NCBI GenBank assembly: GCA_035327585.1 | Contig: DAOLDD010000013.1 | Coordinates: forward strand, 5,174-69,173 | DNA: 64,000 nucleotides | Reading direction: 5' to 3' | DNA from: Kiritimatiellia bacterium | Lineage (GTDB): Bacteria > Verrucomicrobiota > Kiritimatiellia > CAIVKH01 | Shown here: in pieces, positions 1-64,000 of the stretch | Position numbering within the stretch: position 1 is the stretch's first letter | Layout: the number at the start of each line of letters is the position of its first letter | Made by a program: the position numbers and the translations under genes | Notes under the pieces: model-generated | Databases searched by the model: none | The model's input: only the letters and a program-made list of their open reading frames with translations | Told to the model about the DNA's origin: nothing

Positions 1-607
1 CCAGGTAGCCGAATTCGTCGTGGTCGGTGACGAGGATGCGGCGCTCGCGCGGCACCGCCGCGAGTTCCGCCTGGATATCCCGATCCAGCGCGTCCAGCGC
101 CTCGCGGTACGCCTGCGCCCGCGCGCGGTACGCCTCCGCGTTCGCCGGGTCACGCGCGGCGAGGGCCGCGGCGATGTTGTCCGCCCAGAGTTGAACCCAG
201 GTGGGATCAAACCAGACATGCGGATCGTGTTCGCCGTGGTCGTGTCCGTGGTGATCGTGTTCCGCCGCGCAGCCGCGCGGGGCGCGGCCTTGCGTGGCGA
301 CGACCACGCGCCCATCCCGGGCGCCGCCCGCGGCGAGTATTTTGTCGAGGAACGTTTCCAGCCCGAGCCCGTTGGCGACCACGAGGTCCGCCTGCTGCAG
401 GCGGGCCATGTCGCGGGGCGTGGGATCGAACGCGTGCGGATCGGTTTGCAGCGGGATGAGCGAGGTGACCTCGGCGTCCGGGCCGGCCACGGCGCGCGCG
501 ACATCCGCGAGGAGCGTTGTGGTCGCCACGACCCGCGGACGCACGGACGATTCCGCGGAGGCGCCCAGCGCGAGCGCGAGCAGTGCGAGAACGGAATATT
601 GATACAT
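1..607 (-). CDS. Metal (Zn/Mn) ABC transporter substrate-binding protein, ZnuA/TroA family; 3' end outside window
   Basis: Translated by hand (not in the ORF track): MYQYSVLALLALALGASA...VVATTTLLADVARAVAG...DPHAFDPTPRD...ADLVVANGLGLE...EHDHHGHDHGEHDPHVWFDP...LVTDHDEFGYL. Shows a signal peptide, the DPH and DPHVW metal ligands and a His-rich loop. Alternative ATG at 616. Confidence 0.9.
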   Translation of the reverse strand, partial: MYQYSVLALLALALGASAESSVRPRVVATTTLLADVARAVAGPDAEVTSLIPLQTDPHAFDPTPRDMARLQQADLVVANGLGLETFLDKILAAGGARDGRVVVATQGRAPRGCAAEHDHHGHDHGEHDPHVWFDPTWVQLWADNIAAALAARDPANAEAYRARAQAYREALDALDRDIQAELAAVPRERRILVTDHDEFGYL

Positions 608-619
608 GATTCTCATTAG
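601..619 (-). promoter_or_regulatory. Candidate Fur/Zur-family operator overlapping the start of the metal-binding protein gene
   Basis: Minus strand reads CTAATGAGAATCATGTATC. The core TAATGAgAATCAT matches the Fur-box core TAATGATAATCAT at 12/13 positions, and the context is a metal-uptake gene. Confidence 0.4.
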
Positions 620-658
620 TAGGGCGCGCCGGGGCGTCAATCAAGTCCTAAATGGCGG

Positions 659-1114
659 TCAGCGCAGGCTCTCGACCAGCAGCGCGACGGCGATGCCGAG
701 CAGCAGGCCGAAGAAGACCTCGAGGCGTGTATGCCCGAGCAGTTCCGCGAGCTTGTGCGTGGAGAGGTGATGTTCCTTGAAGAGTTCCCCGACAATCTGG
801 TTCAGCAGGCGCGCCTGCTGCCCGGCCGCGCGCCGCACGCTTTGCGCGTCGAACATCACGATGATCGCGAACGCCGTGGCCACGGCGAAGACCGGCGTGT
901 CGAGCCCGGTGCGCATGCCGACCGAGGTGGCCAGCGCGCACACCGCGGCCGAATGGGCGCTCGGCATGCCGCCGGTGCTGACAAAATAGCGGAAATCGAA
1001 ATTGTGCGTCTTTCGCCAGGCGATCGTCATTTTGATCGTCTGCGCCGCCGCCCAGGCGAGTATGCCGGCCCAGATGGAGGTGTTCTGACCGAGTTGTGAC
1101 CATGCGGAATCCAT
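659..1114 (-). CDS. Divergent PAP2 / DUF212 family membrane protein
   Basis: STGGMPSAHSAAV and FAIIVMFDAQSVRRAAG...LGHTRLEV motifs typical of DUF212. Confidence 0.9.
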   Translation of the reverse strand: MDSAWSQLGQNTSIWAGILAWAAAQTIKMTIAWRKTHNFDFRYFVSTGGMPSAHSAAVCALATSVGMRTGLDTPVFAVATAFAIIVMFDAQSVRRAAGQQARLLNQIVGELFKEHHLSTHKLAELLGHTRLEVFFGLLLGIAVALLVESLR

Positions 1115-1120
1115 GGGGCG

Positions 1121-1148
1121 AGTGTAGGGCGGAGCGCGGCGATGGAAA
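1121..1148 (-). promoter_or_regulatory. Sigma70-type promoter, probably leaderless, for the DUF212 gene
   Basis: Minus strand TTTCCA-N16-TACACT, with -10 ending 6 nt before the ATG at 1114. Confidence 0.45.
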
Positions 1149-1175
1149 GCCCCAATCGCGCGGGAACCCTCGTGG

Positions 1176-1688
1176 TCAACCGGTCAGTCCGCGGGAAAGC
1201 AGGATGCCCAGCACAAGGAGCGCAAGGGAGAGCAGCAGATTGAACCGGCCGAACCCGGTCGCCATTCGCCGCAGCTTGAGGGCTTCCGGTGAACCCGGGT
1301 GGGCCCGCTGGGCGGCGCCCGCGCGAGGGCCGATGATCCAATCGTGCAGCGCGCTCAGCGACAGGAGCAGGAGAAAGAGGCCCAACTTCCACGCGAGCAT
1401 CCGGCCATAGCCCGCCTGCCAGAACGCCGGTTGCACCCATGCCTCCGGTCCGATGCCGCGCCCGATCAGGTTGCCGGCCCCGCTGAACAGCAGCACGCCC
1501 ATGCAGATCCAGCCGACGAGGCGGAACCGGATGCCGGTGACGCGGATCAACTGCGCCCGCAGGCGGGGGTCGTCCAACCCCCGCAGGCCCGGCACCAGCA
1601 CGAACACCAGGAACAACAGCCCGCCAATCCACGCCGCCGCCGCCGCCACGTGCAACACCAGCGACACCGCATACACCGTCGTATTCAT
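1176..1688 (-). CDS. CopD / DUF4149-like copper-resistance-type membrane protein
   Basis: LHVAAAAAWIGGLLFL, four hydrophobic helices, YGRMLAWKL and SALHDW. GGAGGA RBS 6 nt upstream of the ATG at 1688. Confidence 0.75.
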   Translation of the reverse strand: MNTTVYAVSLVLHVAAAAAWIGGLLFLVFVLVPGLRGLDDPRLRAQLIRVTGIRFRLVGWICMGVLLFSGAGNLIGRGIGPEAWVQPAFWQAGYGRMLAWKLGLFLLLLSLSALHDWIIGPRAGAAQRAHPGSPEALKLRRMATGFGRFNLLLSLALLVLGILLSRGLTG

Positions 1689-1750
1689 GTTCACTCCTCC
1701 CGCCTTTCAGATAACTCCGCGAATTTAATCCGAGCTATCCGCGGTCCGGA

Positions 1751-1853
1751 ATTTCACCACGGAGAACACGGAGGCACGGAGTGGATATCGCTGGGTCTCT
1801 ACCCCCAAAAGAAATTATTCCTCTCCGTGAACTTCGTGTCTCCGTGGTGAATT
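1751..1853. repeat. ~100-bp miniature inverted-repeat element built from CACGGAG units
   Basis: TTCACCACGGAGA (1753-1765) pairs with TCTCCGTGGTGAA (1839-1851). Left arm has CACGGAG at 1758, 1767 and 1775; right arm has degenerate inverse units. Confidence 0.8.
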
Positions 1854-1911
1854 TTCTTCTCCCCGCCAAATCCCGCTTGACGGGGCGGGGGAATGGCGGT
1901 AAAGCTAAAAG

Positions 1912-1927
1912 CAGACTAAATAGTCTG
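1912..1927. promoter_or_regulatory. Palindromic operator candidate upstream of the Rrf2 gene
   Basis: CAGACTA-AA-TAGTCTG is a perfect 7-2-7 palindrome 7 nt before the ATG, just downstream of TTGACG-N17-TAAAGC (1877-1905). Confidence 0.7.
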
Positions 1928-1934
1928 AATTCAA

Positions 1935-2372
1935 ATGTCCATCTTATCCACACGTTGCATTTATGCCCTGCGCGCCGTCATGCACACCGCGATGGCGACG
2001 CGGGAGAAACCGTACGTCTCGATCCGGGCGATGGCGAAGGAACTGGATATGCCGTTCCATTTCCTGACGAAGGTGTTGCAGGATCTGACGCGGCACGGGC
2101 TGCTGACCTCCAGCCGCGGCGTGGCGGGCGGCGTGGCGCTGGCGCGCCGGCCCGAGGACATCTCGCTGCTGTCCATCGTCGAACTGATGGAGGGCCCGGA
2201 GGTCTTCACCCGCTGCCTGCTCGGCCTGGAGGGCTGTGGCGACCGGAAGCCGTGCCCCCTGCACAAGAAATGGGCGGCGGAACGCAAGCGCCTGCGCGCG
2301 CTGTTCGCCCGCACCCGCCTGTCCGACATCACCCGCGGCCTGATGGCCCAAACCCTGCGCCTGGCGAACTAA
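1935..2372 (+). CDS. Rrf2-family transcriptional regulator with three Cys (Fe-S type)
   Basis: N-terminal wHTH ([23 protein letters not shown]...[13 protein letters not shown]) and C-terminal [17 protein letters not shown]. Confidence 0.92.
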
Positions 2373-2410
2373 TTCCATGTGCACATCCATCGCCAACCCG
2401 CTTCGCGTAA

Positions 2411-2433
2411 ATTCAGACAATAAAGTCTTTATT
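2411..2433. promoter_or_regulatory. Second copy of the AGAC-N6-GTCT operator upstream of nirK
   Basis: AATTC-AGAC-AATAAA-GTCT-TTATT has the same core and spacing as AGAC-TAAATA-GTCT-GAATT at 1913-1931. Confidence 0.6.
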
Positions 2434-2472
2434 CATTCATCGCCGATCGACAGCCACACGAGGAGAGCCGCC

Positions 2473-3945
2473 ATGAACCACACGACCACCCGAATTGGAA
2501 TCCGACTGCTGGCCGCGCTGGGCCTGTTCGCCCTGCCATGCGCGACCGCGCCTGCCGCGAAGGCGCCCGACCTGCCGCGTGAGGAGGCGGTGCTCACGGC
2601 TGCACCGCGGGTGCCGCCGCCCATCGCGCGACGCACGCCGGCGCACGTGGTGGTGAACCTGGAGGTGAAGGAGTTGGTGGGTCGCCTCGCGGACGGCGTG
2701 GAATACACCTTCTGGACCTTCGGCGGCACGGTGCCGGGACCCTTCATCCGCGTGCGCGAGGGCGACCATGTGGAGTTTTACCTGCACAATCATCCGGACA
2801 ACAAACTGCCGCACAACATCGACCTGCACGCGGTGACCGGGCCGGGCGGCGGCGCGGCGGCGTCCTTCACCGCGCCGGGGCACAGCTCCAAATTCAGCTT
2901 CAAGCCGATCAACCCCGGTCTCTACGTCTACCACTGCGCGACCGCGCCGGTGGGCATGCACATCGCGAACGGCATGTACGGCCTCATACTCATTGAGCCG
3001 GAATACGGCTATCCGCCCGTGGACCGGGAGTATTACGTAATGCAGAGCGAGTTCTACACGGAGGGCCAGTTCGGCGAACCGGGCCTCCAGACATTCTCGA
3101 TGAACAAGGCGCTGGACGAGCGGCCTGACTACGTGGTCTTCAACGGCGCCGTGGACGCACTGGCGGGCGACAACGCGATCCTCGCGCGCACCGGCGAGAC
3201 GGTGCGCCTCTACGTGGGCAACGGCGGGCCGAATCTGATCTCCTCGTTCCACGTCATCGGCGAGGTGTTTGACACGGTGTACATCGAGGGCGGCGACCGC
3301 GTGAACCACAACATCCAGACGACGCTGGTCCCGGCGGGCGGTTCGGCGATCGTCGACTTCAAATGCGAGGCGCCCGGCACGCTGGTCCTGGTGGATCACT
3401 CGATCTTTCGCGCCTTCAACAAAGGCGCGCTGGGCATGTTGAAGGTGGAGGGCGAGGCGAACCTGGAGATCTTCAGCGGCAAGCAGATGGATTCCGTCTA
3501 CCAGCCGGAAGGCCGCGCCCCGCCGAGCGAGGTGGCCGCGCCCGTCGCCGATCCGGGCCGTGAAATCACGCTGGCGGAACAGATGGCCGCGGGCGAGCGC
3601 GTCTACAAGCAGACCTGCCTTGCCTGCCACCAGGCCACCGGCCAGGGCATTCCCGGCGTCTTCCCGCCGCTGGCGAAGGCGGATTATCTCAACGCGGACC
3701 CGGACCGCGCCGCGGCCTATGTGATCTTCGGCAAACAAGGTCCCATCACCGTCAACGGCGTGCAGTACAACCAGATCATGACGCCGCAGACCGTCTCCGA
3801 CCAGCAGGTCGCCGACGTGCTGACGTATGTGTTGAACACCTGGGGCAATAAAGGCGGACGGATGACGCTCGACCGCGTGAAGGAAATCCGCGACGGCGGC
3901 CCCGAACCCTACGGCGCCGGCCTCGGCCCTGGCGGAGGGCACTGA
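2473..3945 (+). CDS. nirK: Copper-containing nitrite reductase with fused C-terminal cytochrome c
   Basis: Type-1/type-2 Cu ligands [28 protein letters not shown] and DHS; C-terminal CLACH heme motif. AGGAG RBS at 2461 favours ATG 2473 over the track start at 2377. Confidence 0.95.
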
Positions 3946-4013
3946 TCGGTGCGGTGAAATGAAATTTCTTCCAACCACCCGCTGCGCCCCCACCCCCGCC
4001 GGACAGGCGGGCT

Positions 4014-4080
4014 GTAGTTCCGGCGCTCCGTCGCCGGAATCCCCGGCCCGGGAACTCCGGCGGCAGAGCGCCGGAGCTAC
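4014..4080. repeat. GTAG-type REP doublet (REPIN-like), family A
   Basis: GTAG-TTCCGGCG-CTCCGT-CGCCGGAA, then a spacer, then the inverted copy CTCCGGCG-GCAGAG-CGCCGGAG-CTAC. Confidence 0.85.
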
Positions 4081-4118
4081 AACGCCCCGCCCGCGTAATC
4101 CGCGCTTAAGAAAAAGAG

Positions 4119-4150
4119 ACCGCAGATGACACAGATATCACAGATGAAAT
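4119..4150 (+). repeat. 9-nt-period C(G/A)CAGAT array (single arm)
   Basis: CGCAGAT 4121, CACAGAT 4130 and CACAGAT 4139; overlaps the start of the next gene. Confidence 0.7.
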
Positions 4151-4929
4151 TTCGTTGGCGCATGCGCTGCATGGTCCTGCTGGCGGCCGTTTGCGCGGGG
4201 GGGGCTCGGGCGGAGTTCGTCCGCGTCGATGCGGGCGTGCACCAACCGCTGTTTAGCAACGAGGCGGCGCAGCCGGTGGCGGCGTTCTGGCTCGCCGACG
4301 CGCCGGTGACGAATGGCGAATTCCTGGAGTTCGTGCGTGCGGAGCCGCGCTGGCGCCGCTCGCGCGCCGGACGCCTGTTCGTCGACGAACGCTATCTCTC
4401 GCATTGGGCCGACGATCTTTTCCTGGGGACCAATGCACCAGTGGACCATCCGGTGACCCATGTGTCCTGGTTCGCCGCGCGCGCCTACGCCCGATGGAAC
4501 GGCGCGCGGCTGCCCACGCTCGCGGAGTGGGAATGGGCGGCGGCGGCGAGCGAGACGAGCAGCGACGGCCGCAGCGACACCAATTTCCTGCCGCGCATCC
4601 TGAACTGGTACAGCCGCCCCGCGAGCACCGGCACACGGCCTGTGCGCAACACGTTCCGCAACGTCTGGGGCGCGTGGGACCTGCACGGGCTGGTGTGGGA
4701 GTGGGTGGAGGATTTTAATACCGCGCTGGTTACCGGTGAATCGCGGGCGGATTCCGCGCTGGAGCGACCGCAATTCTGCGGCGGCGGCGCGGCGGGCGCG
4801 GCCGATGTCGGAAACTATGCCGCCTTCATGCGCTACGCCTTCCGCGGCAGCTTGCATGCCCGCTCCACCGCCTCGTCCCTCGGCTTCCGCTGCGCGCGGG
4901 ACGCGGATACCGGGGAATCCATGCCATGA
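4144..4929 (+). CDS. Formylglycine-generating-enzyme (SUMF1/FGE-sulfatase) domain protein, NirV-like
   Basis: PVTNGEFLEFV, HPVTHVSWFAARAYA, RLPTLAEWEWAA, DLHGLVWEWV and GFRCA motifs; signal peptide; lies directly after nirK. Start uncertain (4126, 4144 or 4162). Confidence 0.88.
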   Translation: MKFRWRMRCMVLLAAVCAGGARAEFVRVDAGVHQPLFSNEAAQPVAAFWLADAPVTNGEFLEFVRAEPRWRRSRAGRLFVDERYLSHWADDLFLGTNAPVDHPVTHVSWFAARAYARWNGARLPTLAEWEWAAAASETSSDGRSDTNFLPRILNWYSRPASTGTRPVRNTFRNVWGAWDLHGLVWEWVEDFNTALVTGESRADSALERPQFCGGGAAGAADVGNYAAFMRYAFRGSLHARSTASSLGFRCARDADTGESMP

Positions 4930-5588
4930 ACACGCGCCCTGTAGACGCGCGCGTTGAGCGCGTTGTCCCAACGCGCCGCGGCGGCTTGGGCCAAGCCGCC
5001 CTACCTTTGCTGTGCTGCGTGTGGGCGCTTCTCGCGTTATGTGCGCACGCCGACTCCTGCTGCGCGTCGAAACCGGCGCCCGCGTCGGAAGAGGAAGCGC
5101 TGCCACTGGATTCGGTCTATCAGCTTGAATCGACCTGGACCAACAGCACTGGCGCGGCGCGGCCGATGGGCGACTTGCGCGGACCGCATCGCATCGTTGT
5201 CATGTTCTACGCCTCGTGCACATATGCGTGTCCAATGCTGGTGGCGGACCTGAAGAAAATCGAGGCGCGCCTGCCCGCGAAGCCCGGGGTGGTGTTCACG
5301 CTGTTTTCCTTCGACGACGAACGCGACACGCCGGCCGCGCTGGCGGCCTTCGCGGAGCGGCAGGGCATCGGCGCGCCGGGCTGGGAGCTGCTGACCGGCC
5401 CGCGTGAGGCGGCGCGCGAAATGGCTGCGGTGCTCGGCGTGCGCTATCGCAAGGAGTCCGGCGGCGCGATCGCGCATTCCAACGAAATTTCGCTGCTTGA
5501 TGGCGAGGGCCGCATCGTCGCGCGGCTCAAGGGATTGAACGAAGATCCGCAACCAATCCTGGAGGCATTGGCGCGCAGCGATGATTGA
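4926..5588 (+). CDS. SCO1/SenC family copper chaperone
   Basis: FYASCTYACP (CxxxC) and the conserved His in IAHSNEISLLD; ATGA overlap with the upstream gene. Confidence 0.92.
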   Translation: MNTRPVDARVERVVPTRRGGLGQAALPLLCCVWALLALCAHADSCCASKPAPASEEEALPLDSVYQLESTWTNSTGAARPMGDLRGPHRIVVMFYASCTYACPMLVADLKKIEARLPAKPGVVFTLFSFDDERDTPAALAAFAERQGIGAPGWELLTGPREAAREMAAVLGVRYRKESGGAIAHSNEISLLDGEGRIVARLKGLNEDPQPILEALARSDD

Positions 5589-5973
5589 ACCCGACCCCCG
5601 ACCTCTCGTGTATTCCTGCTCCGGTTGCTCCAGTGTGGCGCAGCTTGCGAATCGTATCGCCGTGAACCTCGACCGCGCGGGCCGCGCGGAAATGTCCTGC
5701 ATCGCGGGCGTGGGCGGCGGCGTGCGTTCGCTGGTCAAGACCGCGCAGTCGGGACGGCCGATCATCGCCCTCGACGGGTGTGCGCTGCAATGCACGCTCC
5801 ACTGCCTGCAGCGGGTGGGCGTGACGCCGCACACGCATCTGATCCTCACGACCTACGGCATCGCCAAGCGCGCGCATGAGGACGCGTCCTCCGAAGCGGT
5901 GGAGGCCATCGAAGCCGAAGTGACCGCCGATCTCGAAGCGCGCGGCCTGCTGATTCAGGAGGCGCCCGTATGA
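5581..5973 (+). CDS. Putative zinc-binding protein, DGC domain
   Basis: YSCSGCSSVAQLAN...MSCIAGVGG...IALDGCALQC. Confidence 0.85.
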   Translation: MIEPDPRPLVYSCSGCSSVAQLANRIAVNLDRAGRAEMSCIAGVGGGVRSLVKTAQSGRPIIALDGCALQCTLHCLQRVGVTPHTHLILTTYGIAKRAHEDASSEAVEAIEAEVTADLEARGLLIQEAPV

Positions 5974-7160
5974 ACGCCCCGGCACGGGTGCGCTGGCGCG
6001 ATGCGGAACCGTACCGCCTGCTGTTTCTGCTCGGCGCGTGGCTGGGCGTCGCGGCGGTGGCACTGTGGCCGCTGTTCGTTTACGGGGCGATCAAGACGTA
6101 TCCGGGCGTCGCCCATGCGCGGGTGATGATCGAGGGGTTCGCCGCGTGTTTTGTGCTCGGCTTCCTCGGCACCGCGCTGCCGCACATGCTGGAGGCGCCC
6201 CGGTTTACGTTCGCCGAGGTATTGGTTCTTCTCGCGGGCCTGTTCGGCGCGAGCGCGCTGCATTTCGCGGCGCTGCACCCGGCGGGCGACATGGTATTCG
6301 CGGCGACGCTGTTGTTCTTCATCGCGGGCGCGGGATGGCGCGCGGCGCGTCGGAAGGATCGCCCTCCGCCGGGGCTGTTCGCCGTGCTGCTCGGTTTGTT
6401 GTGCGCGGTGTGCGGCGCGCTGGCACAGGCGTTGTATCCGTGGACGAATCTTCCGCCGTTCGTGCATCCGTTCAGCAAGTTGTTGCTTTACCAGGGATTC
6501 CTGTTGCTGCCGGTGCTGGGCGTGGGCGCGTACATCCTGCCGGTATTCGTCGGCTATCCGCGCCGCCAGTCGCCGGTGGCGTTGGCGCAGGCGCCGCGCG
6601 CGTGGGAGCGGGAGGCCGCAGCGCTTGTATTGTTCGCGGTGGGCCTGCTGGCGAGCTTCGCGATGGAGGCGCTGGGTCAGGCGCGCGGCGGGTATGCCGT
6701 CCGGCTCGCGCTGCTCTGCGCGTTCCTGTTCCGTTCGCTGCCGGTGCACCGGCGACAGCAGAATCCCGGCGCCATGGCGTGGATCACGCGGCTGGCGCTG
6801 CTGGCGTTGCCGGTCGGCTATGCCTGTCTCGCCGCGTGGCCGTCCGCGCCGCTCGCGTGGCTGCACATTGTGTTCATCAGCGGACTCGGCTGGTTGATCC
6901 TCTCGGTCGCGACCCGCGTCATCGTTGCGCACGGCGGGTTCCAGCACCTCTTCGGCGCGCGCTGGCCGATGCTCTGGTGGGTCTTCGGCCTCGTGACGCT
7001 GGCGATGGCGACGCGCGTATCGGCGGACTGGATGCCGGACAGCCGGTTCAACCACTACGCCTACGCCGCGCTGAGCTGGATCGCCGGCGTCCTGCTCTGG
7101 CTGGGCGCGATGCGGCGGTTCCTGTTCGCCGCCGATCCGGCGGCTTCCGGCCCCAGGTAG
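5970..7160 (+). CDS. nnrS: NnrS family membrane protein
   Basis: EPYRLLF...HARVMIEGF...GFLGTALP...LHIVFISGLG...TRVIVAHGG; about 12 hydrophobic segments; lies in the nirK cluster. Confidence 0.88.
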   Translation: MNAPARVRWRDAEPYRLLFLLGAWLGVAAVALWPLFVYGAIKTYPGVAHARVMIEGFAACFVLGFLGTALPHMLEAPRFTFAEVLVLLAGLFGASALHFAALHPAGDMVFAATLLFFIAGAGWRAARRKDRPPPGLFAVLLGLLCAVCGALAQALYPWTNLPPFVHPFSKLLLYQGFLLLPVLGVGAYILPVFVGYPRRQSPVALAQAPRAWEREAAALVLFAVGLLASFAMEALGQARGGYAVRLALLCAFLFRSLPVHRRQQNPGAMAWITRLALLALPVGYACLAAWPSAPLAWLHIVFISGLGWLILSVATRVIVAHGGFQHLFGARWPMLWWVFGLVTLAMATRVSADWMPDSRFNHYAYAALSWIAGVLLWLGAMRRFLFAADPAASGPR

Positions 7161-8477
7161 CTATGCGGACGCCGGGCCGATAAGCGGAAAGGCGCGGCCC
7201 AGGATGGGGGCACTCGGCGCGGCGAGGTGGCCTTCGAGCAGCGTGGCGTAGACCGAGCGGAAATCGATGGCGTGCCGCAGGTCGCCCCGGTCAAGTTGCC
7301 CTGGTTCGAGGCTGGGCATCGCGCCGTGCAGGCCGGCGGGGAAACGGCCGCCCGCGATGAAAACCGGTGCGGCGGCGCCGTGGTCCGTGCCGTTGCTCGC
7401 GTTCTCGGCGACCCGGCGGCCGAATTCGCTGAACCCGAGCACCGCGACGCGCTGGTGGTTGCCCTGCGCCTTCATCTCGTCCATGAACGCCTTCATCGCA
7501 TCGCCGAACTCGCGCAGCAGGCGCTCATGCGACCCGAGCTGGTTCGCGTGCGTGTCGAAGCCGCCGTGCGACACGTAGTACACGCGGGTCGGCATGCCGC
7601 CGCCGATGAGTTTGGCGATGAGTTCCATGTCGCGGCCCACCTTGGAACCGGGGAACGTGGTTTTCGTCGCCGTATTGGACAATTTGCGGATGCGGTCGGA
7701 GCTGACCTGCGCGTCGAGCGCGGTGCGCTCGAGAAAGTCGATGGGGCGCTCCTCCCGATGGCGGTTGTTGTGCCCGCCCGCAAGCGAGTCGATGGAGCCG
7801 CCGGCGGCGCCATCCGACATATTGTTCATGCGCTGGAAGAGTTCCTCGTCCTGCTCATTCATTCCGCCTGGCAGGCGGCGGAACTGGCGGGGCGAGGCGA
7901 ACGTCACGCCCTTGGGATGCTGCGCGGTGAAGGACTGCGGCGCTTCGTTGCCGAAGGCCACGCCCGCGGAGGCGTCGAGCCCCGCGCACTGGTTGTCGAA
8001 GAAGCGGCCAATCCAGCCGTACAGCTCCGCCCGGTTCGCGTCGCTCGCCGTTTGCCAGATTTCCATCGAGCGGAAATGCGAACGATTGGGGTTGGGATAG
8101 CCGACGCCCTGCACGATCGAGAGGAGGCCGTCGTCGTACAGGCTCTTGAGTCCCGGGAGCGAGGGGTGCAGGCCGACGCCGTCCGCGAGGCGAAGCGCGG
8201 CGTCCTTCGCGATGGCCAGGTGCGGCCGCGCTTCATAATAAAAATCGTTTTCCACCGGGATCACCGTGTTCAGCCCATCATTTCCGCCGGCGAGCTGGAG
8301 CACGACGAGGATCGTGCCGTCCTTCCCGTTCGCGACCGGCAGTGCGGCGTCGGCGGCATGCGCGGTGAGCGAGCTGATGGTCGCGTGCAGGAAACCCGGC
8401 ACCGTCCACGAGACCGCGCCGCCGAGCAGCGTGGTGCGGAGGAACTCACGGCGGGAACGAAAGAGGGGAGCATCCAT
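7161..8477 (-). CDS. DUF1501 family protein with Tat signal
   Basis: SRREFL twin-arginine motif; VVLQLAGGNDGLNTVIP, NRSHFRS, GFDTHANQ, SEFGRRV and GTDHG. Confidence 0.92.
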   Translation of the reverse strand: MDAPLFRSRREFLRTTLLGGAVSWTVPGFLHATISSLTAHAADAALPVANGKDGTILVVLQLAGGNDGLNTVIPVENDFYYEARPHLAIAKDAALRLADGVGLHPSLPGLKSLYDDGLLSIVQGVGYPNPNRSHFRSMEIWQTASDANRAELYGWIGRFFDNQCAGLDASAGVAFGNEAPQSFTAQHPKGVTFASPRQFRRLPGGMNEQDEELFQRMNNMSDGAAGGSIDSLAGGHNNRHREERPIDFLERTALDAQVSSDRIRKLSNTATKTTFPGSKVGRDMELIAKLIGGGMPTRVYYVSHGGFDTHANQLGSHERLLREFGDAMKAFMDEMKAQGNHQRVAVLGFSEFGRRVAENASNGTDHGAAAPVFIAGGRFPAGLHGAMPSLEPGQLDRGDLRHAIDFRSVYATLLEGHLAAPSAPILGRAFPLIGPASA

Positions 8478-8487
8478 GGTGGTTTCC

Positions 8488-9978
8488 TCAGGTGAGTTGG
8501 TAGTGCGGCGTGCTCATCAGGATGTGCAGGAGATCCCGGATCTGGGTGTTGGTGAACGGACCGCCCACGCGTTTCGCGAGGTACGTCTTGACCGCTTCCT
8601 GGTCCGCCTCCCGGAGCGGGGCCTGGAAGAGCACCCGCGCGAGGTGCGCGACGAGCTGGTCCGCGTCGCCCCGCACGGAGGCGGGCACGGCGAGGTCCGC
8701 GTCGACCGCCGGTTCCATCGTCGCGAGCGCCTTGATGATTTGCCCGCGCAACGGACCGCCGCCGGACAGCGCTTCATTCGGGCGACCCTGCGTCATTACG
8801 CGTCCGCCTTTCACGAGGAAGCCCGCGAGATTGTAGCGTTTGAGGAGCGTGTCCGCCGTGATCCAGGTATAGCCGCCGGGCCAGCCCTTGACGTTTGGCG
8901 GCTGGAACAGTTCCTGGCCGAGTGTGGCCAGGATGCCGGCGCACGCCTCGTCGGACGGCAGCGTGGCCTGCAGCATGCGCGTCGTGCCCGCGAGCCATTG
9001 CGCCGGACTCTTGATCTGCGTGCGCCGCGCCCGCTCACTGTAGAAGGCGCGGCTCCGGAACATGGCGCGCAGGACGGGCTTTAGTTCGAGCTGGTGTTTC
9101 ACGAACACCGCCGCGAGGGCGTTAACCACCTCCGGTTCCGGGTCGTCGTATGCGAAGAAACTCCACAGCTTCGCGCAGATGAACGGGGCCATCGCCGGTT
9201 GCTTAAGGATCAGGCGGACGGCGTCACCGCCGTTGAAGGCGCCGGTCTCGCCGAAGATCGTCTTGGCGCCGGTGTCGCGCAGACGGGGGCGTTCCATGAA
9301 GCGAAAAGCCTCCTGTTGCAGGCTCCACCCGCAAAACGCGCGCGCCGCGTTCTTGATGTCCTCCTCGGCATAGTTGCCCTCGCCGAGGGAGAACAGTTCC
9401 ATCACCTCGCGCGCGAAATTCTCATTCGGCTGCTTTGGGTTGCTGCGCGCATTGTCGAGATAGATCAGCATCGCCGGGTCCTGCGCCACCGCGACGACCA
9501 GCGCCTCGAAATTTCCCGCCGCGTGCGCGCGGAACGTCGTGTTCTGCAGGTACATCGGGTAGGCGAACCGCACCTTTTCGAAACTCGTCGCGAAGTGGCC
9601 GTGCCAGAACAGGGTGAGTTTTTCCTGCAGGGGGCGCGCGGTGTTGCGCATGCGAGCGAGCCACCAGCCGCGCGCGGCGATGATGCGCAGGGCCTCGGTT
9701 CGCCGCTCCTCGCGCTGGTATTCCTGCCGTTCCTCCCGCGTCATTCCCTGCGTGGCGCGGGGATCGGGCCTTGCGTCCGCGCCGTCTGCGGCCGCGAAGG
9801 CGGGCGGTTCAACCACATCCGGTATGGCCTCGAAATCGACCAGTCGGTCCACCGCCTCGCCAGGTGTCATCGCCGCCGTCGCGAGTATTTCGTCGAGCGT
9901 GCCGCCGAAACCCGCGCGGTTCACCAGGTGCGCGGCCAGGGTGGGGGACCAGTCTTCGCGTGGGAGCTCGGTTAACAT
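8488..9978 (-). CDS. DUF1800 family protein
   Basis: HLVNRAGFG, LQEKLTLFWHGHFATS, AMLIYLDN, PNENFARE.MELF and PPNVKGW; adjacent to its usual partner DUF1501. Start placed at the ATG at 9978 rather than the track start at 10026. Confidence 0.92.
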   Translation of the reverse strand: MLTELPREDWSPTLAAHLVNRAGFGGTLDEILATAAMTPGEAVDRLVDFEAIPDVVEPPAFAAADGADARPDPRATQGMTREERQEYQREERRTEALRIIAARGWWLARMRNTARPLQEKLTLFWHGHFATSFEKVRFAYPMYLQNTTFRAHAAGNFEALVVAVAQDPAMLIYLDNARSNPKQPNENFAREVMELFSLGEGNYAEEDIKNAARAFCGWSLQQEAFRFMERPRLRDTGAKTIFGETGAFNGGDAVRLILKQPAMAPFICAKLWSFFAYDDPEPEVVNALAAVFVKHQLELKPVLRAMFRSRAFYSERARRTQIKSPAQWLAGTTRMLQATLPSDEACAGILATLGQELFQPPNVKGWPGGYTWITADTLLKRYNLAGFLVKGGRVMTQGRPNEALSGGGPLRGQIIKALATMEPAVDADLAVPASVRGDADQLVAHLARVLFQAPLREADQEAVKTYLAKRVGGPFTNTQIRDLLHILMSTPHYQLT

Positions 9979-10040
9979 AACAGGATGTATAACGATATAT
10001 TCGAGCAGATTATTGTCGATGATCAATTCGAATCATGTGG

Positions 10041-12260
<2,220 letters not shown>

Positions 12261-12266
12261 GCCTGT

Positions 12267-12275
12267 AGCCTACCA
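12267..12275 (-). promoter_or_regulatory. Extended -10 promoter, probably leaderless, for yyaL
   Basis: Minus strand TGG-TAGGCT (TGn-TAnnnT), 6 nt before the ATG at 12260. Confidence 0.45.
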
Positions 12276-12280
12276 CACCC

Positions 12281-12464
12281 CCTCGTCATCGTCCTCCTCG
12301 TCCTCAATTCGGAATATTTACCACGGAGTACACGGAGGCACGGAGAGAGGAGAACGAGGGACCGCGGATTAATCCGCGTTAATCCGTTTAATCGGCGGTC
12401 AAATCTACCTCTTCTTACGCAATGGCATTCGACAATGAGAACGACGACGAGTACGAGGACGAAG
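12281..12464. repeat. Nested repeat element in the divergent yyaL/amidase intergenic region
   Basis: Outer inverted hexamer arms ((C/A)TCGTC units at 12282-12308; GAC/GAG-type hexamers at 12431-12463) enclose a CACGGAG x3 arm (12322-12345) and an AATCCG-type arm (12361-12400). Confidence 0.7.
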
Positions 12465-12521
12465 TGGGGACGAAATCTGCTCGTGTCCGGCGGGGCTGCA
12501 TCTAGAATGACCGGCCTTGCT

Positions 12522-13508
12522 ATGAAGTGCCTGGCCTCCATCTTTCTGTTTCTCGTCCTCGCGTGCGGAGCGCAAGCCGCGGCCCCGTCCGGCGAACTGC
12601 CGGCGTTCTGGCATGAGAAGGAAAAGTTTGTCGCGCTGCGCGACCTCGCGGCGACGTATGGCATGGAACTCAGCGGCCCGGCCGCCCAGCGGATCACGAT
12701 CCAGAACCGCTCCCACACGCTGATATTCAAAACCGACGGGCGCGAGGCGCAAATCGACGGCACGCTGGTCTGGCTGCATGCGCCGGTTTCCCTCGTGCGC
12801 GGGCGCTGGGCGATGCGGGAGGTGGACGCGCGGGTCGTGGTGGACCCTGTCATGCGGCCGGGCCGCTATTTGAAGTCCGTCGGCCACCGCGTGGTCGTCA
12901 TTGATCCCGGCCATGGCGGCCAGGATACCGGCGCGAAGGGACGGCGCGGCGTCGAGGAGAAGCGCGTGGCGCTGGATCTCGCCCGCCGCCTGCGTGCGCA
13001 CCTGGTCAACGCCGGGGTGAAGGTCTACATGACGCGCGAGAGCGACCGGTTCATCGAACTCGACGAGCGCTGTCGCAAGGCCGGGCGCTGGGGCGCGGAT
13101 TTCTTTATCAGCATCCACCTCAACTCCGCCGCCAGCACCTCCGCGTCCGGCGCGGAAACCTACGCCCTCGCCGCCGCCGGCTATGAATCGACGGCGGGCG
13201 GCCTGTCGAATCTCAGCCAGCCGGGCAACCAGTTTGAAGCGGCGAACGGCGTCGCCGCGTTCAACATCCAGCGCGCCCTCACGACCCGGCTGGGCTCCGT
13301 CGATCGCGGCGTCAAACGCTCGCGTTTCCTCGTGCTGAAAAACGCGCCGTGCCCCGCCGTTCTGGTCGAATGCGCCTTCGTCTCGAATCCGCGGGAGGAG
13401 GAGAAACTGCTGCTGGAGGCGCATCGCGAGGCGATGGCGCAAAGCCTCGCGCGCGGCACGCTCAACTACCTGAATCTCGTCAAACGCGCGCAAGTGGAGG
13501 TCCGATGA
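12522..13508 (+). CDS. N-acetylmuramoyl-L-alanine amidase (Amidase_3) with N-terminal copper-amine-oxidase-N-like domain
   Basis: VVIDPGHGGQDTGA, EKRVALD, FISIHLN and LKNAPCPAVLVECAFVSN; signal peptide from the ATG at 12522. The track ORF is artificially extended to 11001. Confidence 0.93.
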   Translation: MKCLASIFLFLVLACGAQAAAPSGELPAFWHEKEKFVALRDLAATYGMELSGPAAQRITIQNRSHTLIFKTDGREAQIDGTLVWLHAPVSLVRGRWAMREVDARVVVDPVMRPGRYLKSVGHRVVVIDPGHGGQDTGAKGRRGVEEKRVALDLARRLRAHLVNAGVKVYMTRESDRFIELDERCRKAGRWGADFFISIHLNSAASTSASGAETYALAAAGYESTAGGLSNLSQPGNQFEAANGVAAFNIQRALTTRLGSVDRGVKRSRFLVLKNAPCPAVLVECAFVSNPREEEKLLLEAHREAMAQSLARGTLNYLNLVKRAQVEVR

Positions 13509-14410
13509 AAAAGCAAACTGTTCGTCCGTCCGCGAACTTCACGTGGGGCCGCCCGCTGCACCTCAAGTACTACATGTTCGATTGGGACGACAATATCCTG
13601 CACATGCCGACGCGGATTCACCTCGAGAAGAAAACCGCGAGCGGCTGGGCGCCGTACGACGTGTCGACCGCGCAATTCGCGCGCATCCGGCGCACGATGA
13701 AGAACTGCCGGCCGCTGGGCGATGACTGGGATCGCGCGTTTTCCGATTTCTACGACGTGGGTCGGCGCGGCGTGGAGGCCTTCCTCGACGACACGCGCAA
13801 GGCGTTGCGTCCGATTATCAAAGGCGAAGCGCGCGGCGCGCCGAGCTTCCAGAAATTCCGCAAGGCGCTGGTCGAGGGACGCCTGTTCGCCATCATCACC
13901 GCGCGCTCCCATAGCGCCGCCGCGATCCGCAAGGGCGTCGAATATTTCATCAAGCGCGTGCTCACGCCCGCCGAGATGGCGGAGATGCTCGCCAACCTGC
14001 GCGGCTACATCGCCTATTTTGACGGCGATCCCGGGGCCCTGTCCGACCGGCAGGTGCTCAAGCAATACCTCGACCTCTGCCGCTATCGCGGGGTGACCTC
14101 GCCGGAGTTCCAGCAGTTGATGGGCCGCAAGCTCGGCGGTTCGGAGAGCCCCGAGGAGGCGAAGCAGTTCGCCATTCGCGAATTTGTGCAGCACGCCATC
14201 GGTCTCGTGCGCGGCGGCAAAAAGGTGGCGAAGATCAGCATCGGGTTCTCGGATGACGACCGGAAAAACATCGAGGCCGTCGAGGAGTTCATCCGCCACG
14301 AACTGGGCCGCGAGTATCCCGGCGTCAAATTCGTCGTCTACGACACCTCCGATCCCCGCCGTCGCGCCGGCCGGAAAATCGTGATCAAGCGGGAGGCGGG
14401 GAAAGCCTAG
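13505..14410 (+). CDS. HAD-superfamily hydrolase-like hypothetical protein (FDWDDN type)
   Basis: Motif I FDWDDNI, motif II IITARSH, a candidate motif III Lys and motif IV GFSDDD; ATGA overlap with the amidase stop. Confidence 0.65.
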   Translation: MKKQTVRPSANFTWGRPLHLKYYMFDWDDNILHMPTRIHLEKKTASGWAPYDVSTAQFARIRRTMKNCRPLGDDWDRAFSDFYDVGRRGVEAFLDDTRKALRPIIKGEARGAPSFQKFRKALVEGRLFAIITARSHSAAAIRKGVEYFIKRVLTPAEMAEMLANLRGYIAYFDGDPGALSDRQVLKQYLDLCRYRGVTSPEFQQLMGRKLGGSESPEEAKQFAIREFVQHAIGLVRGGKKVAKISIGFSDDDRKNIEAVEEFIRHELGREYPGVKFVVYDTSDPRRRAGRKIVIKREAGKA

Positions 14411-14434
14411 CGGCTTGCCCTGCCTATCGTAAGC

Positions 14435-14509
14435 CGTTCGCGTTCACGTACCCGTACACGCTCCTGGCTTTCGTGATCGTGAACGTGTACGTGAACGTGA
14501 ATGAGAACG
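14435..14509. repeat. Hairpin of inverted hexamer arrays (CGTTCA/CGTGAA), copy 1
   Basis: CGTTCG CGTTCA CGTACC CGTACA CGCTCC ... CGTGAT CGTGAA CGTGTA CGTGAA CGTGAA TGAGAA. Confidence 0.8.
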
Positions 14510-14524
14510 GAAGGGTGGCGGGCC

Positions 14525-14552
14525 TTGAAATCGCGGGGCGGGGGTCTACACT
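14525..14552 (+). promoter_or_regulatory. Sigma70 promoter, probably leaderless
   Basis: TTGAAA-N16-TACACT, with the ATG at 14559 six nt downstream. Confidence 0.65.
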
Positions 14553-14558
14553 GCGGGC

Positions 14559-15602
14559 ATGTTTGAGCCTGTGACCGGGGAAATTTTCTTTCGCTGCACC
14601 GCGTGCCGCCGCCGCCTGGCGGTCGAGGCGCGCGCGCGCGGGCTCATGGTGGATTGCCCCGGCTGCCACGCTTCCCTTTTGGTGCCGGAACGCTCCACCG
14701 TAACGGACCCCGCCGTGGTGCGGCGCCGCTCGGCCCGTGCCTTCATGCTGATCGGCGGCCTGGCCTGTGGCGCAGCCGGCTGGTGGCTCGCGCGGGGTGG
14801 GGCGGAGGAAGCCGCTGCCGTCGCGCCGGCGCAACCCGCTGTTCGCGAATTGAGCAACCCGCTGCGCGAAGCGCTGGCCGCGCGTTCGAAGACCGGCGCG
14901 TCTTCGGAGCGGGCGCTGGCTGATGCGCGGGCGCTGGAACAGGAATATTCCCATCTCCAATCCGCGCACCGCGCGGTGAGCCGGCAGTACGAGGATCTCG
15001 CGAACTGGGTGCTCACCAACCTGCGTGGACGCTTCCTGCTGAAGGACCGGCATGTCGGCCGCCTGCGGTTCTCACCGGTCGGCGAGGATTATTCCGTGCA
15101 CCCGGACCTCGCCGATTTCCTCGCGGTGAACGAGCAGGAATCGGGCTTGATGCAGGACCTCTTGCAGTATGGACGCGCGGCGCTGCTCGGTTTGCAGCGG
15201 CAGTACGCCGTCACGACGCAGGCCGCGCCCGGCCAGGTCTCCGTCTACATCCCTCCCTTCGATCGCGAAGGCGCCGCGCTGCGCGAAGACCTCTACAGCG
15301 GCCTGCAAACCGTGCTCGGCGCGGATCGCTTCAACCGCATGATCGCCGTGGGCGAGGAGGAGCTCGTCCGCGCCTACGACTACTTCGGCGCCGCCGCGCG
15401 CACGCTTGTGTTCGAACTCGCCATGGACCCCGCGGTTTCCAAACAGCCGTACCTCGTGATTCGAGACGGCTGGGTGATTCCGAAGGACGCGTCGCGCCGC
15501 GTGACCGAAACAACCGAGGAAGCCGTCACCGAACTGCCCCCTCGCTACAACGCCTACCTCCCCCTCCTGCCCGAATTCGTGGCCACCTATGCCAAACCCT
15601 GA
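14559..15602 (+). CDS. Hypothetical bitopic membrane protein with N-terminal zinc ribbon
   Basis: CTAC...CPGC zinc ribbon, one TM helix (FMLIGGLACGAAGWWLA) and a coiled-coil-like segment. Confidence 0.65.
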   Translation: MFEPVTGEIFFRCTACRRRLAVEARARGLMVDCPGCHASLLVPERSTVTDPAVVRRRSARAFMLIGGLACGAAGWWLARGGAEEAAAVAPAQPAVRELSNPLREALAARSKTGASSERALADARALEQEYSHLQSAHRAVSRQYEDLANWVLTNLRGRFLLKDRHVGRLRFSPVGEDYSVHPDLADFLAVNEQESGLMQDLLQYGRAALLGLQRQYAVTTQAAPGQVSVYIPPFDREGAALREDLYSGLQTVLGADRFNRMIAVGEEELVRAYDYFGAAARTLVFELAMDPAVSKQPYLVIRDGWVIPKDASRRVTETTEEAVTELPPRYNAYLPLLPEFVATYAKP

Positions 15603-16314
15603 CGACGCCACTCCGCGCCGTGTGCGCTTGCACAAATACATGGCCGAATGCGGTGTCGCCGCGCGCCGCGCGTGTGAGCGCATCATGCAGGAGGGCCGGG
15701 TGCGCGTGGATGGTGCGGTCGTCCGCGAGCCGGGAACCACCATTGATCCCACCACGCAGCGCGTCGAAGTGGATGGACGCTTGATCAGCCGCGAGCGCTT
15801 CCGCTACCTGCTCTACCACAAGCCGCGCGGCGTGCTCAGCGCGCTCTCCGACGACCGCGGGCGCGGGCACCTCGGCGACGTGCTGCCACCGGAACTCGGA
15901 CGCGTGTACCACGTCGGCCGCCTCGACCAGGACAGCGAGGGCCTGTTGCTGCTCACGAACGACGGCGAATTCGCCGCGCGCATGACGCACCCGCGCTACG
16001 AAATCGAAAAGACCTACCAAGTCTGGTGCACCGGCGAGCCTGATGCCGCCGCGATCCAGCGCATGCTGGACGGCATTGAAGACGACGGCGAACGCCTGCG
16101 CGCTAAACGAATCGACCGCATCGACACGGGCCATTACACCGTCGTGCTGACGGAGGGAAAAAAACGGGAAATCCGCCGCCTCTTCGCCGCTTGCGGCTGC
16201 CCCGTGACGCGCCTGCTGCGCACCGCCGTCGGCCCCGTCCGCCTCGGCGCGCTCTCCACCGGCCTCTTCCGCGACCTCACCCCCGAAGAGGTCGCCACGC
16301 TTCGCGCGCTGTAG
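15589..16314 (+). CDS. rRNA pseudouridine synthase, RsuA/RluB family, with S4 domain
   Basis: RLHKYMAECGVAARRACE S4 domain, YHKPRGV, VGRLDQDSEGLLLLTNDG and EGKKREIRR. Confidence 0.95.
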   Translation: MPNPDDATPRRVRLHKYMAECGVAARRACERIMQEGRVRVDGAVVREPGTTIDPTTQRVEVDGRLISRERFRYLLYHKPRGVLSALSDDRGRGHLGDVLPPELGRVYHVGRLDQDSEGLLLLTNDGEFAARMTHPRYEIEKTYQVWCTGEPDAAAIQRMLDGIEDDGERLRAKRIDRIDTGHYTVVLTEGKKREIRRLFAACGCPVTRLLRTAVGPVRLGALSTGLFRDLTPEEVATLRAL

Positions 16315-16321
16315 GCTACCC

Positions 16322-16380
16322 CTCCGGCGGCGGAGCGCCGGAGCTACAGCCCCTGTAGTTCCGCCGCTCTGTCGGCGGAG
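16322..16380. repeat. GTAG-type REP doublet, family A (GTAG ends facing inward)
   Basis: CTCCGGCG-GCGGAG-CGCCGGAG-CTAC ... GTAG-TTCCGCCG-CTCTGT-CGGCGGAG, between convergent genes. Confidence 0.85.
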
Positions 16381-16416
16381 ATTCGGGAGAATTCGTCTCC
16401 ATTCGTGGTTAAAAAA

Positions 16417-17262
16417 TTACGCGCACGCGGCGCCGACTTCGCCGAGCAGGTGCGCGACGGAGTCCTCCAGCGAAAGCTGGCCCGCCGCGACCTGCACTTC
16501 GTAGCGGCGGTGCCAAAGGCCGAGGCGCGGCCGCGCCTGGCGCAGTTCGTCGAGAATCAACGGGACCATCGGCCCGCCTTCATCGAGGTAACCGGATTCC
16601 ACAAATGCGCGCTCCGCCGCGGCGCGGTCGTACGTCACCCGCACGATGCGCGCGGACCAGCCTTCGTTCCATTCGAGCACCGCGAAGGAGGGCTGCGTGA
16701 TGCCGTCGAACGGCATGCCGACCGCGCCCGCGTTGACGATCATCGTGCCGTTGATCCGGCGGATGAACGGAATGTGCGTGTGCCCGGCCACGAGCACCGC
16801 CGGCTGCGGCGCGGTCAATTCCGCGAGCACCGGTTCCTCCATGTCCTCGTAAAGTCCCTGCCGGTTCCCGCGCATCGACGCATGCACAAAGCGGACTTCC
16901 GAGCCGTCCGGGCCGTTCAGCGAAAAATGGTCCGGCCACACCGCGAGCCGCGGCAACAGGTCGCGCACGCGGTTCATCGTCCAGTGCGTGTGCGCGTAAA
17001 GCAGTCGTTCCCACGGTGCGCGCGCAAGTTCCCCCCGCGACTCCAGCAGGACAAAATCCTCGTGGTTGCCCTTGATAAACTGCCAGTGCCGCGCCTCGCG
17101 CAGGCCGAGCAGCCGCTCCAGGCACGCACGCGGTTCCGGGCCGCGGTTGATCACGTCGCCCGCGACGACCACCTGGTCCGGAGCCAGCGCGTCCACCTCC
17201 GCCAGCACCGCCTCCAGGGCGACGCGGTTCGCGTGGACGTCCGATAGAATCACGATGCGCAT
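16417..17262 (-). CDS. Metallophosphoesterase (YfcE/calcineurin-like) family protein
   Basis: LSDVHAN, GDVINRGP, KGNHE, FVHAS, AGHTHIPF and VNAGAVG. Start placed at MRIVILSD (ATG 17262). Confidence 0.9.
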   Translation of the reverse strand: MRIVILSDVHANRVALEAVLAEVDALAPDQVVVAGDVINRGPEPRACLERLLGLREARHWQFIKGNHEDFVLLESRGELARAPWERLLYAHTHWTMNRVRDLLPRLAVWPDHFSLNGPDGSEVRFVHASMRGNRQGLYEDMEEPVLAELTAPQPAVLVAGHTHIPFIRRINGTMIVNAGAVGMPFDGITQPSFAVLEWNEGWSARIVRVTYDRAAAERAFVESGYLDEGGPMVPLILDELRQARPRLGLWHRRYEVQVAAGQLSLEDSVAHLLGEVGAACA

Positions 17263-17341
17263 ACCGCGCCGAATGTACGCCAGCGCGCGCCCGATTGCAT
17301 ATTTGTTTTCCGCCACGGCGGACGTGGGTATTCTTAAAGAT

Positions 17342-17755
17342 ATGAAATCCCTGCTATCCGCCCTTTGCCTCTCCCTCGGCGTTACCCTCGCGCAAGCCGC
17401 AGCCCCGGCCCTCGTCGAGGTCGTCGACACGCTTGCGCCATCCAACGCGCTGAACGTCGTCACCTATTCCGCCCCGCGCGCCGTCTCGATCGCGGAACTC
17501 GGACTGGACGCGCTGCACGCCGGCGTCGCGATCATGGTGGCCGACGAAATCCGCATCTTCGCGAGCCGCGACGCGATGGACGCCTCGCCGAAGGCGCGAC
17601 TCTGGCGCAACGCGCGCGAGGGCAATCGCTGGTGGTACCAAACCGGCGGCGTAGGAAGCGCCGAGGGCCATGTCGTGCAACCCGGCGAAGTCATCGTCGT
17701 CGTAACCCGCGCCTCCACGCAGCCCATCGCTTGGAAGAACCCGCTTTCGCCGTAA
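17342..17755 (+). CDS. Small secreted protein homologous to the C-terminal domain of the two giant proteins
   Basis: Signal peptide MKSLLSALCLSLGVTLAQA; LNVVTYSAPRAVSIAELGL...ADEIRIF...VVQPGEVIVV...W aligns by eye with the giant-protein ends. Confidence 0.75.
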   Translation: MKSLLSALCLSLGVTLAQAAAPALVEVVDTLAPSNALNVVTYSAPRAVSIAELGLDALHAGVAIMVADEIRIFASRDAMDASPKARLWRNAREGNRWWYQTGGVGSAEGHVVQPGEVIVVVTRASTQPIAWKNPLSP

Positions 17756-17758
17756 AAT

Positions 17759-17804
17759 TTACAACGTCTGTAATTCCTTTTTTTGGGACTTACAACGTCT
17801 GTAA
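17759..17804. repeat. Direct pair of TTACAACGTCTGTAA (TTACA-N5-TGTAA palindrome)
   Basis: Identical 15-mers at 17759-17773 and 17790-17804, with 31-bp periodicity. Confidence 0.8.
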
Positions 17805-17833
17805 AACTGTTCTGATCGCAGCGGATACTCCCC

Positions 17834-17900
17834 CGTTCACGTTCACGTTACCGTTCACGGTTGTCGTGTACGTGTAGGTGTACGTGAACGTGAACGAGAG
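17834..17900. repeat. Hairpin of inverted hexamer arrays (CGTTCA/CGTGAA), copy 2
   Basis: CGTTCA CGTTCA CGTTAC CGTTCA ... CGTGTA CGTGTA GGTGTA CGTGAA CGTGAA CGAGAG. Confidence 0.8.
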
Positions 17901-17902
17901 AG

Positions 17903-19003
17903 CTACGGCGTGATGCGAATTTCACCAATCTTCGGCGCGCCGCCGGTGTCGTCGGCGGGGAAGGTCAGGAGCAGGAAGCGCGCGGTGACGGGTCCGCTTT
18001 CAAGCGCCTTGTTGAGATCTGGCCATTGCTCGGCGTCCATGCTGTAGAAGGGAAGCGCGTTGGTGATGCTGTGCTTGGCGTGCTGGATTTCCAGCGCGGA
18101 CAGCGTCAGCGGCGGATGGAACTCCGCAGCGAGCCACCAGCCGGCTTGGCCTTCGGCGCCGTCCCATTGCGTCGTCGTATCGCCGTCGAAGACGTGCCAC
18201 GCGTTGGTATTCGACACGGCGGAGCTGCTGGCGACGACGAGGATGGGGCGGGGCGTCGCGTCGGTGCTGTCGGCGGGCGCTTCGCGGTCAGCAAGCGCGG
18301 CGAGGCGAGTCTTGGCTTCCGCGCCGAGCGAGACGTGGTGCTCGACGGCCTGGCTTTCCTCGTAGAGCTGGCGGACTTCCTCGTCGTCGAGCGTGCGCGC
18401 GTAGATCAGTACATCGTCGATTGCGCCGGGGAAATAGCGCGCGTTCTCACTGTCGAAATGGCGGCCGATCTGGAAGTTCCCGGCGACGAACGAGTCGTCC
18501 TCCGTGTAGTCGCGTTCCGCGACGAGGGCGCCGTCCATGTAGACCTTGAGTTTTTCGCCGTAGGTGACGGCGACCTGGGTCCAGCGTCCCTTCGCGAAGG
18601 CGAAGTTGGCGACCATGTTCGCGTTGTAGGTGTTCGGGCCGGAGCCAATGACGTAGCTGTGGCCGAAGGCGTCGCCGATGCCGCTGTCGAGGATGGAGTA
18701 GGGGCGCAGGCCGGGGCGGTCGTCGAGGCGGAACCAGAAGGAGAAGCTGACGGGGAAGCGTTTGCCGCTCACCGGCGTCGCGGCATAGGCGCCCTGGCCG
18801 TCGAGCAACAGCGCGCCGTCCGGGTTGCCGTGCCGGTCGGTCGTGAATTCCGCGCCGACGAGCTGGGCGTGCTGCCCGCGCCCGCTGTGGTCGTCCGCGG
18901 TGCCATTGAAGAAATATGCCGCGAGCAGGTCCGCGCTGAAATCCGCGCGTGCGGTTGGGGCGAGCAGGGCGAAGCCGATGAACAGGGTGAAGAGTGTGCG
19001 CAT
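17903..19003 (-). CDS. Secreted LamG/concanavalin-like domain protein with C-terminal discoidin (F5/8C)-like domain
   Basis: [16 protein letters not shown]...[14 protein letters not shown]...WTQVAVTY...VYMDG...[13 protein letters not shown]; then [13 protein letters not shown]. Confidence 0.85.
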
Positions 19004-19087
19004 GTTGGGTCTCCCGTGGGATAGACAACTACCCCGCGGCGACGTTCAGGGCAAGGGGGGAATGAACATCGTCTGTGCTCGTTCGCT

Positions 19088-19153
19088 TTCCGCCGGCAGA
19101 GCGGCGGAACTACAGCAGAATGCGGTTGTAGCTCCGGCGCTCCGTCGCCGGAG
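19088..19153. repeat. GTAG-type REP doublet, family A
   Basis: TTCCGCCG-GCAGAG-CGGCGGAA-CTAC ... GTAG-CTCCGGCG-CTCCGT-CGCCGGAG. Confidence 0.85.
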
Positions 19154-19172
19154 AGGGAATGAACCACCTGGG

Positions 19173-19209
19173 CTCATTTCGTCATTGGTCATTGGGTCAT
19201 TCGCCATTA
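19173..19209 (+). repeat. Degenerate GTCATTG heptamer array upstream of leuS
   Basis: CTCATTTC GTCATTG GTCATTG G GTCATTC GCCATTA. Confidence 0.7.
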
Positions 19210-19223
19210 CTATCCACGCCCCT

Positions 19224-21680
19224 ATGCCGTATCCATTCGCACAACTTGAGCCGAAGTGGCAGGCCTGGTGGCTGGCCCACAAGACCTTCCGCACACCCGA
19301 CCAGCCGGACCCGGCGAAGCCGAAGTTCTATGCGCTGGACATGTTCCCGTATCCGAGTGGAGCGGGGCTGCATGTCGGGCATCCGGAGGGCTACACGGCT
19401 ACGGATATTCTGTGCCGCTACAAGCGGATGAAGGGGTTCAACGTGCTGCACCCGATGGGGTGGGACGCGTTCGGGCTGCCGGCGGAGCAGTACGCGATTG
19501 AGACGGGCACGCACCCGCGCGAGACGACGTATCGGAATATCGACCGGTTTCGCGCGCAGTTGCAGGCGATCGGGTTCTCCTACGACTGGGACCGCGAGTT
19601 CGCGACGACGGATGAGGACTACTACCGTTGGACGCAGTGGATTTTCCTCAAGCTCTACGAGAAGGGCCTCGCCTACCAGGCCGAGGTGCCGGTGAACTGG
19701 TGTCCCGCGCTGGGCACGGTGCTGGCGAACGAGGAGGTCATCGACGGCAAGTCGGAGCGCGGCGGGCATCCCGTCATCCGCAAGCCGATGCGCCAGTGGA
19801 TGCTGAAGATCACGGCCTACGCCGAACGCCTGCTCGAGGATCTCGAACTCGTCAACTGGCCCGAGAGCATCAAGGAGATGCAGCGGAATTGGATCGGGAA
19901 GTCGGAGGGCGCGGAGGTTCACTTCCAGGTCACCGGTCACCGCTCACCGATCACCGTCTTCACGACGCGTCCGGATACGTTGTTCGGGGCGACCTACATG
20001 GTGTTGTCGCCGGAGCATGCGCTGGTGGATGCGATCACGACGCCGGAACAGCGGGCGGCGGTGAAGGCGTATCAGGAGGCGGCATCGCGCAAGAGCGATC
20101 TCGAGCGCACGGAATTGCAGAAGACGAAGTCGGGCGTGTTCACGGGCGCGCATGCGATCAACCCGGTGAACGGCGAGCAAATTCCGATCTGGATCGCCGA
20201 CTACGTGCTCGCGGGCTACGGTACCGGCGCGATCATGGCGGTGCCCGCGCACGATACGCGCGACCACGAATTTGCGCAGACGTACAACCTGCCGATCCGT
20301 CCCGTGGTTGCCGAGGGTAGGGCGCGTTCGCCGAACGCGCCGGACGGCGGTTTCGGCGAAACCGCCCTACCTTTCGTTGGTGACGGATTTGCTGTCAATT
20401 CGCCCTTGATCGACGGGCTGCCGACGCCGGAGGCGAAGAAAAAGATCACCGCGTGGCTGGAGGAGAAAGGCCTCGGCGCGGCGCGCGTGAACTACAAATT
20501 GCGCGACTGGTTGTTCAGCCGCCAGCGGTATTGGGGCGAGCCGTTCCCTATTATTTTTGTCGATGGCGAGGCGAAGCCGCTGGGGCCGGACCAGTTGCCG
20601 GTGCGGCTGCCGGACGTGGCGACGTACAAACCGAGCGGGACGGGCGAAAGTCCGCTGTCCACGATCACCGAGTGGGTGAACACAACGGATCCGGCGACGG
20701 GCCGGTCCGCGGTGCGCGAGACGAACACGATGCCGCAGTGGGCGGGGTCGTGCTGGTACTACCTGCGATTCATCGACCCGAAGAATCCCGGCGCCCCGGT
20801 GGATCCGGCGAAGGAAAAATACTGGATGCCGGTGGACCTCTATGTCGGCGGCGCGGAACACGCGGTGCTGCACCTGCTGTATTCGCGGTTCTGGCACAAG
20901 GTGTTGTTCGACTGCGGCGTGGTGTCCACGAAGGAGCCGTTCCAGCGCCTCGTGAACCAGGGCATGATCCTGGGCGAGGACAACCAGAAGATGAGCAAGT
21001 CGCGCGGGAACGTGGTGAATCCCGACGACGTGATCAAGCAGTACGGCGCGGACGCGCTGCGGCTCTACGAGATGTTCATGGGGCCGCTGGAGGCGGTGAA
21101 GCCGTGGAGCATGCGCGGCGTCGAGGGCGTGTTCCGGTTCCTGAACCGCGTCTATCGGCTGGTGTGCGACGAGGAAACCGGCGCGTTGCTTCCCGCGGTG
21201 GCGGGGGAGCCGACGGTTGAGCAGTTGCGTCCACTGCACGCGATGTTGAAGAAGGTGGGGGACGACATTGAGGGACTGCGCTTCAACACGGCGATTTCCG
21301 CGATGATGGAATTCGTGAACGAGGCGCAGAAGTGGGAGCGTCGCCCGCGCGCGATTTTGGAACGGTTCGTCCTGGCGTTGAGCCCGCTCGCCCCGCATCT
21401 CTCGGAGGAGTTGTGGCAGAAGCTTGGCCACGACCAGAGTCTCGCCTACGAGCCGTGGCCTGCATACGACTCCGCGTTGTTGGTCTCGGACACCATGGAG
21501 ATTCCCGTGCAGGTGAATGGCAAACTGCGCGGCAAGATCGTGGTGCCCGTCGGCGCCGACCAGGACGCCATCGTCGCCGCCGCCCAAGCCGATGAGGGTG
21601 TGCAGTCGCATCTCGCGGGGAAAACGCTGCGCAAGACCATTTTCGTGCCCGGCCGGCTGTTGAATTTCGTGGTTTCTTAG
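19224..21680 (+). CDS. leuS: Leucine--tRNA ligase
   Basis: [14 protein letters not shown] (HIGH), [42 protein letters not shown] and [11 protein letters not shown] at 19224. Confidence 0.98.
19929..19956 (+). repeat. Four tandem NTCACCG heptamers inside leuS
   Basis: GTCACCG GTCACCG CTCACCG ATCACCG, translated as VTGHRSPIT. Confidence 0.8.
20316..20371. repeat. GTAG REP doublet (family B) in frame inside leuS
   Basis: GTAG-GGCGCGTTC-GCC-GAACGCGCC, spacer GGAC, then GGCGGTTTC-GGC-GAAACCGCC-CTAC. GTAG to CTAC is 54 bp, translated as [19 protein letters not shown]. Confidence 0.88.
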
Positions 21681-21686
21681 AAAAAA

Positions 21687-21716
21687 CGGAAAACAGGAAG
21701 ACGGGAAGACGGAAAA
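21687..21716 (+). repeat. Left 7/8-mer array of the four-helix-bundle cassette
   Basis: CGGAAAA CAGGAAGA CGGGAAGA CGGAAAA, starting 6 nt after the leuS stop codon. Confidence 0.85.
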
Positions 21717-21727
21717 AAGGGGGGGCG

Positions 21728-22267
21728 ATGAAGACCTTTGAGGACTTGCCGGTCTGGAAGGCGGGGCGGGAGTTGGTCCGGCGGGTCTACGGGTTTTCGC
21801 GCAAGATTTCCGACCCGGGGTTTTGCGAACAAATCCAACGCGCGGCGGTTTCCGTGCCGTCGAACATCGCCGAGGGCCATGAGCGGGGATCGACGCCGGA
21901 TTTGATCCACTTTCTTTTCATCGCGAAGGGCAGCACAGGTGAGGTGCGTTCGCAACTGTACAACGCGGAGGACCTCGGATATCTGGCTGCCGACGAGGCG
22001 CAGAACTTGCGGCAGGCGTGTCTCGATATCAGCCGTCAGCTCTCCGGCTGGATCCAGTCGATGCAGACGCCCAATTTCCGGGGAGGTCCCCGCCATCACA
22101 AGGAACCTGATCGCGCGTGGGACCGCTTCGTTGAGAAAGCCGGCCTCGAACGCCAGCCGGATGGGCGTTTCATCAAGGTGCGGGAAGCGGGTGTTGTGTA
22201 CGGAAAACGGAAGACGGGAAAACGGAAAACTGGAAAACGGAAGACGGAAGACATGAAGATGGAATAG
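21728..22267 (+). CDS. Four helix bundle protein (23S rRNA IVP / TIGR02436, Avd-like fold) with repeat-encoded basic tail
   Basis: FEDLPVWK...QIQRAAVSVPSNIAEGHERGS...FLFIAKGSTGEVRSQL...DLGYL; C-terminal GKRKT x3 encoded by the repeat array. Confidence 0.92.
   Translation: MKTFEDLPVWKAGRELVRRVYGFSRKISDPGFCEQIQRAAVSVPSNIAEGHERGSTPDLIHFLFIAKGSTGEVRSQLYNAEDLGYLAADEAQNLRQACLDISRQLSGWIQSMQTPNFRGGPRHHKEPDRAWDRFVEKAGLERQPDGRFIKVREAGVVYGKRKTGKRKTGKRKTEDMKME
22201..22259 (+). repeat. Internal direct 7/8-mer array at the 3' end of the four-helix-bundle CDS
   Basis: CGGAAAA CGGAAGA CGGGAAAA CGGAAAA CTGGAAAA CGGAAGA CGGAAGA CATGAAGA. Confidence 0.85.
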
Positions 22268-22278
22268 GTGCGCGGTTC

Positions 22279-22309
22279 TTTTTTCCGTCTTCCTGTCTTC
22301 CGTTTTCCG
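22279..22309 (-). repeat. Right (inverted) 7/8-mer array of the cassette
   Basis: Reverse complement is CGGAAAA CGGAAGA CAGGAAGA CGGAAAAAA, a near mirror of the left array. Confidence 0.85.
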
Positions 22310-22428
22310 CTCCTTAACACTCCCTTTACAATTGACCCGGTGAACCGGAACCGGCAGCATTTACGTACTTTGCAACGAAGGATGAGGATGCCGTCACGCT
22401 GAAGTGCGTGATTTAGGGGAGGAATCAC

Positions 22429-24870
<2,442 letters not shown>

Positions 24871-24883
24871 TCAGGAGACCTTC

Positions 24884-25648
24884 ATGAAGACGCATCTCTA
24901 TTTCATGTGCTACCAGTCGGAAGCGCTCGTCGCGTCCCACCTCAACGCCGCCGAGTTCGGCGCCTACATGGCCGTAGGCACGCGGAAACACACCTCGGGC
25001 AACGTGGTGTTCTTCGAGGTTGACCCGGCGGCTGCCGCGAAGACACTGCCCATCGTGGCGGATATCGACAAGCGCTGCCAGCCGCACCCGGATGGATCGC
25101 CGCGCCGCAGCAAATATCTGAGCATCTATCGCGTGCTGGAACATCTGCCGCTCGAAGCGCTGGGCAAGCTGTACCTCGTCACGCGGGATGGCCGCGTGCT
25201 CGGGCTCGACGGCAAGAACTACGATGGCGCGAAAGACGAGCGCGGGCCGAACCTCTACACGGAACTTTGTCCGGTTACGCCGCGTGTCGTGTCGTTTCTT
25301 CCGCCGGCCGGTTTCGCGAAGTTCATCAGCGACCCGGCGAATCCGATCCACGTGCCGCGCCTGTTCTTCGCCGATTCGCTGTTGGACCGCGAAGCGGACG
25401 GTCATTTGGCGGGCTATCTGCCGTACCAGAATCCCGAGCACATCGCGGACTGCATCAACGATGTCGCCGTGGCGGAGAAAGCCGCGAAGACCGTCGAGCG
25501 CAATCCGAAGCTGATCGCCTTCTACCGCACCATCCGGCGCGGGTTCTTTGTCGGCGATCAGACCGGCGTGAAGTTCTATCCCTTCCCGTCCCGCGACGAG
25601 CTGGACGAGACGCACCACCTCTGGTGGCGCTCCGCCTCGCTGGATTAA
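24884..25648 (+). CDS. Conserved hypothetical protein with internal two-fold repeat
   Basis: Genome-typical codon use, AGGAGA RBS, 13 nt after hppA. HLYFMCY...ASHLNAAEFG resembles NLYTELC...SFLPPAGFA. No family recognised. Confidence 0.7.
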   Translation: MKTHLYFMCYQSEALVASHLNAAEFGAYMAVGTRKHTSGNVVFFEVDPAAAAKTLPIVADIDKRCQPHPDGSPRRSKYLSIYRVLEHLPLEALGKLYLVTRDGRVLGLDGKNYDGAKDERGPNLYTELCPVTPRVVSFLPPAGFAKFISDPANPIHVPRLFFADSLLDREADGHLAGYLPYQNPEHIADCINDVAVAEKAAKTVERNPKLIAFYRTIRRGFFVGDQTGVKFYPFPSRDELDETHHLWWRSASLD

Positions 25649-25705
25649 GGGTTGGCGCGAGGCGCGCCAATCCTCGTCCGCCCCCGGCGTGCGCGGCTGC
25701 CGCGC

Positions 25706-25733
25706 TTGACCCTTCGGCGGCGCGCACTACTAT
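25706..25733 (+). promoter_or_regulatory. Sigma70 promoter for tRNA-Ser
   Basis: TTGACC-N16-TACTAT. Confidence 0.7.
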
Positions 25734-25762
25734 TGCAGCGCTCTGTATGTAGTGTCGGCTTC

Positions 25763-25825
25763 TGTAGCCGCGCCCGCCGGGAGCGGTTGGTGGATTAATC
25801 CGCCGTCCTAAACGCGGGCGACTAC
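25763..25825. repeat. Degenerate GTAG-bounded palindromic element in the tRNA leader
   Basis: TGTAG at 25763 and CTACA at 25821-25825, with imperfect GC hairpins and a central GGATTAATCC palindrome. Confidence 0.45.
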
Positions 25826-25845
25826 AAGGGCGTACATTTTCCGGC

Positions 25846-25932
25846 GGAGGGATGGCTGAGTGGTTTAAGGCATCGGTCTTGAAAACCGACGGGCTCGCAA
25901 GGGCCCCGTGAGTTCGAATCTCACTCCCTCCG
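25846..25932 (+). tRNA. tRNA-Ser (anticodon TGA), CCA not encoded
   Basis: GGAGGGA/TCCCTCC acceptor stem, D-loop GAGTGGTTTAAGG, anticodon arm TCGGT-CTTGAAA-ACCGA, long variable arm and GTTCGAATC T-loop. Confidence 0.97.
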
Positions 25933-25962
25933 GGTTTTGTTCCACCCGGCGGAACAAAATCC
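25933..25962. terminator. Hairpin after tRNA-Ser (possible bidirectional terminator)
   Basis: TTTTGTTCC-ACCCGGC-GGAACAAAA. Confidence 0.5.
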
Positions 25963-25986
25963 ACAACGCAAACCCATATGCCGTGT

Positions 25987-27045
25987 TCAGGGCGCGGCGA
26001 GCAACCGAACCTCATCGGGCGTGAGGGCGCGGGTGTAGACGCGAACCTCGTCCACCAAGCCGTCGAACACGACGTTGCCGTTGCTCCAGCCCTGCCGTGC
26101 GCCAACATAAAATGGGTGCGCCAGATCAATGTTCAGGTCGGCAAATGACTGGGCTGCTGATTCCACGCCGTTGACGTAGACAATGCCGCGCGCGCCGTCG
26201 TAGACGCAGGCGATATGGGTCCATTCCCCAACGGGTAGCTGCTGGGCCGGGGTGTTGACGACGCGATCGTTGGCGGGGCGACCCCAGAAATTCATATAGA
26301 GCCGCCCGTCATGGGTCGACCACACGTGCGGACCGTACCGATAATTGTTGGAGCTGAATTCAAGCAGCGGCGCGTGTTGTGCGAGCCGCGGCTTGATCCA
26401 GGCGGAAAACGAAAAGCGCGTGGTCGTCAGGGTTGGCGTCGCGGGAAACGAGAGAAACGATGCGCCGCCGTCGCATACGAGCGCCTTCCCGGTATGGCCC
26501 TCATCGGTCAGGGTGGGGGGACGCGGTGCGCGCGCGTGGTTCATCTGGCCGCTCTGGTCGTGCAGCGCCGCCGCGCCCTCGCCGTCAAACGTGTAGTGCA
26601 GCAGCAGCCCGTCCGACAGGGAATCCGCCCAGGCTTTTTCGCCGCCCGCGCGCGCGAAGGTCATGCGCAGGATGTCCCGCACTGGTAATTCAAGCGGCCC
26701 GTAAGGCGAGGCGAGGTTAAGCTGTTTAGCCGAGAGTTCGCCTGAAATCCGGTCTCGGCTGGCCAGCCCGACCACGGCGCGTGTTGCGTCGTCCGCGGGT
26801 TCAAATCGAATCTCCGCGAGATCTTCGAGCGGGATATTCAGCGTGCCATGCGGGGTTGCGAGGTCCACGCGGGTGAAGGTGGGCGCGCCTTTGAGTACCG
26901 AGCCGTTTCGCATCGTCGCGGTCGCTGTGTGCGCGGGGCGGGTGTCCGCCTCCTGCGTATAGGCTGTGGCGCACGACATGGTGGCCATGGCGGGCAGGAT
27001 GGCGGTCAATGTTCGCCGGAGCAGTCGGTTCGCCGTGGTGTTCAT
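25987..27045 (-). CDS. Secreted LamG-domain protein
   Basis: Signal peptide; LLLHYTFDG...HDQSG...WTHIACVYDG...YVNG...GLVDEVRVYTRAL. Confidence 0.85.
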   Translation of the reverse strand: MNTTANRLLRRTLTAILPAMATMSCATAYTQEADTRPAHTATATMRNGSVLKGAPTFTRVDLATPHGTLNIPLEDLAEIRFEPADDATRAVVGLASRDRISGELSAKQLNLASPYGPLELPVRDILRMTFARAGGEKAWADSLSDGLLLHYTFDGEGAAALHDQSGQMNHARAPRPPTLTDEGHTGKALVCDGGASFLSFPATPTLTTTRFSFSAWIKPRLAQHAPLLEFSSNNYRYGPHVWSTHDGRLYMNFWGRPANDRVVNTPAQQLPVGEWTHIACVYDGARGIVYVNGVESAAQSFADLNIDLAHPFYVGARQGWSNGNVVFDGLVDEVRVYTRALTPDEVRLLAAP

Positions 27046-27051
27046 GTCGGC

Positions 27052-27080
27052 AGTCTAGGCGATAATTCGCGCCGTGTCAG
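27052..27080 (-). promoter_or_regulatory. Sigma70 promoter, probably leaderless
   Basis: Minus strand CTGACA-N17-TAGACT, 6 nt before the ATG at 27045. Confidence 0.55.
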
Positions 27081-27092
27081 TCACAATACTCG

Positions 27093-28289
27093 TCATGGAG
27101 CGGGTTCAAAGCGCCACTGAATGCGTGCGCCGGGGGCGACGAGAAAGCTTGGTGCGACGGCTTCCTTTTGACCTTCGCGCCGCAAGCGGATTTCATGCCG
27201 ATTGCCCTCGGACAGGACAATCTCGCAGGGGGTCTCCACGGGCAGCCCGTCCACCGTGACCTCCACGCCGTCCACGAGCACGCGCGCGCCTGGCGGCAGG
27301 GTGCGCACCGGGATCCGAATTTGCGCCGGGGGCGGCGGCAAGGCCGATCCATCGGCCTCCAGTTGGAATCCCGCCTGCAGGGGCCAGTGCGCGAACCGCA
27401 CGCGGATGGTCAAATCGCGCCGGCCGTCGGGGCTCGGCCACTGGTCCAGCGTGATCGGCGCATGGTCGGGCAGGTGAACAATGCGCATTGGGTATCCGCC
27501 GGGTGGGATGCGCCGCAGCGCTTCATAGGACCAATCGGAGGTCACCATCTCGATGGGATTGAAGTACGACCCCGTGGTCATCCCCTGGCGATTGAACACC
27601 TGGAGTCCGATCAGGGCCTCCGATTTCATTGTGGCGGTCCAGCGTCCAACGGGGACCCAATTGGTGCTCTCGCCGCGTTGCGCGATTACATTGTCGGCGA
27701 GGGCGGGCGCTGTCGGCAGGCTCAATTGAATCGCATCCGGTGTCCGCGGGGGCGCGTTCACCACGGCGGGGGGCGGGGTCGTGGTCGCGGCGGGCGGTGC
27801 GGGCGTGAGTGCGGGATTCGAGATGCGGGCCGAGGGTCGCGGCACGGTCGTCGGCGTGGAAAATGCCCGCGCGGCGTCGGGATATCGCGCGTCCAAAGCA
27901 GCTCGTGCGTCTGTGTATTCCGTATGGTGCTTGTCGCGTTCCGCTTTCAGTTCTGCGAGCATCACTGCAAGCGCCGCGCGACGCGATTCCGGAGGGGTGA
28001 AATCGCCTTTGTTGCGCAGCTCACGTTCCGCGGATTCCAGCAGGCGGATGGCCTCGGAAAATGCGGCCGTGTCCGCCGGGTTGCGCGTCCGCATCGCCTC
28101 ATTAAGGCGTGCGCGTGACGTCCGGAGCTGCTGCTCCAGCAGGGCGCCCAGTTGCTCGCGCTTCGCCGTGTCCAAACGCGCGCGTGCCGTTGCATAGGTG
28201 GCGCCATCGTCCGCCCGTGACGTCATCGCGCCGCAGCACGCGAGCGCGAGGACCAGACAAATGCTATTTCGCAGGCGTTTCACAGGCAT
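27093..28289 (-). CDS. Secreted protein with helical N-terminus, Pro/Thr linker and C-terminal PEGA domain
   Basis: Signal peptide; TPAPPAATTTPPP linker; VRTLPPGARVLVDG...TPCEIVL...HEIRLRREG. Confidence 0.75.
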   Translation of the reverse strand: MPVKRLRNSICLVLALACCGAMTSRADDGATYATARARLDTAKREQLGALLEQQLRTSRARLNEAMRTRNPADTAAFSEAIRLLESAERELRNKGDFTPPESRRAALAVMLAELKAERDKHHTEYTDARAALDARYPDAARAFSTPTTVPRPSARISNPALTPAPPAATTTPPPAVVNAPPRTPDAIQLSLPTAPALADNVIAQRGESTNWVPVGRWTATMKSEALIGLQVFNRQGMTTGSYFNPIEMVTSDWSYEALRRIPPGGYPMRIVHLPDHAPITLDQWPSPDGRRDLTIRVRFAHWPLQAGFQLEADGSALPPPPAQIRIPVRTLPPGARVLVDGVEVTVDGLPVETPCEIVLSEGNRHEIRLRREGQKEAVAPSFLVAPGARIQWRFEPAP

Positions 28290-28339
28290 CCCACTTTCGA
28301 GGCAGAGGCATCATCCCACCCGCCGCCTCGCCGGTCAGC

Positions 28340-28375
28340 CACAAAAGTGGGGTCAGCCCCCAAAATAGCAAATAG
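28340..28375 (+). repeat. Left terminal inverted repeat of the RAYT-like element
   Basis: CACAAAA-G-TGGGGTCAGCCCCCAAAATAGCAAATAG; the inner 28 bp are a perfect inverse of 29428-29455. Confidence 0.92.
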
Positions 28376-28378
28376 AGC

Positions 28379-28406
28379 TTGCCGCCACTATTTGCGCGTG
28401 TAGAGT
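28379..28406 (+). promoter_or_regulatory. Internal sigma70 promoter of the transposase, probably leaderless
   Basis: TTGCCG-N16-TAGAGT, 7 nt before the ATG at 28414. Confidence 0.5.
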
Positions 28407-28413
28407 CAGGTCT

Positions 28414-29424
28414 ATGGCGCGACCATTGAGGCTTCAGTATGCCGGGGCGATTTATCACGTCACCTTCCGCGGCAATGAAAAACGCAACATTTTTCACGAC
28501 GATTTGGATCGACGCCGCATGCTCGAGACCATGAAGGGATCCGCTGCTCTTTACGGAGTGCGGGCTTTTCTCGTCTGTCTAATGCCAAATCACGTCCACC
28601 TGCTCGTCGAAACACCGCGCGGTAATCTTTCTTCTTTTATGGGCCGCCTACTGACTGCGTATTCCGTGTATTTCAACCGACGTCATCAGCGTGTCGGCCA
28701 CTTGACGCAAGGGCGCTACAAGGCGCAGGTGGTGGAGGGCGACGCCTATTTGATGAAACTCAGCCGTTACATCCATCTCAATCCCGTACAGACCAAAGCC
28801 TTGCGCGATCTGCCGCTGCCAGAACGCCGTCGCCTGTTGCGAAACTTTCCCTGGAGTACTTATCGCGGCTACGCTGGTCTCGATGAGAAGTGGGACTGGA
28901 TTGAGTTCGAACCTGTGTGGGGGTTGCTGCCGAAGTCCGCGGGAGAGCGTGCGGAGCTGGCTTACCGATCGTATGTTGAGACTGGATTGGCCACGACGGA
29001 CGAAGATTTCCTCGAAGCGTACAGTAATGCGCGATTGGCGCTCGGTCCCGATGATTTCCGGCGAGGCGTGGAAGGCCGACACTTAAAACTGTTGAAGGCG
29101 TCCCGCTCGAAGGAGGATGTAGCATTTCGCCGCGCCCCGGCGCTCCAATCCGCACAAACGATATGTCAGGCCGTTGCCACCGTTTTTGGCGTGCCCATGG
29201 CGGAGTTGGTTCGGCGCAAACGTGGCCACCCGGCGAGGGCTGCGCTGTGTTGGTATCTCGTTCATTCGGGAGGATTAACGCAACGAAACGTCGCAGAACT
29301 GGTTGGGTTGCAGGGCGGAACCGCCGTTGCCTATCAATTGAAGCTGTGGGCCACGCGCTGGTCCATACTCGACGAAATAGCACCCATGAAGTCAGCGCTA
29401 AACAGCATGCTCGGAGAGAAGTGA
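28414..29424 (+). CDS. Y1 HUH transposase (RAYT/IS200-like) with C-terminal DnaA-domain-IV-like HTH
   Basis: MARPLR...YHVTFRGN, CLMPNHVHLL (HUH), QGRYKA, RYIHLNPV (catalytic Tyr) and PWSTY; C-terminal helical HTH. Confidence 0.93.
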   Translation: MARPLRLQYAGAIYHVTFRGNEKRNIFHDDLDRRRMLETMKGSAALYGVRAFLVCLMPNHVHLLVETPRGNLSSFMGRLLTAYSVYFNRRHQRVGHLTQGRYKAQVVEGDAYLMKLSRYIHLNPVQTKALRDLPLPERRRLLRNFPWSTYRGYAGLDEKWDWIEFEPVWGLLPKSAGERAELAYRSYVETGLATTDEDFLEAYSNARLALGPDDFRRGVEGRHLKLLKASRSKEDVAFRRAPALQSAQTICQAVATVFGVPMAELVRRKRGHPARAALCWYLVHSGGLTQRNVAELVGLQGGTAVAYQLKLWATRWSILDEIAPMKSALNSMLGEK

Positions 29425-29427
29425 TCA

Positions 29428-29462
29428 CTATTTGCTATTTTGGGGGCTGACCCCATTTTGTG
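29428..29462 (-). repeat. Right terminal inverted repeat of the RAYT-like element
   Basis: CTATTTGCTATTTTGGGGGCTGACCCCA-TTTTGTG. Confidence 0.92.
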
Positions 29463-29622
29463 AGAGTGCTTGATGATGGGTGCCATTTGAATCCCTGCTA
29501 TTTACAGACCTGATGCATCCGTGTTATTTCTCTAACAGAGTCATAACGTTTTTCTGATGCACGTGTTCCGGTCATTGACCGCTCATGACCGTCGTGTTCC
29601 ATGTGTGGGGGGCGTACGTCAA

Positions 29623-32600
29623 ATGGATGTGTGGGGATCAGATCTTTCGGTGGGGACCTTGTTGAAGCGTTTATCCTTGCTGAAAGGGGTGGGGGTGCGC
29701 CGTGGCCGTTTCGGTCATGCAGCGGGATTGCTGGCCGCGATCCTTTCCATCGGACTTCCTGCCCGGATATACGCGCAAGAAACCGTGTATTGGCGCAACG
29801 GCGCGGGTACAGATCTCTGGTGGAATGGCGGGGTGAATCCCTGGTTTCGAAGCTGTGACTCCTATTGGGTTGATCGCCCTGACCGCAACCAGTGCTTCAC
29901 GTATCCCGGGACGACGGGGCCGAACGAGATCCACTTCGACAACGGCAGCGATCTGACCATGACGATGAACGGGGCCTATTTCCAGGTCCTGCGGTTGCTC
30001 TTCGACAACGGCACGGGCGCGCGCACGATCACGGCTGATGGCAGCGGTGGCCTCGACATGCGCAGCGGTTCCGGCACGACGAAGATTGAAAATAACGACG
30101 CCGATACGCAGATCATCAACGCGCCCGTCGTGTTCTACACCACGACCGAAATCAATCCGGTGCAGGGCGACCTGACGTTCCGCAACAACATCTATTTCAA
30201 GAGCAACTGGCTCAACGTCTACGGCGACAACCGGAAGACGCTCAACCTGTTCTCGGTGCTGAACACCGATGGCGGCAACGGTGGCGTCGCGGTCAAGCAG
30301 CATTCGCTGGTCAACATCACCAACAACAACACGATCACCGGTGCGATCGTCATTGAAAAAGGCGTCGTGCGCCTGGCCGGCAGCACGAATGCAATGGGCG
30401 CGAGCGGCATCATCACCGTGGGCACCAACGCGACGCTGGAGCTGAATGAAAACGTGGTGTGGCGGCCCGGAGTGCATATCAATTTGTACGGCAACGGCAC
30501 CAACGGCATTGGCGGGTTGCGCAAGCTGACCCCCAGCGGCGACATGACGTGGCCGGGCTCGATTGCGTTCAGCAACGCCACCGCCATCCGGGTGGACGGC
30601 GGGAACCTGACCGTCACCGGCGTGCTCAGCGCGGCCTCGCTCTGGAGCAAGCTGGGGACGGGTTCCCTCAACCTCTCCGCCAATAATACGTTCAGCGGCA
30701 ACAGCATCATCAGCGGTGGCGTGGTCCGTATCTCCCACGGCAACGGCCTCGGCGACACATCGGGCAGCAACATCGTCGTCAGCGGCGCGGCCCTCGAATT
30801 GACCGGCGGCATCACCTCCGCCGAGCGTATGGCGATCAACGGCACGGGCATCTCCAGTGCAGGCGCGCTCCGGAACATCAGCGGCAATAACACCCTGTCC
30901 GGCGCGATTGCGATGGGCGCGGCCTCCAGCATTGGCGTGGATGCCGACTCGCTGACGCTCAGCGGCATTCTTTCGGGCGGCTTCGCGCTGACCAAGGTCG
31001 CCTCCGGCACGCTGACGCTTGGTGGCAACAACACATTCAGCGGTGGTGTCACGCATAACGGCAGTGGTGGACGGATCAATATTGGACACGCCAATGCCTT
31101 GGGCAGCGGCGCATATACGATCAACGGCGCCAGCACGGAGTTCGACAATTCGTCCGGCGGGTCGCTTTCCATCAACAACGCCTTTACGCTCAGCAACGGC
31201 AGCCCGACCTTTATCGGATCGAACCCGTTGGCGATCGGCGGCGCGGTGACGTTGTCCGGCGCGAATCGTACGGTAACAGTCAACGCCAGCACGCTGACGC
31301 TCAGCGGCAACATCTCGGAGTCGGGGTCGCGCTTGTTGACCAAAGCGGGCTCGGGTACCCTGACGTTGAGCGGCAACAACGCGCACAGCGGCGGCACCAC
31401 CATCAGCGGCGGCACGCTCAATATTGGCCATGCCAACGCGCTGGGAACGGGTCTTTTCACCACCGGCGGCAACACGTTCGACAATTCCTCGGGCGGTTCG
31501 CTGACGGTGGCTAACGCGGTGAATTTCAGCGGAAATCCGACCTTCACCGGCACGCAGCCGCTGTCCATCACGGGCACGGGCCTGCTCTCCAGCGCGGCGA
31601 CGCGCACGATCACGGTGACGGCCAGCACGCTGACACTGGCCGGATCGATTGGCGAGGATTCGGCGGGCCGGAACCTCACCAAGGCAGGCGCGGGCACGCT
31701 GGTGTTGTCCGGCGCGAATGTCTACGGCGGCGTATCCACCGTCAGCGCGGGCACGCTACAGATCGGCGCGGGGAGCACGAGCGGCTCCGTTGCGGGCAAC
31801 ATCGCGAACAACTCCGCATTGATCTTCAATCGCTCCGACGACTTCTCCTATGCCGGCATCATCAGCGGCAGCGGCACGCTGACCAAACAGGGCGCCGGCG
31901 TGCTGACGCTGTCCGGCGTGAACACCTTCAGCGGCGCGGCCACGATTTCCGCCGGGACGCTGCGCATGGGCGACGCAGCGGCGCTGGGTACGACCGCGGG
32001 CAACACGACGGTCAGCGATGGCACCGTGCTCGACCTGAACGGCCAGACGGTCGGTGCGGAACCGGTCGTCCTCAATGGCCATGGCATCAGCGGCGCGGGC
32101 GCGCTGATCAGCGGCAGCGGGGCGGCCAGCCTGAGCGGCGCGATTTCGCTGAACACGGCGTCCGCGGTGGGTGGCGCGAACCAGGTGACCTTGAGCGGCG
32201 TCATCAGCGGTGGTCAGTTGACGAAGGTCGGCGCGGGCACGACGATCCTTTCCGGCAACAATACGTTCACCGGCGACAGCATCGTCAGCAACGGCGTACT
32301 CCGCATCACACACGCCAACGGCCTTGGCACGACGGCGGGCAGCAACATCGTGGTCAGTGGCGCGGCGGTGGAGATCAGCGGCGGCGTTACCTCCGCCGAG
32401 CGCATGGCGATCAACGGCACGGGGATTTCCGCCAACGGCGCGCTGCGCAGCGTCAGCGGCGCGAACACGTTTTCCGGCGCCATCGCCCTTGGAGCCGCAT
32501 CGAGCGTGGGCGTCGATGCCGATTCACTCGCGATGAGCGGCATCATCTCCGGCGCTTTTTCGCTGACGAAGGTCGGGTCCGGACTGCTGACATTGAGCGG

Positions 32601-35600
32601 GAACAACACGTTTAGCGGAGGCCTCGTGATTCCGGCCGGTACGGTTTCCGCCACATCGGACGCAAATGCGCTGGGCGGCGGCGGCACCGGAACGGTCACC
32701 CTGGGCGATACCGGCGGCAGCGCCAACGCTGTACTCCAGGGCGATGGGCGGACGTTCGCGAATCCCATCACGGTCGCGTCGGGCAGCAGCGGGACGGCCA
32801 CGATTCGCAATAACAGCGGCACAACCATCCTGTCTGGCGGAGTTACGTTGAACAAACCCGTGCGCCTGGTCACGGGCTCGACCGCGCTGAACATCACTGG
32901 CGGCCTCACCGGTTCCAGCGGGGTAACCGTTGCGCTCGACGCCGGATCGGGCCGGGTTCGCCTGCAAACAACGAGCAGCCCGGGGTTCACGGGTGGCGTG
33001 ACGCTTGAGTCGGGGACACTGGAATTGTCGAATGCCAACATGTTGTCCTCCGACAACGCGGTCACGATGTCGGCGGGCTCAACATTGGATCTTCGCGCCG
33101 GCAACACGATTGCCTCGCTGTCCGGGGATGGCACGATCACGCGTGGCGGCGGCTCGCCGACCTTGACGATCAGTCCCTCCGCCGGTTCCACGTCTTTCGC
33201 CGGAAGCCTGGACAATGGCGCGGGCACCCTGGCGCTGACCAAGTCCGGCGCGGGCACGCAGGTCCTCACCGGCGCCAGCACGTACAGCGGCAATACGACG
33301 GTCAGCGCGGGCACACTGGTTCAGAACGGCACGAACACCAGCTCCGCCGTTTCGGTTTCCTCGGGCGCGACGTTGATGGGCGGCGGCGCGATCGCCGACC
33401 TGACCGTGACCGGCACGGTGCGACCGGGCAACAGCGCCTCCGCGATCGGTCGCCTCGCGGTCGCCTCGCTGACCATGAACAACGGTTCCGCGGCGCGCTT
33501 CAAGCTCGGTGACGCCTCCAACGCGACCGACCGCGACTTCATCAGCAATAGCGGCTCGGCCACAATCAACGCGACCTCGACGATCCAACTCGACGACAGC
33601 CAGATCAGCAACTGGGACCCGTCGCAGAGTTACTCGTGGGACCTGATCGAGGGCGGCATTTCCTCCGTCGCGAATTTCTCGCTGGACGACACGACGCACT
33701 TCGCCTCCTCGAAGGCGGGCGGCTCGTTCAGCCTCTCCGCGAGCGGCGGCAACCTTGTCCTCTCCTTCACGCCGGCGGCCGGCGAGCCGGCGACGCAGGC
33801 GACGAGCATCACGTTCTCGTCCGTGACGGTCAGTTCGATGACGGTGAGCTGGACCATCGGCGACGGCGTGAATCGCATCGTCGTTGCGCGGGCGGGCGGC
33901 GCGGTGGACGCCGACCCCAGCGACAGCAGCACGTACACGGCCGACACCACGTTCGGCAGCGGCTCGGAAATCGGCACCGGCAACTTCGTCGTATCCAACG
34001 GAAGTGGCAGCTCCGTCACCGTCACCGGCTTGACCGCGAACACGGTCTATCACTTCCGCGTCTATGAATACAACGGCACGGCGGGCAATGAGGACTACCT
34101 GACCAGCACCGCTTCGGGCAACCCCGCGAGCCGCACGACACTGGCGGCGGAACCGACGACGCAGGCGAGCGTGGTGACGTTCAGTTCCGTCGGAACGACG
34201 TCGATGGGCGTGAGCTGGACCGATGGCAACGGCGCGAACCGGCTGGTGATCGCGCGTGAGGCCAGCGCGCCGTCCAGTGGGCCGGTGGACGGCACGTCGT
34301 ACACGGCGGACAGTGACTTTTCCGGCGGCGGTTCCTCGCTCGGCGGCGGCAAGGTGGTGTATCAGGGTTCGGGCAGCTCTTTTACGCTCTCCGGCCTCAC
34401 CGCGGCGACCCGCTATTACATACAGGTCTTCGAATACAACGGCAGCGGGCTCGCGCTGAACTACTTCACGAACACGGCGTCCGGCAACCCCGGCGACCGG
34501 TATACGCTATCGACCGAACCCACGGGCCACGCGGGCAGCTTCGCCGCGGTCGTTGCGTCCAGCAGTTCGATTGATTTGTCGTGGACTGCGGCGGCGGGGC
34601 CACCGTCGGGCTACCTCATTCTCCAGCGCACGGGCGCCGATCCGACGGGCACGCCTACGGACGGGCAGGGCTATTCCGTCAGCGACACGATTGGCGACGG
34701 CACGGTGGCGGCGATCGTGACGCCGGGGTCCGCGACCTCGACCACCATCAGCGGTTTGAGCGCGGGCACGACCTACCACTTCAGCATCGTTCCGTTCAAC
34801 TGGGACGGCGCAAACGCGCAGACCTACAATTACCGCACCGCGGCGACGATCCCGACGGCGAACGCGACCACGTATGCGGCGGAACCGAACACGCAGGCCA
34901 CGAGCATCACCTTCCCGGCGCGGACCAAGGACAGCATCGATGTGAGTTGGACCGATGGAAATGGCGCGAATCGCGTCGTCGTTGCGCGCGAAGGGTCCGC
35001 GGTCGATGCCGACCCCGTGGATGGCACAGGCTACACCGCCGATGCCGAGTTCGGCGCCGGAACGGAAATCGGCACGGGCAACTTCGTGGTCTACAGCGGG
35101 TCGGGCAGCAGCTTCACGGCCACCGACCTGAAGACCAACACGACCTATCACTTCCGGGTCTATGAATTCAACGGCAGCAGCGGCACCGCGAACTACAACA
35201 CGAACAGCGCGACGGGCAACCCCGCCAGCAGCGCCACGGCGGACAACGAACCCGGCATCGGCGTGGGTTCAGGCATCAGCGCATCCACCACGGTCGGCAC
35301 CGCGCCGTCCGCTGGATCGTTCGTGGTCACGAATATCGGCGGCAGCCTGCTCTCCTATGTGATCAGCGACGACGTGGGGTGGCTGGCGGTCACCGCGCTC
35401 ACCGCGACCAACAAGTCGAGCGGCCAGACCGAGTCGCATACCGTGACCTACACGGTGACCGGTTTGCATCCCGGCACGAGCAACGCGACGATCACGGTCA
35501 CGCAGACCGGCGCGGGCGAAAACGCGGCCACGAATTCGCCGCAAACGATTCCCGTCACACTGACGCTCAACGCGATCCCGGACCCGACGGCCGTTTTGAT

Positions 35601-38600
35601 CAACGGCGAAGGCCCGGAATTCGCCCGCCTGTTCTGGACCAAGAACGCCTCCTACGATGTGATGATCGTGCACCGCGAGACGAATACGCCCGCCGTGCCC
35701 GCGAACGGCACGCCCTACAGCGTGGGCGACACCTACGGCAGCGACGGAACCCGTGTGCTCTACAAGGGCGCCGCCGCGACGTTTGAACACGTCGTGCGGC
35801 CCGGTTCCACGAATCACTACACGATCTATTCGATCAACAACGACCATTACTCCGCGGGCGTGACTGGCGCGGCGACGAACCCGGGCTACGCGGCCAATGT
35901 AACGGTCGAATCGTTCGCTTACACCAATGCGTTGACCATGGGGTCGCGCAACGGCGGCGCCGGATGGAGCGCGAGCTGGACCGCCAACTCCGGAACGTTC
36001 ACGGTGAACACCACCCAGTTCACCGCCATCAGCGGCTATCCCAGCCGGGCGGGAAACACCATTACCGGGAATAACGCTTCGATCCGCCGCGACTTCACCG
36101 CGATCACCAGCGGCAGGATTTATGTGTCGTTCATGTTGCGCACCGACAATGGAGGAGGAAGCCAATACTCCGGCGTGAGCTTCTTCGACGGCGGCACGGA
36201 GGAGAAATTCTTCGGCGAGGGTTTCAGCCAGGTCAATCAGTTGACCGTGGGCGGAGCCGCCGGCCGTCAACTGGCCAACAATACCGACTACACCATCATC
36301 GCGATGTACGATTTTACCAGCGATATGGCCAAGGCCTTGCTCTACACCAACGCCACGGAAAGCATTCCGACCACTGAGCCGGTTACCTGGCATGTCGAGG
36401 AATCCGACGCTTCCATTTCCAGCATCAACCGAATCCGGCTGGAGTCAAATGTCGGTACACGGTGGGATGAGATCCGGATCGCGACGAACTACTACGAGTT
36501 GCTCCAGATCGAGGAAACCGAGCCCGCGCTGTTTGTCGGCCCGACCAACTTCTCGGTCACGCTGATGAAGGGCAATGCGTCCTCCAACAGCTTCGCCGTC
36601 ACCAATCTCGGGTCAAAGGCGCTGCTGTACACCAACACGATCACCTACGGTTCGGGGTCCGGCTGGCTGACCGTTGCGCCGACCGGCGGCACAATCGCCG
36701 GCAGCGCGACCCTCATTCACACGGGCGTGGTCAGCGCCGTCAGCCAGGCGGCGGGCACCTACGTCGCGACGAACCGCGTCGCGGGCAACCAGACCAACGC
36801 GGCGGTTGACGTCGTCTTCGCGATGACGGTGACGAACATTCCGCCGCCGACGGCGGTGCTGGCGACGAATGACGGCGCCGAGATGGTAAGAATGTCGTGG
36901 ACGGCGGCGGGCTCGCTCAACGTGATGATCGTGCACCGCGCGGGCGCGGATTTGTCCGCCGACCCGACGGACAACACGCCCTACAGCGTCAACGCGGCGC
37001 TTGGCGGCGGTACGGTCATCTTCAACGGGTCCGCCGCCAGCCGCGAACACGTGGTCGCGCCGGGCACGACGAACTATTACCGCTTCTATTCCGTCAACAA
37101 CAACCATTACTCGCCGATGGTCGCGGTGGCGGCGACGACGACCACATACCGGACCGGCGAAATCGTGGACCAGTTTGCCTACACGAATGGAGTCGGCGTC
37201 AACGGACTCGGCGGCGGCCAGGGCTGGACCAACAACTGGACGGCCACGGGACCGAATATCGCCGCGGATGTCGTGATCACAAACAACGACTTCATGCATC
37301 CCTTCAAGAGTAACTGGCCGACCCGTAATGCGAACGTTCTCGTTCTCAAGACGACGAACAATTCAACCTATGCGGCCCGCCGCAACTTCGCCGGCATCAC
37401 CGGCGGCAAAGTCTATATCGCCGCCGAATACAGGCGTGCGTTTGACGAAGGCCCGACGGACGGCAAGTTCTCCGGAATCCGGGTCGTAGACGGCACGACC
37501 GAGGTCGCGTACTTCGGCGAGCGCGGCGGTTCGGGCAATGAGGATATCTTCGGCGTGTCGAGTTCGGCGAGCGCCACCTACGGGGCGAACGACTCGTTTG
37601 GTCCCACCACCAATTTTCTCATCATCGGTCGCTACGACTTCGATACGGATGTCTTCTCCGCCATATACTTTACCACGAACGACACCTTGCCTGTCGCGGA
37701 GCCCGCGTTCCTCGTCAGCGTGACAAACTCGACCATCACCCGGATTGACGGTGTCCAACTGGTTGCCGGTGCGGATAACGGATGGGCGGGCAGCGTTCGT
37801 TTCGACGAAGTGCGCGTCGCGACGAACTGGTGGGAACTGCTCGGCAACACGCCTGCGCCGCCCTATGCAACCAACTATGTCGTCGGCAATGAGACCAACC
37901 ATGTTTCTGACGCGCAGGTCAACGCGGGGACCTTCCCGGTGATGATGGCCTTCCGAGCGGAGGGCGGTGTGGAGTCGACGAACACGATCCCGCCCTATTT
38001 CATCCCGAACTTCGACCTGTTCAACCCGAGCGGCGTGCAGATCGTCACCGACCGGGTCTTCTCGGTCTTCTCCTACCAGGATGGCGGGCTGACGCTGATC
38101 GCCTCGAATACGACGCATTCGACGGTCGTCCCGTCCGGCGTGGTGCTGGGTGTGCACACCGCGCGCTGGAGCGCGATTTCGTCGAACGGGTTCTCGGCGG
38201 TGGACGCCGCAACCTTGTCGAACGGCACGGCGATCACCTTCACCGTGTTCGATGACGACACGACCACGCCTGATCCCATCGGCATCAATTCCACGAACTC
38301 GGGCGGCGGCAGCAGCCGCCTGCTGCACATCGCGCAGGGCGCGGCCAATATCGGCGCGAACGGCGCGGCGTCGAACAACATCCAGTACACGATGACCGAC
38401 GCGGCGTTGACGAACACGACGGCGGCGAACCCGCTCTTCTTCTGGCTCGGCGCGCGCGACGGATCGGGGCTCAATCGCGACACCTCGAACGCCGACACCA
38501 ATTCGCATTTGAGCATCGGGTCCGCGATTATCAGCAACGTCGCGAACTACGACGCGAGCCGCAGTTCGGCATTCGCCGACACCTCGGCCGCGCGCGCCAC

Positions 38601-41600
38601 GAACGTATGGACCTGGACGACGGCGTTCAGCGCCTCGCAGATCGAAAACCTCGTCACGAACTCCGCCGTCGCCGGCTCCAACGCCGTCGTGGCCACCTGG
38701 CGCGATGCGGACGCGGATCGCGCGAACGATTCCACGATCCTGGTTCACACGCAGGGCTGGCTGCGGGTCACCGACGACGACACCACGCCGCCGACGATCC
38801 AGAACTTTAATATCTATGGCGCCCAGGGTTCGTACACCGTGCGGGTCGATGAACTGACCTCCGGCACCGGCTGGTCGATCACCGGCCGTGTCTCGGATGC
38901 GAGCGGCATCAATGTCAACGGCACGAACACGGTGCAGCCGAACAACTCGCCCTATTTCGAATTGTGGGATCCCGTGGGCGCGATGCGCTTCCGCAAGGCG
39001 TTCGGCGACCTGTCCTTCGCGGACGGTGGCGCAACCAGTCTCTCCGCCGTCAGCAACGGCGCCGAGGTGGTCAGCGGCGTGACCTTCGTGGATGCCGGCG
39101 TATGGACGGCGCGCGTGGTCGTGGCGGACAACGACGAGGACTTCGGCAACAACGACCATGCCATTGGAACGAATGAAATTTCGTTCACCGTCGTGCTGGG
39201 CGCGACTCTGGGCGGGCTCGGGAGCAGTCCGGGTCACTTCGCGGTGACGTCGTCCTTCGGCACGGTCACCAGCACCAATCCGTGGCCGCAGTTCTTCGTG
39301 ACGAACATCGGGTCGGGCACGCTGAACTACAATGCCGGCGTCAGCTACAGCGGGGCCGGCGGGTGGCTGACGGTCACGCCGACAAATGGTTCCCTGGCGG
39401 GAACGGGCGCGTGGCGGAGCCACACCAACAGCATCGACGCCTCCTCGCTGAGCCCGGGCACCTACACGGCGACGATCACCCTGAACGGCGACCAGACGAA
39501 CGCTGCGCAAACCATCACGGTCACCCTGCGGGTCTTCGGTTACTATCCGGGCGAAATTGTTGACCAGTTCACCAATTCCTCCGGCTCGTTGGAAGGCATG
39601 ATTGGTGGAACGGGCTGGTCGGGCGCGTGGGACAACAACCCGGACGTCGGGTTCTCCATTGATTCCGGCAACCTTACGGTTCCCGGCAACTACCCCGCGG
39701 CGGCGGGCAACAAGGTGTGCGGGAATACCGCCTCCGACACGGAGCTGCGCGTGTTCCGCGCGTTTGGAACCACCTTCAGCACCGGGAAGGTTTTCATGGC
39801 GATGGCCATGCGGAAGAGCGATGGCGATCCGAACGGATTCAATGGCATTTCCTTCATGAGCAATTCGACGGAAGTTGCCTTCGCGGGCAAGCTGTTCGGC
39901 AGCCAGTTCTTCGGTCTCGACCTCGGCGCAAACGGGGGCTCGGCCGCGAGCGCCTTCGGCGTAAATGGATCGGGCGACCCCGGCTACTTCTACATCGGCA
40001 TGTACGATTTCTCCGCCAACCGCTTCTACGGTCGCGCGTACAACAACAGCGATTCATTGCCGGTCACGGAGCCGACGTGGTCCGCCACCGGCACGCCGAC
40101 GGTGGCCATCGGTTCGATCAACGGGTTGCGCATCGCGGCGCGGAACGAGGGGACGTTCTGCTTCGACGAAGTCCGCGCGGCGTCGAGTTGGGAAGGGCTG
40201 CTCAACCAGTTCACGAACGAGCCCAACGTGCATGCCAGCGGCATCAACTTCCGCGAGGTCACGCCCTCCACGATGATCGTCGGCTGGACGCCGGGCAACG
40301 GCGCGAACCGCATCGTGATCGCGCGTGAAGGTTCGGCGGTCACATTGAGCCCGACGGACAGCGTGTCGTACGCGTTCAATAGCGACTTCACGTTGGCGCC
40401 GGATTTCGGCGGAAACCGGGTCGTGTACAACGGCGGCGGCACGAATTTCACGCTCGGCGGCCTCACCGCAACCACGCGCTACTTCTTCGCGATCTACGAA
40501 TACAACGGCGCCACGCCGAATTACTTCACCAACGCCGGCTTCGCGACCGGCAGCCGTTGGACGATTGCGACGGAACCCGCGAATCCAATCGTCACGTTCG
40601 ACGCGTATCCGGCCTCGGACACGACGATGACGAACAAGTGGACGCTTCCGGGCGGCACGCCGGAACCGGACGGCTACCTGATCCTGCGCCGCCAGGGCAG
40701 CGCCGTGGTGGACTTCCCGGTCGACGGCGTCGGCTATACCAACAACCAGCTCCTCCCGAACGCGCGTGTGGCGCTGGTGACGCCGGGCACGGCGATCGAG
40801 TTCCTGCAATCCAACATGACGTCGTGCCTGACGTACCACTTCAAGATATTCCCGTTCCGCTGGAACGGCACAGATGGCGAGACCTACAATTATCTCACCA
40901 ACTCCGCCGCCACCGCCTCGGCTGAAACGGACTGCACGGCGCCGACCCTGCAGGCGAGCAACATCGTCTTCAGCCTGACCGGCACGAACCGCATCACCCT
41001 GTCGTGGGAGCGGGGGAACGGGCAGGCCAGCCTGCTCGTGGTGCGCGGCACGAACGCCGTCAGCGCCGATCCATCCGACGGCACGACCTACACCGCCAGC
41101 GCGAACTATGGCAGCGGGTCGCATTTGGGCGGCGGAAATTATGTCGCCTACCTGGGCACGGGCTCGACTTTGACGGTCACCGGCTTGGTGCCGAATGTCA
41201 CCTACCACTTCCGCGTATACGAATACAACGGTTCCGGTTCTGGTATTGACTACAACACGAACACGGCGGTGAACAACCCGCGCAGCACGGCGACCGCCTC
41301 TTTTGGTATCGTCGAAGACAAGTTCGTCTGGAACTACTTCGGCGACTACGCAAACAATAACCTGAGCGGCGCCAGCACCGGGACCGGATGGACCAATAGC
41401 TGGACCACATACGGCGGCTATGTCGCTGTGGACGACGCCAATTCGCCCGCGTTCAAGGGGTATCCCGCCGATACGCGATCCGGCTGCGGTAATGACTGCA
41501 ATGACAGTCGGCAGGTCAAGATCGTCACCGTGAGTGATACCTCCTACGGGGCGCGCCGCTACTTCCCGGCCCGGACGAGCGGAAAGATTTATGCCGCGGT

Positions 41601-44600
41601 GAAGATCAACATACAGGACCCGTCGGACACGGCTTCGTGGGCCGGCTTGTCCTTTATGGATGGCGCGACCGAAGTCGGCTTCCTCGGCAAGGGATTCGGA
41701 AACACCTTCGACCTGACGCTTGACGATAACAATGGAAACGTGCGGACGAACACGACGTTCAACAACAACAGCTCCTGGCAGTTGTTCGGGGGCGTTCCGT
41801 ACCTCATTGTGCTGCAGTACGACTTTGATAATCAAATCCTGCGCGGCATGGGGCTTTCCACGTCTCTGATCCCGCCGGCCATCCCCGAGCTCGAACTCGG
41901 ATGGAATGTTGAAATTCCCAATGTGACGATCTCCCGGATCGACGGCATTCGGATTGGGGGTCGCAATGTCGGCGATTTGATCTTTGACCACATTCGTGTC
42001 GGACCGAGCTGGGAGGAAGTCGTCTGGAACCTGCCCGCGGGCTGGCACGAGGACAACGGCCCGGTGCCGACCCTGGTGTATATCGGAACGAACTATAATT
42101 CGGCCGTTTATGACCTCGTTATTACCAACCTGAGCGACGCGGAGTTGAAGTCGTCGCAGTTGATTGATTTCGCTGTTCGCTGGGAAAGCCCGGCCTACGG
42201 CGTATTCCTGACGAATTCCGTCGGCACCAACAGGAATCAGGGTTCGAAGAATGCCCGGGTCAGTCCGAACTGGGATCCGCTCGCGGTCGGAGTGGCGTCG
42301 AACATGTTCGGCCTCGACAGGTACTTCACGAACCATTTCGGGTTCAACGGCGCGAGTGTGGTCACGACATTCCAGAAAAACGGGTTCAGCGTGACCAACA
42401 TTGACTTCGATGTGCAGTATTTCGTGACCGTGTCGGCGGAGACGGATCCGGGCGGCAGCACCGTTTCTCCGTTCTACGGCGGTTCTGGCTGGGACAACGT
42501 GCCGGTCACCCGCGCGCTTACGATCAACGAACCGCTCCGGTTCTATGTGTACGACGATGACACCAACGCGCCGGTGCGCGGCAGCCGTCCGTTGCGCGTG
42601 TTGACGAACGCGACGATCGCCTCGGCGCAGACGGCTGGCGAATTCGAGCGCTACTTCGTCTATGACGGAGTGCTGACGCAGGCGGGCATGCGCGTGCAGC
42701 TCAATGCATTCGACAGCTACAGCGGCTTGCAACGCGCCGCGGGCGGGTCCCCGACGACCAACATGTCGATCACGATCCCGTACGTCGCGACGAACGACAC
42801 GGACAATTTCAGTCCGTCGATGAGCAGCGATTTCGATGACTCCAGGACGGCGACCGCCACCAGCACCTGGGCGTTCGCCGACTCGCTCTTCACCTGGGAC
42901 CGCGTGACCGCGATGTGGGGCGGCGACGGCAGCGGCGAACAGGGCCAGGATCTCGAAGTGCTCGCCACGATCCCGGACGCCGACGATGACCGCGTGGACG
43001 ACCAGATGTTCACCAGCAACGCGGTGATGGGGTACATCCGCCTGCTGGACGACGACATCGCACCGCCGGCCGTGGGGACGATCCCGCTGGCCGTCACGCT
43101 GGGCGCCGCCACCATCGCCCCGTCCAACACGGGCAGCCTGGTCGCGGGATGGAATTTCAACAGCAGCGATATCTCCGTCTCGCATGGCGCGGGCACGTTG
43201 AGCACGAACAACTTCACCGGCGGCATCACGTTTGGCCTCGGCACCACCCTCAACGCCGTCAGCGGCGACCCGGCGGGCAACGACCTGCTGATCACGGGCA
43301 ACAGCCAGAACGGACGCTACCTCCAGTTCCAGGTCAGCATGGCCGGCCAGGTCAGCCTGGTGCTGTCATTTGCGATGCAGCGCAGCGCGGCGAACGGGTT
43401 CACGAGTTGCCAGGTTTCCTACTCGGTCGACGGCGTGACCTTCACGAATTTCGGCGCGGCGATCACGCCGGCGGATTCCTACACGGCCTATTCAGTCGAC
43501 ATGAGCGGCGTCAATGCGCTGAACAACCAGGCTGCGGTGTACATCCGGTTGACCGTCGACGGCGCCACCAGCGGCGGCGGCACCATTCGCTTCGACAACT
43601 TCCAGTTCCGTTCGGGCTATTACTACGAACTGACCGACGGCCTGTTGGCGACCGTGGCGGCGACGAACGCGCTGAACTTCACGCTGAACTTCTTCGACAG
43701 CGCCAGCGGCGTTTCGCGCGGCAACAATCCCGCCATCCACACCCACGTCAACATCTCCGGCCTCGCGACGAATGATCCCAACTACAACGCCGCGCGCAGC
43801 TCGACGAATACCTCCGTGAACACCTCCACCACGACCTGGAGCTTCACGTCGTTCAGTTACAGCCAGATCGGCGACCTGTACGCGCAGGGGACGAACAACC
43901 GCGCCATTTACGCGAACCTCGTCGATGACGACAACGACCGCGATAACGACCGCGCGTGGGTGACCAATCGCTTCTTCGGACAGTTCCGCGTGATCGACGA
44001 CGACACCAATACGCCGGTGGTCGCGAACATCCGGCCCGGCGCGGGCGACGCGTCCGACCGCCCGTTCTGGGTCATGACCAACAGCGCGACGCCGACCCGC
44101 CTGGGCACGGCGTATGACGGAACCGTGCGCGACAGCCGCCGCTCCGGTACGGGAACCAACTCGGTCTTTGTGTTGTCCGACGCGGAAATGCTGAACGCAG
44201 GCAACCGGGGCATCCGTTTCGCCTTCGGCGCCCAGGATGTCGGATCCGGCCTCGCGCGCGGCAACTCTGGAACGACCAATCAAGTAATGAGCTTCAGCGT
44301 CGGAACCAATATTGTCGGCGAAATCACGCATTTCGACGCCTCATTGAGCACCGCGGGGAACCCGCTGGTCAATACGACCAACATCTGGGTCTTCACCGAT
44401 CTCACCTGGGGCGAGGCGGATATTGACGGCATGATGGCCGCCGGCGAAATGCCCGTGCGCGTGACCATACCCGACCTCGACAACGACCGGGCCAACGACG
44501 CGGCGGTCCTGTACTCGACGCAGGTGGGCTTCCTCAAGGTGGTCGACGACGATATCGAGCCGCCGTACTTGCCCTCACTGCAAATCGGGCCGGCAGGCAG

Positions 44601-46827
44601 TCACAACCTGCTGTCCATGGGCTTCGATCCGTATCACGGGTGGACCAGCACGGCTTCCGCCGCCTCTTACCTGGCCCGCACCAATTACGTCGGCGCCGAA
44701 CTGTGGGTGGGCGAGAACTTCGCCGTGCCCGACAGCCCGCTCCCGCTTCCGAATCGTCGCATGTCCGGCCTGCGCGTCGGCGCCTTCCAAGGCACGACCG
44801 GGCGCCTGACGATGCCGGTTGTGACGAATCCCGGCACGATCTTCGTCTGGGGTCGCTTGAGCGGCATCACGGGCGGCGGCACTCGCAACCTCCGAGTGGA
44901 AGGCACCACGAATGGCGTCGATTGGGCGGATTACGGTGAACGCACCGTGACGAACACCCTGTTCGAGCTCTTTAGCTGGAACATCAATCATGAAGGTGCG
45001 ATGACACTGCGCATCAGCCGGAGCGGATCCACCGAGCAGAACACGATTTACTTCGACGACATCAATCTGACGCGCATCGTCGAGTGGACGAATGTGAATG
45101 ACCTCGCCGTGTCGTGGGCGCCGGCTTCGGACACGAATTCGATTTACGAGTATCGCGGCATCACGAACGCGCAGCCCGTTTGGTTGGACGGGACCAACCT
45201 GGCGCAGGGTTTCTCGATCGCCACGACCAATGCGAATATACCGATGTCGGAAGGCGTCGTGACCGGTTTCATCCACGCGGTGGACGATGACAACGACCGC
45301 TCGAACGACCGTCTGCGGAACAGTGGCGCGCCGTATGTCGTGCGGATCGACCGGACCCCGCCGCTGCCGGTCCTTAACGCGACGAACGACATCACCGATC
45401 TCTCGGTGGATGAGACGTCCGAATTGAAGGTCACGTGGACACCGGCCGCCGGCGGGAACATGTTGGAAGCCGCCGGCTGGCGCGCGCTCGACAATGAGCC
45501 GCTGTCGCCGTGGGAAACCTACTACATCATGGTCCACGAGCTTGACGGCGGCGAGAACGAGGTCACGACCAACATCATCACGGCGACGAATGGCCCGCTG
45601 AATTTGGCGACCAATACGACCGCGTCGCTGGTCATCTCGAACCTGAACTTCGATTCGTTCTACCGGATCAAGATCGCGGGACGCGATCGCGCCGGCAACA
45701 TCGGGCCGTTCATGACGGTGACCGGCCTCACCGTGAACTTCCAGGTCACGCAGGGTCTGGCCCGGACCTCGGGCACGGTGACCAACGGCATCCGCCTCGC
45801 CTGGATCGCCGCGTCGAACCGCGTGTACGACACCTTGTATGTCGATGCCCGGAGCATGACCGATGCGATGAGCTCGCAGTGGGACTGGCTGGACCGGATC
45901 ACGAATAACATCGCGGAAGGCAACACGTTGCTGGACGAGGGCGGCGACAACCCGACCAACCGCTTCCGTGTGCCGCCCGCGGACCTCGCCTCGACGATGC
46001 GGTTCTACCGCGTTTCGCAGAAGGACATGTGGCAGATCAGCAATTCCATCCGTCGCGCCAGCCGCGAGGTCTATGTGACCAAGCCCATCCGGCTGGTGCC
46101 GGGCGAGAACTGGTACGGCACCTTCTTCGCGCCCGATACCGCGACGGTGTCCTATGTGTTCGGCACGAACCGGCTGCCGGCGGGTTCCGACTACGCGACG
46201 GCCACGAAGATTCACTGGTTCAGCCCGACCAACACTGGCGGCAGCTACAACTACGCGACCAACTCCATCGCGCTTGTCGGCAGCGGCATGTCCGGCGAGT
46301 GGTTGAGCTGGACCGGCGCGTGGGGCGCGTCCGCGAACAACATGCTGTTCCCGACCCACCAGGGCTTCATGCTCGAACTGCCGCCCGGCTCGCCAACCAT
46401 CCACCTGCCGGTCGTGGGTCGTGTGATCACCCAACAAGTGGTGCACACGATACCCGGGCGTGTAGGTTCCTTGGATGAGTGGCACGTCATGAACTGGAAC
46501 TACCCGGTCCGTATCCCCGTCACCGGATTGTTGCTGCGCGGTTCGGGGATGGTCGGAAACAATTCAGCCACGTTTGCCGACGAAATCAGGGTGCTGCGCA
46601 ACAACGGCAGTGGATCCATGACGCAGCCGCGGGGACGCTGGCGGTTGATGTCGGACCAGACGACGCTGGCCATCGTGGCCACAAACGAGTTCTACCCCTC
46701 GGCGAATATCAATACGCACTTCATCGAACCGGAAGATACGATCATCTTCAAGCGACGCGGGACGACCACCGTCTATTGGACCAACCGGGTCTACTACACC
46801 CCGCCGGGCAAGAATTTTGACCCATGA
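29623..46827 (+). CDS. Giant secreted/surface protein 1 (~5,730 aa) with autotransporter-associated beta-strand (PATR) repeats, FN3-like, BACON-like and jelly-roll modules, DDD repeats and a conserved C-terminal block
   Basis: Uninterrupted 17-kb ORF with a signal-peptide-like N-terminus. About 8 LTKxGxGTLxLSGxNTxSG repeats; FN3-type W...[10 protein letters not shown] units; VTNxG...WLTVxP BACON-like units. Start uncertain (29557 or 29623). Confidence 0.9.
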
Positions 46828-46848
46828 TTTTGATTTCCAACGAGTTGC

Positions 46849-46886
46849 GAAAACCCGCGCTGGCATCCAGACGCGGGTTTTCTATT
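46849..46886. terminator. Intrinsic terminator after giant protein 1
   Basis: GAAAACCCGCG-CTGG-CAT-CCAG-A-CGCGGGTTTTC followed by TATT. Confidence 0.75.
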
Positions 46887-47033
46887 CACTAGCAGAATTC
46901 TAACGCAATATTCACGAGCGGGTGACTTTTTGCGAACAGGGGTGGGGAATGATTCCGGCGTTGAGGGGGCTTTTGGTTTGCGCGTCCATTTCTGACCGCT
47001 CGATAGGCGCGCGCACGAATGCGGGTGGAAAAA

Positions 47034-47080
47034 TTTACAGACGTTGGACGTGATGGGTAACGGCTTTTACAGACGTTGGA
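47034..47080 (+). repeat. Direct pair of TTTACAGACGTTGGA overlapping the start of giant protein 2
   Basis: Identical 15-mers at 47034-47048 and 47066-47080 (32-bp period); near reverse complement of the 17759/17790 motif. Confidence 0.75.
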
Positions 47081-50000
47081 AAACGCAATATGGCGCGAGA
47101 CGCTTGCTGGGCGTTCTGCTGCTCGTTGCAGGTACGTGCGGCGCTCCACTGGCGCGCGCCGGCTACACGAACGATTGGGAGGCCACGTCGAATAAAACCG
47201 CTTATGGAAGCGGCAACCTGACCGTGGACGGCATCACCTGGCAATTGGTGGAGGCACTGGCCACGACCGGCGACAGCAGCGATTTCAAAAATGGTACGCG
47301 TTCCGCGCGAGGACGCGGATACGGCGTATCCGAAATCACCATGCTCGGCGATAAGTCTGGAGGGGTGGGCTATGTGACGTTCCAACATCGCCGTTATGGC
47401 ACCGATGCGCAGGTGGCGTGGGTGACCGAATACAGCACCAACAGCGGGTCGTCATGGACGGCCATCGGATCGACATTCACCCCCGGCGCCTCCGTGGACG
47501 TGTTTTCCAACAACGTTAATATCGCCGGAAATGTGCGCATTCGCATTCGAACGGATTCCTCCAGCGGTACCGCGAATCGCCGGGCGAACTTTGACGACAT
47601 CATCCTTTCAGATTACGCGTCCGTGACCGTGCCCACCGTCACCACCTTGGCCGGCACCGCGACGAACACGACCACCGCGACGGTCGGGGGCAATGTGACG
47701 GATGATGGCGGGGCAGCGGTGACGAATCGGGGCGTGGTCTATAAGACGACTGCGGGTGTGACGATCGCGGACAACAAGACGCAGTCGGGCAGCGGGACGG
47801 GCAGTTATACGGTCGATTTGACCAGCCTGTCGGTGAACACCCGGTACTACTTCCGCGCGTATGCCCAGAACAGCGAGGGCACCTCGCTCGGCAGTGAATT
47901 GGAGTTCTGGACCTGGGCGAATGTGCCGTCCGCGCCGACGGTGGATAACCCGACGACGTCTTCGTTGGACGTGAACGTGAATGTGAACGGAAACTCGGCG
48001 AGCACCCTCTTTTCGATCCAGGCGACGAACAGCAGCCTTTTCGTCCAGACCAACGGCACGCTCGGCGCGTCGGAGCACTGGCGCACGGATGCGGACTGGG
48101 GAACGATCACCGTGACCGGCCTCTCGCCGAGCCAGCAATACGGGTTCCGGGTCCGGGCGCAAAATGGGCAGGGGACGCTGACGGCGTACAGCACGGTGGC
48201 GAACGGCACGACGTCGGCGGGTTCCGTTCCGCCCACGGTGACGACCGCGGCGGGTACGGCGACCAACACCACCACGGCGACGGTGGGCGGCAATGTGACG
48301 GCGGATGGCGGCGCCACGGTCACGAACCGGGGCGTTGTGTACAAGACGACGGCGGGCGTCGCCATCACGGATAACAAGACCCAGTCGGGCTCCGGCACCG
48401 GCAGCTACACGGTCAATTTGACCAGCCTTTCGGTGAACCAGCAGTACTACTACCGGGCCTATGCCCAGAACAGCGCGGGTGACGGCTTGGGCAGCGAGTT
48501 GTCTTTCTGGACGTGGGCGAATGTGCCGTCCGCGCCGACGGTGAACAACCCGACGACGTCGTCGCTCGACGTGAATGTGAACGTGAACGGGAACCCGGCG
48601 GCGACGATCTTTTCGATCCAGGCGACCAACAGCAGTCTCTTCGTCCAAACCAACGGAACGCTCGGCGCGACGGAACACTGGCGCACGGATGCCGCGTGGG
48701 GAACGATCACGGTCACCGGGCTCGATCCCGGCCAGCAGTACGGCTTCCGCGTCCGCGCCCAAAACGGGCAGGGCACGCTGACGGCCTACAGTACGGTCGG
48801 CAACGGAACCACGCTCGCGACGACGCCCACGGTCACCACGGCGGTGGCGTCCGTGACCAACCAGATGACGGCGAATTCGGGCGGAAACGTAACTGCGGAC
48901 GGTGGCGCGACGGTCACCAACCGCGGCGTCGTGTGGGCGCTCTCGCCCGCGACGCCCACGGTGCCCGGCGCGCAAACGACCAATGGCACCGGCACGGGCG
49001 CCTTCACTTCGATCCTCACCAACTTGACACCCGGCGCGACCTACAACTACCGCGCCTTTGCCCAGAACAGCGCCGGCACCGCGTATGGAGCGCAGTACGA
49101 GCTCGCCACGCCCTGCTTCACCGGTGCGGTGCTCGGCCTCGTCGCCAGTGTGACGAACGATACGAGTTTCACGGCGGCGTGGACGGCGTTTGCTGGAGCT
49201 GGCGGGTATACGTTGGATGTGTCCACGAACGCCTCATTTTCCGTGGGTGGCGGTGGTCTGACCAATGTCTTCCGCGAAACCATGGGCTCGGTGGGCGGAA
49301 CGACAACGATCGCTGCGCATGAATCGGCCGATGGGTTCGATAACAACGACTACACCATGTCGTCCGGCGCCGCCGCCAATCCCGGCGATATTCGTGCGAC
49401 AAGCACATCCTCCGGCTACACAGATCCGGCCGGAAACGCGGCTTCAGGTAATGCGAATGTCTTTCTAACCTCCACCTCGGGAGATTATGGTTTCTCCATC
49501 GCGGGCATCGACACGACCGGCTATTCGGATTTGCTGCTGAGTTTTGGCTACCGCAAGGAAAGCGCCTCGGCCAATGCATCCTTCGTGGTTGAGTGGTCGA
49601 CCAACAACGCCTCGGCCTGGAACGCGATCACCGTGTCCAATATGCCGGCTGCCGGGGCGACCGCCGGCTGGTACATGATTTCCAATCTGGCCGTGTCCGC
49701 TTCGGCGGCAGGCACGACGAACTTGAGCCTGCGATGGGTCAAGTCCGGGACGACCGCGATGCGGCTGGACGACGTGTTGTTGCAGGGCAGCGCCGGTTCG
49801 CCCTCCTTTATCCCCGGCTATTCCAACCGCGTCGTGGCCGGGACCAGCCAGTCCGTTACCGGCCTGACGGCGGGATCGACCTACTATTTCCGCGTGTTGG
49901 CCACGAATGCGTATTGCACCTCGGATTATTCGAGCACGCAGTCGGTGACGACGACGGTCAGCGCGCCCGAAATCGCGGTCAGCGGCAATGGCAACAACAT

Positions 50001-53000
50001 CGCGGACGGGTCCGTCGCGCCAGCCATCTCCAACCACACGGACTTCGGTTCGGCCTCCGTCGCGGGCGGCACGGTCACCCGCACCTACACGATTACCAAT
50101 AGCGGTACGGCCAACCTTACTCTCGGCACGGTGACGACGAGCGGCACGCACGCGGCGGATTTTATTGTCACCGCGCAGCCGTCCAGCCCGGTCACGCCAG
50201 GCGGAAGCACGACGTTCCAGGTTCAGTTCGACCCGTCGGCCACGGGGACCCGTTCGGCGACCGTCAGCTTTACGAACAACGACGCGGATGAGAACCCCTT
50301 CAACTTCGCCATCCAAGGAACGGGCACCGCGCCGGAGATCGCCGTCAGCGGCAATGGGAACGATATCGCCGACGGCGATTCGACGCCGAGTCTGACGGAC
50401 CACACCGATTTTGGCGATGTGCTCGTCGATGGCGGCACGCTGACCCGGACCTACACCATCACCAATAGTGGCAACGAAAACCTGACGCTCGGTACGGTGA
50501 CCACGAGCGGCACGCACGCTGCGGATTTTATTGTCACCGCGCAGCCGTCCAGCCCGGTTGCGCCCGGCGGCAGCACCACGTTTCAGGTGCAGTTCAACCC
50601 GTCCGCCGTGGGCACGCGCACGGCGGAGGTCAGCTTCACGAACAATGATGCGGATGAAAATCCGTTCAATTTCACCATCCAGGGCACCGGTACCGCGCCG
50701 GAGATTGCGGTCAGCGGGAACGGGACGGATATCGCGGACGGCGACAATACGCCTTCCACGCTGGATGGCACCGATTTCGGCAGCGTGTTGGTCGGGAATC
50801 ACGTGGACCAGGTCTTTGTCATCACGAATAGCGGAACTGCATCGTTGACGGTCGGGAACGTGACGACGAGCGGCACGCACGCCGCGGACTTCATCGTCAC
50901 GGCGCAACCGTCGTCGCCTGTCGCCGCCGGCGGAAGCACCACGTTCACGCTGCGGTTCCTGCCCGGCGCGTCCGGTGTTCGCTCCGCCGCCGTCAGCTTC
51001 ACCAATGGCGACAGCGACGAGGACCCCTTCAACTTCAGTGTGCAGGGCAACGGCGTGCTGGCCGCGCCAAACATTGTGTTGCTCGGCACCAATGGCGCGA
51101 CGATTGCCAAGGATGACGTCACCCCGGACGTCGCGGACGGCACGGACTTCGGCTCCGCCAACGTCATCGGCGGGACCGTGACGCGCACCTTCACCATCAC
51201 GAACAACGGGACGGCTTCGCTGACCATTTCCGGGATTACGACCAGCGGCACGCACGCGGCGGACTTCGAGGTGACGACCGCGCCGGGCGGCAGCGTGGCG
51301 GCGGGTGCGACGACGACGTTTGTGGTGACCTTTGATCCCGCGGATCGCGGCCTGCGTGAGGCCACGTTCAGCATTGCCAACAACGACGGGCCGAACAACC
51401 CCTACACGTTTGCCGTGCAAGGCACGGGACTCGCGCCGGAAATCGCCGTGAGCGGAAACGGCAACAACATCGCGGACGGTTCCGTGACGCCCGCGCTCTC
51501 CAATCACACGGATTTTGGCAGCGCCGACATCGCGGGCGGTACGGTGACGCGAACCTTCACGATCACCAACATCGGCAACGCCAGCTTGACCATTGGCTCG
51601 GTCAGCACCAGCGGCGCACACGCCGCGGATTTCATCGTGACGGTGCAACCCGCCGGCACGCTCGCGGTGAGCAATAGCACGACCTTCCAGGTTCAGTTTG
51701 ACCCATTTGTCGCCGGGACGCGCTCGGCGACGCTAAGTTTCAGCAACGGCGACCCGGATCGCGATCCATTCTCCTTCGACATTGAGGGCACGGGTGTCGT
51801 CAATCCCGAGATCGCCGTGCTGGGCACGAACGGCGCCCTGGTGGCGGATGGCGACAACACGCCCAGTTTCGCGGATGGCACGGATTTCGGCGCCACTGCG
51901 GTGACTGGCGGCCAGGTCGATCGCACGCTCTTCATCACGAACTCCGGCTCCGGCGCGCTGACGATCACCGGCGTGACCACTTCCGGCGCGCACGCCGCGG
52001 ACTTCGTGGTCGTGAGCTGGCCGGCCCTCGTGGATGCGGGCGCGCGGTCCAACCTCGTCCTGCGGTTCGATCCAACGGCGTCCGGCGTGCGCACAGCCGC
52101 GGTGGTGATCGCCAGCGATGACGCGGATGAGGCCAGCTATGACTTCGCGGTGCGCGGTACGGGCCAGGTTCCGCCCACCGTCACGACGACGATCGCCTCT
52201 GCGACGAACCAGACCACGGCGACCGCAGGCGGCAACGTGACGGCGGACGGCTTCGCGACGGTCACCAACCGCGGCGTCGTGTGGGCGCTCTCGCCCGCGA
52301 CGCCCACCGTGCCCGGCGCGCAGACCACCAACGGCACGGGCACGGGCAGCTACAGCGCCACCCTTACGAATCTGATCCCCGGCGCCACGTACAACTATCG
52401 CGCCTTCGCGCAGAACTCCGCCGGCACCTCCTATGGCGCACAGACGAACCTCACCACGCCTTGTTTCAGCGGCGTGGTGACGGGTCTCGTGGTCACGGTC
52501 ACCAACGAAACCAGCTTCACGGCCGCGTGGAGCAACTTTGCGGGCGCGACGGGGTATGCACTGGATGTCGCAACCGTTTCCAATTTCAGCGGGGCGGCAT
52601 CGACGATCGGGCAGCAGGATTTCGAGGCCAGTCCCGCATCGCCTGTTGCCACCTACTCGGCATCCGGTGGCGGGATCGTCACGGGAGACTCGGCTTCCGG
52701 CGATCGCCCGGCCAGCAGTCCGTTTGCGAGCAGCGGAACAAATGCCTACAGCGTCAACAACGGCAGCGCGACGATCACGTTTGACGCGGTGGACACCAGC
52801 GGTTCGTCGGACTTGACCCTGTCGATGCGCGTTGCGTCGTTTTCCATCGCCTCCACGGGCAACGGCGCGGATGCGGGCGACATCGTCACCGTTTCGATCA
52901 GCCCTGACAACGGCGCAACCTACTACTCGACGCTGCGCATTCTCGGCAACAACAACGCCTACTGGAGCTACGCAGGCGGAACCGGTGTGGCTACGACGGA

Positions 53001-56000
53001 TTACGACGGCGATGTGACGCCCGTTGATTTCCAGCCCGCGGGCGGCGGCAATCGGACAACGGACGGCTACAGCACGGTGATCATATCCAATCTGCCTGCC
53101 GTGGCGCAGTTGCGCGTGCGTGTGGCGATGCTGAATAATGCAAGCGGCGAGCGCTGGACTGTTGACGACGTGGTGCTCAGCGGGTCCGCCGGCGGCTATG
53201 TGGCCGGTTACTCAAACCGCACCGTTTCGGGGACCAGCACGACCGTCACCGGTCTCACGGACGGCGTGACGTATTACCTCCGCGTCCGCGCCACGAATGA
53301 ATATTGCATCACCGACAATTCCTCCACGCAGTCCGTGACGACCACGATTGGCGCGGATGTCGCGGCGCCATCACTCTCCGGGTTCAACATCGACGCGGCG
53401 AGCTTCACCGACTTCCAGATTCGCAATGGGTTCTCCGTCACCGGCCTTGTGTTCGACGCGGGCGGCGTATCCAACGCGACGCACACGCCGTACCTGTTCC
53501 TCAAGAACAACTCGAACAACACGATCCTCGCCTCCAACAAGTTCGATGTCGCGCCCGCGAACGGGACGACGGTGCTGAGTCCCTTGTCGGAAACGGTGCC
53601 CGGCGCGGCCTACACGAATGTCACGCTGGGCAGCTACACCGGCACGGTCGGCGCGGCGGACCTGGCGGGCAACGTGGCGGTGTCAAATTTCATTTTCTCC
53701 GTGATCGACGACGATTCCACGCCGCCGACGATTTCGAGCGCGGACTTCACCTACGGCGGGGTTGGCAGCCGCTACTTTGCGATCACTACGAACAGCACCC
53801 CGGCCACGGTCACCAACCGCGCGGGTACGTTCGCCAACGTTCGCTACACGTTGACGGACGAGGAACTGGCCCAGGCCAACGCCCGCGACCTGCGCTTCGC
53901 CTTCGGCGTTCGCGACGCGGACAGCGGCATCGCGCGCGGCACCGCCGGCACGACGAACACGGTGATGAGTTTCAGCCTCGAAAATGCCGTATCCGGCAAC
54001 TTCACCAACTATCGCGCGGACTTGAGCAGCGCCAACTACACCAACGCCCGCACGACGAACGTCTGGTCGTTCCCCTTGGGCTTCTTCACCGAATCCATCA
54101 TCAACAACCTGATGGCGGCCTCCTCCAACCGCGTCACGATCACCGTGCCGGACGACGACAATGATCGGACCAACGACCAGGCACTGCTGATCAGCGAGAC
54201 GGTGGGGTGGGTGACGGCGGTGGATGACGACACGGTTCCGCCGGATTTGTCCAACATCCGGATCGGCGCCGTCGGCGGTTCTGGAGCTGCGGCGCCCGTG
54301 TGGGTGGAGACGATGGGCACAGTGGGTGGAGCCACAGCCATCGCAGCCTATGAGTCCGCCAATAATTTTGACAACGATGCGCAAACGATGAGCGGTTCGG
54401 GCGGATCGGGCGAAGGCATCTACAGCACGGTCAATTCCAGCGGGTATACCAATGCATCCGGAAGCGCCAATCTTCGCTTCGGGGGCTATGGGCAGTTTCT
54501 CCAAATCGATGGTCTCGACATGAGTACGAACGCCAATGTGTCGATGTCCTTCGGCATCAGCCTTGGCGCGGGCTCGGCAAACAACGACCACATCAAGGCG
54601 GAATATTCAACGAATGGGACCGATTGGGTGGACCTGCCGTTTTCGGTGGATGCGACAACGAGTTGGCAGCTGGTGGAGCCGTCCGGGACCATCCCGTCGT
54701 CCGCCGGTTTGAGTATTCGCCTGCGCCGCACCTCCACCGGGACCGCTGGATGGGACTTCCGAATTGACGATATCACCCTCTATTCCACTGCGCCTTCGGT
54801 CACCAACCTCACGGACGGCCAGCTTTTCGCCGGCGTCGCGCTCACCGGTCTCGTGCAGGACGCCTACAGCGGCATCTACGGCACCAACCACACCGGTGCG
54901 TTTGCGCCCACGGTGACGGTGTTCAATGCGACCGGCGGGATCGTCTATGGCGCGCGGTTTGCAGGCGGACCGGCCAATGGCGGCGCGCTCACGGCGACGC
55001 CGTTCTCGAATCTGGTATCGCTGGCGACCAACGACATCGCCATCGGCGCGACCTACACCTCGCGCGTGGTGGTTTGGGATTATGATTTCGACCGCACGGG
55101 CGACCAGCTTTCGTCCACGCAGCAGGTGGCCTTCACGGTCATTGACGATGATACCAACGCGCCCGCAGTCAGTGGCTTCAGCCTCGGCGGCGCGACCACA
55201 AACTACGACCTGAGTTTCAGCTCAATCGCCCTCACCGGCACGATCACCGACGCGTCCGGCGTGCAGTACGGCGGCGCCTCCTATTACCTTGTGTTGGGCG
55301 GCAGCGGCGTGGTGCAGAGCAACGCCCTCTTCGCCGGCGCGGGGAACGCCGCGACCGGGACGATCACGGACGCGGGCCTGCTGTGCGGCCAGGATTATAC
55401 GATTCGCGTCTTCGCGATCGATGCGGACCTCGACCGCGCGAACGACCAACTCTCGACCACGCAGAACGTCCTCGTCATCCGCACCATCGGCGTCGGCGGC
55501 CCGGCGGACTTCCCGATTGCCAGCAACCTGCTGGTCAACGGGACTGCGGCATCCCCGGCGGTGACGTTGACTGACGCGAACATCGCGACCGGCGGCTGGT
55601 CGCTGGCCATGAATCTCAGCCATCCCGTGGGCGTCCAGACGAATGCGACCTCGCCGTCGTTCCGTGTAACAAACAGCGTGGGCGAGGTGCTCGGCAGCAT
55701 CCCGTGGAGCAACGGCGTCCTCTCCGGGCAGACCTACTTCTTCACCAACAGCGGCCTACCCGCGGTTTCCTACGCCGCGGTGGAGACCGGCCTGCATCAC
55801 GTGGTCTGGTCCGCGCTCAACGCGGGTTCGTGCGTGGCGAACGTGATCGACCGCGGAATCATTGCCGGTGGCACGAACAGCTTCACGGTGGTTGACGACG
55901 ATTCGGCGCCGCCGGTCTTGAGCGGATTTGCCGCGCCAGGCGGGGCGACCATTGATGTCTCCGTTGCACTTTCCGGGTTCACGGTCACCGGATTGGTGCA

Positions 56001-59000
56001 GGATGCCGGCAGCGGCGTCGCTTTCACCAGCCGTCCCCCATACTTCCTGTTCCTCAACACGGACGGGGCGGTCCTCGCGAGCAACGCCTTCAGCGGACAT
56101 ACCGAAGGCGCGGGCCTCGCATCGGCCGTGGCGCTGACCAACTGGTTCAGCGGCCTGACGCTGACCTGCGGCAACAGCTACACCGTGCGCGTCGTGGCAG
56201 CGGATGCGGACAATGACCGCGCGAGTGACGCTGCCGTGGGGACGAATGACGTCCTCGTGATCGTGACCAGCGGGTCGGACGGCGACGCGCCGACGGCGGC
56301 AGACCTCTTCGTGAACAACACGCCCGCGGCCTCGGCCACGCTTACCGACCAGAATATTGCGACGGGCGGCTGGCGGGTGGCGCTGTCCTTCACGCACATC
56401 TCGGGCGACATTGTGACCAACGGCGTCGATGCGCCGTCCTTTGCGGTGCGGAACGCGGACGCGGTGGATGTATACGGCCTGCTCGCGTGGAGCAACATCA
56501 CGAAGTCCGGCGCCACGTACTACGCGACCAATCACCCGATGATGTCGGCCGATACGAACCTCGTGACCACGGGACTCTACACGCTCGTTTGGTCGGCCCG
56601 CAGCGAAGGGTTGTGCTTCGGGCTGACAAATGGGAGCACGCTCGTCTCGCCCGGCACCAACACCTTCCTGGTCGTGGACGACGATGTGACGCCGCCGGAC
56701 CTGTATGGCGTCAACGTCGGCGGCGGCACGGGCACGGGCTGCGGCGGATCGGGCGGCAACTGCCCCGATCCCACCCGCACGAACCTGATCGCGGGCGACA
56801 TCGCGATCTTTGCCATGAACACGCTCACCACGGGAGGCATCGGAACCAATGTCTTGTTCAATTCCGATTCCTTCGCGTTCGTCACCCTGGTCGACATCCC
56901 GACGGGAACCGAGATCAAATTTACGGATAACGGCTGGCGAAGCAGCACGGCGTCGTTCCGGGCCAACGAAGGCATCCTGACCTGGCGCGCGACGAATTGC
57001 GTGCCGGCCGGCACGGTGGTCCGGTGGATCGCGACCAATACGCCCGTTTTCAATGTCGGGGTGCTGCAGTCCGTCGCGGGTTCCTTCGCACCCAATATCC
57101 AGGGCGAACAAATCCTTGCGTATCAGGGGCCGAACAACGCGCCCAACTTCATCTATGCCGTCAACGACCGGTTGGATGGCATCTGGGATATCGATGCCGT
57201 GGATTCCCATTCGTCCGCCCTGCCCCCCGGGCTGATCGACGGCTACACCGCCGTCGCGGTGGGTGAGTTCGACAACATCATCATCGATACGAACAACCTG
57301 TCGATCAGCGGCGGTCGCGATGCGGTGCTGTTCTACATCGGCGGCGCGGACAACTGGATCGGCAGCGACTCCACGCCCTACAACCTGGCGCTCTTCAATT
57401 TCACCTTCCCCGACCTGTGCGCGGCGGGCGGCGTGATCACGGATGGCGACCTGCTGGCCGGCGGCTGGAGCATCACGGGCTTGGTGCAGGATGTGAACAG
57501 CGGCTTGCTCGTCAGCAATGCGGCCGGCGTCCGCTACATGGTGCTGAACACCAACAGCGGCGTGGTCGTCTCGAATTATTTCACCACGACGTTTGCGTCG
57601 GGCTCGACGTTGTTGCACGGCCTGTCCAACGCCATTCCCGGCGGCGACTACTTTGCGATTCAACTTGGTTCGCTTACCGCGCGCCTGTTCGCCGCGGATG
57701 CCGACAACGACCGTCCGAATGACAGCGCTGAACGCATGACCAACGTCGCCTTCACCGTCGTGGACGACGACACCGATCCTCCGCAGATCGGCTTCTTCTT
57801 CGTCAACGGCCAGACCACGATCACCAACGCCGCCGACCTCCTGTCGATGGTGATTTCCGGCCAGGTCCGCGACGTGACCAGCGGCATCGGCTTCACCTCC
57901 GCGCCGCCCACCTATACCGTGCTCGACTCTCTGGGCTTCACCGTCGCCTCCGGCGGCTTCGCGAACACCCCGGGAACCGAGGGCGCGGGTCTGAACTGGA
58001 CCAGCATCTGGACGGCGCCGATTAATCTCGCGGGCATCGCCGATTGCGGCGTGTACACCGTGCGGGTCACCGTGGCGGACGCGGACAATGACCGCGTTGG
58101 CGACCGGCTCCAGACGAACCTCAACTTCATCATCAGCGTCACGACCGGGACCGGCGAGGAACCGGCCGCGAGCAACCTGCTTGTGAACACTTCGCCCGCG
58201 GACGTGGCGACGCTGACGGACGCCGAACTGGCGGCAGGCGGCTGGGATCTGGCCATGAGCCTGCATCATCCGATCGGCATCCGCTACGACAGCCCGTTCG
58301 AGCCCTCCTTCGAGATACGCGACCCGAACGCGGTCACCGTCATCGGACAGAACTGGACGAACATTGAAACCGTCGGCGGCACCGCCTACGTGACCAACTA
58401 CGGCCTGCCCGGCGTGGCCTACGCGAATGTGTTCACCGGTTTCTACACGGTCGCCTGGTCGGCGCGCAGCCAGGGCGCCTGCTACGGCGAGGTGTTCGAT
58501 GCGCTGTTCATCGGCGGCACGTCGAATCGACTCCGGGTGGTGGACGACGACACCACGGGCCCCACCGCCGCGAGCAACTTCGTCAACACGGCGGTCCAGT
58601 GGACCAACAACCCGGTCGTGACCTATACGTGGGATACGAGCTCCGTCCACGATGTGTCCGGTGTGTTCGAGTTTCGCATCCGGACGGATGGCCTGGCGCC
58701 GACCACGATGGCGGATGGCGTATCGGCGGGACTGACCAACACCATTACGCTCACCAACCTGAACGAAGGCGTGCTTACCAACTGGCTGTTCGCGATCGAT
58801 AACGACAACGATCGCGCGAACGACCGGGCGATGGGAGCGGCGACAACGACAGTGCTCTATCTCGATTTCACCGCACCGAGCCAGGTGACGGATTTTGTCG
58901 CGTCGCCCGGTGCGATCGATGATACCTCGGAAATCGACCTCACCTGGACGCCCCTGGCTGACGCCGGCAATCCTGACCTGTCGCCGTGGGACACCTACCG

Positions 59001-62000
59001 GGTGTTCTTCACGCAGGATTCGGGTGATCCGACGACGAACGACGTTTATTTCGACGCCTCAACCTATGCGGATCTCGCGACGAACGCGACCGCGACGCTG
59101 ACGCTGCAGGGCCTCTCCATGGGTTCGGAGTATCGCCTGGCCGTGGCCGGTCTCGACCGCGCGGGCAACCTCGGGCCGATCTCCGGTGTGCAGACGGTGA
59201 CGCTGGGCCAGATTGTCATCACCCAGGCGTTCGCCAACGCGCAGTCGCAGCCCGTGCTGAACTGGTTCGGCAATCCCGCCGCCTTCTACGATGTGATCTA
59301 CGCGGACGCCACCGGCTACGCCGCCACGATCAACGCGCAGTGGAAGCTCGCGAAGACGGTGCTTGGCACCAGCTTCACGGACGAGGGTGGCCTCGATGAG
59401 GGAACTGCCAACGTGCGCGTAGCACCCATGGATCTGCCGAACAAGTGGATGCGTTTCTACCGCGTGGCGGTGGCCAATGCCTGGGTGCCGACGGCGGCGC
59501 GGCAGGGCGGGGCGACGACCTCGGTGGTGGTGGCGCTCAAGACCACGCTGTCCAACGGCTACAACTTCGTCGGCACGGGCATGACGCCATCGGACCCCTC
59601 GCTGGCAGGCGTTTTCGGTACAAACCGGTTGCCCGCGGGCACGATGCTTTCGGACTCCACGAGCATTTCAATTTATGATCCTTCGCCGACCGGTGAAGCG
59701 CTGACGAACGCCTGGTGGCTGCATCAGACGGATGGTTGGCGCTACGAATCCGGGTCCGCCTCCGCGAACACCCAGGCCCTGCCGTATATACTGGCCGGCT
59801 ACACGGTCACGATTCCCTCAAGCGCCACGCCGACAACCAACCTGCTGATGGTCGGCCTCGTGCCGTGGACGAATCCGCCCGTAATCAGCATCTACAGCGG
59901 GTACTATCACATCGTGTCGCTCAACCTGCCGCGCCCGACGCGATTGGATGAGACGGGCTTCAAGGATGTTCTGCGGTGGGGTGCGGCGCTGCTGGCCGCC
60001 GACGAAATCCGTCTCCTCCAGCGCGGGCCGGGTCCCTTCGAATCGCCCGCCGCCCGGTTCTTCGTCAACACCACGGGCCAGTACCGCCGCGCGACCGGCG
60101 GTGTGTCTTCCGTACCGGCGAATGACTACCTCATCCAGCCGGACGACGCGATCATTCTGCACACGCCGCGCTCGACCAATCTGCTGGCGAATTGGACGAT
60201 GCCGCTTCCGTTCGCGCCGCCGGTGTTGCAGCTCACCAATCCGATCAGCGCCGCGCCGATCGTGCTGGCGCAGGCGCCGCTCAGCATCACCGAAACCAGC
60301 GCGGTGCTGCGTGGCAAGGTGACGCCGAACAGCCTGGCCGCGTCCGCGAAAATCCTGTGGGGAACGACGACGAACTACGGCAGCGAAGTGGCCGTGACGA
60401 ACCTGCCGGCGACCAATATCGCCTATGACCTGTCCGGCCAAATCAGCGGGCTGACTACGGGCACGTTGTACTACTTCCGCGTCTGGGCCTCGAACAGCGC
60501 CGGCATCAGCCGGTTCGGAACCGGCCAGTTCATCACGCTGGGTTCCTGTACGAACGCCACGCCGTCCGCCCCCGGCGTTGCGGCGACGGACGGAACGTCC
60601 ACGAATCATGTCCAGTTGAGCTGGAGCGACGTCGCTTATGAGGACGGCTATGAGATCTGGCGACACACGATCAACGTCTCCGGCTCCGCCTCGCTGCTCA
60701 CGACGGTTGGCGCGAATGCGACGAACTATAACGATTCCAGCGCGACGCCGGGCCAGCAATATTACTACTGGTTGAAGGCCTACAATTGCGCGGGCGACAG
60801 CGGTTTCGGTTCGGGCAATGGCGGGTATCGTCAGCTCGCGACAGTCGCGGGTCTTTCCGCCTCCTACAATACCTACACCAACAAGGTCGTCATCCAGTGG
60901 TCGGACATCACTGGTGAGACCTCGTATGGCATCTGGCGGCACACGTCCGACGCTTCCGGATCAGCGTCCCCGTTGGGCGCGGCCCCCGCGGACGCGCTGG
61001 CCTTTACGGATACCACGGCAACCGCGGACACGGATTACTACTACTGGGTGCGTGGCAGCAACAACACGAGCGGCACGGTGGGCGCGTTCCCGTCGGGCGG
61101 CGCGCTGGGCCGCCGGTCCAGCATCGGCGTGCCTGTGCTGAGCCTGCCGACGTATTCCAACATATTGACGACGGTGAGCAGCACCGGTGCGACGCTGGGG
61201 GCGACGATTGATTCGAACGGCGGAGATACGCTCACCGGGCGCGGAACGACATGGGGAACTTCGCCGTCGCCTGTCGGCAATAGTCTCGATCAAGGCGGCA
61301 CGTCCATCGGCACGTTCTCCCATGCCCGCTCGAACATGCCCGCCGGCACGCTGATCTACTTCCGCGGCTGGGCGAGCAACTCAGTCGGCATCGGGTATTC
61401 CGGCGATGGCAGTTTCTGGACCGCGCCGCCGAGGCCCATGGGTCTTTCGTTCACGAACCAGACCACCAACAGCTTCCTCGCCCAATGGTCCGCCGCCACG
61501 GGTGCGACGAACTACCTGCTCGACGTGTCCACCTCGTCGCTCTTCTCCGTGCATGTGTCAGGCTACAGCAACCGCGAGTTGGGTTCCGTGGTCTCGCATG
61601 TCGTGACGAATTTGCAGTCGGGCATACTGCACTACTGGCGGCTCCGGGCCCAGAACGCGGGCGGCATCGGTCCCTATTCCACGACGAACGAGGGTGTTTC
61701 TCTTGTGATCGAGCCCACCGTGCAATCCACATCGCTGGTCTTCACCAACATCGGCGTTACGAACATGACGGTGTCGTGGACGCCTGGCAATGGGACGCAC
61801 CGCATGCTGGTGGGTCGCGCGGGTGGGGGCGTCAACAGCATGCCCGTTGATGGCGCCATGTATACCGGGTCCGCTCATTTCGGGTCGGGCGGGCAGATCG
61901 GTTCGGGAAATTACGTGCTCTACAGCGGGCTCTCCACCGCCACGTCCGTGAATGTACACGGACTCAGCACCAATACGGCGTATTTCTTCCGCGTGTTCGA

Positions 62001-62079
62001 GCGGAATGGCACGGATCAGCAGGCCAATTATCTGACCAACAACGCCGCGGGGAATCCAGGCGGAGCGAGCACGCTATGA
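47053..62079 (+). CDS. Giant secreted/surface protein 2 (~5,010 aa) with FN3-like, six choice-of-anchor-D/ASH Ig-like, lamin-tail-like and jelly-roll modules, DDD repeats and a conserved near-C-terminal block
   Basis: Uninterrupted 15-kb ORF; signal peptide ending PLARA. Six PEIAVxGNG...TDFG...ITNxG...F.P...G.R units; GDIAIFAMN...FAFVTLVDIP.GT.IKFTDNGW lamin-tail-like domain. Confidence 0.9.
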   Translation: MGNGFYRRWKTQYGARRLLGVLLLVAGTCGAPLARAGYTNDWEATSNKTAYGSGNLTVDGITWQLVEALATTGDSSDFKNGTRSARGRGYGVSEITMLGDKSGGVGYVTFQHRRYGTDAQVAWVTEYSTNSGSSWTAIGSTFTPGASVDVFSNNVNIAGNVRIRIRTDSSSGTANRRANFDDIILSDYASVTVPTVTTLAGTATNTTTATVGGNVTDDGGAAVTNRGVVYKTTAGVTIADNKTQSGSGTGSYTVDLTSLSVNTRYYFRAYAQNSEGTSLGSELEFWTWANVPSAPTVDNPTTSSLDVNVNVNGNSASTLFSIQATNSSLFVQTNGTLGASEHWRTDADWGTITVTGLSPSQQYGFRVRAQNGQGTLTAYSTVANGTTSAGSVPPTVTTAAGTATNTTTATVGGNVTADGGATVTNRGVVYKTTAGVAITDNKTQSGSGTGSYTVNLTSLSVNQQYYYRAYAQNSAGDGLGSELSFWTWANVPSAPTVNNPTTSSLDVNVNVNGNPAATIFSIQATNSSLFVQTNGTLGATEHWRTDAAWGTITVTGLDPGQQYGFRVRAQNGQGTLTAYSTVGNGTTLATTPTVTTAVASVTNQMTANSGGNVTADGGATVTNRGVVWALSPATPTVPGAQTTNGTGTGAFTSILTNLTPGATYNYRAFAQNSAGTAYGAQYELATPCFTGAVLGLVASVTNDTSFTAAWTAFAGAGGYTLDVSTNASFSVGGGGLTNVFRETMGSVGGTTTIAAHESADGFDNNDYTMSSGAAANPGDIRATSTSSGYTDPAGNAASGNANVFLTSTSGDYGFSIAGIDTTGYSDLLLSFGYRKESASANASFVVEWSTNNASAWNAITVSNMPAAGATAGWYMISNLAVSASAAGTTNLSLRWVKSGTTAMRLDDVLLQGSAGSPSFIPGYSNRVVAGTSQSVTGLTAGSTYYFRVLATNAYCTSDYSSTQSVTTTVSAPEIAVSGNGNNIADGSVAPAISNHTDFGSASVAGGTVTRTYTITNSGTANLTLGTVTTSGTHAADFIVTAQPSSPVTPGGSTTFQVQFDPSATGTRSATVSFTNNDADENPFNFAIQGTGTAPEIAVSGNGNDIADGDSTPSLTDHTDFGDVLVDGGTLTRTYTITNSGNENLTLGTVTTSGTHAADFIVTAQPSSPVAPGGSTTFQVQFNPSAVGTRTAEVSFTNNDADENPFNFTIQGTGTAPEIAVSGNGTDIADGDNTPSTLDGTDFGSVLVGNHVDQVFVITNSGTASLTVGNVTTSGTHAADFIVTAQPSSPVAAGGSTTFTLRFLPGASGVRSAAVSFTNGDSDEDPFNFSVQGNGVLAAPNIVLLGTNGATIAKDDVTPDVADGTDFGSANVIGGTVTRTFTITNNGTASLTISGITTSGTHAADFEVTTAPGGSVAAGATTTFVVTFDPADRGLREATFSIANNDGPNNPYTFAVQGTGLAPEIAVSGNGNNIADGSVTPALSNHTDFGSADIAGGTVTRTFTITNIGNASLTIGSVSTSGAHAADFIVTVQPAGTLAVSNSTTFQVQFDPFVAGTRSATLSFSNGDPDRDPFSFDIEGTGVVNPEIAVLGTNGALVADGDNTPSFADGTDFGATAVTGGQVDRTLFITNSGSGALTITGVTTSGAHAADFVVVSWPALVDAGARSNLVLRFDPTASGVRTAAVVIASDDADEASYDFAVRGTGQVPPTVTTTIASATNQTTATAGGNVTADGFATVTNRGVVWALSPATPTVPGAQTTNGTGTGSYSATLTNLIPGATYNYRAFAQNSAGTSYGAQTNLTTPCFSGVVTGLVVTVTNETSFTAAWSNFAGATGYALDVATVSNFSGAASTIGQQDFEASPASPVATYSASGGGIVTGDSASGDRPASSPFASSGTNAYSVNNGSATITFDAVDTSGSSDLTLSMRVASFSIASTGNGADAGDIVTVSISPDNGATYYSTLRILGNNNAYWSYAGGTGVATTDYDGDVTPVDFQPAGGGNRTTDGYSTVIISNLPAVAQLRVRVAMLNNASGERWTVDDVVLSGSAGGYVAGYSNRTVSGTSTTVTGLTDGVTYYLRVRATNEYCITDNSSTQSVTTTIGADVAAPSLSGFNIDAASFTDFQIRNGFSVTGLVFDAGGVSNATHTPYLFLKNNSNNTILASNKFDVAPANGTTVLSPLSETVPGAAYTNVTLGSYTGTVGAADLAGNVAVSNFIFSVIDDDSTPPTISSADFTYGGVGSRYFAITTNSTPATVTNRAGTFANVRYTLTDEELAQANARDLRFAFGVRDADSGIARGTAGTTNTVMSFSLENAVSGNFTNYRADLSSANYTNARTTNVWSFPLGFFTESIINNLMAASSNRVTITVPDDDNDRTNDQALLISETVGWVTAVDDDTVPPDLSNIRIGAVGGSGAAAPVWVETMGTVGGATAIAAYESANNFDNDAQTMSGSGGSGEGIYSTVNSSGYTNASGSANLRFGGYGQFLQIDGLDMSTNANVSMSFGISLGAGSANNDHIKAEYSTNGTDWVDLPFSVDATTSWQLVEPSGTIPSSAGLSIRLRRTSTGTAGWDFRIDDITLYSTAPSVTNLTDGQLFAGVALTGLVQDAYSGIYGTNHTGAFAPTVTVFNATGGIVYGARFAGGPANGGALTATPFSNLVSLATNDIAIGATYTSRVVVWDYDFDRTGDQLSSTQQVAFTVIDDDTNAPAVSGFSLGGATTNYDLSFSSIALTGTITDASGVQYGGASYYLVLGGSGVVQSNALFAGAGNAATGTITDAGLLCGQDYTIRVFAIDADLDRANDQLSTTQNVLVIRTIGVGGPADFPIASNLLVNGTAASPAVTLTDANIATGGWSLAMNLSHPVGVQTNATSPSFRVTNSVGEVLGSIPWSNGVLSGQTYFFTNSGLPAVSYAAVETGLHHVVWSALNAGSCVANVIDRGIIAGGTNSFTVVDDDSAPPVLSGFAAPGGATIDVSVALSGFTVTGLVQDAGSGVAFTSRPPYFLFLNTDGAVLASNAFSGHTEGAGLASAVALTNWFSGLTLTCGNSYTVRVVAADADNDRASDAAVGTNDVLVIVTSGSDGDAPTAADLFVNNTPAASATLTDQNIATGGWRVALSFTHISGDIVTNGVDAPSFAVRNADAVDVYGLLAWSNITKSGATYYATNHPMMSADTNLVTTGLYTLVWSARSEGLCFGLTNGSTLVSPGTNTFLVVDDDVTPPDLYGVNVGGGTGTGCGGSGGNCPDPTRTNLIAGDIAIFAMNTLTTGGIGTNVLFNSDSFAFVTLVDIPTGTEIKFTDNGWRSSTASFRANEGILTWRATNCVPAGTVVRWIATNTPVFNVGVLQSVAGSFAPNIQGEQILAYQGPNNAPNFIYAVNDRLDGIWDIDAVDSHSSALPPGLIDGYTAVAVGEFDNIIIDTNNLSISGGRDAVLFYIGGADNWIGSDSTPYNLALFNFTFPDLCAAGGVITDGDLLAGGWSITGLVQDVNSGLLVSNAAGVRYMVLNTNSGVVVSNYFTTTFASGSTLLHGLSNAIPGGDYFAIQLGSLTARLFAADADNDRPNDSAERMTNVAFTVVDDDTDPPQIGFFFVNGQTTITNAADLLSMVISGQVRDVTSGIGFTSAPPTYTVLDSLGFTVASGGFANTPGTEGAGLNWTSIWTAPINLAGIADCGVYTVRVTVADADNDRVGDRLQTNLNFIISVTTGTGEEPAASNLLVNTSPADVATLTDAELAAGGWDLAMSLHHPIGIRYDSPFEPSFEIRDPNAVTVIGQNWTNIETVGGTAYVTNYGLPGVAYANVFTGFYTVAWSARSQGACYGEVFDALFIGGTSNRLRVVDDDTTGPTAASNFVNTAVQWTNNPVVTYTWDTSSVHDVSGVFEFRIRTDGLAPTTMADGVSAGLTNTITLTNLNEGVLTNWLFAIDNDNDRANDRAMGAATTTVLYLDFTAPSQVTDFVASPGAIDDTSEIDLTWTPLADAGNPDLSPWDTYRVFFTQDSGDPTTNDVYFDASTYADLATNATATLTLQGLSMGSEYRLAVAGLDRAGNLGPISGVQTVTLGQIVITQAFANAQSQPVLNWFGNPAAFYDVIYADATGYAATINAQWKLAKTVLGTSFTDEGGLDEGTANVRVAPMDLPNKWMRFYRVAVANAWVPTAARQGGATTSVVVALKTTLSNGYNFVGTGMTPSDPSLAGVFGTNRLPAGTMLSDSTSISIYDPSPTGEALTNAWWLHQTDGWRYESGSASANTQALPYILAGYTVTIPSSATPTTNLLMVGLVPWTNPPVISIYSGYYHIVSLNLPRPTRLDETGFKDVLRWGAALLAADEIRLLQRGPGPFESPAARFFVNTTGQYRRATGGVSSVPANDYLIQPDDAIILHTPRSTNLLANWTMPLPFAPPVLQLTNPISAAPIVLAQAPLSITETSAVLRGKVTPNSLAASAKILWGTTTNYGSEVAVTNLPATNIAYDLSGQISGLTTGTLYYFRVWASNSAGISRFGTGQFITLGSCTNATPSAPGVAATDGTSTNHVQLSWSDVAYEDGYEIWRHTINVSGSASLLTTVGANATNYNDSSATPGQQYYYWLKAYNCAGDSGFGSGNGGYRQLATVAGLSASYNTYTNKVVIQWSDITGETSYGIWRHTSDASGSASPLGAAPADALAFTDTTATADTDYYYWVRGSNNTSGTVGAFPSGGALGRRSSIGVPVLSLPTYSNILTTVSSTGATLGATIDSNGGDTLTGRGTTWGTSPSPVGNSLDQGGTSIGTFSHARSNMPAGTLIYFRGWASNSVGIGYSGDGSFWTAPPRPMGLSFTNQTTNSFLAQWSAATGATNYLLDVSTSSLFSVHVSGYSNRELGSVVSHVVTNLQSGILHYWRLRAQNAGGIGPYSTTNEGVSLVIEPTVQSTSLVFTNIGVTNMTVSWTPGNGTHRMLVGRAGGGVNSMPVDGAMYTGSAHFGSGGQIGSGNYVLYSGLSTATSVNVHGLSTNTAYFFRVFERNGTDQQANYLTNNAAGNPGGASTL
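47632..48825 (+). repeat. Tandem 600-bp intragenic duplication (two double-FN3 units)
   Basis: CCC ACC GTC at 47632 and CCC ACG GTG at 48232 give an exact 600-bp offset; the peptides are nearly identical. Confidence 0.9.
49963..52165 (+). repeat. Six tandem ~120-aa choice-of-anchor-D/ASH-like domain repeats
   Basis: Repeated APEIAVSGNG/TDFG/TSGTHAADF/PFNF.IQG.G. Confidence 0.85.
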
Positions 62080-62906
62080 GCACGAGGCGGATCATCACGG
62101 GATTGGCGACACTGGCCCTCGCGACGTTCACGGCGGGCGCGCAGAAGGTGCCGCTTCACGCGGCGGTGACCAATCCCATCTTGAATGAATATGGCGCACC
62201 ACTTGCAAAGCCACAGGGCGAGTTGGTGCAGTTTCTCTACGTGAACAGCGGCGTGCAGCCGCCCGCGGTCGATGGCCAGCCGCATCCCAACAATCCGGTC
62301 GTGTATACGAGCCGGATCGGGAACGGGATGGGCCGGGCCGATTCGGAGGGCAAATTCAGCGCCGCGATCACACCGCGTCCAGGCGGCCCGATCATCGCGC
62401 GGGTTTTCAACGCGCCGACGCTGGAGGAGGCATCGTTCTACGCGGATTCGCAGCCTTTCACGCCGCTGCAGGACCGGACGATCTTTTATCCCGTGCTCAA
62501 CGCCACCACCAATCCGCTCGATTCCGCCGATGATGATGGCGATGGCGTGCACAATTCGTGGGAGAAGAGCCTGGGTTCCGACCGGAACAATCCCGATACC
62601 GACGGCGACGGCGTGCCGGATGGCCATGAATTCCGCGCGGGCACCGGGTTGACGGATGCTGACTCGTTCCTCGCGATGGTCCGCCTGATGCCCCAGCCCG
62701 GCGGCCATCTGCGCGTCGAATGGGACGCCGTGCCGGGCAAGTCCTACCAGGTGCAATTCGCGGCCGGAGATCTGGCCGCGCCTGATCTGGTCTTCAGCAA
62801 TGTCAACGCGGTTATCACGGCTGCACAGGCCGATACCCATACGACTATGACCAATGGCACGAGTATGCCCCTGGGCGTGTTCCGGGTGCGGTTGGTCGAT
62901 GATTAA
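62076..62906 (+). CDS. Secreted protein with Ca2+-binding DxDGDG (thrombospondin-3-like) repeats and C-terminal W..Y..FRV module
   Basis: Signal peptide; DDDGDGVHNSWE...NPDTDGDGVPDGHE; ATGA overlap with the giant 2 stop. Confidence 0.85.
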   Translation: MSTRRIITGLATLALATFTAGAQKVPLHAAVTNPILNEYGAPLAKPQGELVQFLYVNSGVQPPAVDGQPHPNNPVVYTSRIGNGMGRADSEGKFSAAITPRPGGPIIARVFNAPTLEEASFYADSQPFTPLQDRTIFYPVLNATTNPLDSADDDGDGVHNSWEKSLGSDRNNPDTDGDGVPDGHEFRAGTGLTDADSFLAMVRLMPQPGGHLRVEWDAVPGKSYQVQFAAGDLAAPDLVFSNVNAVITAAQADTHTTMTNGTSMPLGVFRVRLVDD

Positions 62907-62990
62907 ATTTTGCCAAAAGTTAACGAGTCCCGCATCAGTCCCACACCGTCGAAGCGTTCTATTCAGCGAAGCAGAAGAAGGAGCCACATC

Positions 62991-64000
62991 ATGAAACGCA
63001 GCATTACACTCCCGACCATACTGACCCTTTTGTTTGCGGGCGCGGTATTCATCCCGTTGGCCAGTTACGCGCAAACCACGAACTATTTTACGGGATTTGA
63101 GGATGCCACGAAGGGCTCGTATGCAGCAGCCGACGTGACCTTGAGCGGAATTTCGTGGAATTTTACGGAAGCGCTGATTGGCACTGACGCAAATGACCGC
63201 AAAAACGGCACGAAGGCTGCACGAATGAGGACGAACAACGTCGCCGCCCTCACGATGCTGGCCGATATCACGAACGGGGCCGGTGTGGTCAGTTTCCTGC
63301 ACGCGAAATTCGGATCGGACGGAAATTCCGAAGTCGCGCTGGACTACAGCACCGACGGCGGTTCGATCTGGGTAAATGCAGGCACGACGGCCGTCGAAAG
63401 CACCACGCTCACCTTGTATTCGACCAACATCAACCAAACGGGAAATGTCCGGCTTCGCATTCGGAAGACCGCCGGAACCGCGAGCCAAAGACCGAACATC
63501 GACGATATCACCGTTCTCGCGCCCGGCGAGGCGCCTGCCCCAACGACGAATGTTCAGTTCACCACGTCCTCCGCATCCATTGGCGAGGCGGGCGGCGCCT
63601 ACACCGTGACGGTGTACAAAACGCTGGCGGAGGGAAATGTCAGCGGCAGCGTGACCCTCGGCGGGACGGCCACCGAAGGCGCGGACTACTCCATCGACAC
63701 GACGAACTTCACGATGAACGGCGCGACGACGTCGGCCACCTTCGTGATCACGATCAACGATGACGGCGACACGGAATCGGCCGAGACGGTCACGCTCACG
63801 CTGGCCAATGTGCTCGGCGGCACGATTTCCCCGCCTTCGGTGTTTACGCTGACGATCACGGACAACGACGGCACGCCGCCGCCGAGCGGTGAGCCCTGGA
63901 TCAACGAGTTCAACTATGATCCGCCGGGAACGGACTCGAATGAATTCGTCGAAATCGCGGGACCGGCCGGACTTGACCTCGCCGCCTACCGAATCGTGCT
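62991..64000 (+). CDS. Secreted protein with jelly-roll N-domain, Calx-beta domain and lamin-tail domain; 3' end outside window
   Basis: Translated by hand, open to the window end. AAGGAG RBS; signal peptide; GGTATEGADY...TINDDGDTESAETVTLTL...TITDND (Calx-beta); PWINEFNYDPPGTDSNEFVEIAG (LTD). Confidence 0.85.
   Translation, partial: MKRSITLPTILTLLFAGAVFIPLASYAQTTNYFTGFEDATKGSYAAADVTLSGISWNFTEALIGTDANDRKNGTKAARMRTNNVAALTMLADITNGAGVVSFLHAKFGSDGNSEVALDYSTDGGSIWVNAGTTAVESTTLTLYSTNINQTGNVRLRIRKTAGTASQRPNIDDITVLAPGEAPAPTTNVQFTTSSASIGEAGGAYTVTVYKTLAEGNVSGSVTLGGTATEGADYSIDTTNFTMNGATTSATFVITINDDGDTESAETVTLTLANVLGGTISPPSVFTLTITDNDGTPPPSGEPWINEFNYDPPGTDSNEFVEIAGPAGLDLAAYRIV

Follow-up and report, generated by a model that had tools for sequence, protein, structure and literature searches.

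Inverted tandem-unit arrays around a four-helix-bundle gene, and gene-less array hairpins, in a Kiritimatiellia genome

The stretch of DNA analysed here (the window) comprises 64,000 nucleotides of a Kiritimatiellia bacterium. Between leuS and hppA it carries a gene for a four-helix-bundle (4HB) protein surrounded by degenerate CGGAARA arrays, and further arrays of short tandem units lie in the region before it (Table 1). Locating arrays with TRF and counting those whose period was 6-9 and whose copy number reached 2.8 or more, we found 11 in positions 1751-22309 (20.6 kb), compared with 0.84 +/- 0.98 (maximum 4) in 100 dinucleotide-preserving shuffles; the remaining 41.7 kb of the window holds 6. 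Thus, the arrays are present where the initial annotation of this DNA had put them, and they exceed what shuffled sequence yields. Its further claim, that all of them share one grammar, fits five of the nine listed sites, which have two inverted arms of tandem units (1751-1853, 12281-12469, 14434-14510, 17828-17902 and 21681-22309), and does not fit the other four. Within this window it is also correct that only the CGGAARA type encloses a gene.

Table 1. Coordinates of the array-bearing features and of the enclosed gene
Feature	Position	Strand	Description
CACGGAG hairpin, gene-less	1751-1853	.	CACCACGGAG...CTCCGTGGTG arms, 3+3 units, period 8-9, 40-nt loop
Solo CGGAARA array	11310-11336	-	In yyaL (DUF255/thioredoxin-domain) CDS, read in frame
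Nested element	12281-12469	.	yyaL/amidase divergent region; outer GACGAG-type arms 12281-12306 and 12437-12469
Within nested element	12320-12345		Solo CACGGAG left arm
Within nested element	12369-12397		TTAATCCGCG x3 array
Hexamer hairpin, gene-less	14434-14510	.	CGTTCA/CGTGAA-CGTGTA; between two co-oriented genes; z -5.7
Hexamer hairpin, gene-less, same type	17828-17902	.	Convergent junction, abuts Laminin_G_3 gene stop; z -5.7
Cassette, complete	21681-22309		CGGAARA arrays around 4HB gene, between leuS stop (21680) and hppA (22429)
Left arm	21681-21721	+	Degenerate CGGAARA; begins 1 nt past leuS stop, ends 6 nt before 4HB ATG
4HB gene, 179 aa	21728-22267	+	PF05635 core of ~113 aa, conserved C-terminal extension, tail translated from middle array
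Middle array	22200-22264	+	CGGAARA oriented like left arm; overlaps ORF 3' end (tail YGKRKTGKRKTGKRKTEDMKME)
Right arm	22276-22309	-	Inverted CGGAARA units (TTCCGTC on + strand)

Several other repeats were considered as elements and rejected. The GTCATTG array at 19169-19201 is direct: it lacks an inverted counterpart and does not fold (z +1.3). It is also conserved in L081, a syntenic, 88%-identical relative, where it precedes the leuS ATG. Within leuS, GGTCACC at 19928-19956 shows no length change relative to L081 or to the distant relative L009, and is conserved as VTG(H/L)RSPIT. CACAGAT at 4130-4145 amounts to two units only, at the start of an FGE-sulfatase gene, and the ACGTGA runs at 47969 and 48569, which fall outside the grammar, encode DVNVNVNGN in repeated domains.

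The 4HB protein matches PF05635 over its full length (E 8.2e-29) and also TIGR02436 (E 1.3e-27). Segments 21691-21719 and 22278-22306 of the two arms are 90% complementary, and in both the minimum-energy and the centroid folds of the RNA a predicted stem of ~34 bp, in which the left arm pairs with 22276-22309, closes the ORF. The middle array and the right arm are predicted to form a local hairpin as well (-53 kcal/mol, z -7.2). Relative to L081, the dN/dS of the gene is 0.09 in the core, 0.03 in the C-terminal extension and 0.42 in the tail, values which indicate that the gene is functional and kept by purifying selection. Its dS is 1.06, vs 0.41 for leuS, an unexplained excess of 2.6 times. 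Among 4HB homologues, the C-termini are the same repeat in differing reading frames. The solo CGGAARA array in yyaL has 15 identical bases in common with the cassette right arm, and the protein loop that contains it is 4 residues longer than in PDB 7tkv; no relative's contig reaches this part of the genome. When arrays of this kind are translated, they add spurious lysine/arginine-rich tails to proteins, and they can also lie in frame within essential genes.

Relatives display three states at the leuS 3' site. The full state is found in the window, L081, contigs of runs X4 and X7 and the distant L009; contigs of runs X5 and X6 have a hairpin only, in which position 21704 is joined to 22276 with 6 nt (AATAAT) between; and 74 of 80 distant leuS 3' ends have no array. 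All runs that contain the cassette sequence are DNA runs. The full, scar and empty states that the initial annotation had proposed to look for thus exist, as full and gene-less hairpin alleles at the orthologous site and as empty sites in distant relatives. Since the same site occurs with or without the gene, these appear to be elements that come and go rather than random repeats. The boundaries of the hairpin-only allele differ from those expected of simple recombination between the left and middle arrays, and so the choice between loss and insertion is a matter of parsimony only, with L009 as the outgroup. No target-site duplication was evident at the cassette or the hairpins, the empty sites of L081 not being alignable at base resolution. 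The idea of small-gene cassettes that insert and excise therefore stands in part: full and gene-less states occur, but neither an excision enzyme nor a target duplication nor any movement was observed.

The association of gene and array recurs widely. In 12 of the 12 loci examined from the same 4HB clade (the window, L081 and L001-L010), CGGAARA-type units adjoin the gene, which bears out the suggestion that these arrays are cognate to it. Where present, the arrays run in the + orientation upstream and at the ORF end and in the - orientation downstream; in one exception (L005) the upstream array is inverted. More distant 4HB clades in other phyla have the same layout with different 7-8-nt units. 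Of 80 PF05635 loci spread over many phyla, 70 have, beside the gene, an array with a period of 6-9 (mostly 7), and array density is 1.0 per kb beside PF05635 genes vs 0.135 per kb elsewhere in the same loci, a difference of 7.4 times. The upstream and downstream flanks have an inverted match of at least 14 in 40 of the 80 loci and in 0 of 58 controls, and the unit class tracks the 4HB protein tree (23 changes vs ~32 when shuffled). The same 80 loci contain 153 arrays that lie apart from any 4HB gene, and solo heptamer arrays occur at many intergenic sites, so some arrays may be unrelated to cassettes.

Such unattached arrays are what one would expect if the arrays were ordinary slippage-derived simple sequence repeats (SSRs) that form stabilising or terminator-like hairpins, with small genes inserting or surviving beside them and the gene-less hairpins never having been cassettes. 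Intergenic heptameric repeats include the STRR of Calothrix. In many bacteria, intergenic DNA is enriched in heptameric SSRs to which no function has been assigned (PMC4692102, PMC4679880), including GGGAATC of Xanthomonas and GGGGAYT of Nostoc (PMC4692102) and TAACTGA of Beggiatoaceae, Cyanobacteria and Bacteroidetes (PMC4679880). Like these, the arrays described here are tandem 7-nt intergenic units, often near start codons, whose number varies between relatives; unlike them, those of the window form inverted pairs around a 4HB gene with a clade-specific unit, and neither paper mentions PF05635 or four-helix-bundle genes. That L081 has different hairpins at the same junctions also fits with slippage. 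However, slippage alone does not predict the density of arrays beside PF05635 genes, nor a clade-specific unit in a fixed orientation. Furthermore, the arms are irregular in a correlated way, with the same odd units mirrored in both, which indicates selection for pairing or whole-arm duplication rather than independent unit addition, and no T-run follows the array hairpins. Together with the identical ends of the CACGGAG family described below, these observations make this explanation unlikely.

A different possibility is that the arrays are cis-acting binding sites for a 4HB oligomer that reads one 7-nt unit per subunit, and are regulatory (through autoregulation or the marking of RNA or DNA) instead of mobile, with gene-less arrays as further targets. 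The TRAP ring, which reads spaced triplets, is a model for such one-unit-per-subunit reading. Consistent with this notion, members of one protein clade share a conserved unit even when their hosts belong to different phyla, the unit changes from clade to clade, and some units are AT-rich although the genome is GC-rich. The median distance from array to start codon is 39 nt, and the yyaL gene, 10 kb off, has a solo cognate array. Array length is also suggestive: the median is 4.3 units (IQR 3.6-4.75, the lower bound on copy number being set by the TRF score threshold), and the Xanthomonas homologue is described as a homopentamer (Lin 2006, cited in PMC4990558). Binding sites by themselves leave unexplained both the inverted arm and the presence of full and hairpin-only states at one site, and as a complete account we regard this as possible but doubtful. 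It is compatible with a cassette explanation, and the two are not mutually exclusive.

The gene-less hairpin at 1751-1853, between a CopD-like gene and rrf2, is predicted to fold at -56 kcal/mol (z -9.5), and its 40-nt loop contains no ORF. Its family is widespread and mostly gene-less, with at least 120 loci in IMG/VR, and the ends CACCACGGAG...CTCCGTGGTG are identical across unrelated contigs, which argues for the spread of an element and against local slippage. A possible gene-bearing counterpart lies in L076, another Kiritimatiellota genome, where CACGAAG/CACAAAG arms (10823-10850 and 11290-11342), inverted as GCCACGAAGnnnCACAAGnnnCACGAAG...CTTTGTGGC, bracket a gene of the GxxExxY family (TIGR04256 / PF13366, PD-(D/E)XK-like). 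The two resemble each other in style, each having inverted arms of three CAC-core units, a period of 8-10, a purine-rich heptamer core beginning with CAC and a conserved outer end. They differ in that the window copies hold no gene: an HMM built on GxxExxY proteins had no match in the window or in 120 CACGGAG loci, and in IMG/VR a GxxExxY gene lay within CACGGAG arms in 0 of 23 arm pairs. One IMG/VR CACGGAG locus encloses an unrelated Zn-ribbon-like ORF.

The outer arms of the nested element are predicted to pair (-70.5 kcal/mol, z -3.3). Both hexamer hairpins are missing from L081, and no cognate gene for the hexamer type was found. At the position of the 14434-14510 hairpin most relatives' contigs have a shorter stretch instead, and at the equivalent of 17828-17902 L081 has a GTAG-type REP hairpin. 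That a REP stands where the window has a hexamer hairpin indicates that they stand in for one another rather than belonging to a single family. This bears on whether the hairpins could be REP/REPIN-like sequences mobilised by a Y1 (RAYT-like) transposase. A PF01797 Y1_Tnp gene is indeed encoded in the window (~28519-29424), and GTAG-footed, REP-like hairpins exist at 4006-4088, near 19130-19160 and in frame in leuS. These are sequence families separate from the array hairpins, which have neither the GTAG foot nor the compact stem of the REP-like set; the 4HB layout recurs in loci with no nearby Y1 gene, and the window Y1_Tnp gene is not linked to the arrays. We therefore consider mobilisation by this transposase very improbable. 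At a more general level, REP/REPIN with RAYT, and Ssn nucleases with NTS/SRM repeats (PMC11893778), likewise pair a small gene with a dispersed, mostly gene-free cognate repeat. Yet for the enzymes Ssn and RAYT, cleavage of their own repeat has been demonstrated, whereas no catalytic activity is known for the 4HB protein, and the repeats of Ssn and RAYT are single palindromes rather than arrays of tandem units.

The initial annotation had proposed iterative templated synthesis, besides slippage, as the source of the arrays; such synthesis could be the work of a reverse transcriptase (RT) or a telomerase-like enzyme. The units are degenerate, and PF05635, a family for which PMC10053308 is listed, includes Avd, the partner of the reverse transcriptase of diversity-generating retroelements (DGR). 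But no RT (RVT family) was called within 10 kb either side of the cassette or beside its syntenic counterpart in L081, no template-repeat/variable-repeat pair was found, and the degeneracy is mirrored between arms. Slippage also accounts for variation in array length, as between Coxiella strains (PMC4990558). The data lend this mechanism no support, and we give it hardly any credence.

ORF-bearing intervening sequences (IVS) occur in the 23S rRNA of Coxiella burnetii, in helix 45, and of Leptospira (Warrier et al. 2016, PMC4990558; Ralph & McClelland 1993). The Coxiella IVS contains an S23p ORF, a 28-bp stem cleaved by RNase III and a strain-variable number of tandem GACAGAT heptamers, and IVS have been proposed to be mobile, with no known enzyme (PMC4990558). 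The leuS-hppA cassette likewise has a PF05635/S23p gene inside a long stem of terminal inverted repeats and, as in Coxiella (GACAGAT x3), tandem heptamers just upstream of the ATG. It also seems to have no promoter of its own and to be carried on the host transcript. It differs in that it lies between protein-coding genes and not in a 23S rRNA helix, that its arms are longer arrays, with a third array within the ORF end, and that purifying selection maintains its gene, in contrast to the decay of the Coxiella ORF.

On balance, we think it probable that hairpin elements of a single class, with inverted tandem-unit arms, occur in the region as one complete member and several without a gene, the complete one being a non-ribosomal counterpart of the ORF-bearing 23S rRNA IVS. 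Specifically, a promoterless 4HB gene, lying in the space that separates the leuS stop from the hppA promoter region, would be co-transcribed with leuS. The arms would form the predicted ~34 bp stem and, by analogy with Coxiella, may be cut by RNase III; the insert would then be released from the host transcript, so that insertion in transcribed junctions would be harmless. As tandem-unit arms can pair in several registers, the stem would survive the gain or loss of units by slippage. Loss of the gene would leave a bare hairpin shell, and the CACGGAG, hexamer and GACGAG hairpins may have arisen in this way from other cassette families, or be gene-less relatives of them. New copies would, as our best guess, arise by recombination between arrays of the same unit rather than through a dedicated transposase. 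The initial interpretation as a whole is thus partly supported.

More speculatively, there may be parallel protein-and-repeat systems, in which 4HB oligomers would go with units of 7-8 nt and GxxExxY nucleases with CAC-core units of 8-10 nt, and the hexamers would have a partner of their own. Each protein clade would read its own unit, the 4HB pentamer at about one unit per subunit, and gene plus arms would make a cassette that insulates itself, takes up residence in transcribed junctions, those of rRNA among them, and decays to gene-less shells. We offer this as a tentative idea that is rather unlikely to hold in full.

To our knowledge, few bacterial protein families of unassigned function are larger than PF05635 ("23S rRNA IVS protein", Avd-like) and GxxExxY, and intergenic heptamer repeats have been noted since 1990 with no explanation that we know of. 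The window ties PF05635 to heptamer repeats through a selected gene, clade-specific arms and an orthologous site in full, shell and empty states. For annotators, spurious lysine/arginine-rich tails derived from arrays, and arrays in frame, call for caution. Collectively, these observations imply that the intervening sequences of rRNA may be one landing place of a much broader class of elements; if the parallel systems are real, they would provide two very large 'hypothetical' families with a function and account for the heptamer repeats of bacteria.

The initial annotation had described short-period repeat arrays, several of them paired as inverted arms, between positions 1751 and 22309 of the window, and TRF found arrays at the places it named. 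At a period of 6-9 and no fewer than 2.8 copies, we counted 11 arrays in this interval, while 100 dinucleotide-preserving shuffles gave 0.84 +/- 0.98 and never more than 4; the arrays are thus real and exceed chance. The remaining 41.7 kb holds 6 arrays of period 6-9. The window has a G+C content of ~65%, and the public runs that contain its sequence are activated-sludge metagenomes. The data comprise the window, loci from public collections and public-run contigs.

We find two inverted arms at five sites, all of which fold as single strands much more strongly than their shuffles, and inspection of the window sequence showed no T-run 3' of any of them. The proposal that all arrays share this one grammar held at these five sites and failed for four of the listed items. 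The GTCATTG run upstream of the leuS ATG, although kept in L081 (a syntenic, ~88%-identical relative), is a direct array without partner arm or fold (z +1.3). The GGTCACC run in leuS is unchanged in length relative to L081 and to the more distant L009, and is conserved as protein; CACAGAT amounts to two units only; and the ACGTGA runs at 47969 and 48569 are mere look-alikes that encode DVNVNVNGN in repeated domains. The TTCCGTC run in yyaL, on the other hand, is built of the cassette unit and is a true solo array: it has 15 identical bases in common with the cassette right arm, and its loop exceeds the one in PDB 7tkv by 4 residues. It may have arisen by insertion or by conversion, and contigs of relatives gave no coverage here. 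The observation on the arrays is thus partly confirmed.

Positions of arrays, genes and other features in the window, with fold z-scores of the two-inverted-arm sites
Feature	Position	Array orientation	Fold z
Two inverted arms, CACGGAG units	1751-1853		-9.5
GTAG-type REP-like hairpins, gene junction	4006-4088		
Solo TTCCGTC array in yyaL	11310-11336		
Two inverted arms, outer GACGAG type; solo CACGGAG arm and TTAATCCGCG array inside	12281-12469		-3.3
Two inverted arms, CGTGAA/CGTGTA hexamers	14434-14510		-5.7
Pair of TTACAACGTCTGTAA boxes with T-runs	17758-17806		
Two inverted arms, CGTGAA/CGTGTA hexamers	17828-17902		-5.7
GTAG-type REP-like hairpins, gene junction	~19130-19160		
REP-like doublet (two GTAGGGCG-footed hairpins), in frame within leuS	20316-20371		
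Cassette, two inverted arms, CGGAARA units	21681-22309		-7.2
Cassette left array	21681-21721	+	
Four-helix-bundle gene (PF05635/TIGR02436)	21728-22267		
Cassette middle array	22200-22264	+	
Cassette right array	22276-22309	-	
hppA region	22429-24870		
Y1_Tnp gene (PF01797, RAYT/IS200-like)	~28519-29424		

The complete cassette, between leuS and hppA, encodes a 179-aa four-helix-bundle protein. Its left array begins 1 nt past the stop codon of leuS and reaches to within 6 nt of the ATG, leaving a gap between the two genes smaller than a promoter. The middle array, oriented as the left one, makes up the final ~20 codons of the ORF; the inverted right array lies 12 nt downstream of the stop codon, and the hppA upstream region follows. 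In both the minimum-energy and the centroid RNA folds of 21676-22316, a left/right stem of ~34 bp encloses the entire ORF, in competition with a local middle/right hairpin (-53 kcal/mol). Compared with L081 (86% protein identity), dN/dS is 0.09 in the protein core, 0.03 in the conserved C-terminal extension and 0.42 in the array-encoded tail, with 0.08 for leuS. These low values show that the gene is kept by selection. Its dS against L081 8947-9486 is 1.06, 2.6 times that of leuS (0.41), with similar purifying selection on both; conversion- or transfer-type replacement and weaker codon bias are possible reasons.

The association of CGGAARA arrays with this gene family, which had been proposed from the single cassette, recurs elsewhere. 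CGGAARA units or their 8-mer variant CGGAAGAA adjoin the gene in 12/12 examined loci of its clade (the window, L081 and L001-L010), hosted by Verrucomicrobiota, Lentisphaerota and Kiritimatiellia MAGs. Where present, clade arrays read '+' ahead of the gene and over the end of the ORF, and '-' beyond it; in L005 the upstream array is inverted. More distant members (Nitrospirota, Acidobacteriota, Planctomycetota, Bacteroidota, CPR and others) keep the layout with different units, among them GATTTGA, AAATTTC, TTGAATT, GTGAGAAA and AGTTACG; some are AT-rich despite GC-rich genomes. Across 80 PF05635 loci, one genome per species, an array adjoins the gene in 70, most commonly with period 7 and with a median of 4.3 units; array density is 1.0 per kb beside the gene and 0.135 per kb elsewhere in the same loci. 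Upstream and downstream sequences share an inverted match of at least 14 in 40/80 loci vs 0/58 displaced controls. Unit class tracks the protein tree (23 changes vs ~32 after shuffling), a test that understates unit specificity because single-linkage grouping merged most AT-rich heptamers in one class. Homologues in other genomes end in KRKTGKRKT, TEDGKRKTEE, TENGKK or GRTE, which are one DNA repeat translated in different frames; the repeat is therefore conserved as nucleic acid, not as protein. A pattern search of IMG/VR for CGGAARA hairpins gave no match.

If such cassettes come and go, as the initial annotation supposed, orthologous sites should differ in state, and full, scar and empty states are all seen at the leuS 3' end. 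L081 and L082 have the cassette between leuS and hppA, as do contigs from runs X4 (1961 bp) and X7; in the distant L009 (LeuRS ~62% identical) a member of the same clade follows the leuS stop directly. In runs X6 (a 1684-bp contig, ~88% identical to the window in leuS) and X5, six letters (AATAAT, ATTAGT) separate 21704 from 22276, giving a shell of left arm, short loop and right arm without the gene. As a distant baseline we used 80 metagenomic leuS 3' ends found with the LeuS C-terminus in a scan dominated by a common 8-mer (relatives of 46-68% identity): 0/80 carry a four-helix-bundle or GxxExxY gene, 74/80 have no array, and 3/80 have heptamer arrays, one a GCGGARA-type hairpin. Locus L235 (~2860-2940; 58% identity in the C-terminal domain) has a gene-less GCGGARA heptamer hairpin right after leuS that could be an ancient shell of this site. 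Taking L009 as the outgroup, the most parsimonious history is loss of the gene in the X5/X6 allele. The breakpoints differ from those of simple left/middle recombination, however, which leaves room for independent insertion of the gene into a resident hairpin; parsimony makes this less likely than gene loss.

The gene-less hairpins vary as well. The window and L081 align at ~88% identity across 12.9-25.7 kb, with interruptions at intergenic elements: the first hexamer hairpin has no counterpart in L081, the position of the second is occupied there by a GTAG-type REP hairpin, and ahead of leuS the REP of the window gives way in L081 to a different hairpin, built of GAACATYG units. In contigs of other relatives, only 75 nt replace 14389-14574. 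The strict hexamer-hairpin pattern yielded one further locus in IMG/VR (L313), and no cognate gene was found for this type; a looser CGTGWA x3.5 pattern picked up, for the most part, plain microsatellites and coding sequence for RERE/VNVN runs.

The family to which the CACGGAG hairpin belongs is widespread. Its three-unit pattern occurs at no fewer than 120 IMG/VR loci, with conserved ends CACCACGGAG...CTCCGTGGTG, loops of 10-240 nt and numerous solo arms, often nested with CACGAAG, CGCAGAT or CTAACGGG arrays. Related phage-like contigs (L087, L088, L092), with CTAACGGG-type 9-mer arrays upstream of and directly beside a solo CACGGAG arm, are a further stacking of distinct arm families. None of the loci listed contains a four-helix-bundle or GxxExxY gene; clustering of neighbouring ORFs mostly grouped spurious high-GC ORFs and was set aside. 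A gapped pattern allowing a gene-sized interval matched 4 loci, 0/4 with GxxExxY; two fell by chance in phage genes and a third was weak. In the fourth, L231 (11-477), true CACGGAG-type arms surround an unrelated ORF of 142 aa, Zn-ribbon-like (weak Zn_ribbon_recom match, E 0.009) and encoded on the opposite strand, which suggests that one arm type can carry differing cargo.

CAC-type arms around a GxxExxY gene were verified in one example, the Kiritimatiellota locus L076, where the TIGR04256 gene lies between GCCACGAAG-CACAAG-CACGAAG and the inverse CTTTGTG...CTTTGTGGC. In style, these arms match the window CACGGAG hairpin. The LCVSCASLWPF tails of homologues are right-arm read-through. In IMG/VR, a single GxxExxY protein gave no match and an alignment only 7 distant loci. 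The same Pontiellaceae genome has, 500 bp away (9920-10375), a four-helix-bundle gene with GGTCGAAG 8-mer arms; an ExbD-like gene separates the two cassettes, both in one operon-like stretch.

Several other features lie among the arrays. The REP-like doublet adds 11 residues to leuS relative to L009 and is also in L081, its peptide slightly diverged. GTAG-type REP-like hairpins (GTAGYTCCGGCGCTCCGTCGCCGGA) occupy gene junctions in the window and in L081 (5085-5125), and at a given junction such a hairpin in one of the two can stand in for an array hairpin in the other. Their candidate partner is the Y1_Tnp gene, mapped from the annotation of L083 (a same-species assembly) and lying in a G+C dip (0.577 over 28-30 kb). 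The TTACAACGTCTGTAA boxes are kept in L081; many unrelated sludge and freshwater contigs pile up on them in a depth spike with loose ends at 17757/17806, so the motif is widespread. The hppA region is a single 813-aa H+-pyrophosphatase ORF, where L083 (10702-15603) and L081 have two tandem genes (680-683 and 851 aa); ~2.3 kb is missing from the window, indicating recombination between paralogues or assembly collapse.

The cassette resembles the Coxiella 23S IVS, in which an S23p (PF05635) ORF sits in a 28-bp stem that is cut by RNase III, with three tandem GACAGAT heptamers, variable in number among strains, ahead of the ATG (PMC4990558). By analogy, the window cassette would be co-transcribed with leuS, and its left/right stem would be a putative RNase III substrate insulating the host transcript. 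Because tandem-unit arms can pair in several registers, they would withstand slippage. Within a protein clade the units are conserved more than the stem alone needs, which suggests that the sequence is probably read by a factor; an oligomer of the four-helix-bundle protein is the obvious candidate. Iterative templated synthesis, suggested at first, found no support: no RT is called within 10 kb either side of the cassette in the window or near it in L081, and the two arms mirror each other's irregular units, pointing to selection for pairing or to whole-arm duplication. No target duplication is evident at the cassette or hairpins, and no enzyme of movement was found in the window or the fetched loci.

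Ssn nucleases offer a functional analogue, in that a small gene is likewise paired with a dispersed repeat of its own (NTS). Both cas operons, where they appear as scattered inserts, and the rRNA insertions of CPR are known locations of PF05635 genes. In a full-text search, no paper was found that ties heptamers or tandem repeats to PF05635, TIGR02436 or the IVS protein outside rRNA, and the protein goes unmentioned in papers on heptamer repeats. Collectively, our data support part of the original interpretation, in the form of a non-ribosomal variety of IVS-type cassette, accompanied by gene-less shells. The window contributes an orthologous series of full, shell and empty sites, an estimate of selection, and three arm families resident together.

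Follow-up and report, generated by a model that had tools for sequence, protein, structure and literature searches.

An in-frame GTAG-type REP doublet in the editing domain of a Kiritimatiellia leucyl-tRNA synthetase

How does a palindromic repeat come to lie within the coding sequence of a presumably essential gene, and what keeps it there? The question is raised by the leucyl-tRNA synthetase (LeuRS) gene, leuS, in a 64-kb stretch of DNA (64,000 nucleotides, referred to here as the window) from a metagenome-assembled Kiritimatiellia genome, where two inverted REP units lie in frame within the CP1 editing domain of this enzyme. We think it likely that a copy of a GTAG-type REPIN has replaced a permissive CP1 loop of leuS, and that it is read through and tolerated.

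The doublet, its host gene and the loop

The REPIN-like doublet (20316–20371, with no strand assigned) is 56 nt long and consists of two inverted 27-nt arms (20316–20342 and 20345–20371) that are 85% complementary and 2 nt apart, as recovered by both repeat searching and folding. An inverted-repeat search finds a perfect 10-bp palindrome in each arm (20321–20330/20332–20341 and 20346–20355/20357–20366), and the stems can equally be read as 9-bp hairpins with GCC and GGC loops; the paired, inverted, GTAG-footed 9-bp hairpins of the preliminary description are therefore real. The left unit, GTAGGGCGCGTTCGCCGAACGCGCC (20317–20341, plus strand), is the third commonest subtype among the matches listed from other genomes, and the right unit, GTAGGGCGGTTTCGCCGAAACCGCC as read on the minus strand (20346–20370), is the commonest among them. 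Both have the form of GTAG-type units, 20–40 nt in length with a 5′ GTAG followed by a GC-rich palindrome, and their inverted pairing is that of a REPIN. Neither 25-mer is expected in the window by chance (0 of 100 shuffles gave a match to either), and 91 nt of RNA around the doublet fold at −53.7 kcal/mol (z = −4.1). Logan contigs from two activated-sludge runs, both probably the source sample, contain the same sequence with zero differences at ∼42x and ∼58x; no insert-free variant was found in the DNA contigs of these matching runs. An orthologous doublet is present in a second species from a separate assembly (L001).

The host gene (19224–21680, plus strand) encodes an 818-residue product identified as LeuRS from its translation, its Pfam domains (tRNA-synt_1, tRNA-synt_1_2 and Anticodon_1) and its PDB match to the Thermus thermophilus enzyme (E = 4.6e-247). 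The translation contains the LeuRS motifs HVGH and KMSKS and the editing motifs TTRPDT and AHDTRD, so that the signatures of a bacterial LeuRS with a putatively functional CP1 domain (HIGH, KMSKS, the T-rich motif and the editing Asp motif) are all present. The CP1 editing domain occupies residues 221–413 (19884–20462, plus strand; PF13603, 220 bits), and the insert corresponds to residues 365–383 within it, about 20 residues past AHDTRD, between a strand ending ...LPIRxVV and one starting F(V/T)GDG. The reading frame is open across the doublet with neither a stop codon nor a frameshift, which bears out the earlier placing of an in-frame doublet in the editing domain, and the insert is presumably translated and present in the LeuRS protein. 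Its codons include AGG, CTA and CCT, which account for only 2.3% of Arg, 0.9% of Leu and 4.2% of Pro codons, respectively, in the long genes of the window.

Comparison with relatives indicates what the doublet stands in place of. Of the 20 closest LeuRS relatives 19 lack it and in a protein alignment have 10-residue loops of the QPTDGSDPIG type, and a codon comparison with L001 and L002 shows that L002, which shares 89% nucleotide identity, keeps the native 30-nt loop; an equally long loop free of palindromes was not seen in these relatives. From the protein and codon alignments, a 63-nt segment (20310–20372, plus strand; 21 residues) stands in place of the 30 nt of the relatives, and this is thus a replacement with a net gain of 33 nt (11 codons) rather than a clean 54-nt insertion. 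The figure of exactly 54 bp given in the preliminary description is correct for the interval enclosed by GTAG (20317–20320) and CTAC (20367–20370), but not for what was exchanged. Similarly, the expectation that the loop is much shorter elsewhere holds for the close relatives, with their 10 residues, but is not supported for LeuRS proteins overall: the 21 residues here compare with 14 in T. thermophilus and nine in Streptococcus pneumoniae and Mycobacterium tuberculosis, and the range is 9–14 in solved LeuRS structures and 8–42 among 79 homologues, which does not support an exceptional length. The branching of the window, L001 and L002 is close to a trichotomy, and because support for a clade of the window and L001 is weak (0.61), a single ancestral insertion is not proven.

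An AF2 model of the CP1 domain built on 79 sequences, which replaced a full-length model from 21 near-identical sequences (pLDDT 51.5), has a pLDDT of 89.8, with the insert modeled as coil at 62–71 and the remainder at 95–98. A Foldseek search with this model gives a TMq of 0.88 to 1OBH and a TMt of 0.94 to 4K47, the modeled fold being superposable on those of solved CP1 domains. In the model, as opposed to a solved structure, the insert lies between two strands as expected of a surface loop, and no secondary structure is predicted within it; the 21-residue loop is probably disordered.

Several other types of element were considered and rejected. A MITE does not fit the flanks (GCCGAG / GGTAGG...CCTACC / TTTCGT), which contain no target duplication, with 30 nt of the target absent instead, and the insert is much too short for an intein and contains none of the motifs. 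A bypass site of the T4 gene-60 type or a frameshift site lacks both the in-frame stop and the slippery site, and an intragenic inverton is not suggested by the contigs, to which that test was confined and in which there is a single orientation.

The REP family and recurrent inserts in one loop

The unit pattern, written as GTAGGGCG..TT.GCC.AA..CGCC, matches at least 119 loci in Verrucomicrobiota, Kiritimatiellia, Lentisphaerae, Planctomycetota and others. Among the matches listed, 111 of 132 units (84%) complete a perfect 10-bp palindrome at the three base pairs that the pattern leaves free, compared with a chance level of ∼1.6%, and the base preceding GTAG, which the pattern likewise does not specify, is G in 94% of units. 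Stem positions covary across the family units, and the compact inverted doublet is the commonest arrangement among the matches listed. In three other genomes the family is associated with a cognate RAYT (the REPtron arrangement), with family units on both sides of the RAYT open reading frame: L016 (1239–1730), L114 (5835–6302) and L045 (Ereboglobus sp. PH5-10; 5331–6008). These score 84.1, 94.5 and 79.4 bits, respectively, with the NCBIfam model NF047646 for REP-associated tyrosine transposases, for which the cut-off is 80 bits. These comparisons show that one REP type, with its putative RAYTs, spans several phyla. Two further transposases were rejected as partners: the Y1 transposase in L068 lacks flanking family units, and that in the window (28414–29424), the only Y1 there, is an unrelated, TIR-flanked TIRYT.

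The window contains two loci of the family, and the existence of other GTAG-footed copies, which the preliminary description had made a check on its reading, is thus established both here and in the loci elsewhere. The second locus is a cluster of about three units (4939–5004, with no strand assigned), ending in GGCGGCTTGGGCCAAGCCGCCCTAC, which lies in frame in codons 5–27 of a SCO1/SenC open reading frame (4926–5588; Pfam SCO1-SenC). The ATG of this gene, overlapping the upstream stop, is kept in the window, L122 and L124; the orthologous cluster in L122 is 10 codons longer and still in frame, and in L124 it is absent. Neither family copy in the window is therefore extragenic, both being located inside open reading frames. 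The leuS doublet differs from the three intergenic doublets (4014–4080, 16322–16379 and 19088–19153), as had been proposed and as comparison of the units confirms. Of the 126 elements listed from other genomes only one, L026, is clearly intragenic, a family doublet in frame in an AcrB/RND gene with Pfam ACR_tran matches before it (profile positions 2–493) and after it (508–914). Twelve of the listed elements have at least 100 codons of open frame on either side; ten of these were scanned against Pfam, and seven have no match, L042 and L082 match only away from the element, and L026 is real.

The loop itself has been occupied more than once. At least four other lineages have independently acquired palindromic inserts in this LeuRS loop, one of them with the same doublet type and junction. 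This is L125, whose leuS is 74% identical to that of the window at the nucleotide level, and whose doublet has the same type, orientation and 3′ junction (CTACC-N-TTC); its sister P0090 and the outgroup P0094 have no doublet. Between the window and L125 the inserts are 92% identical and the flanks 59–72%, and the left junctions differ. L126 and L143, which belong to separate clades, have a related cluster of 3–4 hairpins with shared boundaries, that of L143 ending in GCGCTACCTTT. In L125, L126 and L143 the ancestral loop is entirely replaced, and the independent inserts encode unrelated peptides. In P0052 a doublet sits mid-loop, bordered on both sides by what may be native-loop residues, and elsewhere in LeuRS REP-like inserts follow residues 27, 147, ∼242 and ∼661 (P0052 and P0086). 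A metagenome scan with a peptide-degenerate pattern for the insert followed by (V/T)GDG gave no matches, and one with CGCCCTACC followed by F(V/T)GDG gave 14, mostly in unrelated genes such as those with the ParC/GyrA-type 'RALPFVGDG'; only L137 and L139 among these are LeuRS genes, with a possible decayed remnant, EPTAEAKPKEGTAALPF.

Such recurrence could reflect targeting or lateral spread in addition to tolerance. Targeting might take the form of preferential capture by way of the match between the Phe codon, TT(T/C), and the CTACCTTT end of the family, or alternatively of local single-stranded DNA structure or the turnover of one REP by another; lateral spread would involve recombination of short insert-bearing patches between species inside a conserved gene. 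The shared type, orientation and 3′ junction in L125 against the background of its doublet-free sister and outgroup, the boundaries common to two clades, the replacement of the whole ancestral loop each time, the greater identity of the inserts than of their flanks, and the near-trichotomy of the window, L001 and L002 would all be accommodated. However, the left junctions of the window and L125 are unlike, and identity does not rise in the flanks beside the insert, giving no indication that a recombination tract carried it between these two genomes. The other occupied LeuRS sites, together with the mid-loop doublet of P0052, also indicate that the site is not unique and the junction not universal, and a similar pattern is predicted if inserts simply survive in whichever loop of an essential gene is the most permissive. 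We therefore regard a contribution of targeting or spread as unlikely. In the strongest form of this idea, GTAG REPINs of PVC bacteria would preferentially land in, or be exchanged at, the CP1 loop from LPIxxVV to F(V/T)GDG, with templated replacement of the loop directed by sequence or structure, joining of the CTACC foot to the Phe codon, and retention of intact elements by constraint at the nucleotide level; we consider this form somewhat less likely still, and if it were true REPINs would remodel a conserved essential enzyme at selected sites, and not merely survive there at random.

Constraint on the insert and its persistence

The leuS genes of the window and L001 differ with a dS of 0.41 and a dN/dS of 0.08, and by this measure purifying selection on the insert-bearing gene is strong. 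Within the insert, none of ∼18 synonymous sites differ, compared with 32% across the remainder of leuS (P about 0.0009), both stems of the doublet are perfect in both species, and the sole difference is non-synonymous, R to G. This silent-site test points to a constraint on DNA or RNA rather than on the peptide.

One candidate for such a constraint is a role of the hairpins in leuS itself at the nucleic-acid level, for which they would be kept by selection, for example as mRNA structure that paces translation at the CP1 boundary, as a transcript stabilizer, or as a DNA site for a host factor. The lack of synonymous change at this dS, the perfect stems, the highly stable fold and the repeated occupation of the site by hairpin elements in other lineages would all be consistent with this. 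Nevertheless, we consider it improbable. The orthologous intergenic doublet of another family (window 16322–16379, L001 3583–3640) has kept its stems to the same degree, with changes confined to loops and spacers, and the stem constraint is thus general to REPs and not specific to leuS. Moreover, most relatives and most bacteria have no hairpins at this position, there is no Rfam match to the insert above the chance level (the best is mir-3180, E = 0.72), no terminator-like site or tail is seen at the insert, and signs of recoding, such as a slippery site or an in-frame stop, are absent.

Even less probable, in our view, is recruitment of the peptide for LeuRS, for instance in modulating editing or the handling of the tRNA 3′ end. 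The proximity of the insert to AHDTRD, and its retention in two species in a gene under strong purifying selection, would be compatible with such a role. Work on an Aquifex aeolicus CP1 variant minus a 20-residue segment (PDB 3PZ5, AaLeuRS-CP1-D20) reportedly found that a peripheral insertion modulates editing, which provides a lead only. Set against these are the unrelated peptides encoded by independent inserts in the loop, the non-synonymous nature of the lone interspecies change, the low model confidence with no predicted secondary structure, and the rare codons imposed by the palindrome; selection on the protein would, furthermore, leave synonymous sites free. Finally, an assembly artefact, or an ancestral long loop that is palindromic by accident, has the metagenomic assembly of the genome as its only support and is highly improbable, given the matching independent Logan contigs, the orthologous copy in another species and assembly, the short and conserved loop of the relatives, and the membership of both units in the commonest subtypes listed for a widespread family.

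Replacement of a permissive loop by a tolerated GTAG-type REPIN copy would proceed as follows. The source would be a REP family that is, or formerly was, mobilized by RAYTs and is widespread in the PVC superphylum, and a copy would have entered the DNA of a short surface loop of CP1 that varies in length. The native 10-codon loop would have been replaced by the element with a gain of 11 codons and no stop, such that the gene could be read straight through; the loop peptide and its rare codons would follow from the palindromes rather than from protein-level selection. We propose that the insert persists because the loop tolerates extra residues, and that the palindromes are kept by the same constraint as REP stems elsewhere, whether hairpin or protein recognition or self-correction of the palindrome. 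We infer both this mode of insertion and its neutrality for LeuRS function, and four observations count against the scheme. First, the native loop was replaced, which simple cut-and-paste transposition does not predict. Secondly, among the contigs of the two runs holding the genome the 64-nt doublet occurs once, with no second copy of at least 80% likeness over 64 nt found. Thirdly, zero synonymous change at a dS of 0.41 exceeds the expectation of strict neutrality. Fourthly, as noted above, the clade of the window and L001 is weakly supported, which leaves a single ancestral insertion unproven.

Relationships to known systems

The LeuRS CP1 insertion of A. aeolicus (PDB 3O0A and 3PZ5) is similar to the leuS insert in being an extra peripheral segment on an otherwise canonical CP1 fold. 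The A. aeolicus segment has no known origin in a repeat.

Among the Rickettsia palindromic elements (RPEs), RPE-1 is ∼100–150 nt in length and so longer than the leuS doublet, and we know of no link between RPEs and RAYTs. Their host is an obligate intracellular alphaproteobacterium, unlike the Kiritimatiellia. They are palindromic repeats located in frame in Rickettsia coding genes (Ogata et al. 2000, as summarized in PMC3733652), and RPE-4 and RPE-6 fall in the CGTC class (PMC3733652). As with the leuS doublet, essential genes are included, a surface peptide is added and function is kept.

The REPIN–RAYT system (Bertels & Rainey 2011, PLoS Genet, PMC3116915) shares with our case the inverted, hairpin-prone REP pair, and the family flanks a RAYT in three other genomes. 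However, described REPIN populations are extragenic, high-copy and largely lineage-specific, whereas here the 25-mers recur across several phyla, the leuS copy is coding, and the source metagenome yielded no siblings of at least 80% likeness.

The closest parallels are the intragenic REPs of Di Nocera, De Gregorio & Rocco (2013, BMC Genomics 14:522, PMC3733652). The preliminary description took REPs to be extragenic by definition and a translated one to be unprecedented, but that study documents many intragenic REPs of the GTAG and CGTC types, over half of them dimers, encoding 20–30 residues, with a verrucomicrobium, Opitutus terrae, having more of them than any other species. The genes affected include those for GlyRS (X. 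oryzae and E. litoralis), IleRS (E. litoralis) and the AcrB-like Oter_1122, and the study also describes REP-flanked RAYT genes and TIR-flanked 'TIRYT' genes, which the window gene at 28414–29424 resembles. The leuS case does not overturn current understanding. It shares with those REPs a GTAG foot and GC-rich hairpin, the close inverted dimer and an in-frame position in a known gene, and it extends the intragenic-REP catalogue to Kiritimatiellia and to LeuRS. It differs in the host, a Kiritimatiellia metagenome-assembled genome, in the gene and domain, in that the native loop is replaced and not merely interrupted, and in having an orthologue in a second species that permits a synonymous-site test; it offers a clean, datable case in which selfish palindromic DNA has apparently become part of a protein, within the proofreading domain of an enzyme essential to translation. 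Recurrent invasion of the same loop was not found in that study, where a shared site is noted only for recB in two Xanthomonas species. Here, at least three palindromic families have independently entered a single LeuRS loop, with one doublet type arriving at the same junction on two occasions, which marks the loop as a natural permissive site in LeuRS and provides a tractable system for asking if REPIN insertion is targeted or filtered by tolerance.

A REP doublet in place of the native LeuRS loop

The leuS gene of the window (19224–21680) encodes a canonical bacterial LeuRS of 818 amino acids with HVGH, KMSKS, TTRPDT and AHDTRD motifs, which matches the Thermus thermophilus LeuRS of the structural database (E = 4.6e-247). 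The source names of LeuRS homologues point to an uncultured Kiritimatiellia bacterium as the host. Residues 365–383, within the Pfam PF13603 editing domain (residues 221–413), are encoded by a REP doublet at 20316–20371 with the sequence GGTAGGGCGCGTTCGCCGAACGCGCC-GGAC-GGCGGTTTCGGCGAAACCGCCCTACC. A repeat search describes it as two inverted 27-nt arms, 2 nt apart and 85% complementary, each enclosing a perfect 10-bp palindrome. Chance alone would not be expected to produce either 25-mer unit in the window, as none of 100 shuffles gave a match, and a 91-nt RNA spanning the insert folds at −53.7 kcal/mol (z = −4.1). The stretch containing it is found identical in two activated-sludge runs, at ∼42x and ∼58x coverage.

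Alignment with 20 close LeuRS relatives (74–94% identity) bears out the shorter loop that the preliminary description attributed to other LeuRS. In 19 of them the loop between ...LPIRVVV and F(V/T)GDG is 10 residues long and reads QPTDGSDPIG or nearly so, compared to 21 residues in the window protein. The remaining relative, P0003 (encoded on locus L001 of another ENA assembly), carries the insert with a single change, GTAGG to GTGGG, which substitutes G for R. At the DNA level the window has 63 nt where the relative L002 (89% nucleotide identity) has 30, a net gain of 33 nt; the 54 bp, or 18 codons, originally reported thus describes the GTAG-to-CTAC span correctly but not the size of the indel. 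Judged from these alignments, the insert is the derived state and the native loop has been replaced. A weak candidate for a left-hand remnant of that loop is a GCCGA that matches the ancestral CAGCCGACG at an offset of 2 nt.

A model of the domain (residues 215–430, built on 79 sequences, pLDDT 89.8) superimposes with a TMq of 0.88 on T. thermophilus LeuRS (1OBH) and with a TMt of 0.94 on the Streptococcus pneumoniae CP1 domain (4K47). The insert is modeled as a coil between two strands, with pLDDT values of 62–71 compared to 95–98 for the remainder. The corresponding loop has 14 residues in the solved T. thermophilus enzyme, 9 in those of S. pneumoniae and M. tuberculosis, and from 8 to 42 among the 79 homologues. 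Because the coil is of low confidence and the loop varies in length, the insert is best read as a flexible excursion from a naturally variable surface loop. The element is a real in-frame REP doublet that has taken the place of a permissive CP1 loop in LeuRS, and it is most likely tolerated rather than functional.

The repeat family, its transposases and its intragenic copies

The unit pattern GTAGGGCGNNTTNGCCNAANNCGCC, scanned over one genome per species, matches at least 119 stretches, where base composition predicts only a handful. The matches listed fall in Verrucomicrobiota, Kiritimatiellia, Lentisphaerae, Planctomycetota, Hydrogenedentota, Acidobacteriota, Armatimonadota and a few others; in these, 111 of 132 units keep a perfect palindrome across the three base pairs left unconstrained by the pattern (chance ∼1.6%), stem columns show covariation, and 94% of units have G at the free position preceding GTAG. 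Of the subtypes among the matches listed, the two units in leuS represent the commonest and the third commonest, and the identical heterodimer with its 2-nt spacer is found again in several MAGs. Three ORFs have family units on both sides, L016:1239–1730, L114:5835–6302 and L045:5331–6008 (isolate Ereboglobus sp. PH5-10), and they match the NCBIfam model NF047646 ('REP-associated tyrosine transposase') with 84.1, 94.5 and 79.4 bits respectively, the last just under the cut-off of 80; all three contain HUH and YIxxNP motifs. These flanked RAYT genes mark the repeats as a genuine REP/REPIN family of the GTAG type that includes REPtrons. Its existence beyond leuS, on which the preliminary description made its case depend, is evident both from these stretches and from a second cluster within the window.

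The family is also distinct, as first proposed, from the three intergenic doublets of family A (4014–4080, 16322–16379 and 19088–19153; consensus GTAG-[CT]TCCGSCG-6 nt-CGSCGGAR), which have 8-bp stems and 6-nt loops rather than a 10-bp palindrome. Just upstream of leuS, where the window has one of these doublets, L001 has a heptamer-repeat foldback instead and L002 has unrelated sequence; L002 shows no GTAG hairpin within 22 kb, so that REP content evidently turns over between these species. Other intergenic foldbacks in the window (14437–14501, 17828–17902 and 22201–22309) are inverted runs of short tandem repeats, with GTTCACG-type heptamers and GGAAAACGGAAGACGG-type units. We also note a ∼0.5-kb insertion in L001 (about 15430–15900) beside a tRNA gene whose first 21 nt (GGAGGGATGGCTGAGTGGTTT) are duplicated; it encodes a GIY-YIG-like small ORF, and the window (about 25843–25932) has the tRNA but not the insertion.

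The sole Y1 transposase within the window (ORF 28414–29424, element 28340–29462) has 336 residues with a long C-terminal extension, and scores 56.5 bits with Pfam Y1_Tnp and 63.2 bits with NCBIfam REP_Tyr_transpos, where the cut-off is 80. TIRs of ∼34 nt (about 28342–28375 and 29428–29460) containing GGGGTCAG lie on either side of it, and it fits what Di Nocera et al. 2013 (PMC3733652) call the 'TIRYT/TIRtron' class, marked by a GGGGWSAS motif. As it is TIR-flanked and has no link to the leuS REP family, we reject it as that family's partner.

Among the matches listed, 126 family elements lie in loci of other genomes, 12 of them in frames that stay open for 100 codons or more to either side. 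A Pfam scan of ten of these gave no match for seven and matches only away from the element for two (L042 and L082), and L026 is the only real intragenic case. This gene, from a Verrucomicrobiota MAG, encodes an AcrB/RND transporter (L026:2730–6302, minus strand) and has an in-frame doublet, its spacer 45 nt long, between positions 493 and 508 of the Pfam ACR_tran profile, analogous to Oter_1122 of Opitutus terrae (Di Nocera et al. 2013, PMC3733652). The family is thus overwhelmingly extragenic elsewhere, whereas both copies in the window are inside ORFs. The second, a cluster at 4939–5004, is in frame in codons 5–27 of a SCO1/SenC gene (4926–5588), preceding a hydrophobic signal or anchor segment. 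The orthologous cluster in L122 is 10 codons longer with the frame intact, its last unit differing from the window's by three compensatory pair changes, and the L124 orthologue lacks the cluster. Di Nocera et al. 2013 (PMC3733652) caution that a downstream start may bypass N-terminal intragenic REPs, and this may apply here; the ATG overlapping the upstream stop (ATGA), kept in the window, L122 and L124, is a candidate start.

Recurrence at the loop and conservation of the insert

The loop lengths of the homologues, placed on the tree, reveal long loops in several separate clades, and DNA was obtained for four (L125, L126, L143 and L142). In L125 (P0051, GCA_043802525.1), whose leuS is 74% identical to the window's in nucleotides and 73% in amino acids, the same place is occupied by GGTAGGGCGCGCTCGCCGAGCGCGCC-GAGC-GGCGGTTTCGGCGAAACCGCCCTACC, translated as 19 residues; the right unit is identical to that of the window and the left differs by one compensatory pair. 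This doublet is absent from the sister P0090 and the outgroup P0094 (support 0.999 and 1.0). L126 (P0090) and L143 (P0034), of different clades, have a related cluster of 3–4 hairpins in the loop, ending ...GCGCTACCTTT in L143. From its peptide P0026 probably has one too, and its sister P0030 has a 42-residue loop. L142 (P0052) has two doublets of a third GTAG family, GTAG-GGGCAGGC..., of which one occupies the CP1 loop and the other lies near residue 242. LeuRS contigs L137 and L139 (JGI metagenomes) have EPTAEAKPKEGTAALP before FTGDG, and the underlying ...GAGGCGAAACC...GGCCGCCCTACCC may be a decayed unit of the leuS family that has lost its palindrome. Two 47-residue internal duplications in P0046, after residues 147 and 324, are unlike all other LeuRS and may be a misassembly.

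Targeting of the loop, or lateral transfer of a patch of leuS, could account for this recurrence, although we regard either as rather unlikely. The CTACC foot adjoins the conserved Phe codon in the window, in L125 and in L143, all of which have lost the ancestral loop, a pattern not obviously predicted by random insertion plus survivorship, and the window and L125 are 92% identical in the insert compared to 59–72% in its flanks. These flanks resemble each other no more closely than other parts of the gene do. In P0086, several inserts of GGTPMPP or AGTPVPP type follow residues 27, 147 and 661 (peptide evidence only) and resemble the GTAG-19 peptides of O. terrae. Given such REP-like peptides elsewhere in the LeuRS of P0086 and P0052, the CP1 loop is a favourite but not an exclusive site.

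Compared with L001, the insert-bearing leuS is under strong purifying selection (dS = 0.41, dN = 0.033, dN/dS = 0.08), and none of the ∼18 synonymous sites in the insert differ compared to 32% elsewhere in the gene (P ∼0.0009); only 1.6% of 21-codon windows are equally conserved. The insert includes the rare codons AGG (2.3% of Arg), CTA (0.9% of Leu) and CCT (4.2% of Pro) because the GTAG and CTAC feet impose them; CTA and CCT are kept in both genomes and AGG is GGG in L001. The family A doublet at 16322–16379 differs from its L001 orthologue (3583–3640) in loops and spacers only, indicating that the constraint applies to REP stems in general, and such conservation is beyond what protein-level selection can explain. 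A nucleic-acid-level role for the hairpins that is specific to leuS is improbable. Recruitment of the encoded peptide for LeuRS function, in a domain model where it forms a low-confidence coil, is very improbable.

In the tree, the window forms a strongly supported group with L001 and L002 (0.997) but pairs only weakly with L001 (0.61), and the dS values describe a near-trichotomy; a single ancestral insertion common to the window and L001 would be the simplest reading.

Comparison with described intragenic REPs

The translated REP, at first presented as an exception to the extragenic rule, is a known phenomenon. GTAG REPs of the PVC superphylum were described by Di Nocera, De Gregorio & Rocco 2013 (PMC3733652), together with REPtrons, TIRtrons and intragenic REPs, the last being most numerous in O. 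terrae; their intragenic dimers encode 20–30 residues, with cases in GlyRS genes, IleRS genes and an AcrB-like gene, and they recall the in-frame RPEs of Rickettsia. What is new here is the Kiritimatiellia host lineage and leuS as the gene, the replacement of a native loop by the doublet, the synonymous-site evidence from an orthologous insert, the spread of one unit type and its RAYTs across phyla, and the repeated invasion of one LeuRS loop.

Follow-up and report, generated by a model that had tools for sequence, protein, structure and literature searches.

The junction between leuS and hppA examined here probably carries a self-contained gene cassette that shares its architecture with the ORF-bearing intervening sequences (IVS) found in 23S rRNA, but which is located between protein-coding genes. 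Its gene codes for a four-helix-bundle (4HB) protein of the PF05635/TIGR02436 family and has tandem arrays of a single heptamer, GGAARAC in this case, on either side in inverted orientation. The unit occupies ~630 bp (21682-22309) of the window, by which we mean the whole 64,000-nucleotide stretch of DNA that was analysed. To our knowledge, the function of PF05635/TIGR02436 has been obscure ever since rRNA intervening sequences were first reported, and this is a large family, with at least 7,916 matches from the 179-residue query. Heptamer tandem repeats and the PF05635 family, both unexplained, are now linked, and the locus provides a junction series, a distribution of repeat type on the protein phylogeny across phyla, and a recurrent connection to type III-B CRISPR-Cas.

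Structure of the cassette and its product

A preliminary description of this DNA had placed a left array, an ORF, an in-frame direct array and an inverted right array between the leuS stop and hppA. All are present, in that location, and are listed here together with two other features of the window that bear on the cassette.

10041-12260, minus strand: yyaL-like gene
11310-11336, minus strand: solo array of four GGAARAC units, in frame, in a variable loop of the yyaL-like gene
21680: end of leuS (TAG)
21682-21717, plus strand: leader (left) array of ~4 GGAARAC heptamers with 1-nt spacers (GGAAAAC-a-GGAAGAC-g-GGAAGAC-GGAAAAA), starting 2 nt past the leuS stop
21718-21727: G-rich, Shine-Dalgarno-like stretch into which the leader array continues, followed by ATG
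21728-22267, plus strand: 4HB ORF of 179 aa, PF05635/TIGR02436 (HMM matches)
22200-22252, plus strand: tail array of seven GGAARAC heptamers, direct relative to the leader array, translated in frame as YGKRKTGKRKTGKRKTED; 5' arm of the 3' hairpin
22265-22267, plus strand: stop codon (TAG) of the 4HB ORF, in the loop of the 3' hairpin
22276-22309, minus strand: inverted (right) array of GTYTTCC units, complementary to the tail and leader arrays; 3' arm of the hairpin
22429: start of hppA
28414-29424: Y1_Tnp gene, flanked by its own ~30-nt inverted repeats (GGGGTCAGCCCCCAAAATAGCAAATAG)

The right array mirrors the left as had been described, with 90% complementarity over 29 nt, and is 93% complementary to the tail array over the same length. 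Period 7 is reported by TRF at 22200-22249 and 22283-22309, with which a pattern search is concordant, and the pattern GGAARACNGGAARAC occurs five times in the window, always inside the cassette, compared with 0.04 occurrences expected from shuffled sequences, none of which reached five. The tail and downstream arms are predicted to form a ~40-bp hairpin with the stop codon in its loop (-58 kcal/mol, z = -6.75). Leader arrays of like position and units are present in related loci (L164, L166, L169, L009, L012, L016, L017 and L020), and the stop codon falls in the hairpin loop at L164, L166, L169, L008, L009, L012, L016 and L017 as well; depending on the relative, it is before, inside or after the tail array. 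Readings of the arrays as an intrinsic terminator or a promoter were set aside, as no U-tract was found after the 3' hairpin and no sigma-70-like site at the cassette, although the hairpin may still have a regulatory role. In an Rfam scan the sole matches fell below threshold and were to generic hairpins (miRNA precursor models), and no attC-like family was matched.

The 4HB protein matches PF05635 with 100.4 bits (cut-off 33.8, E 8e-29) and TIGR02436 with 96.2 bits (cut-off 24, E 1e-27). An AlphaFold2 monomer model (pLDDT 81.7 overall) places four helices at residues 8-24, 30-53, 56-82 and 88-112, each with pLDDT above 90, followed by a conserved basic extension at approximately residues 114-152 (pI 10.8) and a predicted disordered tail at residues 153-179 (pI 10.2, pLDDT below 50); the core itself is not basic (pI 6.1). 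Foldseek matches the model to 2gsc (Xcc0516; TM 0.89 normalised by target, rmsd 1.6) and to 2rld (BT_0352), structures with five chains each, and to Avd (4dwl and 8ube) with TM 0.80-0.83 by the Avd chain and 0.51-0.52 by the query. When compared with L164, the core has a dN/dS of 0.065 and the tail one of 0.33, and the protein is under strong purifying selection. Tails such as GKRKTGKRKT are translated repeat DNA and so should not be annotated as a conserved domain.

The leuS-hppA junction and the association of heptamers with the gene

Relatives of the host, which are Kiritimatiellia, provide a clean natural series at this one site, running from empty through hairpin only to full cassette. 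The closely related L164 (LeuS 94% identical) has the full cassette between leuS and hppA as in the window, and in the sister lineage L189 (LeuS 92%) the corresponding position is occupied by a GGAARAC hairpin without a gene. Empty leuS-hppA sites, which the preliminary description had suggested looking for and which were recovered through the protein database and exact look-ups, are present at L190, L191 and L192, and relatives with LeuS 85% and 83% identical have neither gene nor arrays there. The LeuS tree groups these loci as ((window,L164),L189) with support of 98/96. A recent ancestor thus acquired the cassette, or its arms at the least, at this junction, and the earlier proposal that gene and arrays form one unit is supported by the empty sites and the solo hairpin. 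The order of events is ambiguous, two being required in either case: a cassette was gained and its ORF then lost in L189, or a hairpin was gained and the ORF inserted afterwards. At 21675-21685 and 22305-22315 no direct duplication can be seen, and the empty sites of L190 and L191 are too diverged for base-by-base alignment.

The window's protein belongs to a PVC-wide subfamily whose members measure ~165-180 aa and come from Kiritimatiellia, Verrucomicrobiota and Lentisphaerota. The nucleotide sequence of the arrays is retained there at three positions, one in the leader, one spanning the 3' end of the ORF and one, in inverted form, further downstream. Exact GGAARAC arrays lie within 250 nt of the gene at 16 of 19 subfamily loci from genome contigs, the other three having 8-nt variants, and further subfamily copies recovered by exact protein look-up have GGAARAC arrays likewise. 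A scan of the metagenome collection with the LeuS C-terminus returned only distant relatives (no more than 67% identity), none with a 4HB gene after leuS, and these were therefore used as controls only; GGAARAC arrays are absent from all 80 of these control leuS loci (518 kb).

The association extends well beyond the subfamily. Among PF05635 loci from many phyla, 72 of 80 have a period-7 array within 300 nt, and such arrays number 156 in the 62 kb near a PF05635 gene versus 127 in 584 kb elsewhere, an approximately 11-fold higher density. Thirty of 45 left/right array pairs are inverted complements. In L184 the orientation of the arrays relative to the gene is reversed. The heptamer class changes four times on the protein tree, compared with a mean of 18 and a minimum of 14 in 300 shuffles, and a single class is found across at least eight phyla; the heptamer type therefore tracks the protein lineage, not the host. 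In the Planctomycetia loci L057 and L075 the 4HB gene is flanked by GACAGAT heptamers. None of the papers found in a literature search connects PF05635 genes with heptamer arrays in general, and among them heptamers before an S23p ORF are described only for Coxiella.

These data bear directly on whether the arrays are simply a generic genome-wide intergenic repeat, such as STRR- or REP-like terminators, that is incidental to the gene. Period 7 is the commonest short tandem array in the controls too (48 in 518 kb), and other hexamer and heptamer hairpins are present at gene junctions of this genome. However, this reading is contradicted by the absence of GGAARAC arrays from controls when nearly every subfamily gene has them, by the array density near PF05635 genes and by the fit of the heptamer unit to the protein tree, and the joint appearance of arrays and gene at the leuS junction also argues against it; we regard it as scarcely tenable.

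Other locations, mobility and proposed function

Most subfamily copies are at housekeeping junctions, and the contexts are many and unrelated between genomes; together with a heptamer type that travels with the protein lineage, this supports the earlier picture of a cassette. Approximately 5-6 of ~24 subfamily loci are among cmr genes, adjoining genes for CARF proteins (Cas_NE0113, Card1-like and Csm6-like). The CRISPR-located copies are polyphyletic, with a single clade rejected (AU p = 1e-9), and the copies have repeatedly moved between contexts, entering as well as leaving type III-B CRISPR-Cas loci. Genes annotated as 23S_rRNA_IVP have been reported inside cas loci (PMC3936711), where their enrichment is also reported (PMC3936711, PMC10910872).

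That enrichment, together with the copies beside CARF genes, would also be expected if the subfamily served type III-B CRISPR-Cas in an accessory role, for instance by regulating CARF effectors or partnering them, with the leuS-hppA copy a stray. We consider this improbable, since housekeeping junctions hold most of the copies, the CRISPR-located ones do not form a clade, and defence islands are general insertion sinks. In addition, the 4HB protein matches no PADLOC model, and there is no cas gene within ~10 kb either side of the cassette in the gene-annotated part of this locus (L001).

The preliminary description had interpreted the unit as a minimal element mobilised in trans, possibly by way of an RNA intermediate in which its inverted arms would pair as a hairpin. 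Gain of the unit at the junction and the gene-less derivative accord with this, as do the many unrelated contexts, the absence of any recombinase attached to the cassette, and other GGAARAC arrays in contigs of the same metagenome (seen as loose ends at 22203-22242). Nonetheless, the cassette site is fixed within species. Identical proteins occur in unchanged context in 5, 23 and 9 contigs, the 23 and 9 being from many samples, and there is thus no sign of current mobility; no presence/absence polymorphism was found within species among contigs with an identical protein, and no cassette-less junction in four DNA metagenome runs mapped to the stretch. Neither a reverse transcriptase (RVT domain) among the genes called nor an integron integrase is present within 10 kb either side, the sampled genomes have one subfamily copy each, PHROGs give no match, and viral contigs yield a single, distant relative. 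Pairing of the arms also lacks the sense-strand wobble signal (see below). A currently active element is therefore unlikely.

Two further observations had been tied to mobility. Heptamer units are indeed present inside yyaL, where they are read in frame as TENGRRKTE / ENGRRKTEY, but they are not evidence of recent travel: the array is old, since orthologues with 88% and 68% identity have it at the same codons and almost unchanged in nucleotide sequence, and a 73% orthologue is without it. The statement that there is no transposase is true only of the immediate neighbourhood, as a Y1_Tnp gene (28414-29424) is found 6 kb further downstream. This was rejected as the mobilising enzyme because the repeats on either side of it bear no relation to the heptamers.

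We favour a mode of action in which the arms would act in RNA. If transcription reads through from leuS, the tail and downstream arms of the RNA would pair into the ~40-bp duplex with the stop codon looped; alternatively the downstream arm could pair with the leader array, such that the whole ORF would be looped out in an IVS-like manner. Duplexes of ~40 bp are RNase III substrates, and the arms would accordingly excise a discrete 4HB message, or insulate it, at any site of insertion. Recombination or slippage between the leader and tail arrays, which are in direct orientation, could generate the gene-less hairpin, and the repeats may be bound by the cassette's own Avd-like protein, whose C-terminal extension is basic. 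Wobble asymmetry among the arm mismatches was used to separate RNA-level from DNA-level pairing, and there is no excess of sense-strand G.U wobbles, either over all loci (97 vs 110) or in the subfamily arms (23 vs 38). Selection on an mRNA stem is thus not demonstrated, and a role at the DNA level is equally possible.

This absence of RNA-strand bias would suit a different function, in which the arrays are a binding lattice for the 4HB protein, an autoregulatory or nucleoprotein module whose Avd-like oligomer recognises its own heptamer in DNA or RNA, with mobility being secondary. Such a lattice is possible and is compatible with the IVS-like cassette, but places the function in protein-repeat recognition instead of RNA processing. 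It is consistent with the co-segregation of heptamer class and protein clade over host phyla, with the persistence of arrays whether translated or not, with the strongly basic extension and tail, and with the match to Avd, a component of the DGR ribonucleoprotein (8ube). However, the 4HB core is not basic, the orientation of arrays and gene is reversible (L184), and the co-segregation is explained, with no need for recognition, if gene and arrays are inherited together in a single transferred unit.

Returning to the IVS-like cassette, we tentatively suggest a broader scheme in which PF05635 proteins are trans-acting partners of heptamer repeats, each lineage recognising, maintaining and possibly spreading its own 7-nt array. 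Gene-less inverted heptamer hairpins, which are dispersed over the genomes of many bacteria and include those of STRR type, would be relics left after loss of the ORF by direct-array recombination, that of L189 being one, and the rRNA IVS, the heptamer repeats and the 4HB genes of CRISPR-Cas loci would together represent one pan-bacterial selfish cassette. The questions that follow can all be tested: whether the protein binds its own repeats, whether RNase III cuts the arms, and how the cassette moves.

Comparison with known systems

Several systems share single features with the cassette. Integron cassettes also consist of an apparently promoter-less ORF followed by an imperfect inverted repeat and are found in many contexts, but the 4HB cassette is single and not part of a cassette array, its arms are periodic heptamers, and it has neither an integron integrase nor an attI/attC consensus. 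REP/REPIN elements are mobilised in trans by RAYT (Y1) transposases. They resemble the cassette in being short hairpin-forming intergenic repeats at gene junctions, and a Y1_Tnp gene is located 6 kb away; however, the repeats of that gene (GGGGTCAGCCCCCAAAATAGCAAATAG) are unrelated to GGAARAC, and the cassette carries a gene and has tandem arrays as arms, not a single palindrome. Avd, the DGR accessory protein, has the same four-helix-bundle fold, although its identity to the 4HB protein is only 10-11%, and the latter differs in its non-basic core and in having no reverse transcriptase within 10 kb.

Mazel et al. reportedly described the STRR (short tandemly repeated repetitive) heptanucleotide sequences of heterocystous cyanobacteria in 1990. 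STRRs were presented as dispersed repeats that lack a cognate gene, and we know of no STRR unit that is GGAARAC. They have the same strict 7-nt period, with a few to tens of copies in mostly intergenic positions, whereas the cassette arrays are inverted arms around a specific gene family in a non-cyanobacterial host. STRRs are cited as a fingerprinting target (PMC5088731), and our literature search found no link between STRR-type arrays and PF05635.

For the 23S rRNA IVS, Ralph and McClelland are said to have described in 1993 an ORF-bearing example from Leptospira that encodes S23p/IVP. The IVS of Coxiella burnetii has three tandem copies of GACAGAT directly before the ATG of its S23p ORF, with an RNase III site at the first repeat; the heptamer copy number differs between strains, and S23p is reported to be decaying (PMC4990558). 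The cassette differs in that it is located between leuS (stop 21680) and hppA (start 22429), not in 23S helix 25 or 45, its arms are wholly heptamer arrays, one of which is translated as a protein tail, its ORF is under strong purifying selection whereas Coxiella S23p is reportedly decaying (PMC4990558), and its excision by RNase III is inferred. Shared by both are the PF05635 family, inverted repeats that enclose the ORF and could pair into a long stem, tandem heptamers immediately preceding the ATG, and a sporadic distribution among relatives. The earlier view that neither the 23S rRNA nor the Avd context applies is therefore incorrect, since the cassette has the design of an ORF-bearing 23S rRNA IVS, including the tandem heptamers before the ORF that are seen in Coxiella (PMC4990558).

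Arrangement of the unit between leuS and hppA

The gene for a four-helix-bundle (4HB) protein between leuS and hppA is accompanied by three arrays of the heptamer GGAARAC, arranged as follows.

21678-21680: leuS stop codon (TAG)
from 21682: leader array of about four GGAARAC heptamers, then a G-run before the ATG
21728 (ATG) to 22267, plus strand: 4HB ORF, 179 aa
within the last 66 nt of the ORF: tail array of seven GGAARAC heptamers in the orientation of the leader, read in frame as YGKRKTGKRKTGKRKTED
22276-22309: inverted array (right arm) of GTYTTCC units
22429: hppA start

All three arrays were recovered by TRF and by a repeat finder, bearing out the layout of ORF, arrays and inverted right arm proposed in the preliminary description. 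The left and right arms are 90% complementary over 29 nt and the tail and right arm 93% complementary over 29 nt, and the right arm is able to pair two ways, with the tail array or with the leader. The two-unit heptamer pattern occurs five times in the 64 kb, where 0.04 occurrences are expected, and every one is in the unit. RNA folding of 22190-22320 predicts a near-perfect hairpin of ~40 bp (-58 kcal/mol, z = -6.75) whose loop contains the stop codon.

HMM matches place the ORF product clearly in PF05635 and TIGR02436. In the structure model a small extension and a disordered tail come after a four-helix bundle; the model superimposes on Xcc0516 (2gsc) and BT_0352 (2rld), and more distantly on Avd. 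The core is near neutral (pI 6.1) and the conserved extension and tail are very basic, which fits putative nucleic-acid binding. Comparison with L164, the closest related locus, gives dN/dS values of 0.33 for the tail, 0.065 for the remainder of the protein and 0.082 for leuS, and from the value of 0.065 we judge the 4HB protein to be functional. Between the same two genomes the 4HB dS is 1.07 (window 21728-22183 against L164 6001-6456), 2.6 times the 0.41 of the adjacent leuS, and GC3 is 0.77 in the 4HB gene versus 0.86 in leuS; these differences could stem from weaker codon bias or from a cassette history separate from that of leuS.

History of the junction and other repeats of the window

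L164 (4HB 86% and LeuS 94% identical) has the same leuS-4HB-hppA order and the same arrays, and three other relatives (L189, L190 and L191/L192) keep the synteny LamG-leuS-hppA-hppA-orf254 without the 4HB gene. The preliminary description had suggested looking for empty leuS-hppA sites in relatives, and two were found: L190 (LeuS 85%) has an unrelated leuS-hppA spacer of 195 nt and L191/L192 (LeuS 83%) an unrelated one of 137 nt, neither with an array. In L189 (LeuS 92%) the leuS stop is directly followed by GGAAAACaGGAAGACggattagtttcCTTTTCCcGTCTTCCaGTCTTCCGTTTTCC and then by the stretch preceding hppA that the window also has; this insert is a gene-less hairpin of the same arms as the window cassette. 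The LeuS tree groups the window with L164 (100/99) and these with L189 (98/96), the empty lineages lying outside, indicating that the branch to these three is where the arrays were gained, alone or together with the gene.

Two histories of two events each account for these states: either the cassette was gained and L189 then lost the ORF, or a hairpin came first and the ORF was inserted later. We consider the first the likelier, because leader and tail are direct repeats, recombination between which yields exactly the L189 product, because GGATTAG survives in the L189 loop at the position of GGAATAG (last codon and stop) in the window, and because GGAARAC arrays elsewhere almost always accompany a 4HB gene. 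The hairpin-first order is correspondingly less probable.

Identical 4HB proteins keep one context each in all of the 5, 23 and 9 contigs from different samples, and no cassette-less joint was found in the contigs of four metagenome runs. The observation in the preliminary description stands, and its interpretation as a mobile cassette holds only in part: there is a real unit that was gained at this junction, and the constancy of context among identical proteins shows short-term stability. The leader array varies within a species, with 64 nt present in L174 (3911-4001) and absent from L183 (2024-2050), two loci encoding an identical 4HB protein. This indel includes a 42-nt non-repeat GC-rich segment between heptamer units, present in most strains; it is reminiscent of small dispersed repeats that Elhai reportedly described in 2008 within Nostoc heptamer arrays.

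The window has a single 813-aa hppA, whereas two stand in tandem in every relative and in L001, another assembly whose leuS and 4HB genes are identical to those of the window. The window is without the 2.3 kb between two 171-bp stretches common to L001 (hppA, 22969-23139), and a joint that 'goes back 171' at this position is present in metagenome contigs; the single gene reflects an assembly collapse or else a deletion variant.

An array in the yyaL-like gene (10041-12260, minus strand) had been taken as the repeat travelling without its gene. It is real and in frame, and orthologues of 88% and 68% identity have it at the same codons with nearly the same nucleotides (ACG GAA AAC GGA ARA CGG AAG ACG GAA); in a 73% orthologue the loop is shorter by five residues, and a different insert is found in others. 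From these comparisons we regard the array as long established in a variable loop rather than recently deposited.

Gene-less hairpins of inverted hexamer arrays (CGTGAA/CGTTCA/CGTGTA family) at 14440-14510 and 17832-17900, one between co-directional and one between convergent genes, share the grammar of the cassette arms with period 6 and no gene. A composite repeat of three CACGGAG(N) units plus a TAATCCG-type array occurs twice (1700-1790 and 12320-12400), with the orientation of the TAATCCG module relative to the CACGGAG module inverted between copies. The window also contains a transposase-domain gene:

28414-29424: gene with a Y1_Tnp (IS200-like) domain and its own inverted repeats of ~30 nt, GGGGTCAGCCCCCAAAATAGCAAATAG, in the flanks 28338-28380 and 29424-29462

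Bracketing by its own inverted repeats is a RAYT-like arrangement. A homologue in L007 (43% identical) has analogous flanks, lies directly upstream of the L007 4HB cassette, and has a sub-threshold match to the DnaA C-terminal helix-turn-helix domain (23.8 bits, cut-off 31.5).

Heptamer arrays beside PF05635 genes

Relatives of the 4HB protein number in the thousands, the nearest forming a subfamily of ~165-180 aa in Kiritimatiellia, Verrucomicrobiota and Lentisphaerota, with a conserved extension (QSMQTPxFKGGPKxHKEPDR...GLERQPDGRY) followed by variable tails such as NTEGRNTEGRN, the GGAARAC heptamer in translation. Exact GGAARAC arrays lie within 250 nt of the gene in 16 of 19 subfamily loci drawn from species-representative genomes, and the other three have 8-nt unit variants. 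The layout is that of the window, with a leader array or leader hairpin, a second array spanning the ORF's 3' end and, downstream, an inverted one. The stop codon falls before, within or after the 3' array, so the constraint acts at the nucleotide level rather than on the tail peptide, with which the tail's higher dN/dS agrees. GGAARAC arrays were absent from 80 control leuS loci from metagenomes (518 kb).

Matches to the tail array only (window 22203-22242) occur in other contigs of the same activated-sludge metagenome (runs X1 and X2) and then pass into unrelated sequence, showing that this community has GGAARAC arrays at further loci; one such contig runs on into another heptamer array, TCACCGG x3.

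Over longer spans of time the cassette has moved: subfamily copies adjoin many unrelated genes (tetR, isocitrate dehydrogenase, queF/rpoD, ribH, EF-G, malic enzyme, nth and leuS), and at least five lie within type III-B CRISPR-Cas loci beside CARF genes of Cas_NE0113, Card1-like and Csm6-like kinds. A single clade of CRISPR-located copies was rejected (AU p = 1e-9), and the two leuS-adjacent lineages, window/L164 and L020, are probably not one clade either (p = 0.017, with one long branch). The type III-B locus L004 has extra GGAARAC arrays at 3096-3116, 7634-7707 and 8649-8722. One array is at the junction of a 407-aa ORF (upstream) and a 266-aa ORF, three with 30-nt spacing lie 5' of the Cas_NE0113 gene, and a gene-less hairpin lies 3' of that gene, whose own tail reads KTEDGKRKTE.

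TRF found period-7 arrays of other units (including ATTTCAG, GATTTGA, TCTGAAA, GTTACAG and GACAGAT) beside almost every gene in 61 more distant PF05635 loci, from phyla including Acidobacteriota, Planctomycetota, Nitrospirota, Chloroflexota, Omnitrophota and Elusimicrobiota. There are 156 arrays in the 62 kb around PF05635 genes versus 127 in the remaining 584 kb; 72 of 80 loci have an array within 300 nt of the gene and 59 of 80 an upstream array, and arrays are two-sided in 45, with arms that are inverted complements in 30 of these. Period 7 is likewise the commonest short tandem period in control loci, so heptamer arrays are more widespread in these phyla, and it is at such arrays that 4HB genes are strongly concentrated. 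An intragenic array at about nt 262-299 of the ORF is common, encoding DLKSEISNLKS between helices 3 and 4; in an acidobacterial and planctomycete clade (L029, L041, L046, L049, L058, L063 and others) its units belong to the class found in the flanks.

Heptamer class changes only four times on the protein tree (mean 18, minimum 14 in 300 shuffles), and GATTTSA-type units are kept across at least eight phyla in one protein clade (99% support) that includes one Kiritimatiellia and two Verrucomicrobiia members. Gene and arrays are thus inherited, and transferred between hosts, together, and the unit of inheritance is the ORF with its arms.

Possible working of the unit and comparison with known systems

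No promoter-like site was found between leuS and the 4HB ORF, and the unit is thus probably transcribed from leuS. Going by what is established about RNase III and rRNA intervening sequences (IVS), the 30-40-bp arm duplex in the transcript would be cut by RNase III, releasing or insulating a discrete 4HB message apart from hppA. A ribosome reaching the stop codon would have to open the 5' arm of the 3' hairpin, and the freed right arm could then pair with the leader near the ribosome-binding site, a possible feedback. Arm mismatches have no excess of sense-strand G.U pairs, which counts against a specifically RNA-level role, and a DNA-level role of the arms, as hairpins or putative protein-binding repeats, is possible.

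The locus adds a series of three states of a single junction (empty, with only the hairpin, and with the full cassette), a GGAARAC subfamily that spans the PVC group and has translated arrays, a tree-based link between protein and repeat, and repeated residence in type III-B loci. The scatter of 23S_rRNA_IVP genes through cas loci (PMC3936711; PMC10910872) and the fold relation of the family to Avd (PMC10053308) were already known. Our literature search turned up neither a description of inverted heptamer arrays as a general flank of PF05635 genes nor a statement relating such arrays to the STRR-type heptanucleotide repeats of cyanobacteria. The nearest known counterpart of the unit is the ORF-bearing 23S rRNA IVS. 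The S23p ORF of Coxiella follows three tandem GACAGAT heptamers whose copy number varies with the strain, and the first of these is the site of RNase III cleavage (PMC4990558); the same GACAGAT unit flanks PF05635 genes in two of our Planctomycetia loci. The unit between leuS and hppA is a variant of this IVS design outside rRNA, with a heptamer type specific to the protein lineage.

Follow-up and report, generated by a model that had tools for sequence, protein, structure and literature searches.

The two acidic motifs that recur in a pair of giant proteins of a Kiritimatiellia bacterium, DxDxDRxxD and DDDxxPP, both belong to a single uncatalogued stalk module of ~125 residues with a seven-strand Ig-like fold. 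Judging from co-variation among homologues, the DxDxDRxxD loop of each module partners the DDD linker of the module preceding it and not the linker that follows. Our whole account, in which Ig-like modules are joined by putative Ca2+-binding acidic junctions or by a Cys lock, carry nested exchangeable payload domains, and build surface stalks, we regard as reasonably probable, if well short of assured. The two ORFs are adjacent on the + strand of the window, the 64,000-nucleotide stretch of DNA that was analysed and to which all nucleotide positions refer. Giant 1 (29557-46827; 5756 aa) contains a signal-peptide-like N-terminus, PATR repeats, FN3 and BACON-like domains, LamG-like domains, and eight stalk modules, while giant 2 (47044-62079; 5011 aa) contains a signal-peptide-like N-terminus, FN3 domains, HYDIN/VesB-like Ig domains, 11 stalk modules, a tail, and further FN3 domains. 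A tail of ~480 aa is common to both proteins, and an HMM search of the 3.8-Mb genome placed the stalk module in these two ORFs only. Most likely, the giants are secreted proteins acting as cell-surface stalks that present binding or enzymatic domains.

An earlier note on this DNA had reported five loops and six linkers in giant 1 and seven of each in giant 2 within nt 38240-58830. A regular-expression scan (loop, D.D.DR..D; linker, DDDxxP) reproduced these counts exactly, with motifs ranging over nt 38251-58824. The loops of giant 1 lie at residues 3050, 4474, 4790, 4973, and 5243 and its linkers at 2899, 3073, 4333, 4498, 4814, and 4997; in giant 2, the loops are at residues 2370, 2679, 2793, 3054, 3552, 3679, and 3919 and the linkers at 2222, 2394, 2701, 2951, 3212, 3574, and 3834. 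Amino acid composition would predict 0.0017-0.0020 loops and 0.03-0.04 linkers per giant, and thus the observed numbers are far beyond chance. The further idea that a loop and the linker behind it make up one unit is true only in part: the two are 22-24 residues apart when one module holds both, but a DDD linker follows only 7 of the 12 loops, the other five having none, and 6 of the 13 linkers lack a preceding loop.

As the earlier note had proposed, we built a module HMM, which was seeded with eight copies and then iterated, and this identified the 8 copies in giant 1 and the 11 in giant 2. The family is rare, with 337 matches among 1.84 billion representatives, and these come from Kiritimatiellia, other Verrucomicrobiota, Gemmatimonadota, and Lokiarchaeota. 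The tandem pair likewise suggested for AlphaFold was modelled with AF2 as modules m8-m9 of giant 2 (aa 3455-3712), yielding an Ig-like pair with seven strands in each module (pLDDT 84, pTM 0.67). In this model, DxDxDRxxD is the F-G hairpin loop, whereas DDDxxPP is the stretch of seven residues that joins strand G with strand A of the following module, with DDD directly after strand G and a pLDDT of ~89 across the linker region. With Foldseek, the pair matched proteins of tandem Ig-like domains (E ~1e-5), many of them cadherin EC pairs. Searches of Pfam, NCBIfam, and PDB sequences gave no significant match to the stalk module, cadherin and Calx-beta included, and single modules found nothing significant among the Pfam/NCBIfam models (cadherin, Calx-beta, TSP3, and others) even at E ≤10. 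The impression that the repeats match no recognised family was therefore borne out, and the significant scores against cadherin-like or Calx-beta models that would have spoken against it did not appear. Specifically, the cadherin repeat model PF00028 had no match at E ≤0.01 with whole regions or at E ≤10 with ten single modules, and the Calx-beta model PF03160 was equally empty on the modules at these thresholds. PF03160 is present elsewhere in homologue P0007, outside its stalk modules.

All modules are encoded on the + strand. In giant 1, modules 1-3 occupy nt 37864-39213 (aa 2770-2906, 2907-3081, and 3080-3219): module 1 has the linker DDDTTTP (nt 38251) and no DR loop, module 2 has the loop DADADRAND (nt 38704-38730) and the linker DDDTTPP (nt 38773), and module 3 has a variant loop (10 protein letters not shown) and no DDD linker. 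Modules 4-5 (nt 42103-43074; aa 4183-4340 and 4341-4506) contain DDDTNAP (nt 42553), DADDDRVDD (nt 42976-43002), and DDDIAPP (nt 43048), and a payload stands behind this last DDD linker (nt 43075-43593; aa 4507-4679). Modules 6-7 (nt 43594-44571; aa 4680-4822 and 4823-5005) have the loops DDDNDRDND (nt 43924-43950) and DLDNDRAND (nt 44473-44499) and the linkers DDDTNTP (nt 43996) and DDDIEPP (nt 44545), again with a payload behind the DDD linker (nt 44572-45024; aa 5006-5156). The terminal module (nt 45025-45372; aa 5157-5272) bears the fifth loop, DDDNDRSND (nt 45283-45309), and ends in RIDRTPP, after which come FN3 and the shared tail. In giant 2, m1-m2 (nt 53371-54249; aa 2110-2230 and 2231-2402) comprise a module with the non-DR loop AADLAGN and the linker DDDSTPP (nt 53707) and one with DDDNDRTND (nt 54151-54177) and DDDTVPP (nt 54223); they are followed by payload P2a (nt 54250-54768; aa 2403-2575). 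Modules m3-m7 (nt 54769-56703) carry the loops DYDFDRTGD (nt 55078), DADLDRAND (nt 55420), and DADNDRASD (nt 56203) and DDD linkers at nt 55144, 55894, and 56677. Payload P2b (nt 56704-57390; aa 3221-3449) precedes m8-m11 (nt 57391-58881), which have the loops DADNDRPND (nt 57697), DADNDRVGD (nt 58078), and DNDNDRAND (nt 58798) and DDD linkers at nt 57763 and 58543.

Three elements tend to be present or absent together: the DDD linker of module n and, in module n+1, an Asp of the B-C loop ('V.D..SG') and the F-G loop. When junctions were scored as DDD in n with DxDxDR in n+1, DDD only, DxDxDR only, or neither, the first homologue set gave 112, 10, 0, and 60 (p=5e-38), its collapse to 45%-identity clusters gave 31, 7, 0, and 9 (p=8e-6), and an independent set of 145 representatives at 50% identity gave 352, 165, 9, and 29 (odds ratio 6.9, p=1e-7); since many junctions derive from duplicated two- or three-module units, this co-variation, and that of the Cys pair described below especially, may partly reflect shared ancestry. 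With the B-C Asp added, 94 junctions had all three elements and 56 had none, His replacing the Asp in the latter. About one third of the DDD linkers in the wider set precede modules without DxDxDR. Inside a single module, the loop/linker association is negative (odds ratio 0.11, first set), and because the F-G loop lies at the N-terminal pole and the downstream DDD at the C-terminal pole, the two can form no joint site within one module. From Ig topology together with the co-variation, we infer that linker n and the B-C Asp and F-G loop of n+1 meet at the junction. The notion of an inter-domain acidic site survives, a site of the cadherin/BIg kind being the best reading of the acidic set, but its partner is the DDD linker upstream and not the one 22-24 residues downstream. 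The loop has Asp at positions 1, 3, and 5 and a further acidic residue at 9, following the ligand pattern of Dx[DN]xDG loops; HMM columns 99, 101, 103, and 107 are Asp at 74%, 67%, 67%, and 79%, respectively, and position 9 is Asp in 80% of ~1000 loops. The Arg at position 6, previously described as invariant, is only strongly conserved, with R at 78%, W at 5%, H at 3%, and G at 3% over 1004 loops and F also tolerated. In every metal-binding instance of Dx[DN]xDG surveyed, position 6 is Gly (PMC3123361), and so the canonical Ca2+-binding turn may not form here.

A different arrangement is found at a subset of junctions, where one Cys lies in the E-F loop of module n and another substitutes for the third Asp of the F-G loop in n+1. 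Both Cys are present at 76 junctions, one at 7, and neither at 669, and all 76 of the double-Cys junctions carry a non-DDD linker. Most of the other non-DDD junctions have DED or DND in the linker and a DR loop behind it. In the independent set, the association of the pair has an odds ratio of 1162, to which common descent may contribute as noted above. Giant 2 has three such pairs: C2781 (nt 55384) with C2930 (nt 55831) at m4/m5 and C3042 (nt 56167) with C3191 (nt 56614) at m6/m7, both junctions having no acidic set, and C3668 (nt 58045) with C3813 (nt 58480) at m9/m10. This co-variation suggests that the pair is most likely an inter-domain disulfide and a second type of junction lock, by which the E-F Cys of n would be bonded to the F-G Cys of n+1 wherever the acidic set is missing.

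At the acidic junctions, we propose that linker n together with the B-C Asp and F-G loop of n+1 would supply ~8 carboxylates and one Arg to a poly-acidic inter-domain pocket. This pocket would bind Ca2+, probably 2-3 ions, which would stiffen the junction as they do in cadherin linkers and at type I sites in BIg arrays of the SiiE type. With its junctions stiffened, the array would become an extended rod able to persist in the extracellular environment. The predicted three-element layout is that of the SiiE type I inter-domain Ca2+ sites, and Ca2+ binding itself is putative. The prevalence of Arg at position 6, where Dx[DN]xDG needs Gly, would also be expected of a junction that uses no Ca2+ at all, in which this Arg forms a salt bridge to the preceding DDD linker and the remaining Asp serve solubility or repulsion, and the linker/loop co-variation fits such a clasp equally well. 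We nonetheless consider it unlikely, as a single Arg cannot offset ~8 clustered carboxylates, the acidic clusters of the extracellular Ig-like arrays of cadherin, SiiE, BapA, and LapF bind Ca2+, and the acceptance of W, H, G, and F at position 6 speaks against an essential salt bridge. It is more doubtful still that the loop alone holds one Ca2+ in the style of integrin alpha/FG-GAP blades or TSP3 repeats and steadies no module but its own, with DDD as an independent acidic spacer. The loop does sit in a β-hairpin of the AF2 model with its Asp placed as in DxDxDGxxD loops, but it depends upon the upstream DDD linker and the B-C Asp, a DR loop following a non-DDD linker at 0 of 60 junctions in the first set and 9 of 38 in the second. 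Moreover, the Cys that replaces the third Asp co-varies with a Cys of the upstream module, which puts the F-G loop at the interface. Position 6 also lacks the Gly, and the TSP3 and FG-GAP models had no match; for the TSP3 repeat (PF02412), this was at E ≤10 with single modules, and the stalk has one loop per 125-residue β-sandwich rather than tandem short repeats.

We give very little credence to the modules being divergent but true cadherin or Calx-beta repeats. EC pairs are among the best Foldseek matches (E 7e-6 to 3e-4), the pattern Y.v.V.A.D...f.V.DDD..P resembles the cadherin Y.L.V.A.D...V.V.D.NDN.P, and N-cadherin appeared at E ~0.4 in a PDB profile search. However, the PDB profile matches are not significant, the Foldseek TM is only 0.2-0.3, with Fab fragments, S-layer domains, and pilins scoring equally, the DRE and DxNDN motifs are missing, and the Pfam scans were empty as described above. 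Pro-rich linkers are often modification sites, and Thr or Ser is frequent behind DDD (T at 40% in that column), as it might be if DDDxxPP were a site of proteolytic maturation or of O-glycosylation at Ser/Thr without a structural role. We find this most improbable, given the confident modelling of the linker as a short and rigid connection, its co-variation with two loops belonging to the following module, and the variability of the residue after DDD (T, S, I, V, D, or A).

On the Ca2+-stiffened rod that we favor, the payloads would be the domains on display. The earlier note had placed payloads right behind several DDD linkers, and this was confirmed at four sites, two per giant. Their description as jelly-rolls holds for P2a, a CBM/galactose-binding-type jelly-roll, an identification that covers one of the four. 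The payload at aa 4507-4679 of giant 1 weakly matches F5/8 type C (discoidin), with an E of 0.002 that falls short of the Pfam cut-off, and that at aa 5006-5156 groups with slot payloads of several homologues by single-linkage clustering. P2b is conserved in ~20 homologues and had no Pfam or PDB sequence match; C3233 at the base of P2b co-varies with C3459 (nt 57418) at its end, hinting at a staple between them. The residues behind DDDxxP show the same strand-A pattern at direct and payload junctions, while the module begins at HMM positions 8-11 after a payload versus 1-3 when following directly. Splicing the post-linker segment onto the module improved its score by 1.84 bits versus 0.97 bits for controls (p=2e-7), a small effect, and a three-domain model including the payload was poor (pLDDT 52). 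On these sequence patterns, the payload appears to be nested behind strand A of the module downstream rather than standing between modules. The linker had been viewed as an exchange point, and the exchange part of this view stands, although the insertion is placed after strand A: a comparison of module order found orthologues collinear except for the payload in the slot, with slot 1 variously filled by a CBM-like domain, a lamin-tail domain (LTD; PF00932, E 2e-12), or a member of a third family, and it is one of the latter two that orthologues have where P2a stands. A PLD-like domain occupies a slot of homologue P0021. Nested payloads would hang off the side of the rod with the junction unbroken and would have been exchanged during evolution, with one loop of the module taking in interchangeable binding or enzyme domains.

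Among known systems, SiiE of Salmonella, BapA, and LapF are likewise giant secreted proteins of tandem Ig-like domains (PMC5466336). The type I Ca2+ site of SiiE, which rigidifies the adhesin, consists of D117 of BIg n-1 and D43 and D97 of BIg n (PMC5466336), with putative counterpart positions here at linker HMM columns 121-123, B-C Asp column 30, and F-G loop columns 99-107. The acidic set is much larger than in SiiE, with three linker Asp and four loop Asp plus the Arg, and there are no signs of type I secretion, the giants having no RTX region but a Sec-type N-terminus and PATR repeats. PMC5466336 describes neither a Cys-Cys junction nor a nested payload slot for SiiE. Comparison of the stalk modules with Pfam BIg models and PDB sequences detected no SiiE-type relation; m1 alone, with its DLAGN loop and no DR, weakly matched Big_3_2 (E 0.031) and Big_13 (E 0.081), both under cut-offs. 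With cadherin repeats (PF00028), the modules share the Greek-key, seven-strand Ig-like tandem fold (AF2; Foldseek TM as above, which other Ig tandems reach too) and, behind strand G, an acidic linker of seven residues that ends in Pro. The cadherin linker binds Ca2+ with loops of the next domain, the B-C loop contributing DxD and the F-G loop an Asp. In contrast to cadherin, the linker here is DDDxxPP rather than DxNDNxP, the B-C loop is D..SG, the E-F loop has no DRE (HMM columns 85-89 read N-V-T-L-G), and it is the next module's F-G loop, rather than the same module's E-F loop, that supplies the main acids. Dx[DN]xDG loops are similar in having Asp at 1, 3, 5, and 9 of a short loop in an extracellular, Asp-rich setting, but differ at position 6, mostly Arg and rarely Gly here, and in being autonomous, whereas the stalk loop is coupled to its neighbour's linker. 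Region II of MpIBP, the ice-binding adhesin of Marinomonas, as well as other RTX adhesins, consists of ~100-residue Ig-like arrays with Ca2+-stiffened junctions that hold ligand-binding domains off the cell, and we propose that the long Ig-like arrays of the giants do likewise. Whereas MpIBP has near-identical repeats and its ligand-binding domains at the array end, the modules described here are diverged and of several subtypes, with payloads nested along the rod.

The two giant proteins are encoded on the + strand by adjoining ORFs of 5756 aa (giant 1, 29557-46827) and 5011 aa (giant 2, 47044-62079), and their close homologues carry Kiritimatiellia protein names. A regular expression scan identified five D.D.DR..D motifs (the DR loop) and six DDDxxP linkers in giant 1 and seven of each in giant 2, which exactly reproduces the counts reported in an earlier note made from the sequence alone. 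These motifs span nt 38251 to 58824, and from composition each protein would be expected to have ~0.002 loops and 0.03-0.04 linkers. When the ~120-residue stretches ending in DDDxxPP were aligned, they revealed a shared pattern (...LTD....GG.sITG.V.D..SGv....P.f.v.n..G.vv.sn.F.........lG.Y.v.v.A.DaDnDR.nD......f.VvDDDt.PP.). We then followed the earlier suggestion of a module HMM, which was seeded with eight copies and iterated on the giants plus 24 homologues. The converged model of 129 positions assigned eight modules to giant 1 and 11 to giant 2 (m1 to m11), and no library family matched. The modules occur in several length classes (short, long and N-terminally extended, His/Cys, and terminal), and none were found in any other ORF of the 3.8-Mb genome, an assembly of 79 contigs. 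Within m3-m10 of giant 2 (54769-58569), there is a repeating order of three modules: the first combines a DR loop with a DDD linker, the second a DR loop with a Gly-rich linker, and the third, of His/Cys type, has a DDD linker. This order looks like an old duplicated super-repeat.

Matches to Pfam and NCBIfam were confined to the flanks of the modules (PATR, FN3, BACON-like, and HYDIN/VesB-like Ig domains), and an NCBIfam scan of the module regions themselves was empty. Ten single modules searched at E<=10 yielded no match to cadherin, Calx-beta, or TSP3 and no significant match to any of the Big_* families. Thus, the initial impression that the repeats belong to no known family still stands, as neither the Pfam nor the NCBIfam scans produced a cadherin-like or Calx-beta match. 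PDB sequences likewise contained no significant relative of either a module pair profile or a broader single-module profile that included Lokiarchaeota repeats, the best match among these searches being the PKD domains of KIAA0319L at a nonsignificant E of 0.039. The stalk module is a new, unmodelled Ig-like module that is absent from the libraries.

The tandem-pair AlphaFold model proposed in the same note was made for m8-m9 of giant 2 (aa 3455-3712) with AlphaFold2 and a 30-sequence alignment, and it contains two seven-strand beta-sandwiches (pLDDT 84, pTM 0.67). The DR loop (D97-D105) lies between strand F (88-98) and strand G (109-119), the DDD residues (120-122) come directly after strand G, and strand A of the next module begins at 127, which makes DDDxxPP a seven-residue connector, modelled at a pLDDT of about 89. 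Foldseek searches of the PDB with this pair returned Sap S-layer domains, many cadherin/protocadherin EC pairs, Fab fragments, RbmA, and Cpe0147, with E values of 3.5e-6 to 3e-4 for the tandem Ig-like matches and TM scores of just 0.2-0.3. By this model, the fold is broadly Ig-like and cadherin-like but belongs to no specific family; the suspected likeness to cadherins thus holds for the tandem fold, but not for any cadherin or Calx-beta HMM. One Lokiarchaeota homologue (P0079) scores 43 bits against Pfam Y_Y_Y (PF07495), above the 26.6 cut-off, solely by summing sub-threshold matches over many repeats, which is a faint hint at the Ig-like clan to which the module may belong.

In a seven-strand sandwich, strand direction alternates, such that the B-C and F-G loops are located at the N-terminal pole, while the E-F loop and the C-terminus are located at the opposite pole. 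Consequently, the F-G loop of module n+1 should face the linker arriving from module n. At the direct junctions of giant 2, where modules are joined with no intervening payload domain, a DDD linker is always followed by DxDxDR in the next module, and a linker lacking DDD never is. The same trend was evident among 23 proteins, in which the junction counts for a DDD linker in n and DxDxDR in n+1 (yes/yes, yes/no, no/yes, no/no) were 112, 10, 0, and 60 (Fisher p 5e-38), whereas a loop and linker within the same module were negatively associated (odds ratio 0.11). After modules were collapsed to 45%-identity clusters, the respective counts were 31, 7, 0, and 9 (p 8e-6), and an independent set of 1037 modules from 145 representatives at 50% identity gave 352, 165, 9, and 29 (odds ratio 6.9, p 1e-7). 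The Asp of the B-C loop (HMM column 30, within V.D..SG) joins this pair, as all three elements are present in 94 junctions and all are missing in 56, with His at column 30. An inter-domain acidic site, as originally envisaged, is therefore the best reading of the co-variation, except that the partner of the loop is the linker before it, one module away from the linker that had been assumed. A further candidate, the 'TD' motif (HMM columns 13-14), was dropped from the site because it is kept in modules lacking the acidic set and is part of the A-B helix, at a distance from the N-terminal pole. Asp-Pro self-cleavage was similarly rejected, since DDDxxPP never places a D next to a P.

The combination of linker, B-C Asp, and F-G loop has the same three-part layout as the SiiE type I Ca2+ site, which is composed of D117 of BIg n-1 together with D43 and D97 of BIg n and rigidifies the adhesin at the domain interface, with similar sites occurring in BapA, LapF, and a PKD domain (PMC5466336). 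By analogy, the most likely role of the acidic motifs is to build inter-domain Ca2+ sites like those of cadherin and SiiE; each junction would cluster ~8 carboxylates and one Arg in a secreted protein and is predicted to bind Ca2+. Over 1004 loops, position 6 is R in 78%, W in 5%, H in 3%, and G in 3%, and position 9 is D in 80%, whereas in a survey of Dx[DN]xDG loops by Rigden et al., position 6 is Gly in every case (PMC3123361). Thus, the DR loop is not a canonical member of that class. The Arg may balance charge inside a multi-Ca2+ site. As the main rival explanation, it may instead contact the linker directly through a salt bridge and would then pair the same two elements that co-vary across the junction. 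We favor the Ca2+ site.

Some of the junctions without a DDD linker offered a separate view of the same interface. Cysteines of the module family are concentrated in column 88 (E-F loop) and column 103, the place of the third Asp in the DR loop. Cys88 of module n and Cys103 of module n+1 are both present in 76 junctions, singly present in seven, and absent from 669, and the linker is non-DDD in all 76 Cys-pair junctions; the co-occurrence odds ratio was 1162 in the independent set. In most of the other non-DDD junctions, a DED, DND, or DDQ variant precedes a DR loop, so nearly all direct junctions are either acidic or Cys-Cys. In giant 2, there are three Cys junctions, all of which fall within the repeated three-module pattern: C2781/C2930 (nt 55384/55831), C3042/C3191 (56167/56614), and C3668/C3813 (58045/58480). 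As judged from sequence, the Cys pair supports a putative location of the F-G loop where its module meets the upstream one, and the two cysteines probably form a disulfide between domains, serving as an alternative lock to the acidic set. Since the units with Cys junctions are duplicates of a common ancestor, this co-occurrence is partly inherited. Ester and isopeptide cross-links, considered because of the Cpe0147 match, were rejected, as the Thr/Gln or Lys/Asn partner residues that such bonds need are not among the conserved module columns.

The earlier note placed payload domains right after several DDD linkers, and this was borne out by two gaps of 150-230 residues in each + strand giant (aa 4507-4679 and 5006-5156 of giant 1; aa 2403-2575 and 3221-3449 of giant 2). 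Each gap is followed by a DR-loop module, both here and across the homologues, and in the wider set the counts for a DDD linker before and DxDxDR after the payload were 172, 22, 10, and 19, in the same order used for the direct junctions. The ~10 residues past DDDxxP share one strand-A pattern between payload and direct junctions, HMM matches start at position 8-11 in modules after payloads vs 1-3 otherwise, and re-joining the post-linker segment to its module increased the score by 1.84 bits vs 0.97 bits for control segments, a small effect (p 2e-7). In addition, the giant 2 payload at aa 3221-3449 has Cys residues at the start and end of its 229 residues (C3233, window 56740; C3459, 57418), which are both present in about 14 orthologues and jointly absent in three (P0006, P0007, and P0018), suggesting a staple that closes an inserted domain. 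Together, these features point to a payload inserted within the downstream module, just past its strand A, in which case it would project sideways and the junction would stay intact.

A three-domain AlphaFold2 model of m2, the first giant 2 payload (slot 1), and m3 (10 sequences; pLDDT 52, pTM 0.39) was too poor for nesting geometry, and we used its payload part alone (pLDDT 64-90) to name the fold. This part matched CBM22, CBM61, CBM4, CBM6, a sialidase galactose-binding module, reelin subrepeats, and MAM domains (target TM scores reached 0.6), in agreement with weak Pfam hints of F5/8 type C and Reelin subrepeat B. Hence, the previous 'jelly-roll' description is correct for at least this payload. 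The payload at aa 3221-3449 had no significant relative among PDB sequences. The proposal that the linker is an exchange point also gained support, as orthologues collinear over all 11 modules differ in their slot 1 contents: giant 2 and nine others have the CBM-like family, P0010 and P0011 have a lamin-tail domain (PF00932, E 2.4e-12), and P0015 and P0016 have a third family. In P0021, a PLD-like domain (PF13091, E 5e-22) occupies another slot.

Searching 1.84 billion representative proteins with the profile returned only 337 at E<=1e-3 and 92 at E<=1e-30, most of the module-bearing matches being 1000-8000 aa with up to 27 module copies. Taxonomy was taken from cluster names and a phylum-wide genome search. 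Named cluster members include Kiritimatiellia, Verrucomicrobia, one Gemmatimonadetes T9SS protein, and several Candidatus Lokiarchaeota MAGs. Within the phylum of the window, the module is present in 14 of 201 genomes and 9 of 103 genera, always in open frames of 1,851-12,833 aa, and all 14 genomes are of the same class. The Lokiarchaeota proteins (P0094, P0143, P0122, P0079, P0088, and P0097) have compact tandem 88-residue repeats that match no Pfam model and keep all three elements (D.SG, DxDNDRxxD, and IIDDDxxPP). The end of P0143, a hydrophobic helix followed by RRRRR, resembles a membrane anchor. The Lokiarchaeota occurrence may reflect either transfer or common ancestry.

Several features surrounding the modules should also be noted. 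Directly upstream of giant 1 is an IS200-like Y1 transposase gene (28414-29424, +; PF01797, E 4e-15), preceded by two - strand genes (25987-27045 and 27093-28289) encoding a Laminin_G_3/concanavalin-like lectin domain protein (E 4e-30) and a PEGA-domain protein, which may be part of the same surface apparatus as the giants. A database protein identical to giant 2 (P0003) has 4991 aa, 20 residues less than the TTG-started ORF, so the true start may be about 60 nt downstream (past 47044-47103); the N-terminus is signal-peptide-like with either start. The two giants also have in common a tail of ~460-480 residues (45373-46824 and 58882-60300), which follows the last module plus an FN3 domain and has no NCBIfam match at E<=1 by hmmscan, and most homologues terminate 457-466 residues beyond their last module.

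Overall, the observation made in the earlier note was confirmed and its interpretation was partly supported, the pairing being off by one module. Our combined reading, to which we give somewhat less than an even chance, is of an ancient unmodelled module family common to giants of Kiritimatiellia and other Verrucomicrobiota, Gemmatimonadota T9SS proteins, and Lokiarchaeota surface proteins, having two interchangeable inter-domain locks (a poly-Asp Ca2+ cluster that includes an Arg, or a disulfide formed at that position of the loop) and a dedicated nested insertion site at which displayed domains such as CBM, lamin-tail, and PLD are swapped in evolution, in effect a natural plug-in surface-display scaffold. 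A model of this family, which the libraries have missed, would let several hundred very large 'hypothetical' proteins be annotated in Kiritimatiellia, other Verrucomicrobiota, Gemmatimonadota, and Lokiarchaeota. Two locks at one structural position would exemplify how an Ig-like rod can be made rigid by either metal or covalent bond, a conserved slot with exchanged payloads would provide a design rule for engineered display scaffolds, and the payloads hint at the glycan-binding and enzymatic domains that poorly known polysaccharide-degrading bacteria expose at their surface. Ca2+-stiffened Ig-like adhesin stalks are already well known, and the stalk module, with its putative alternative Cys lock and apparently nested, exchangeable payload slot, extends this picture rather than overturning it.
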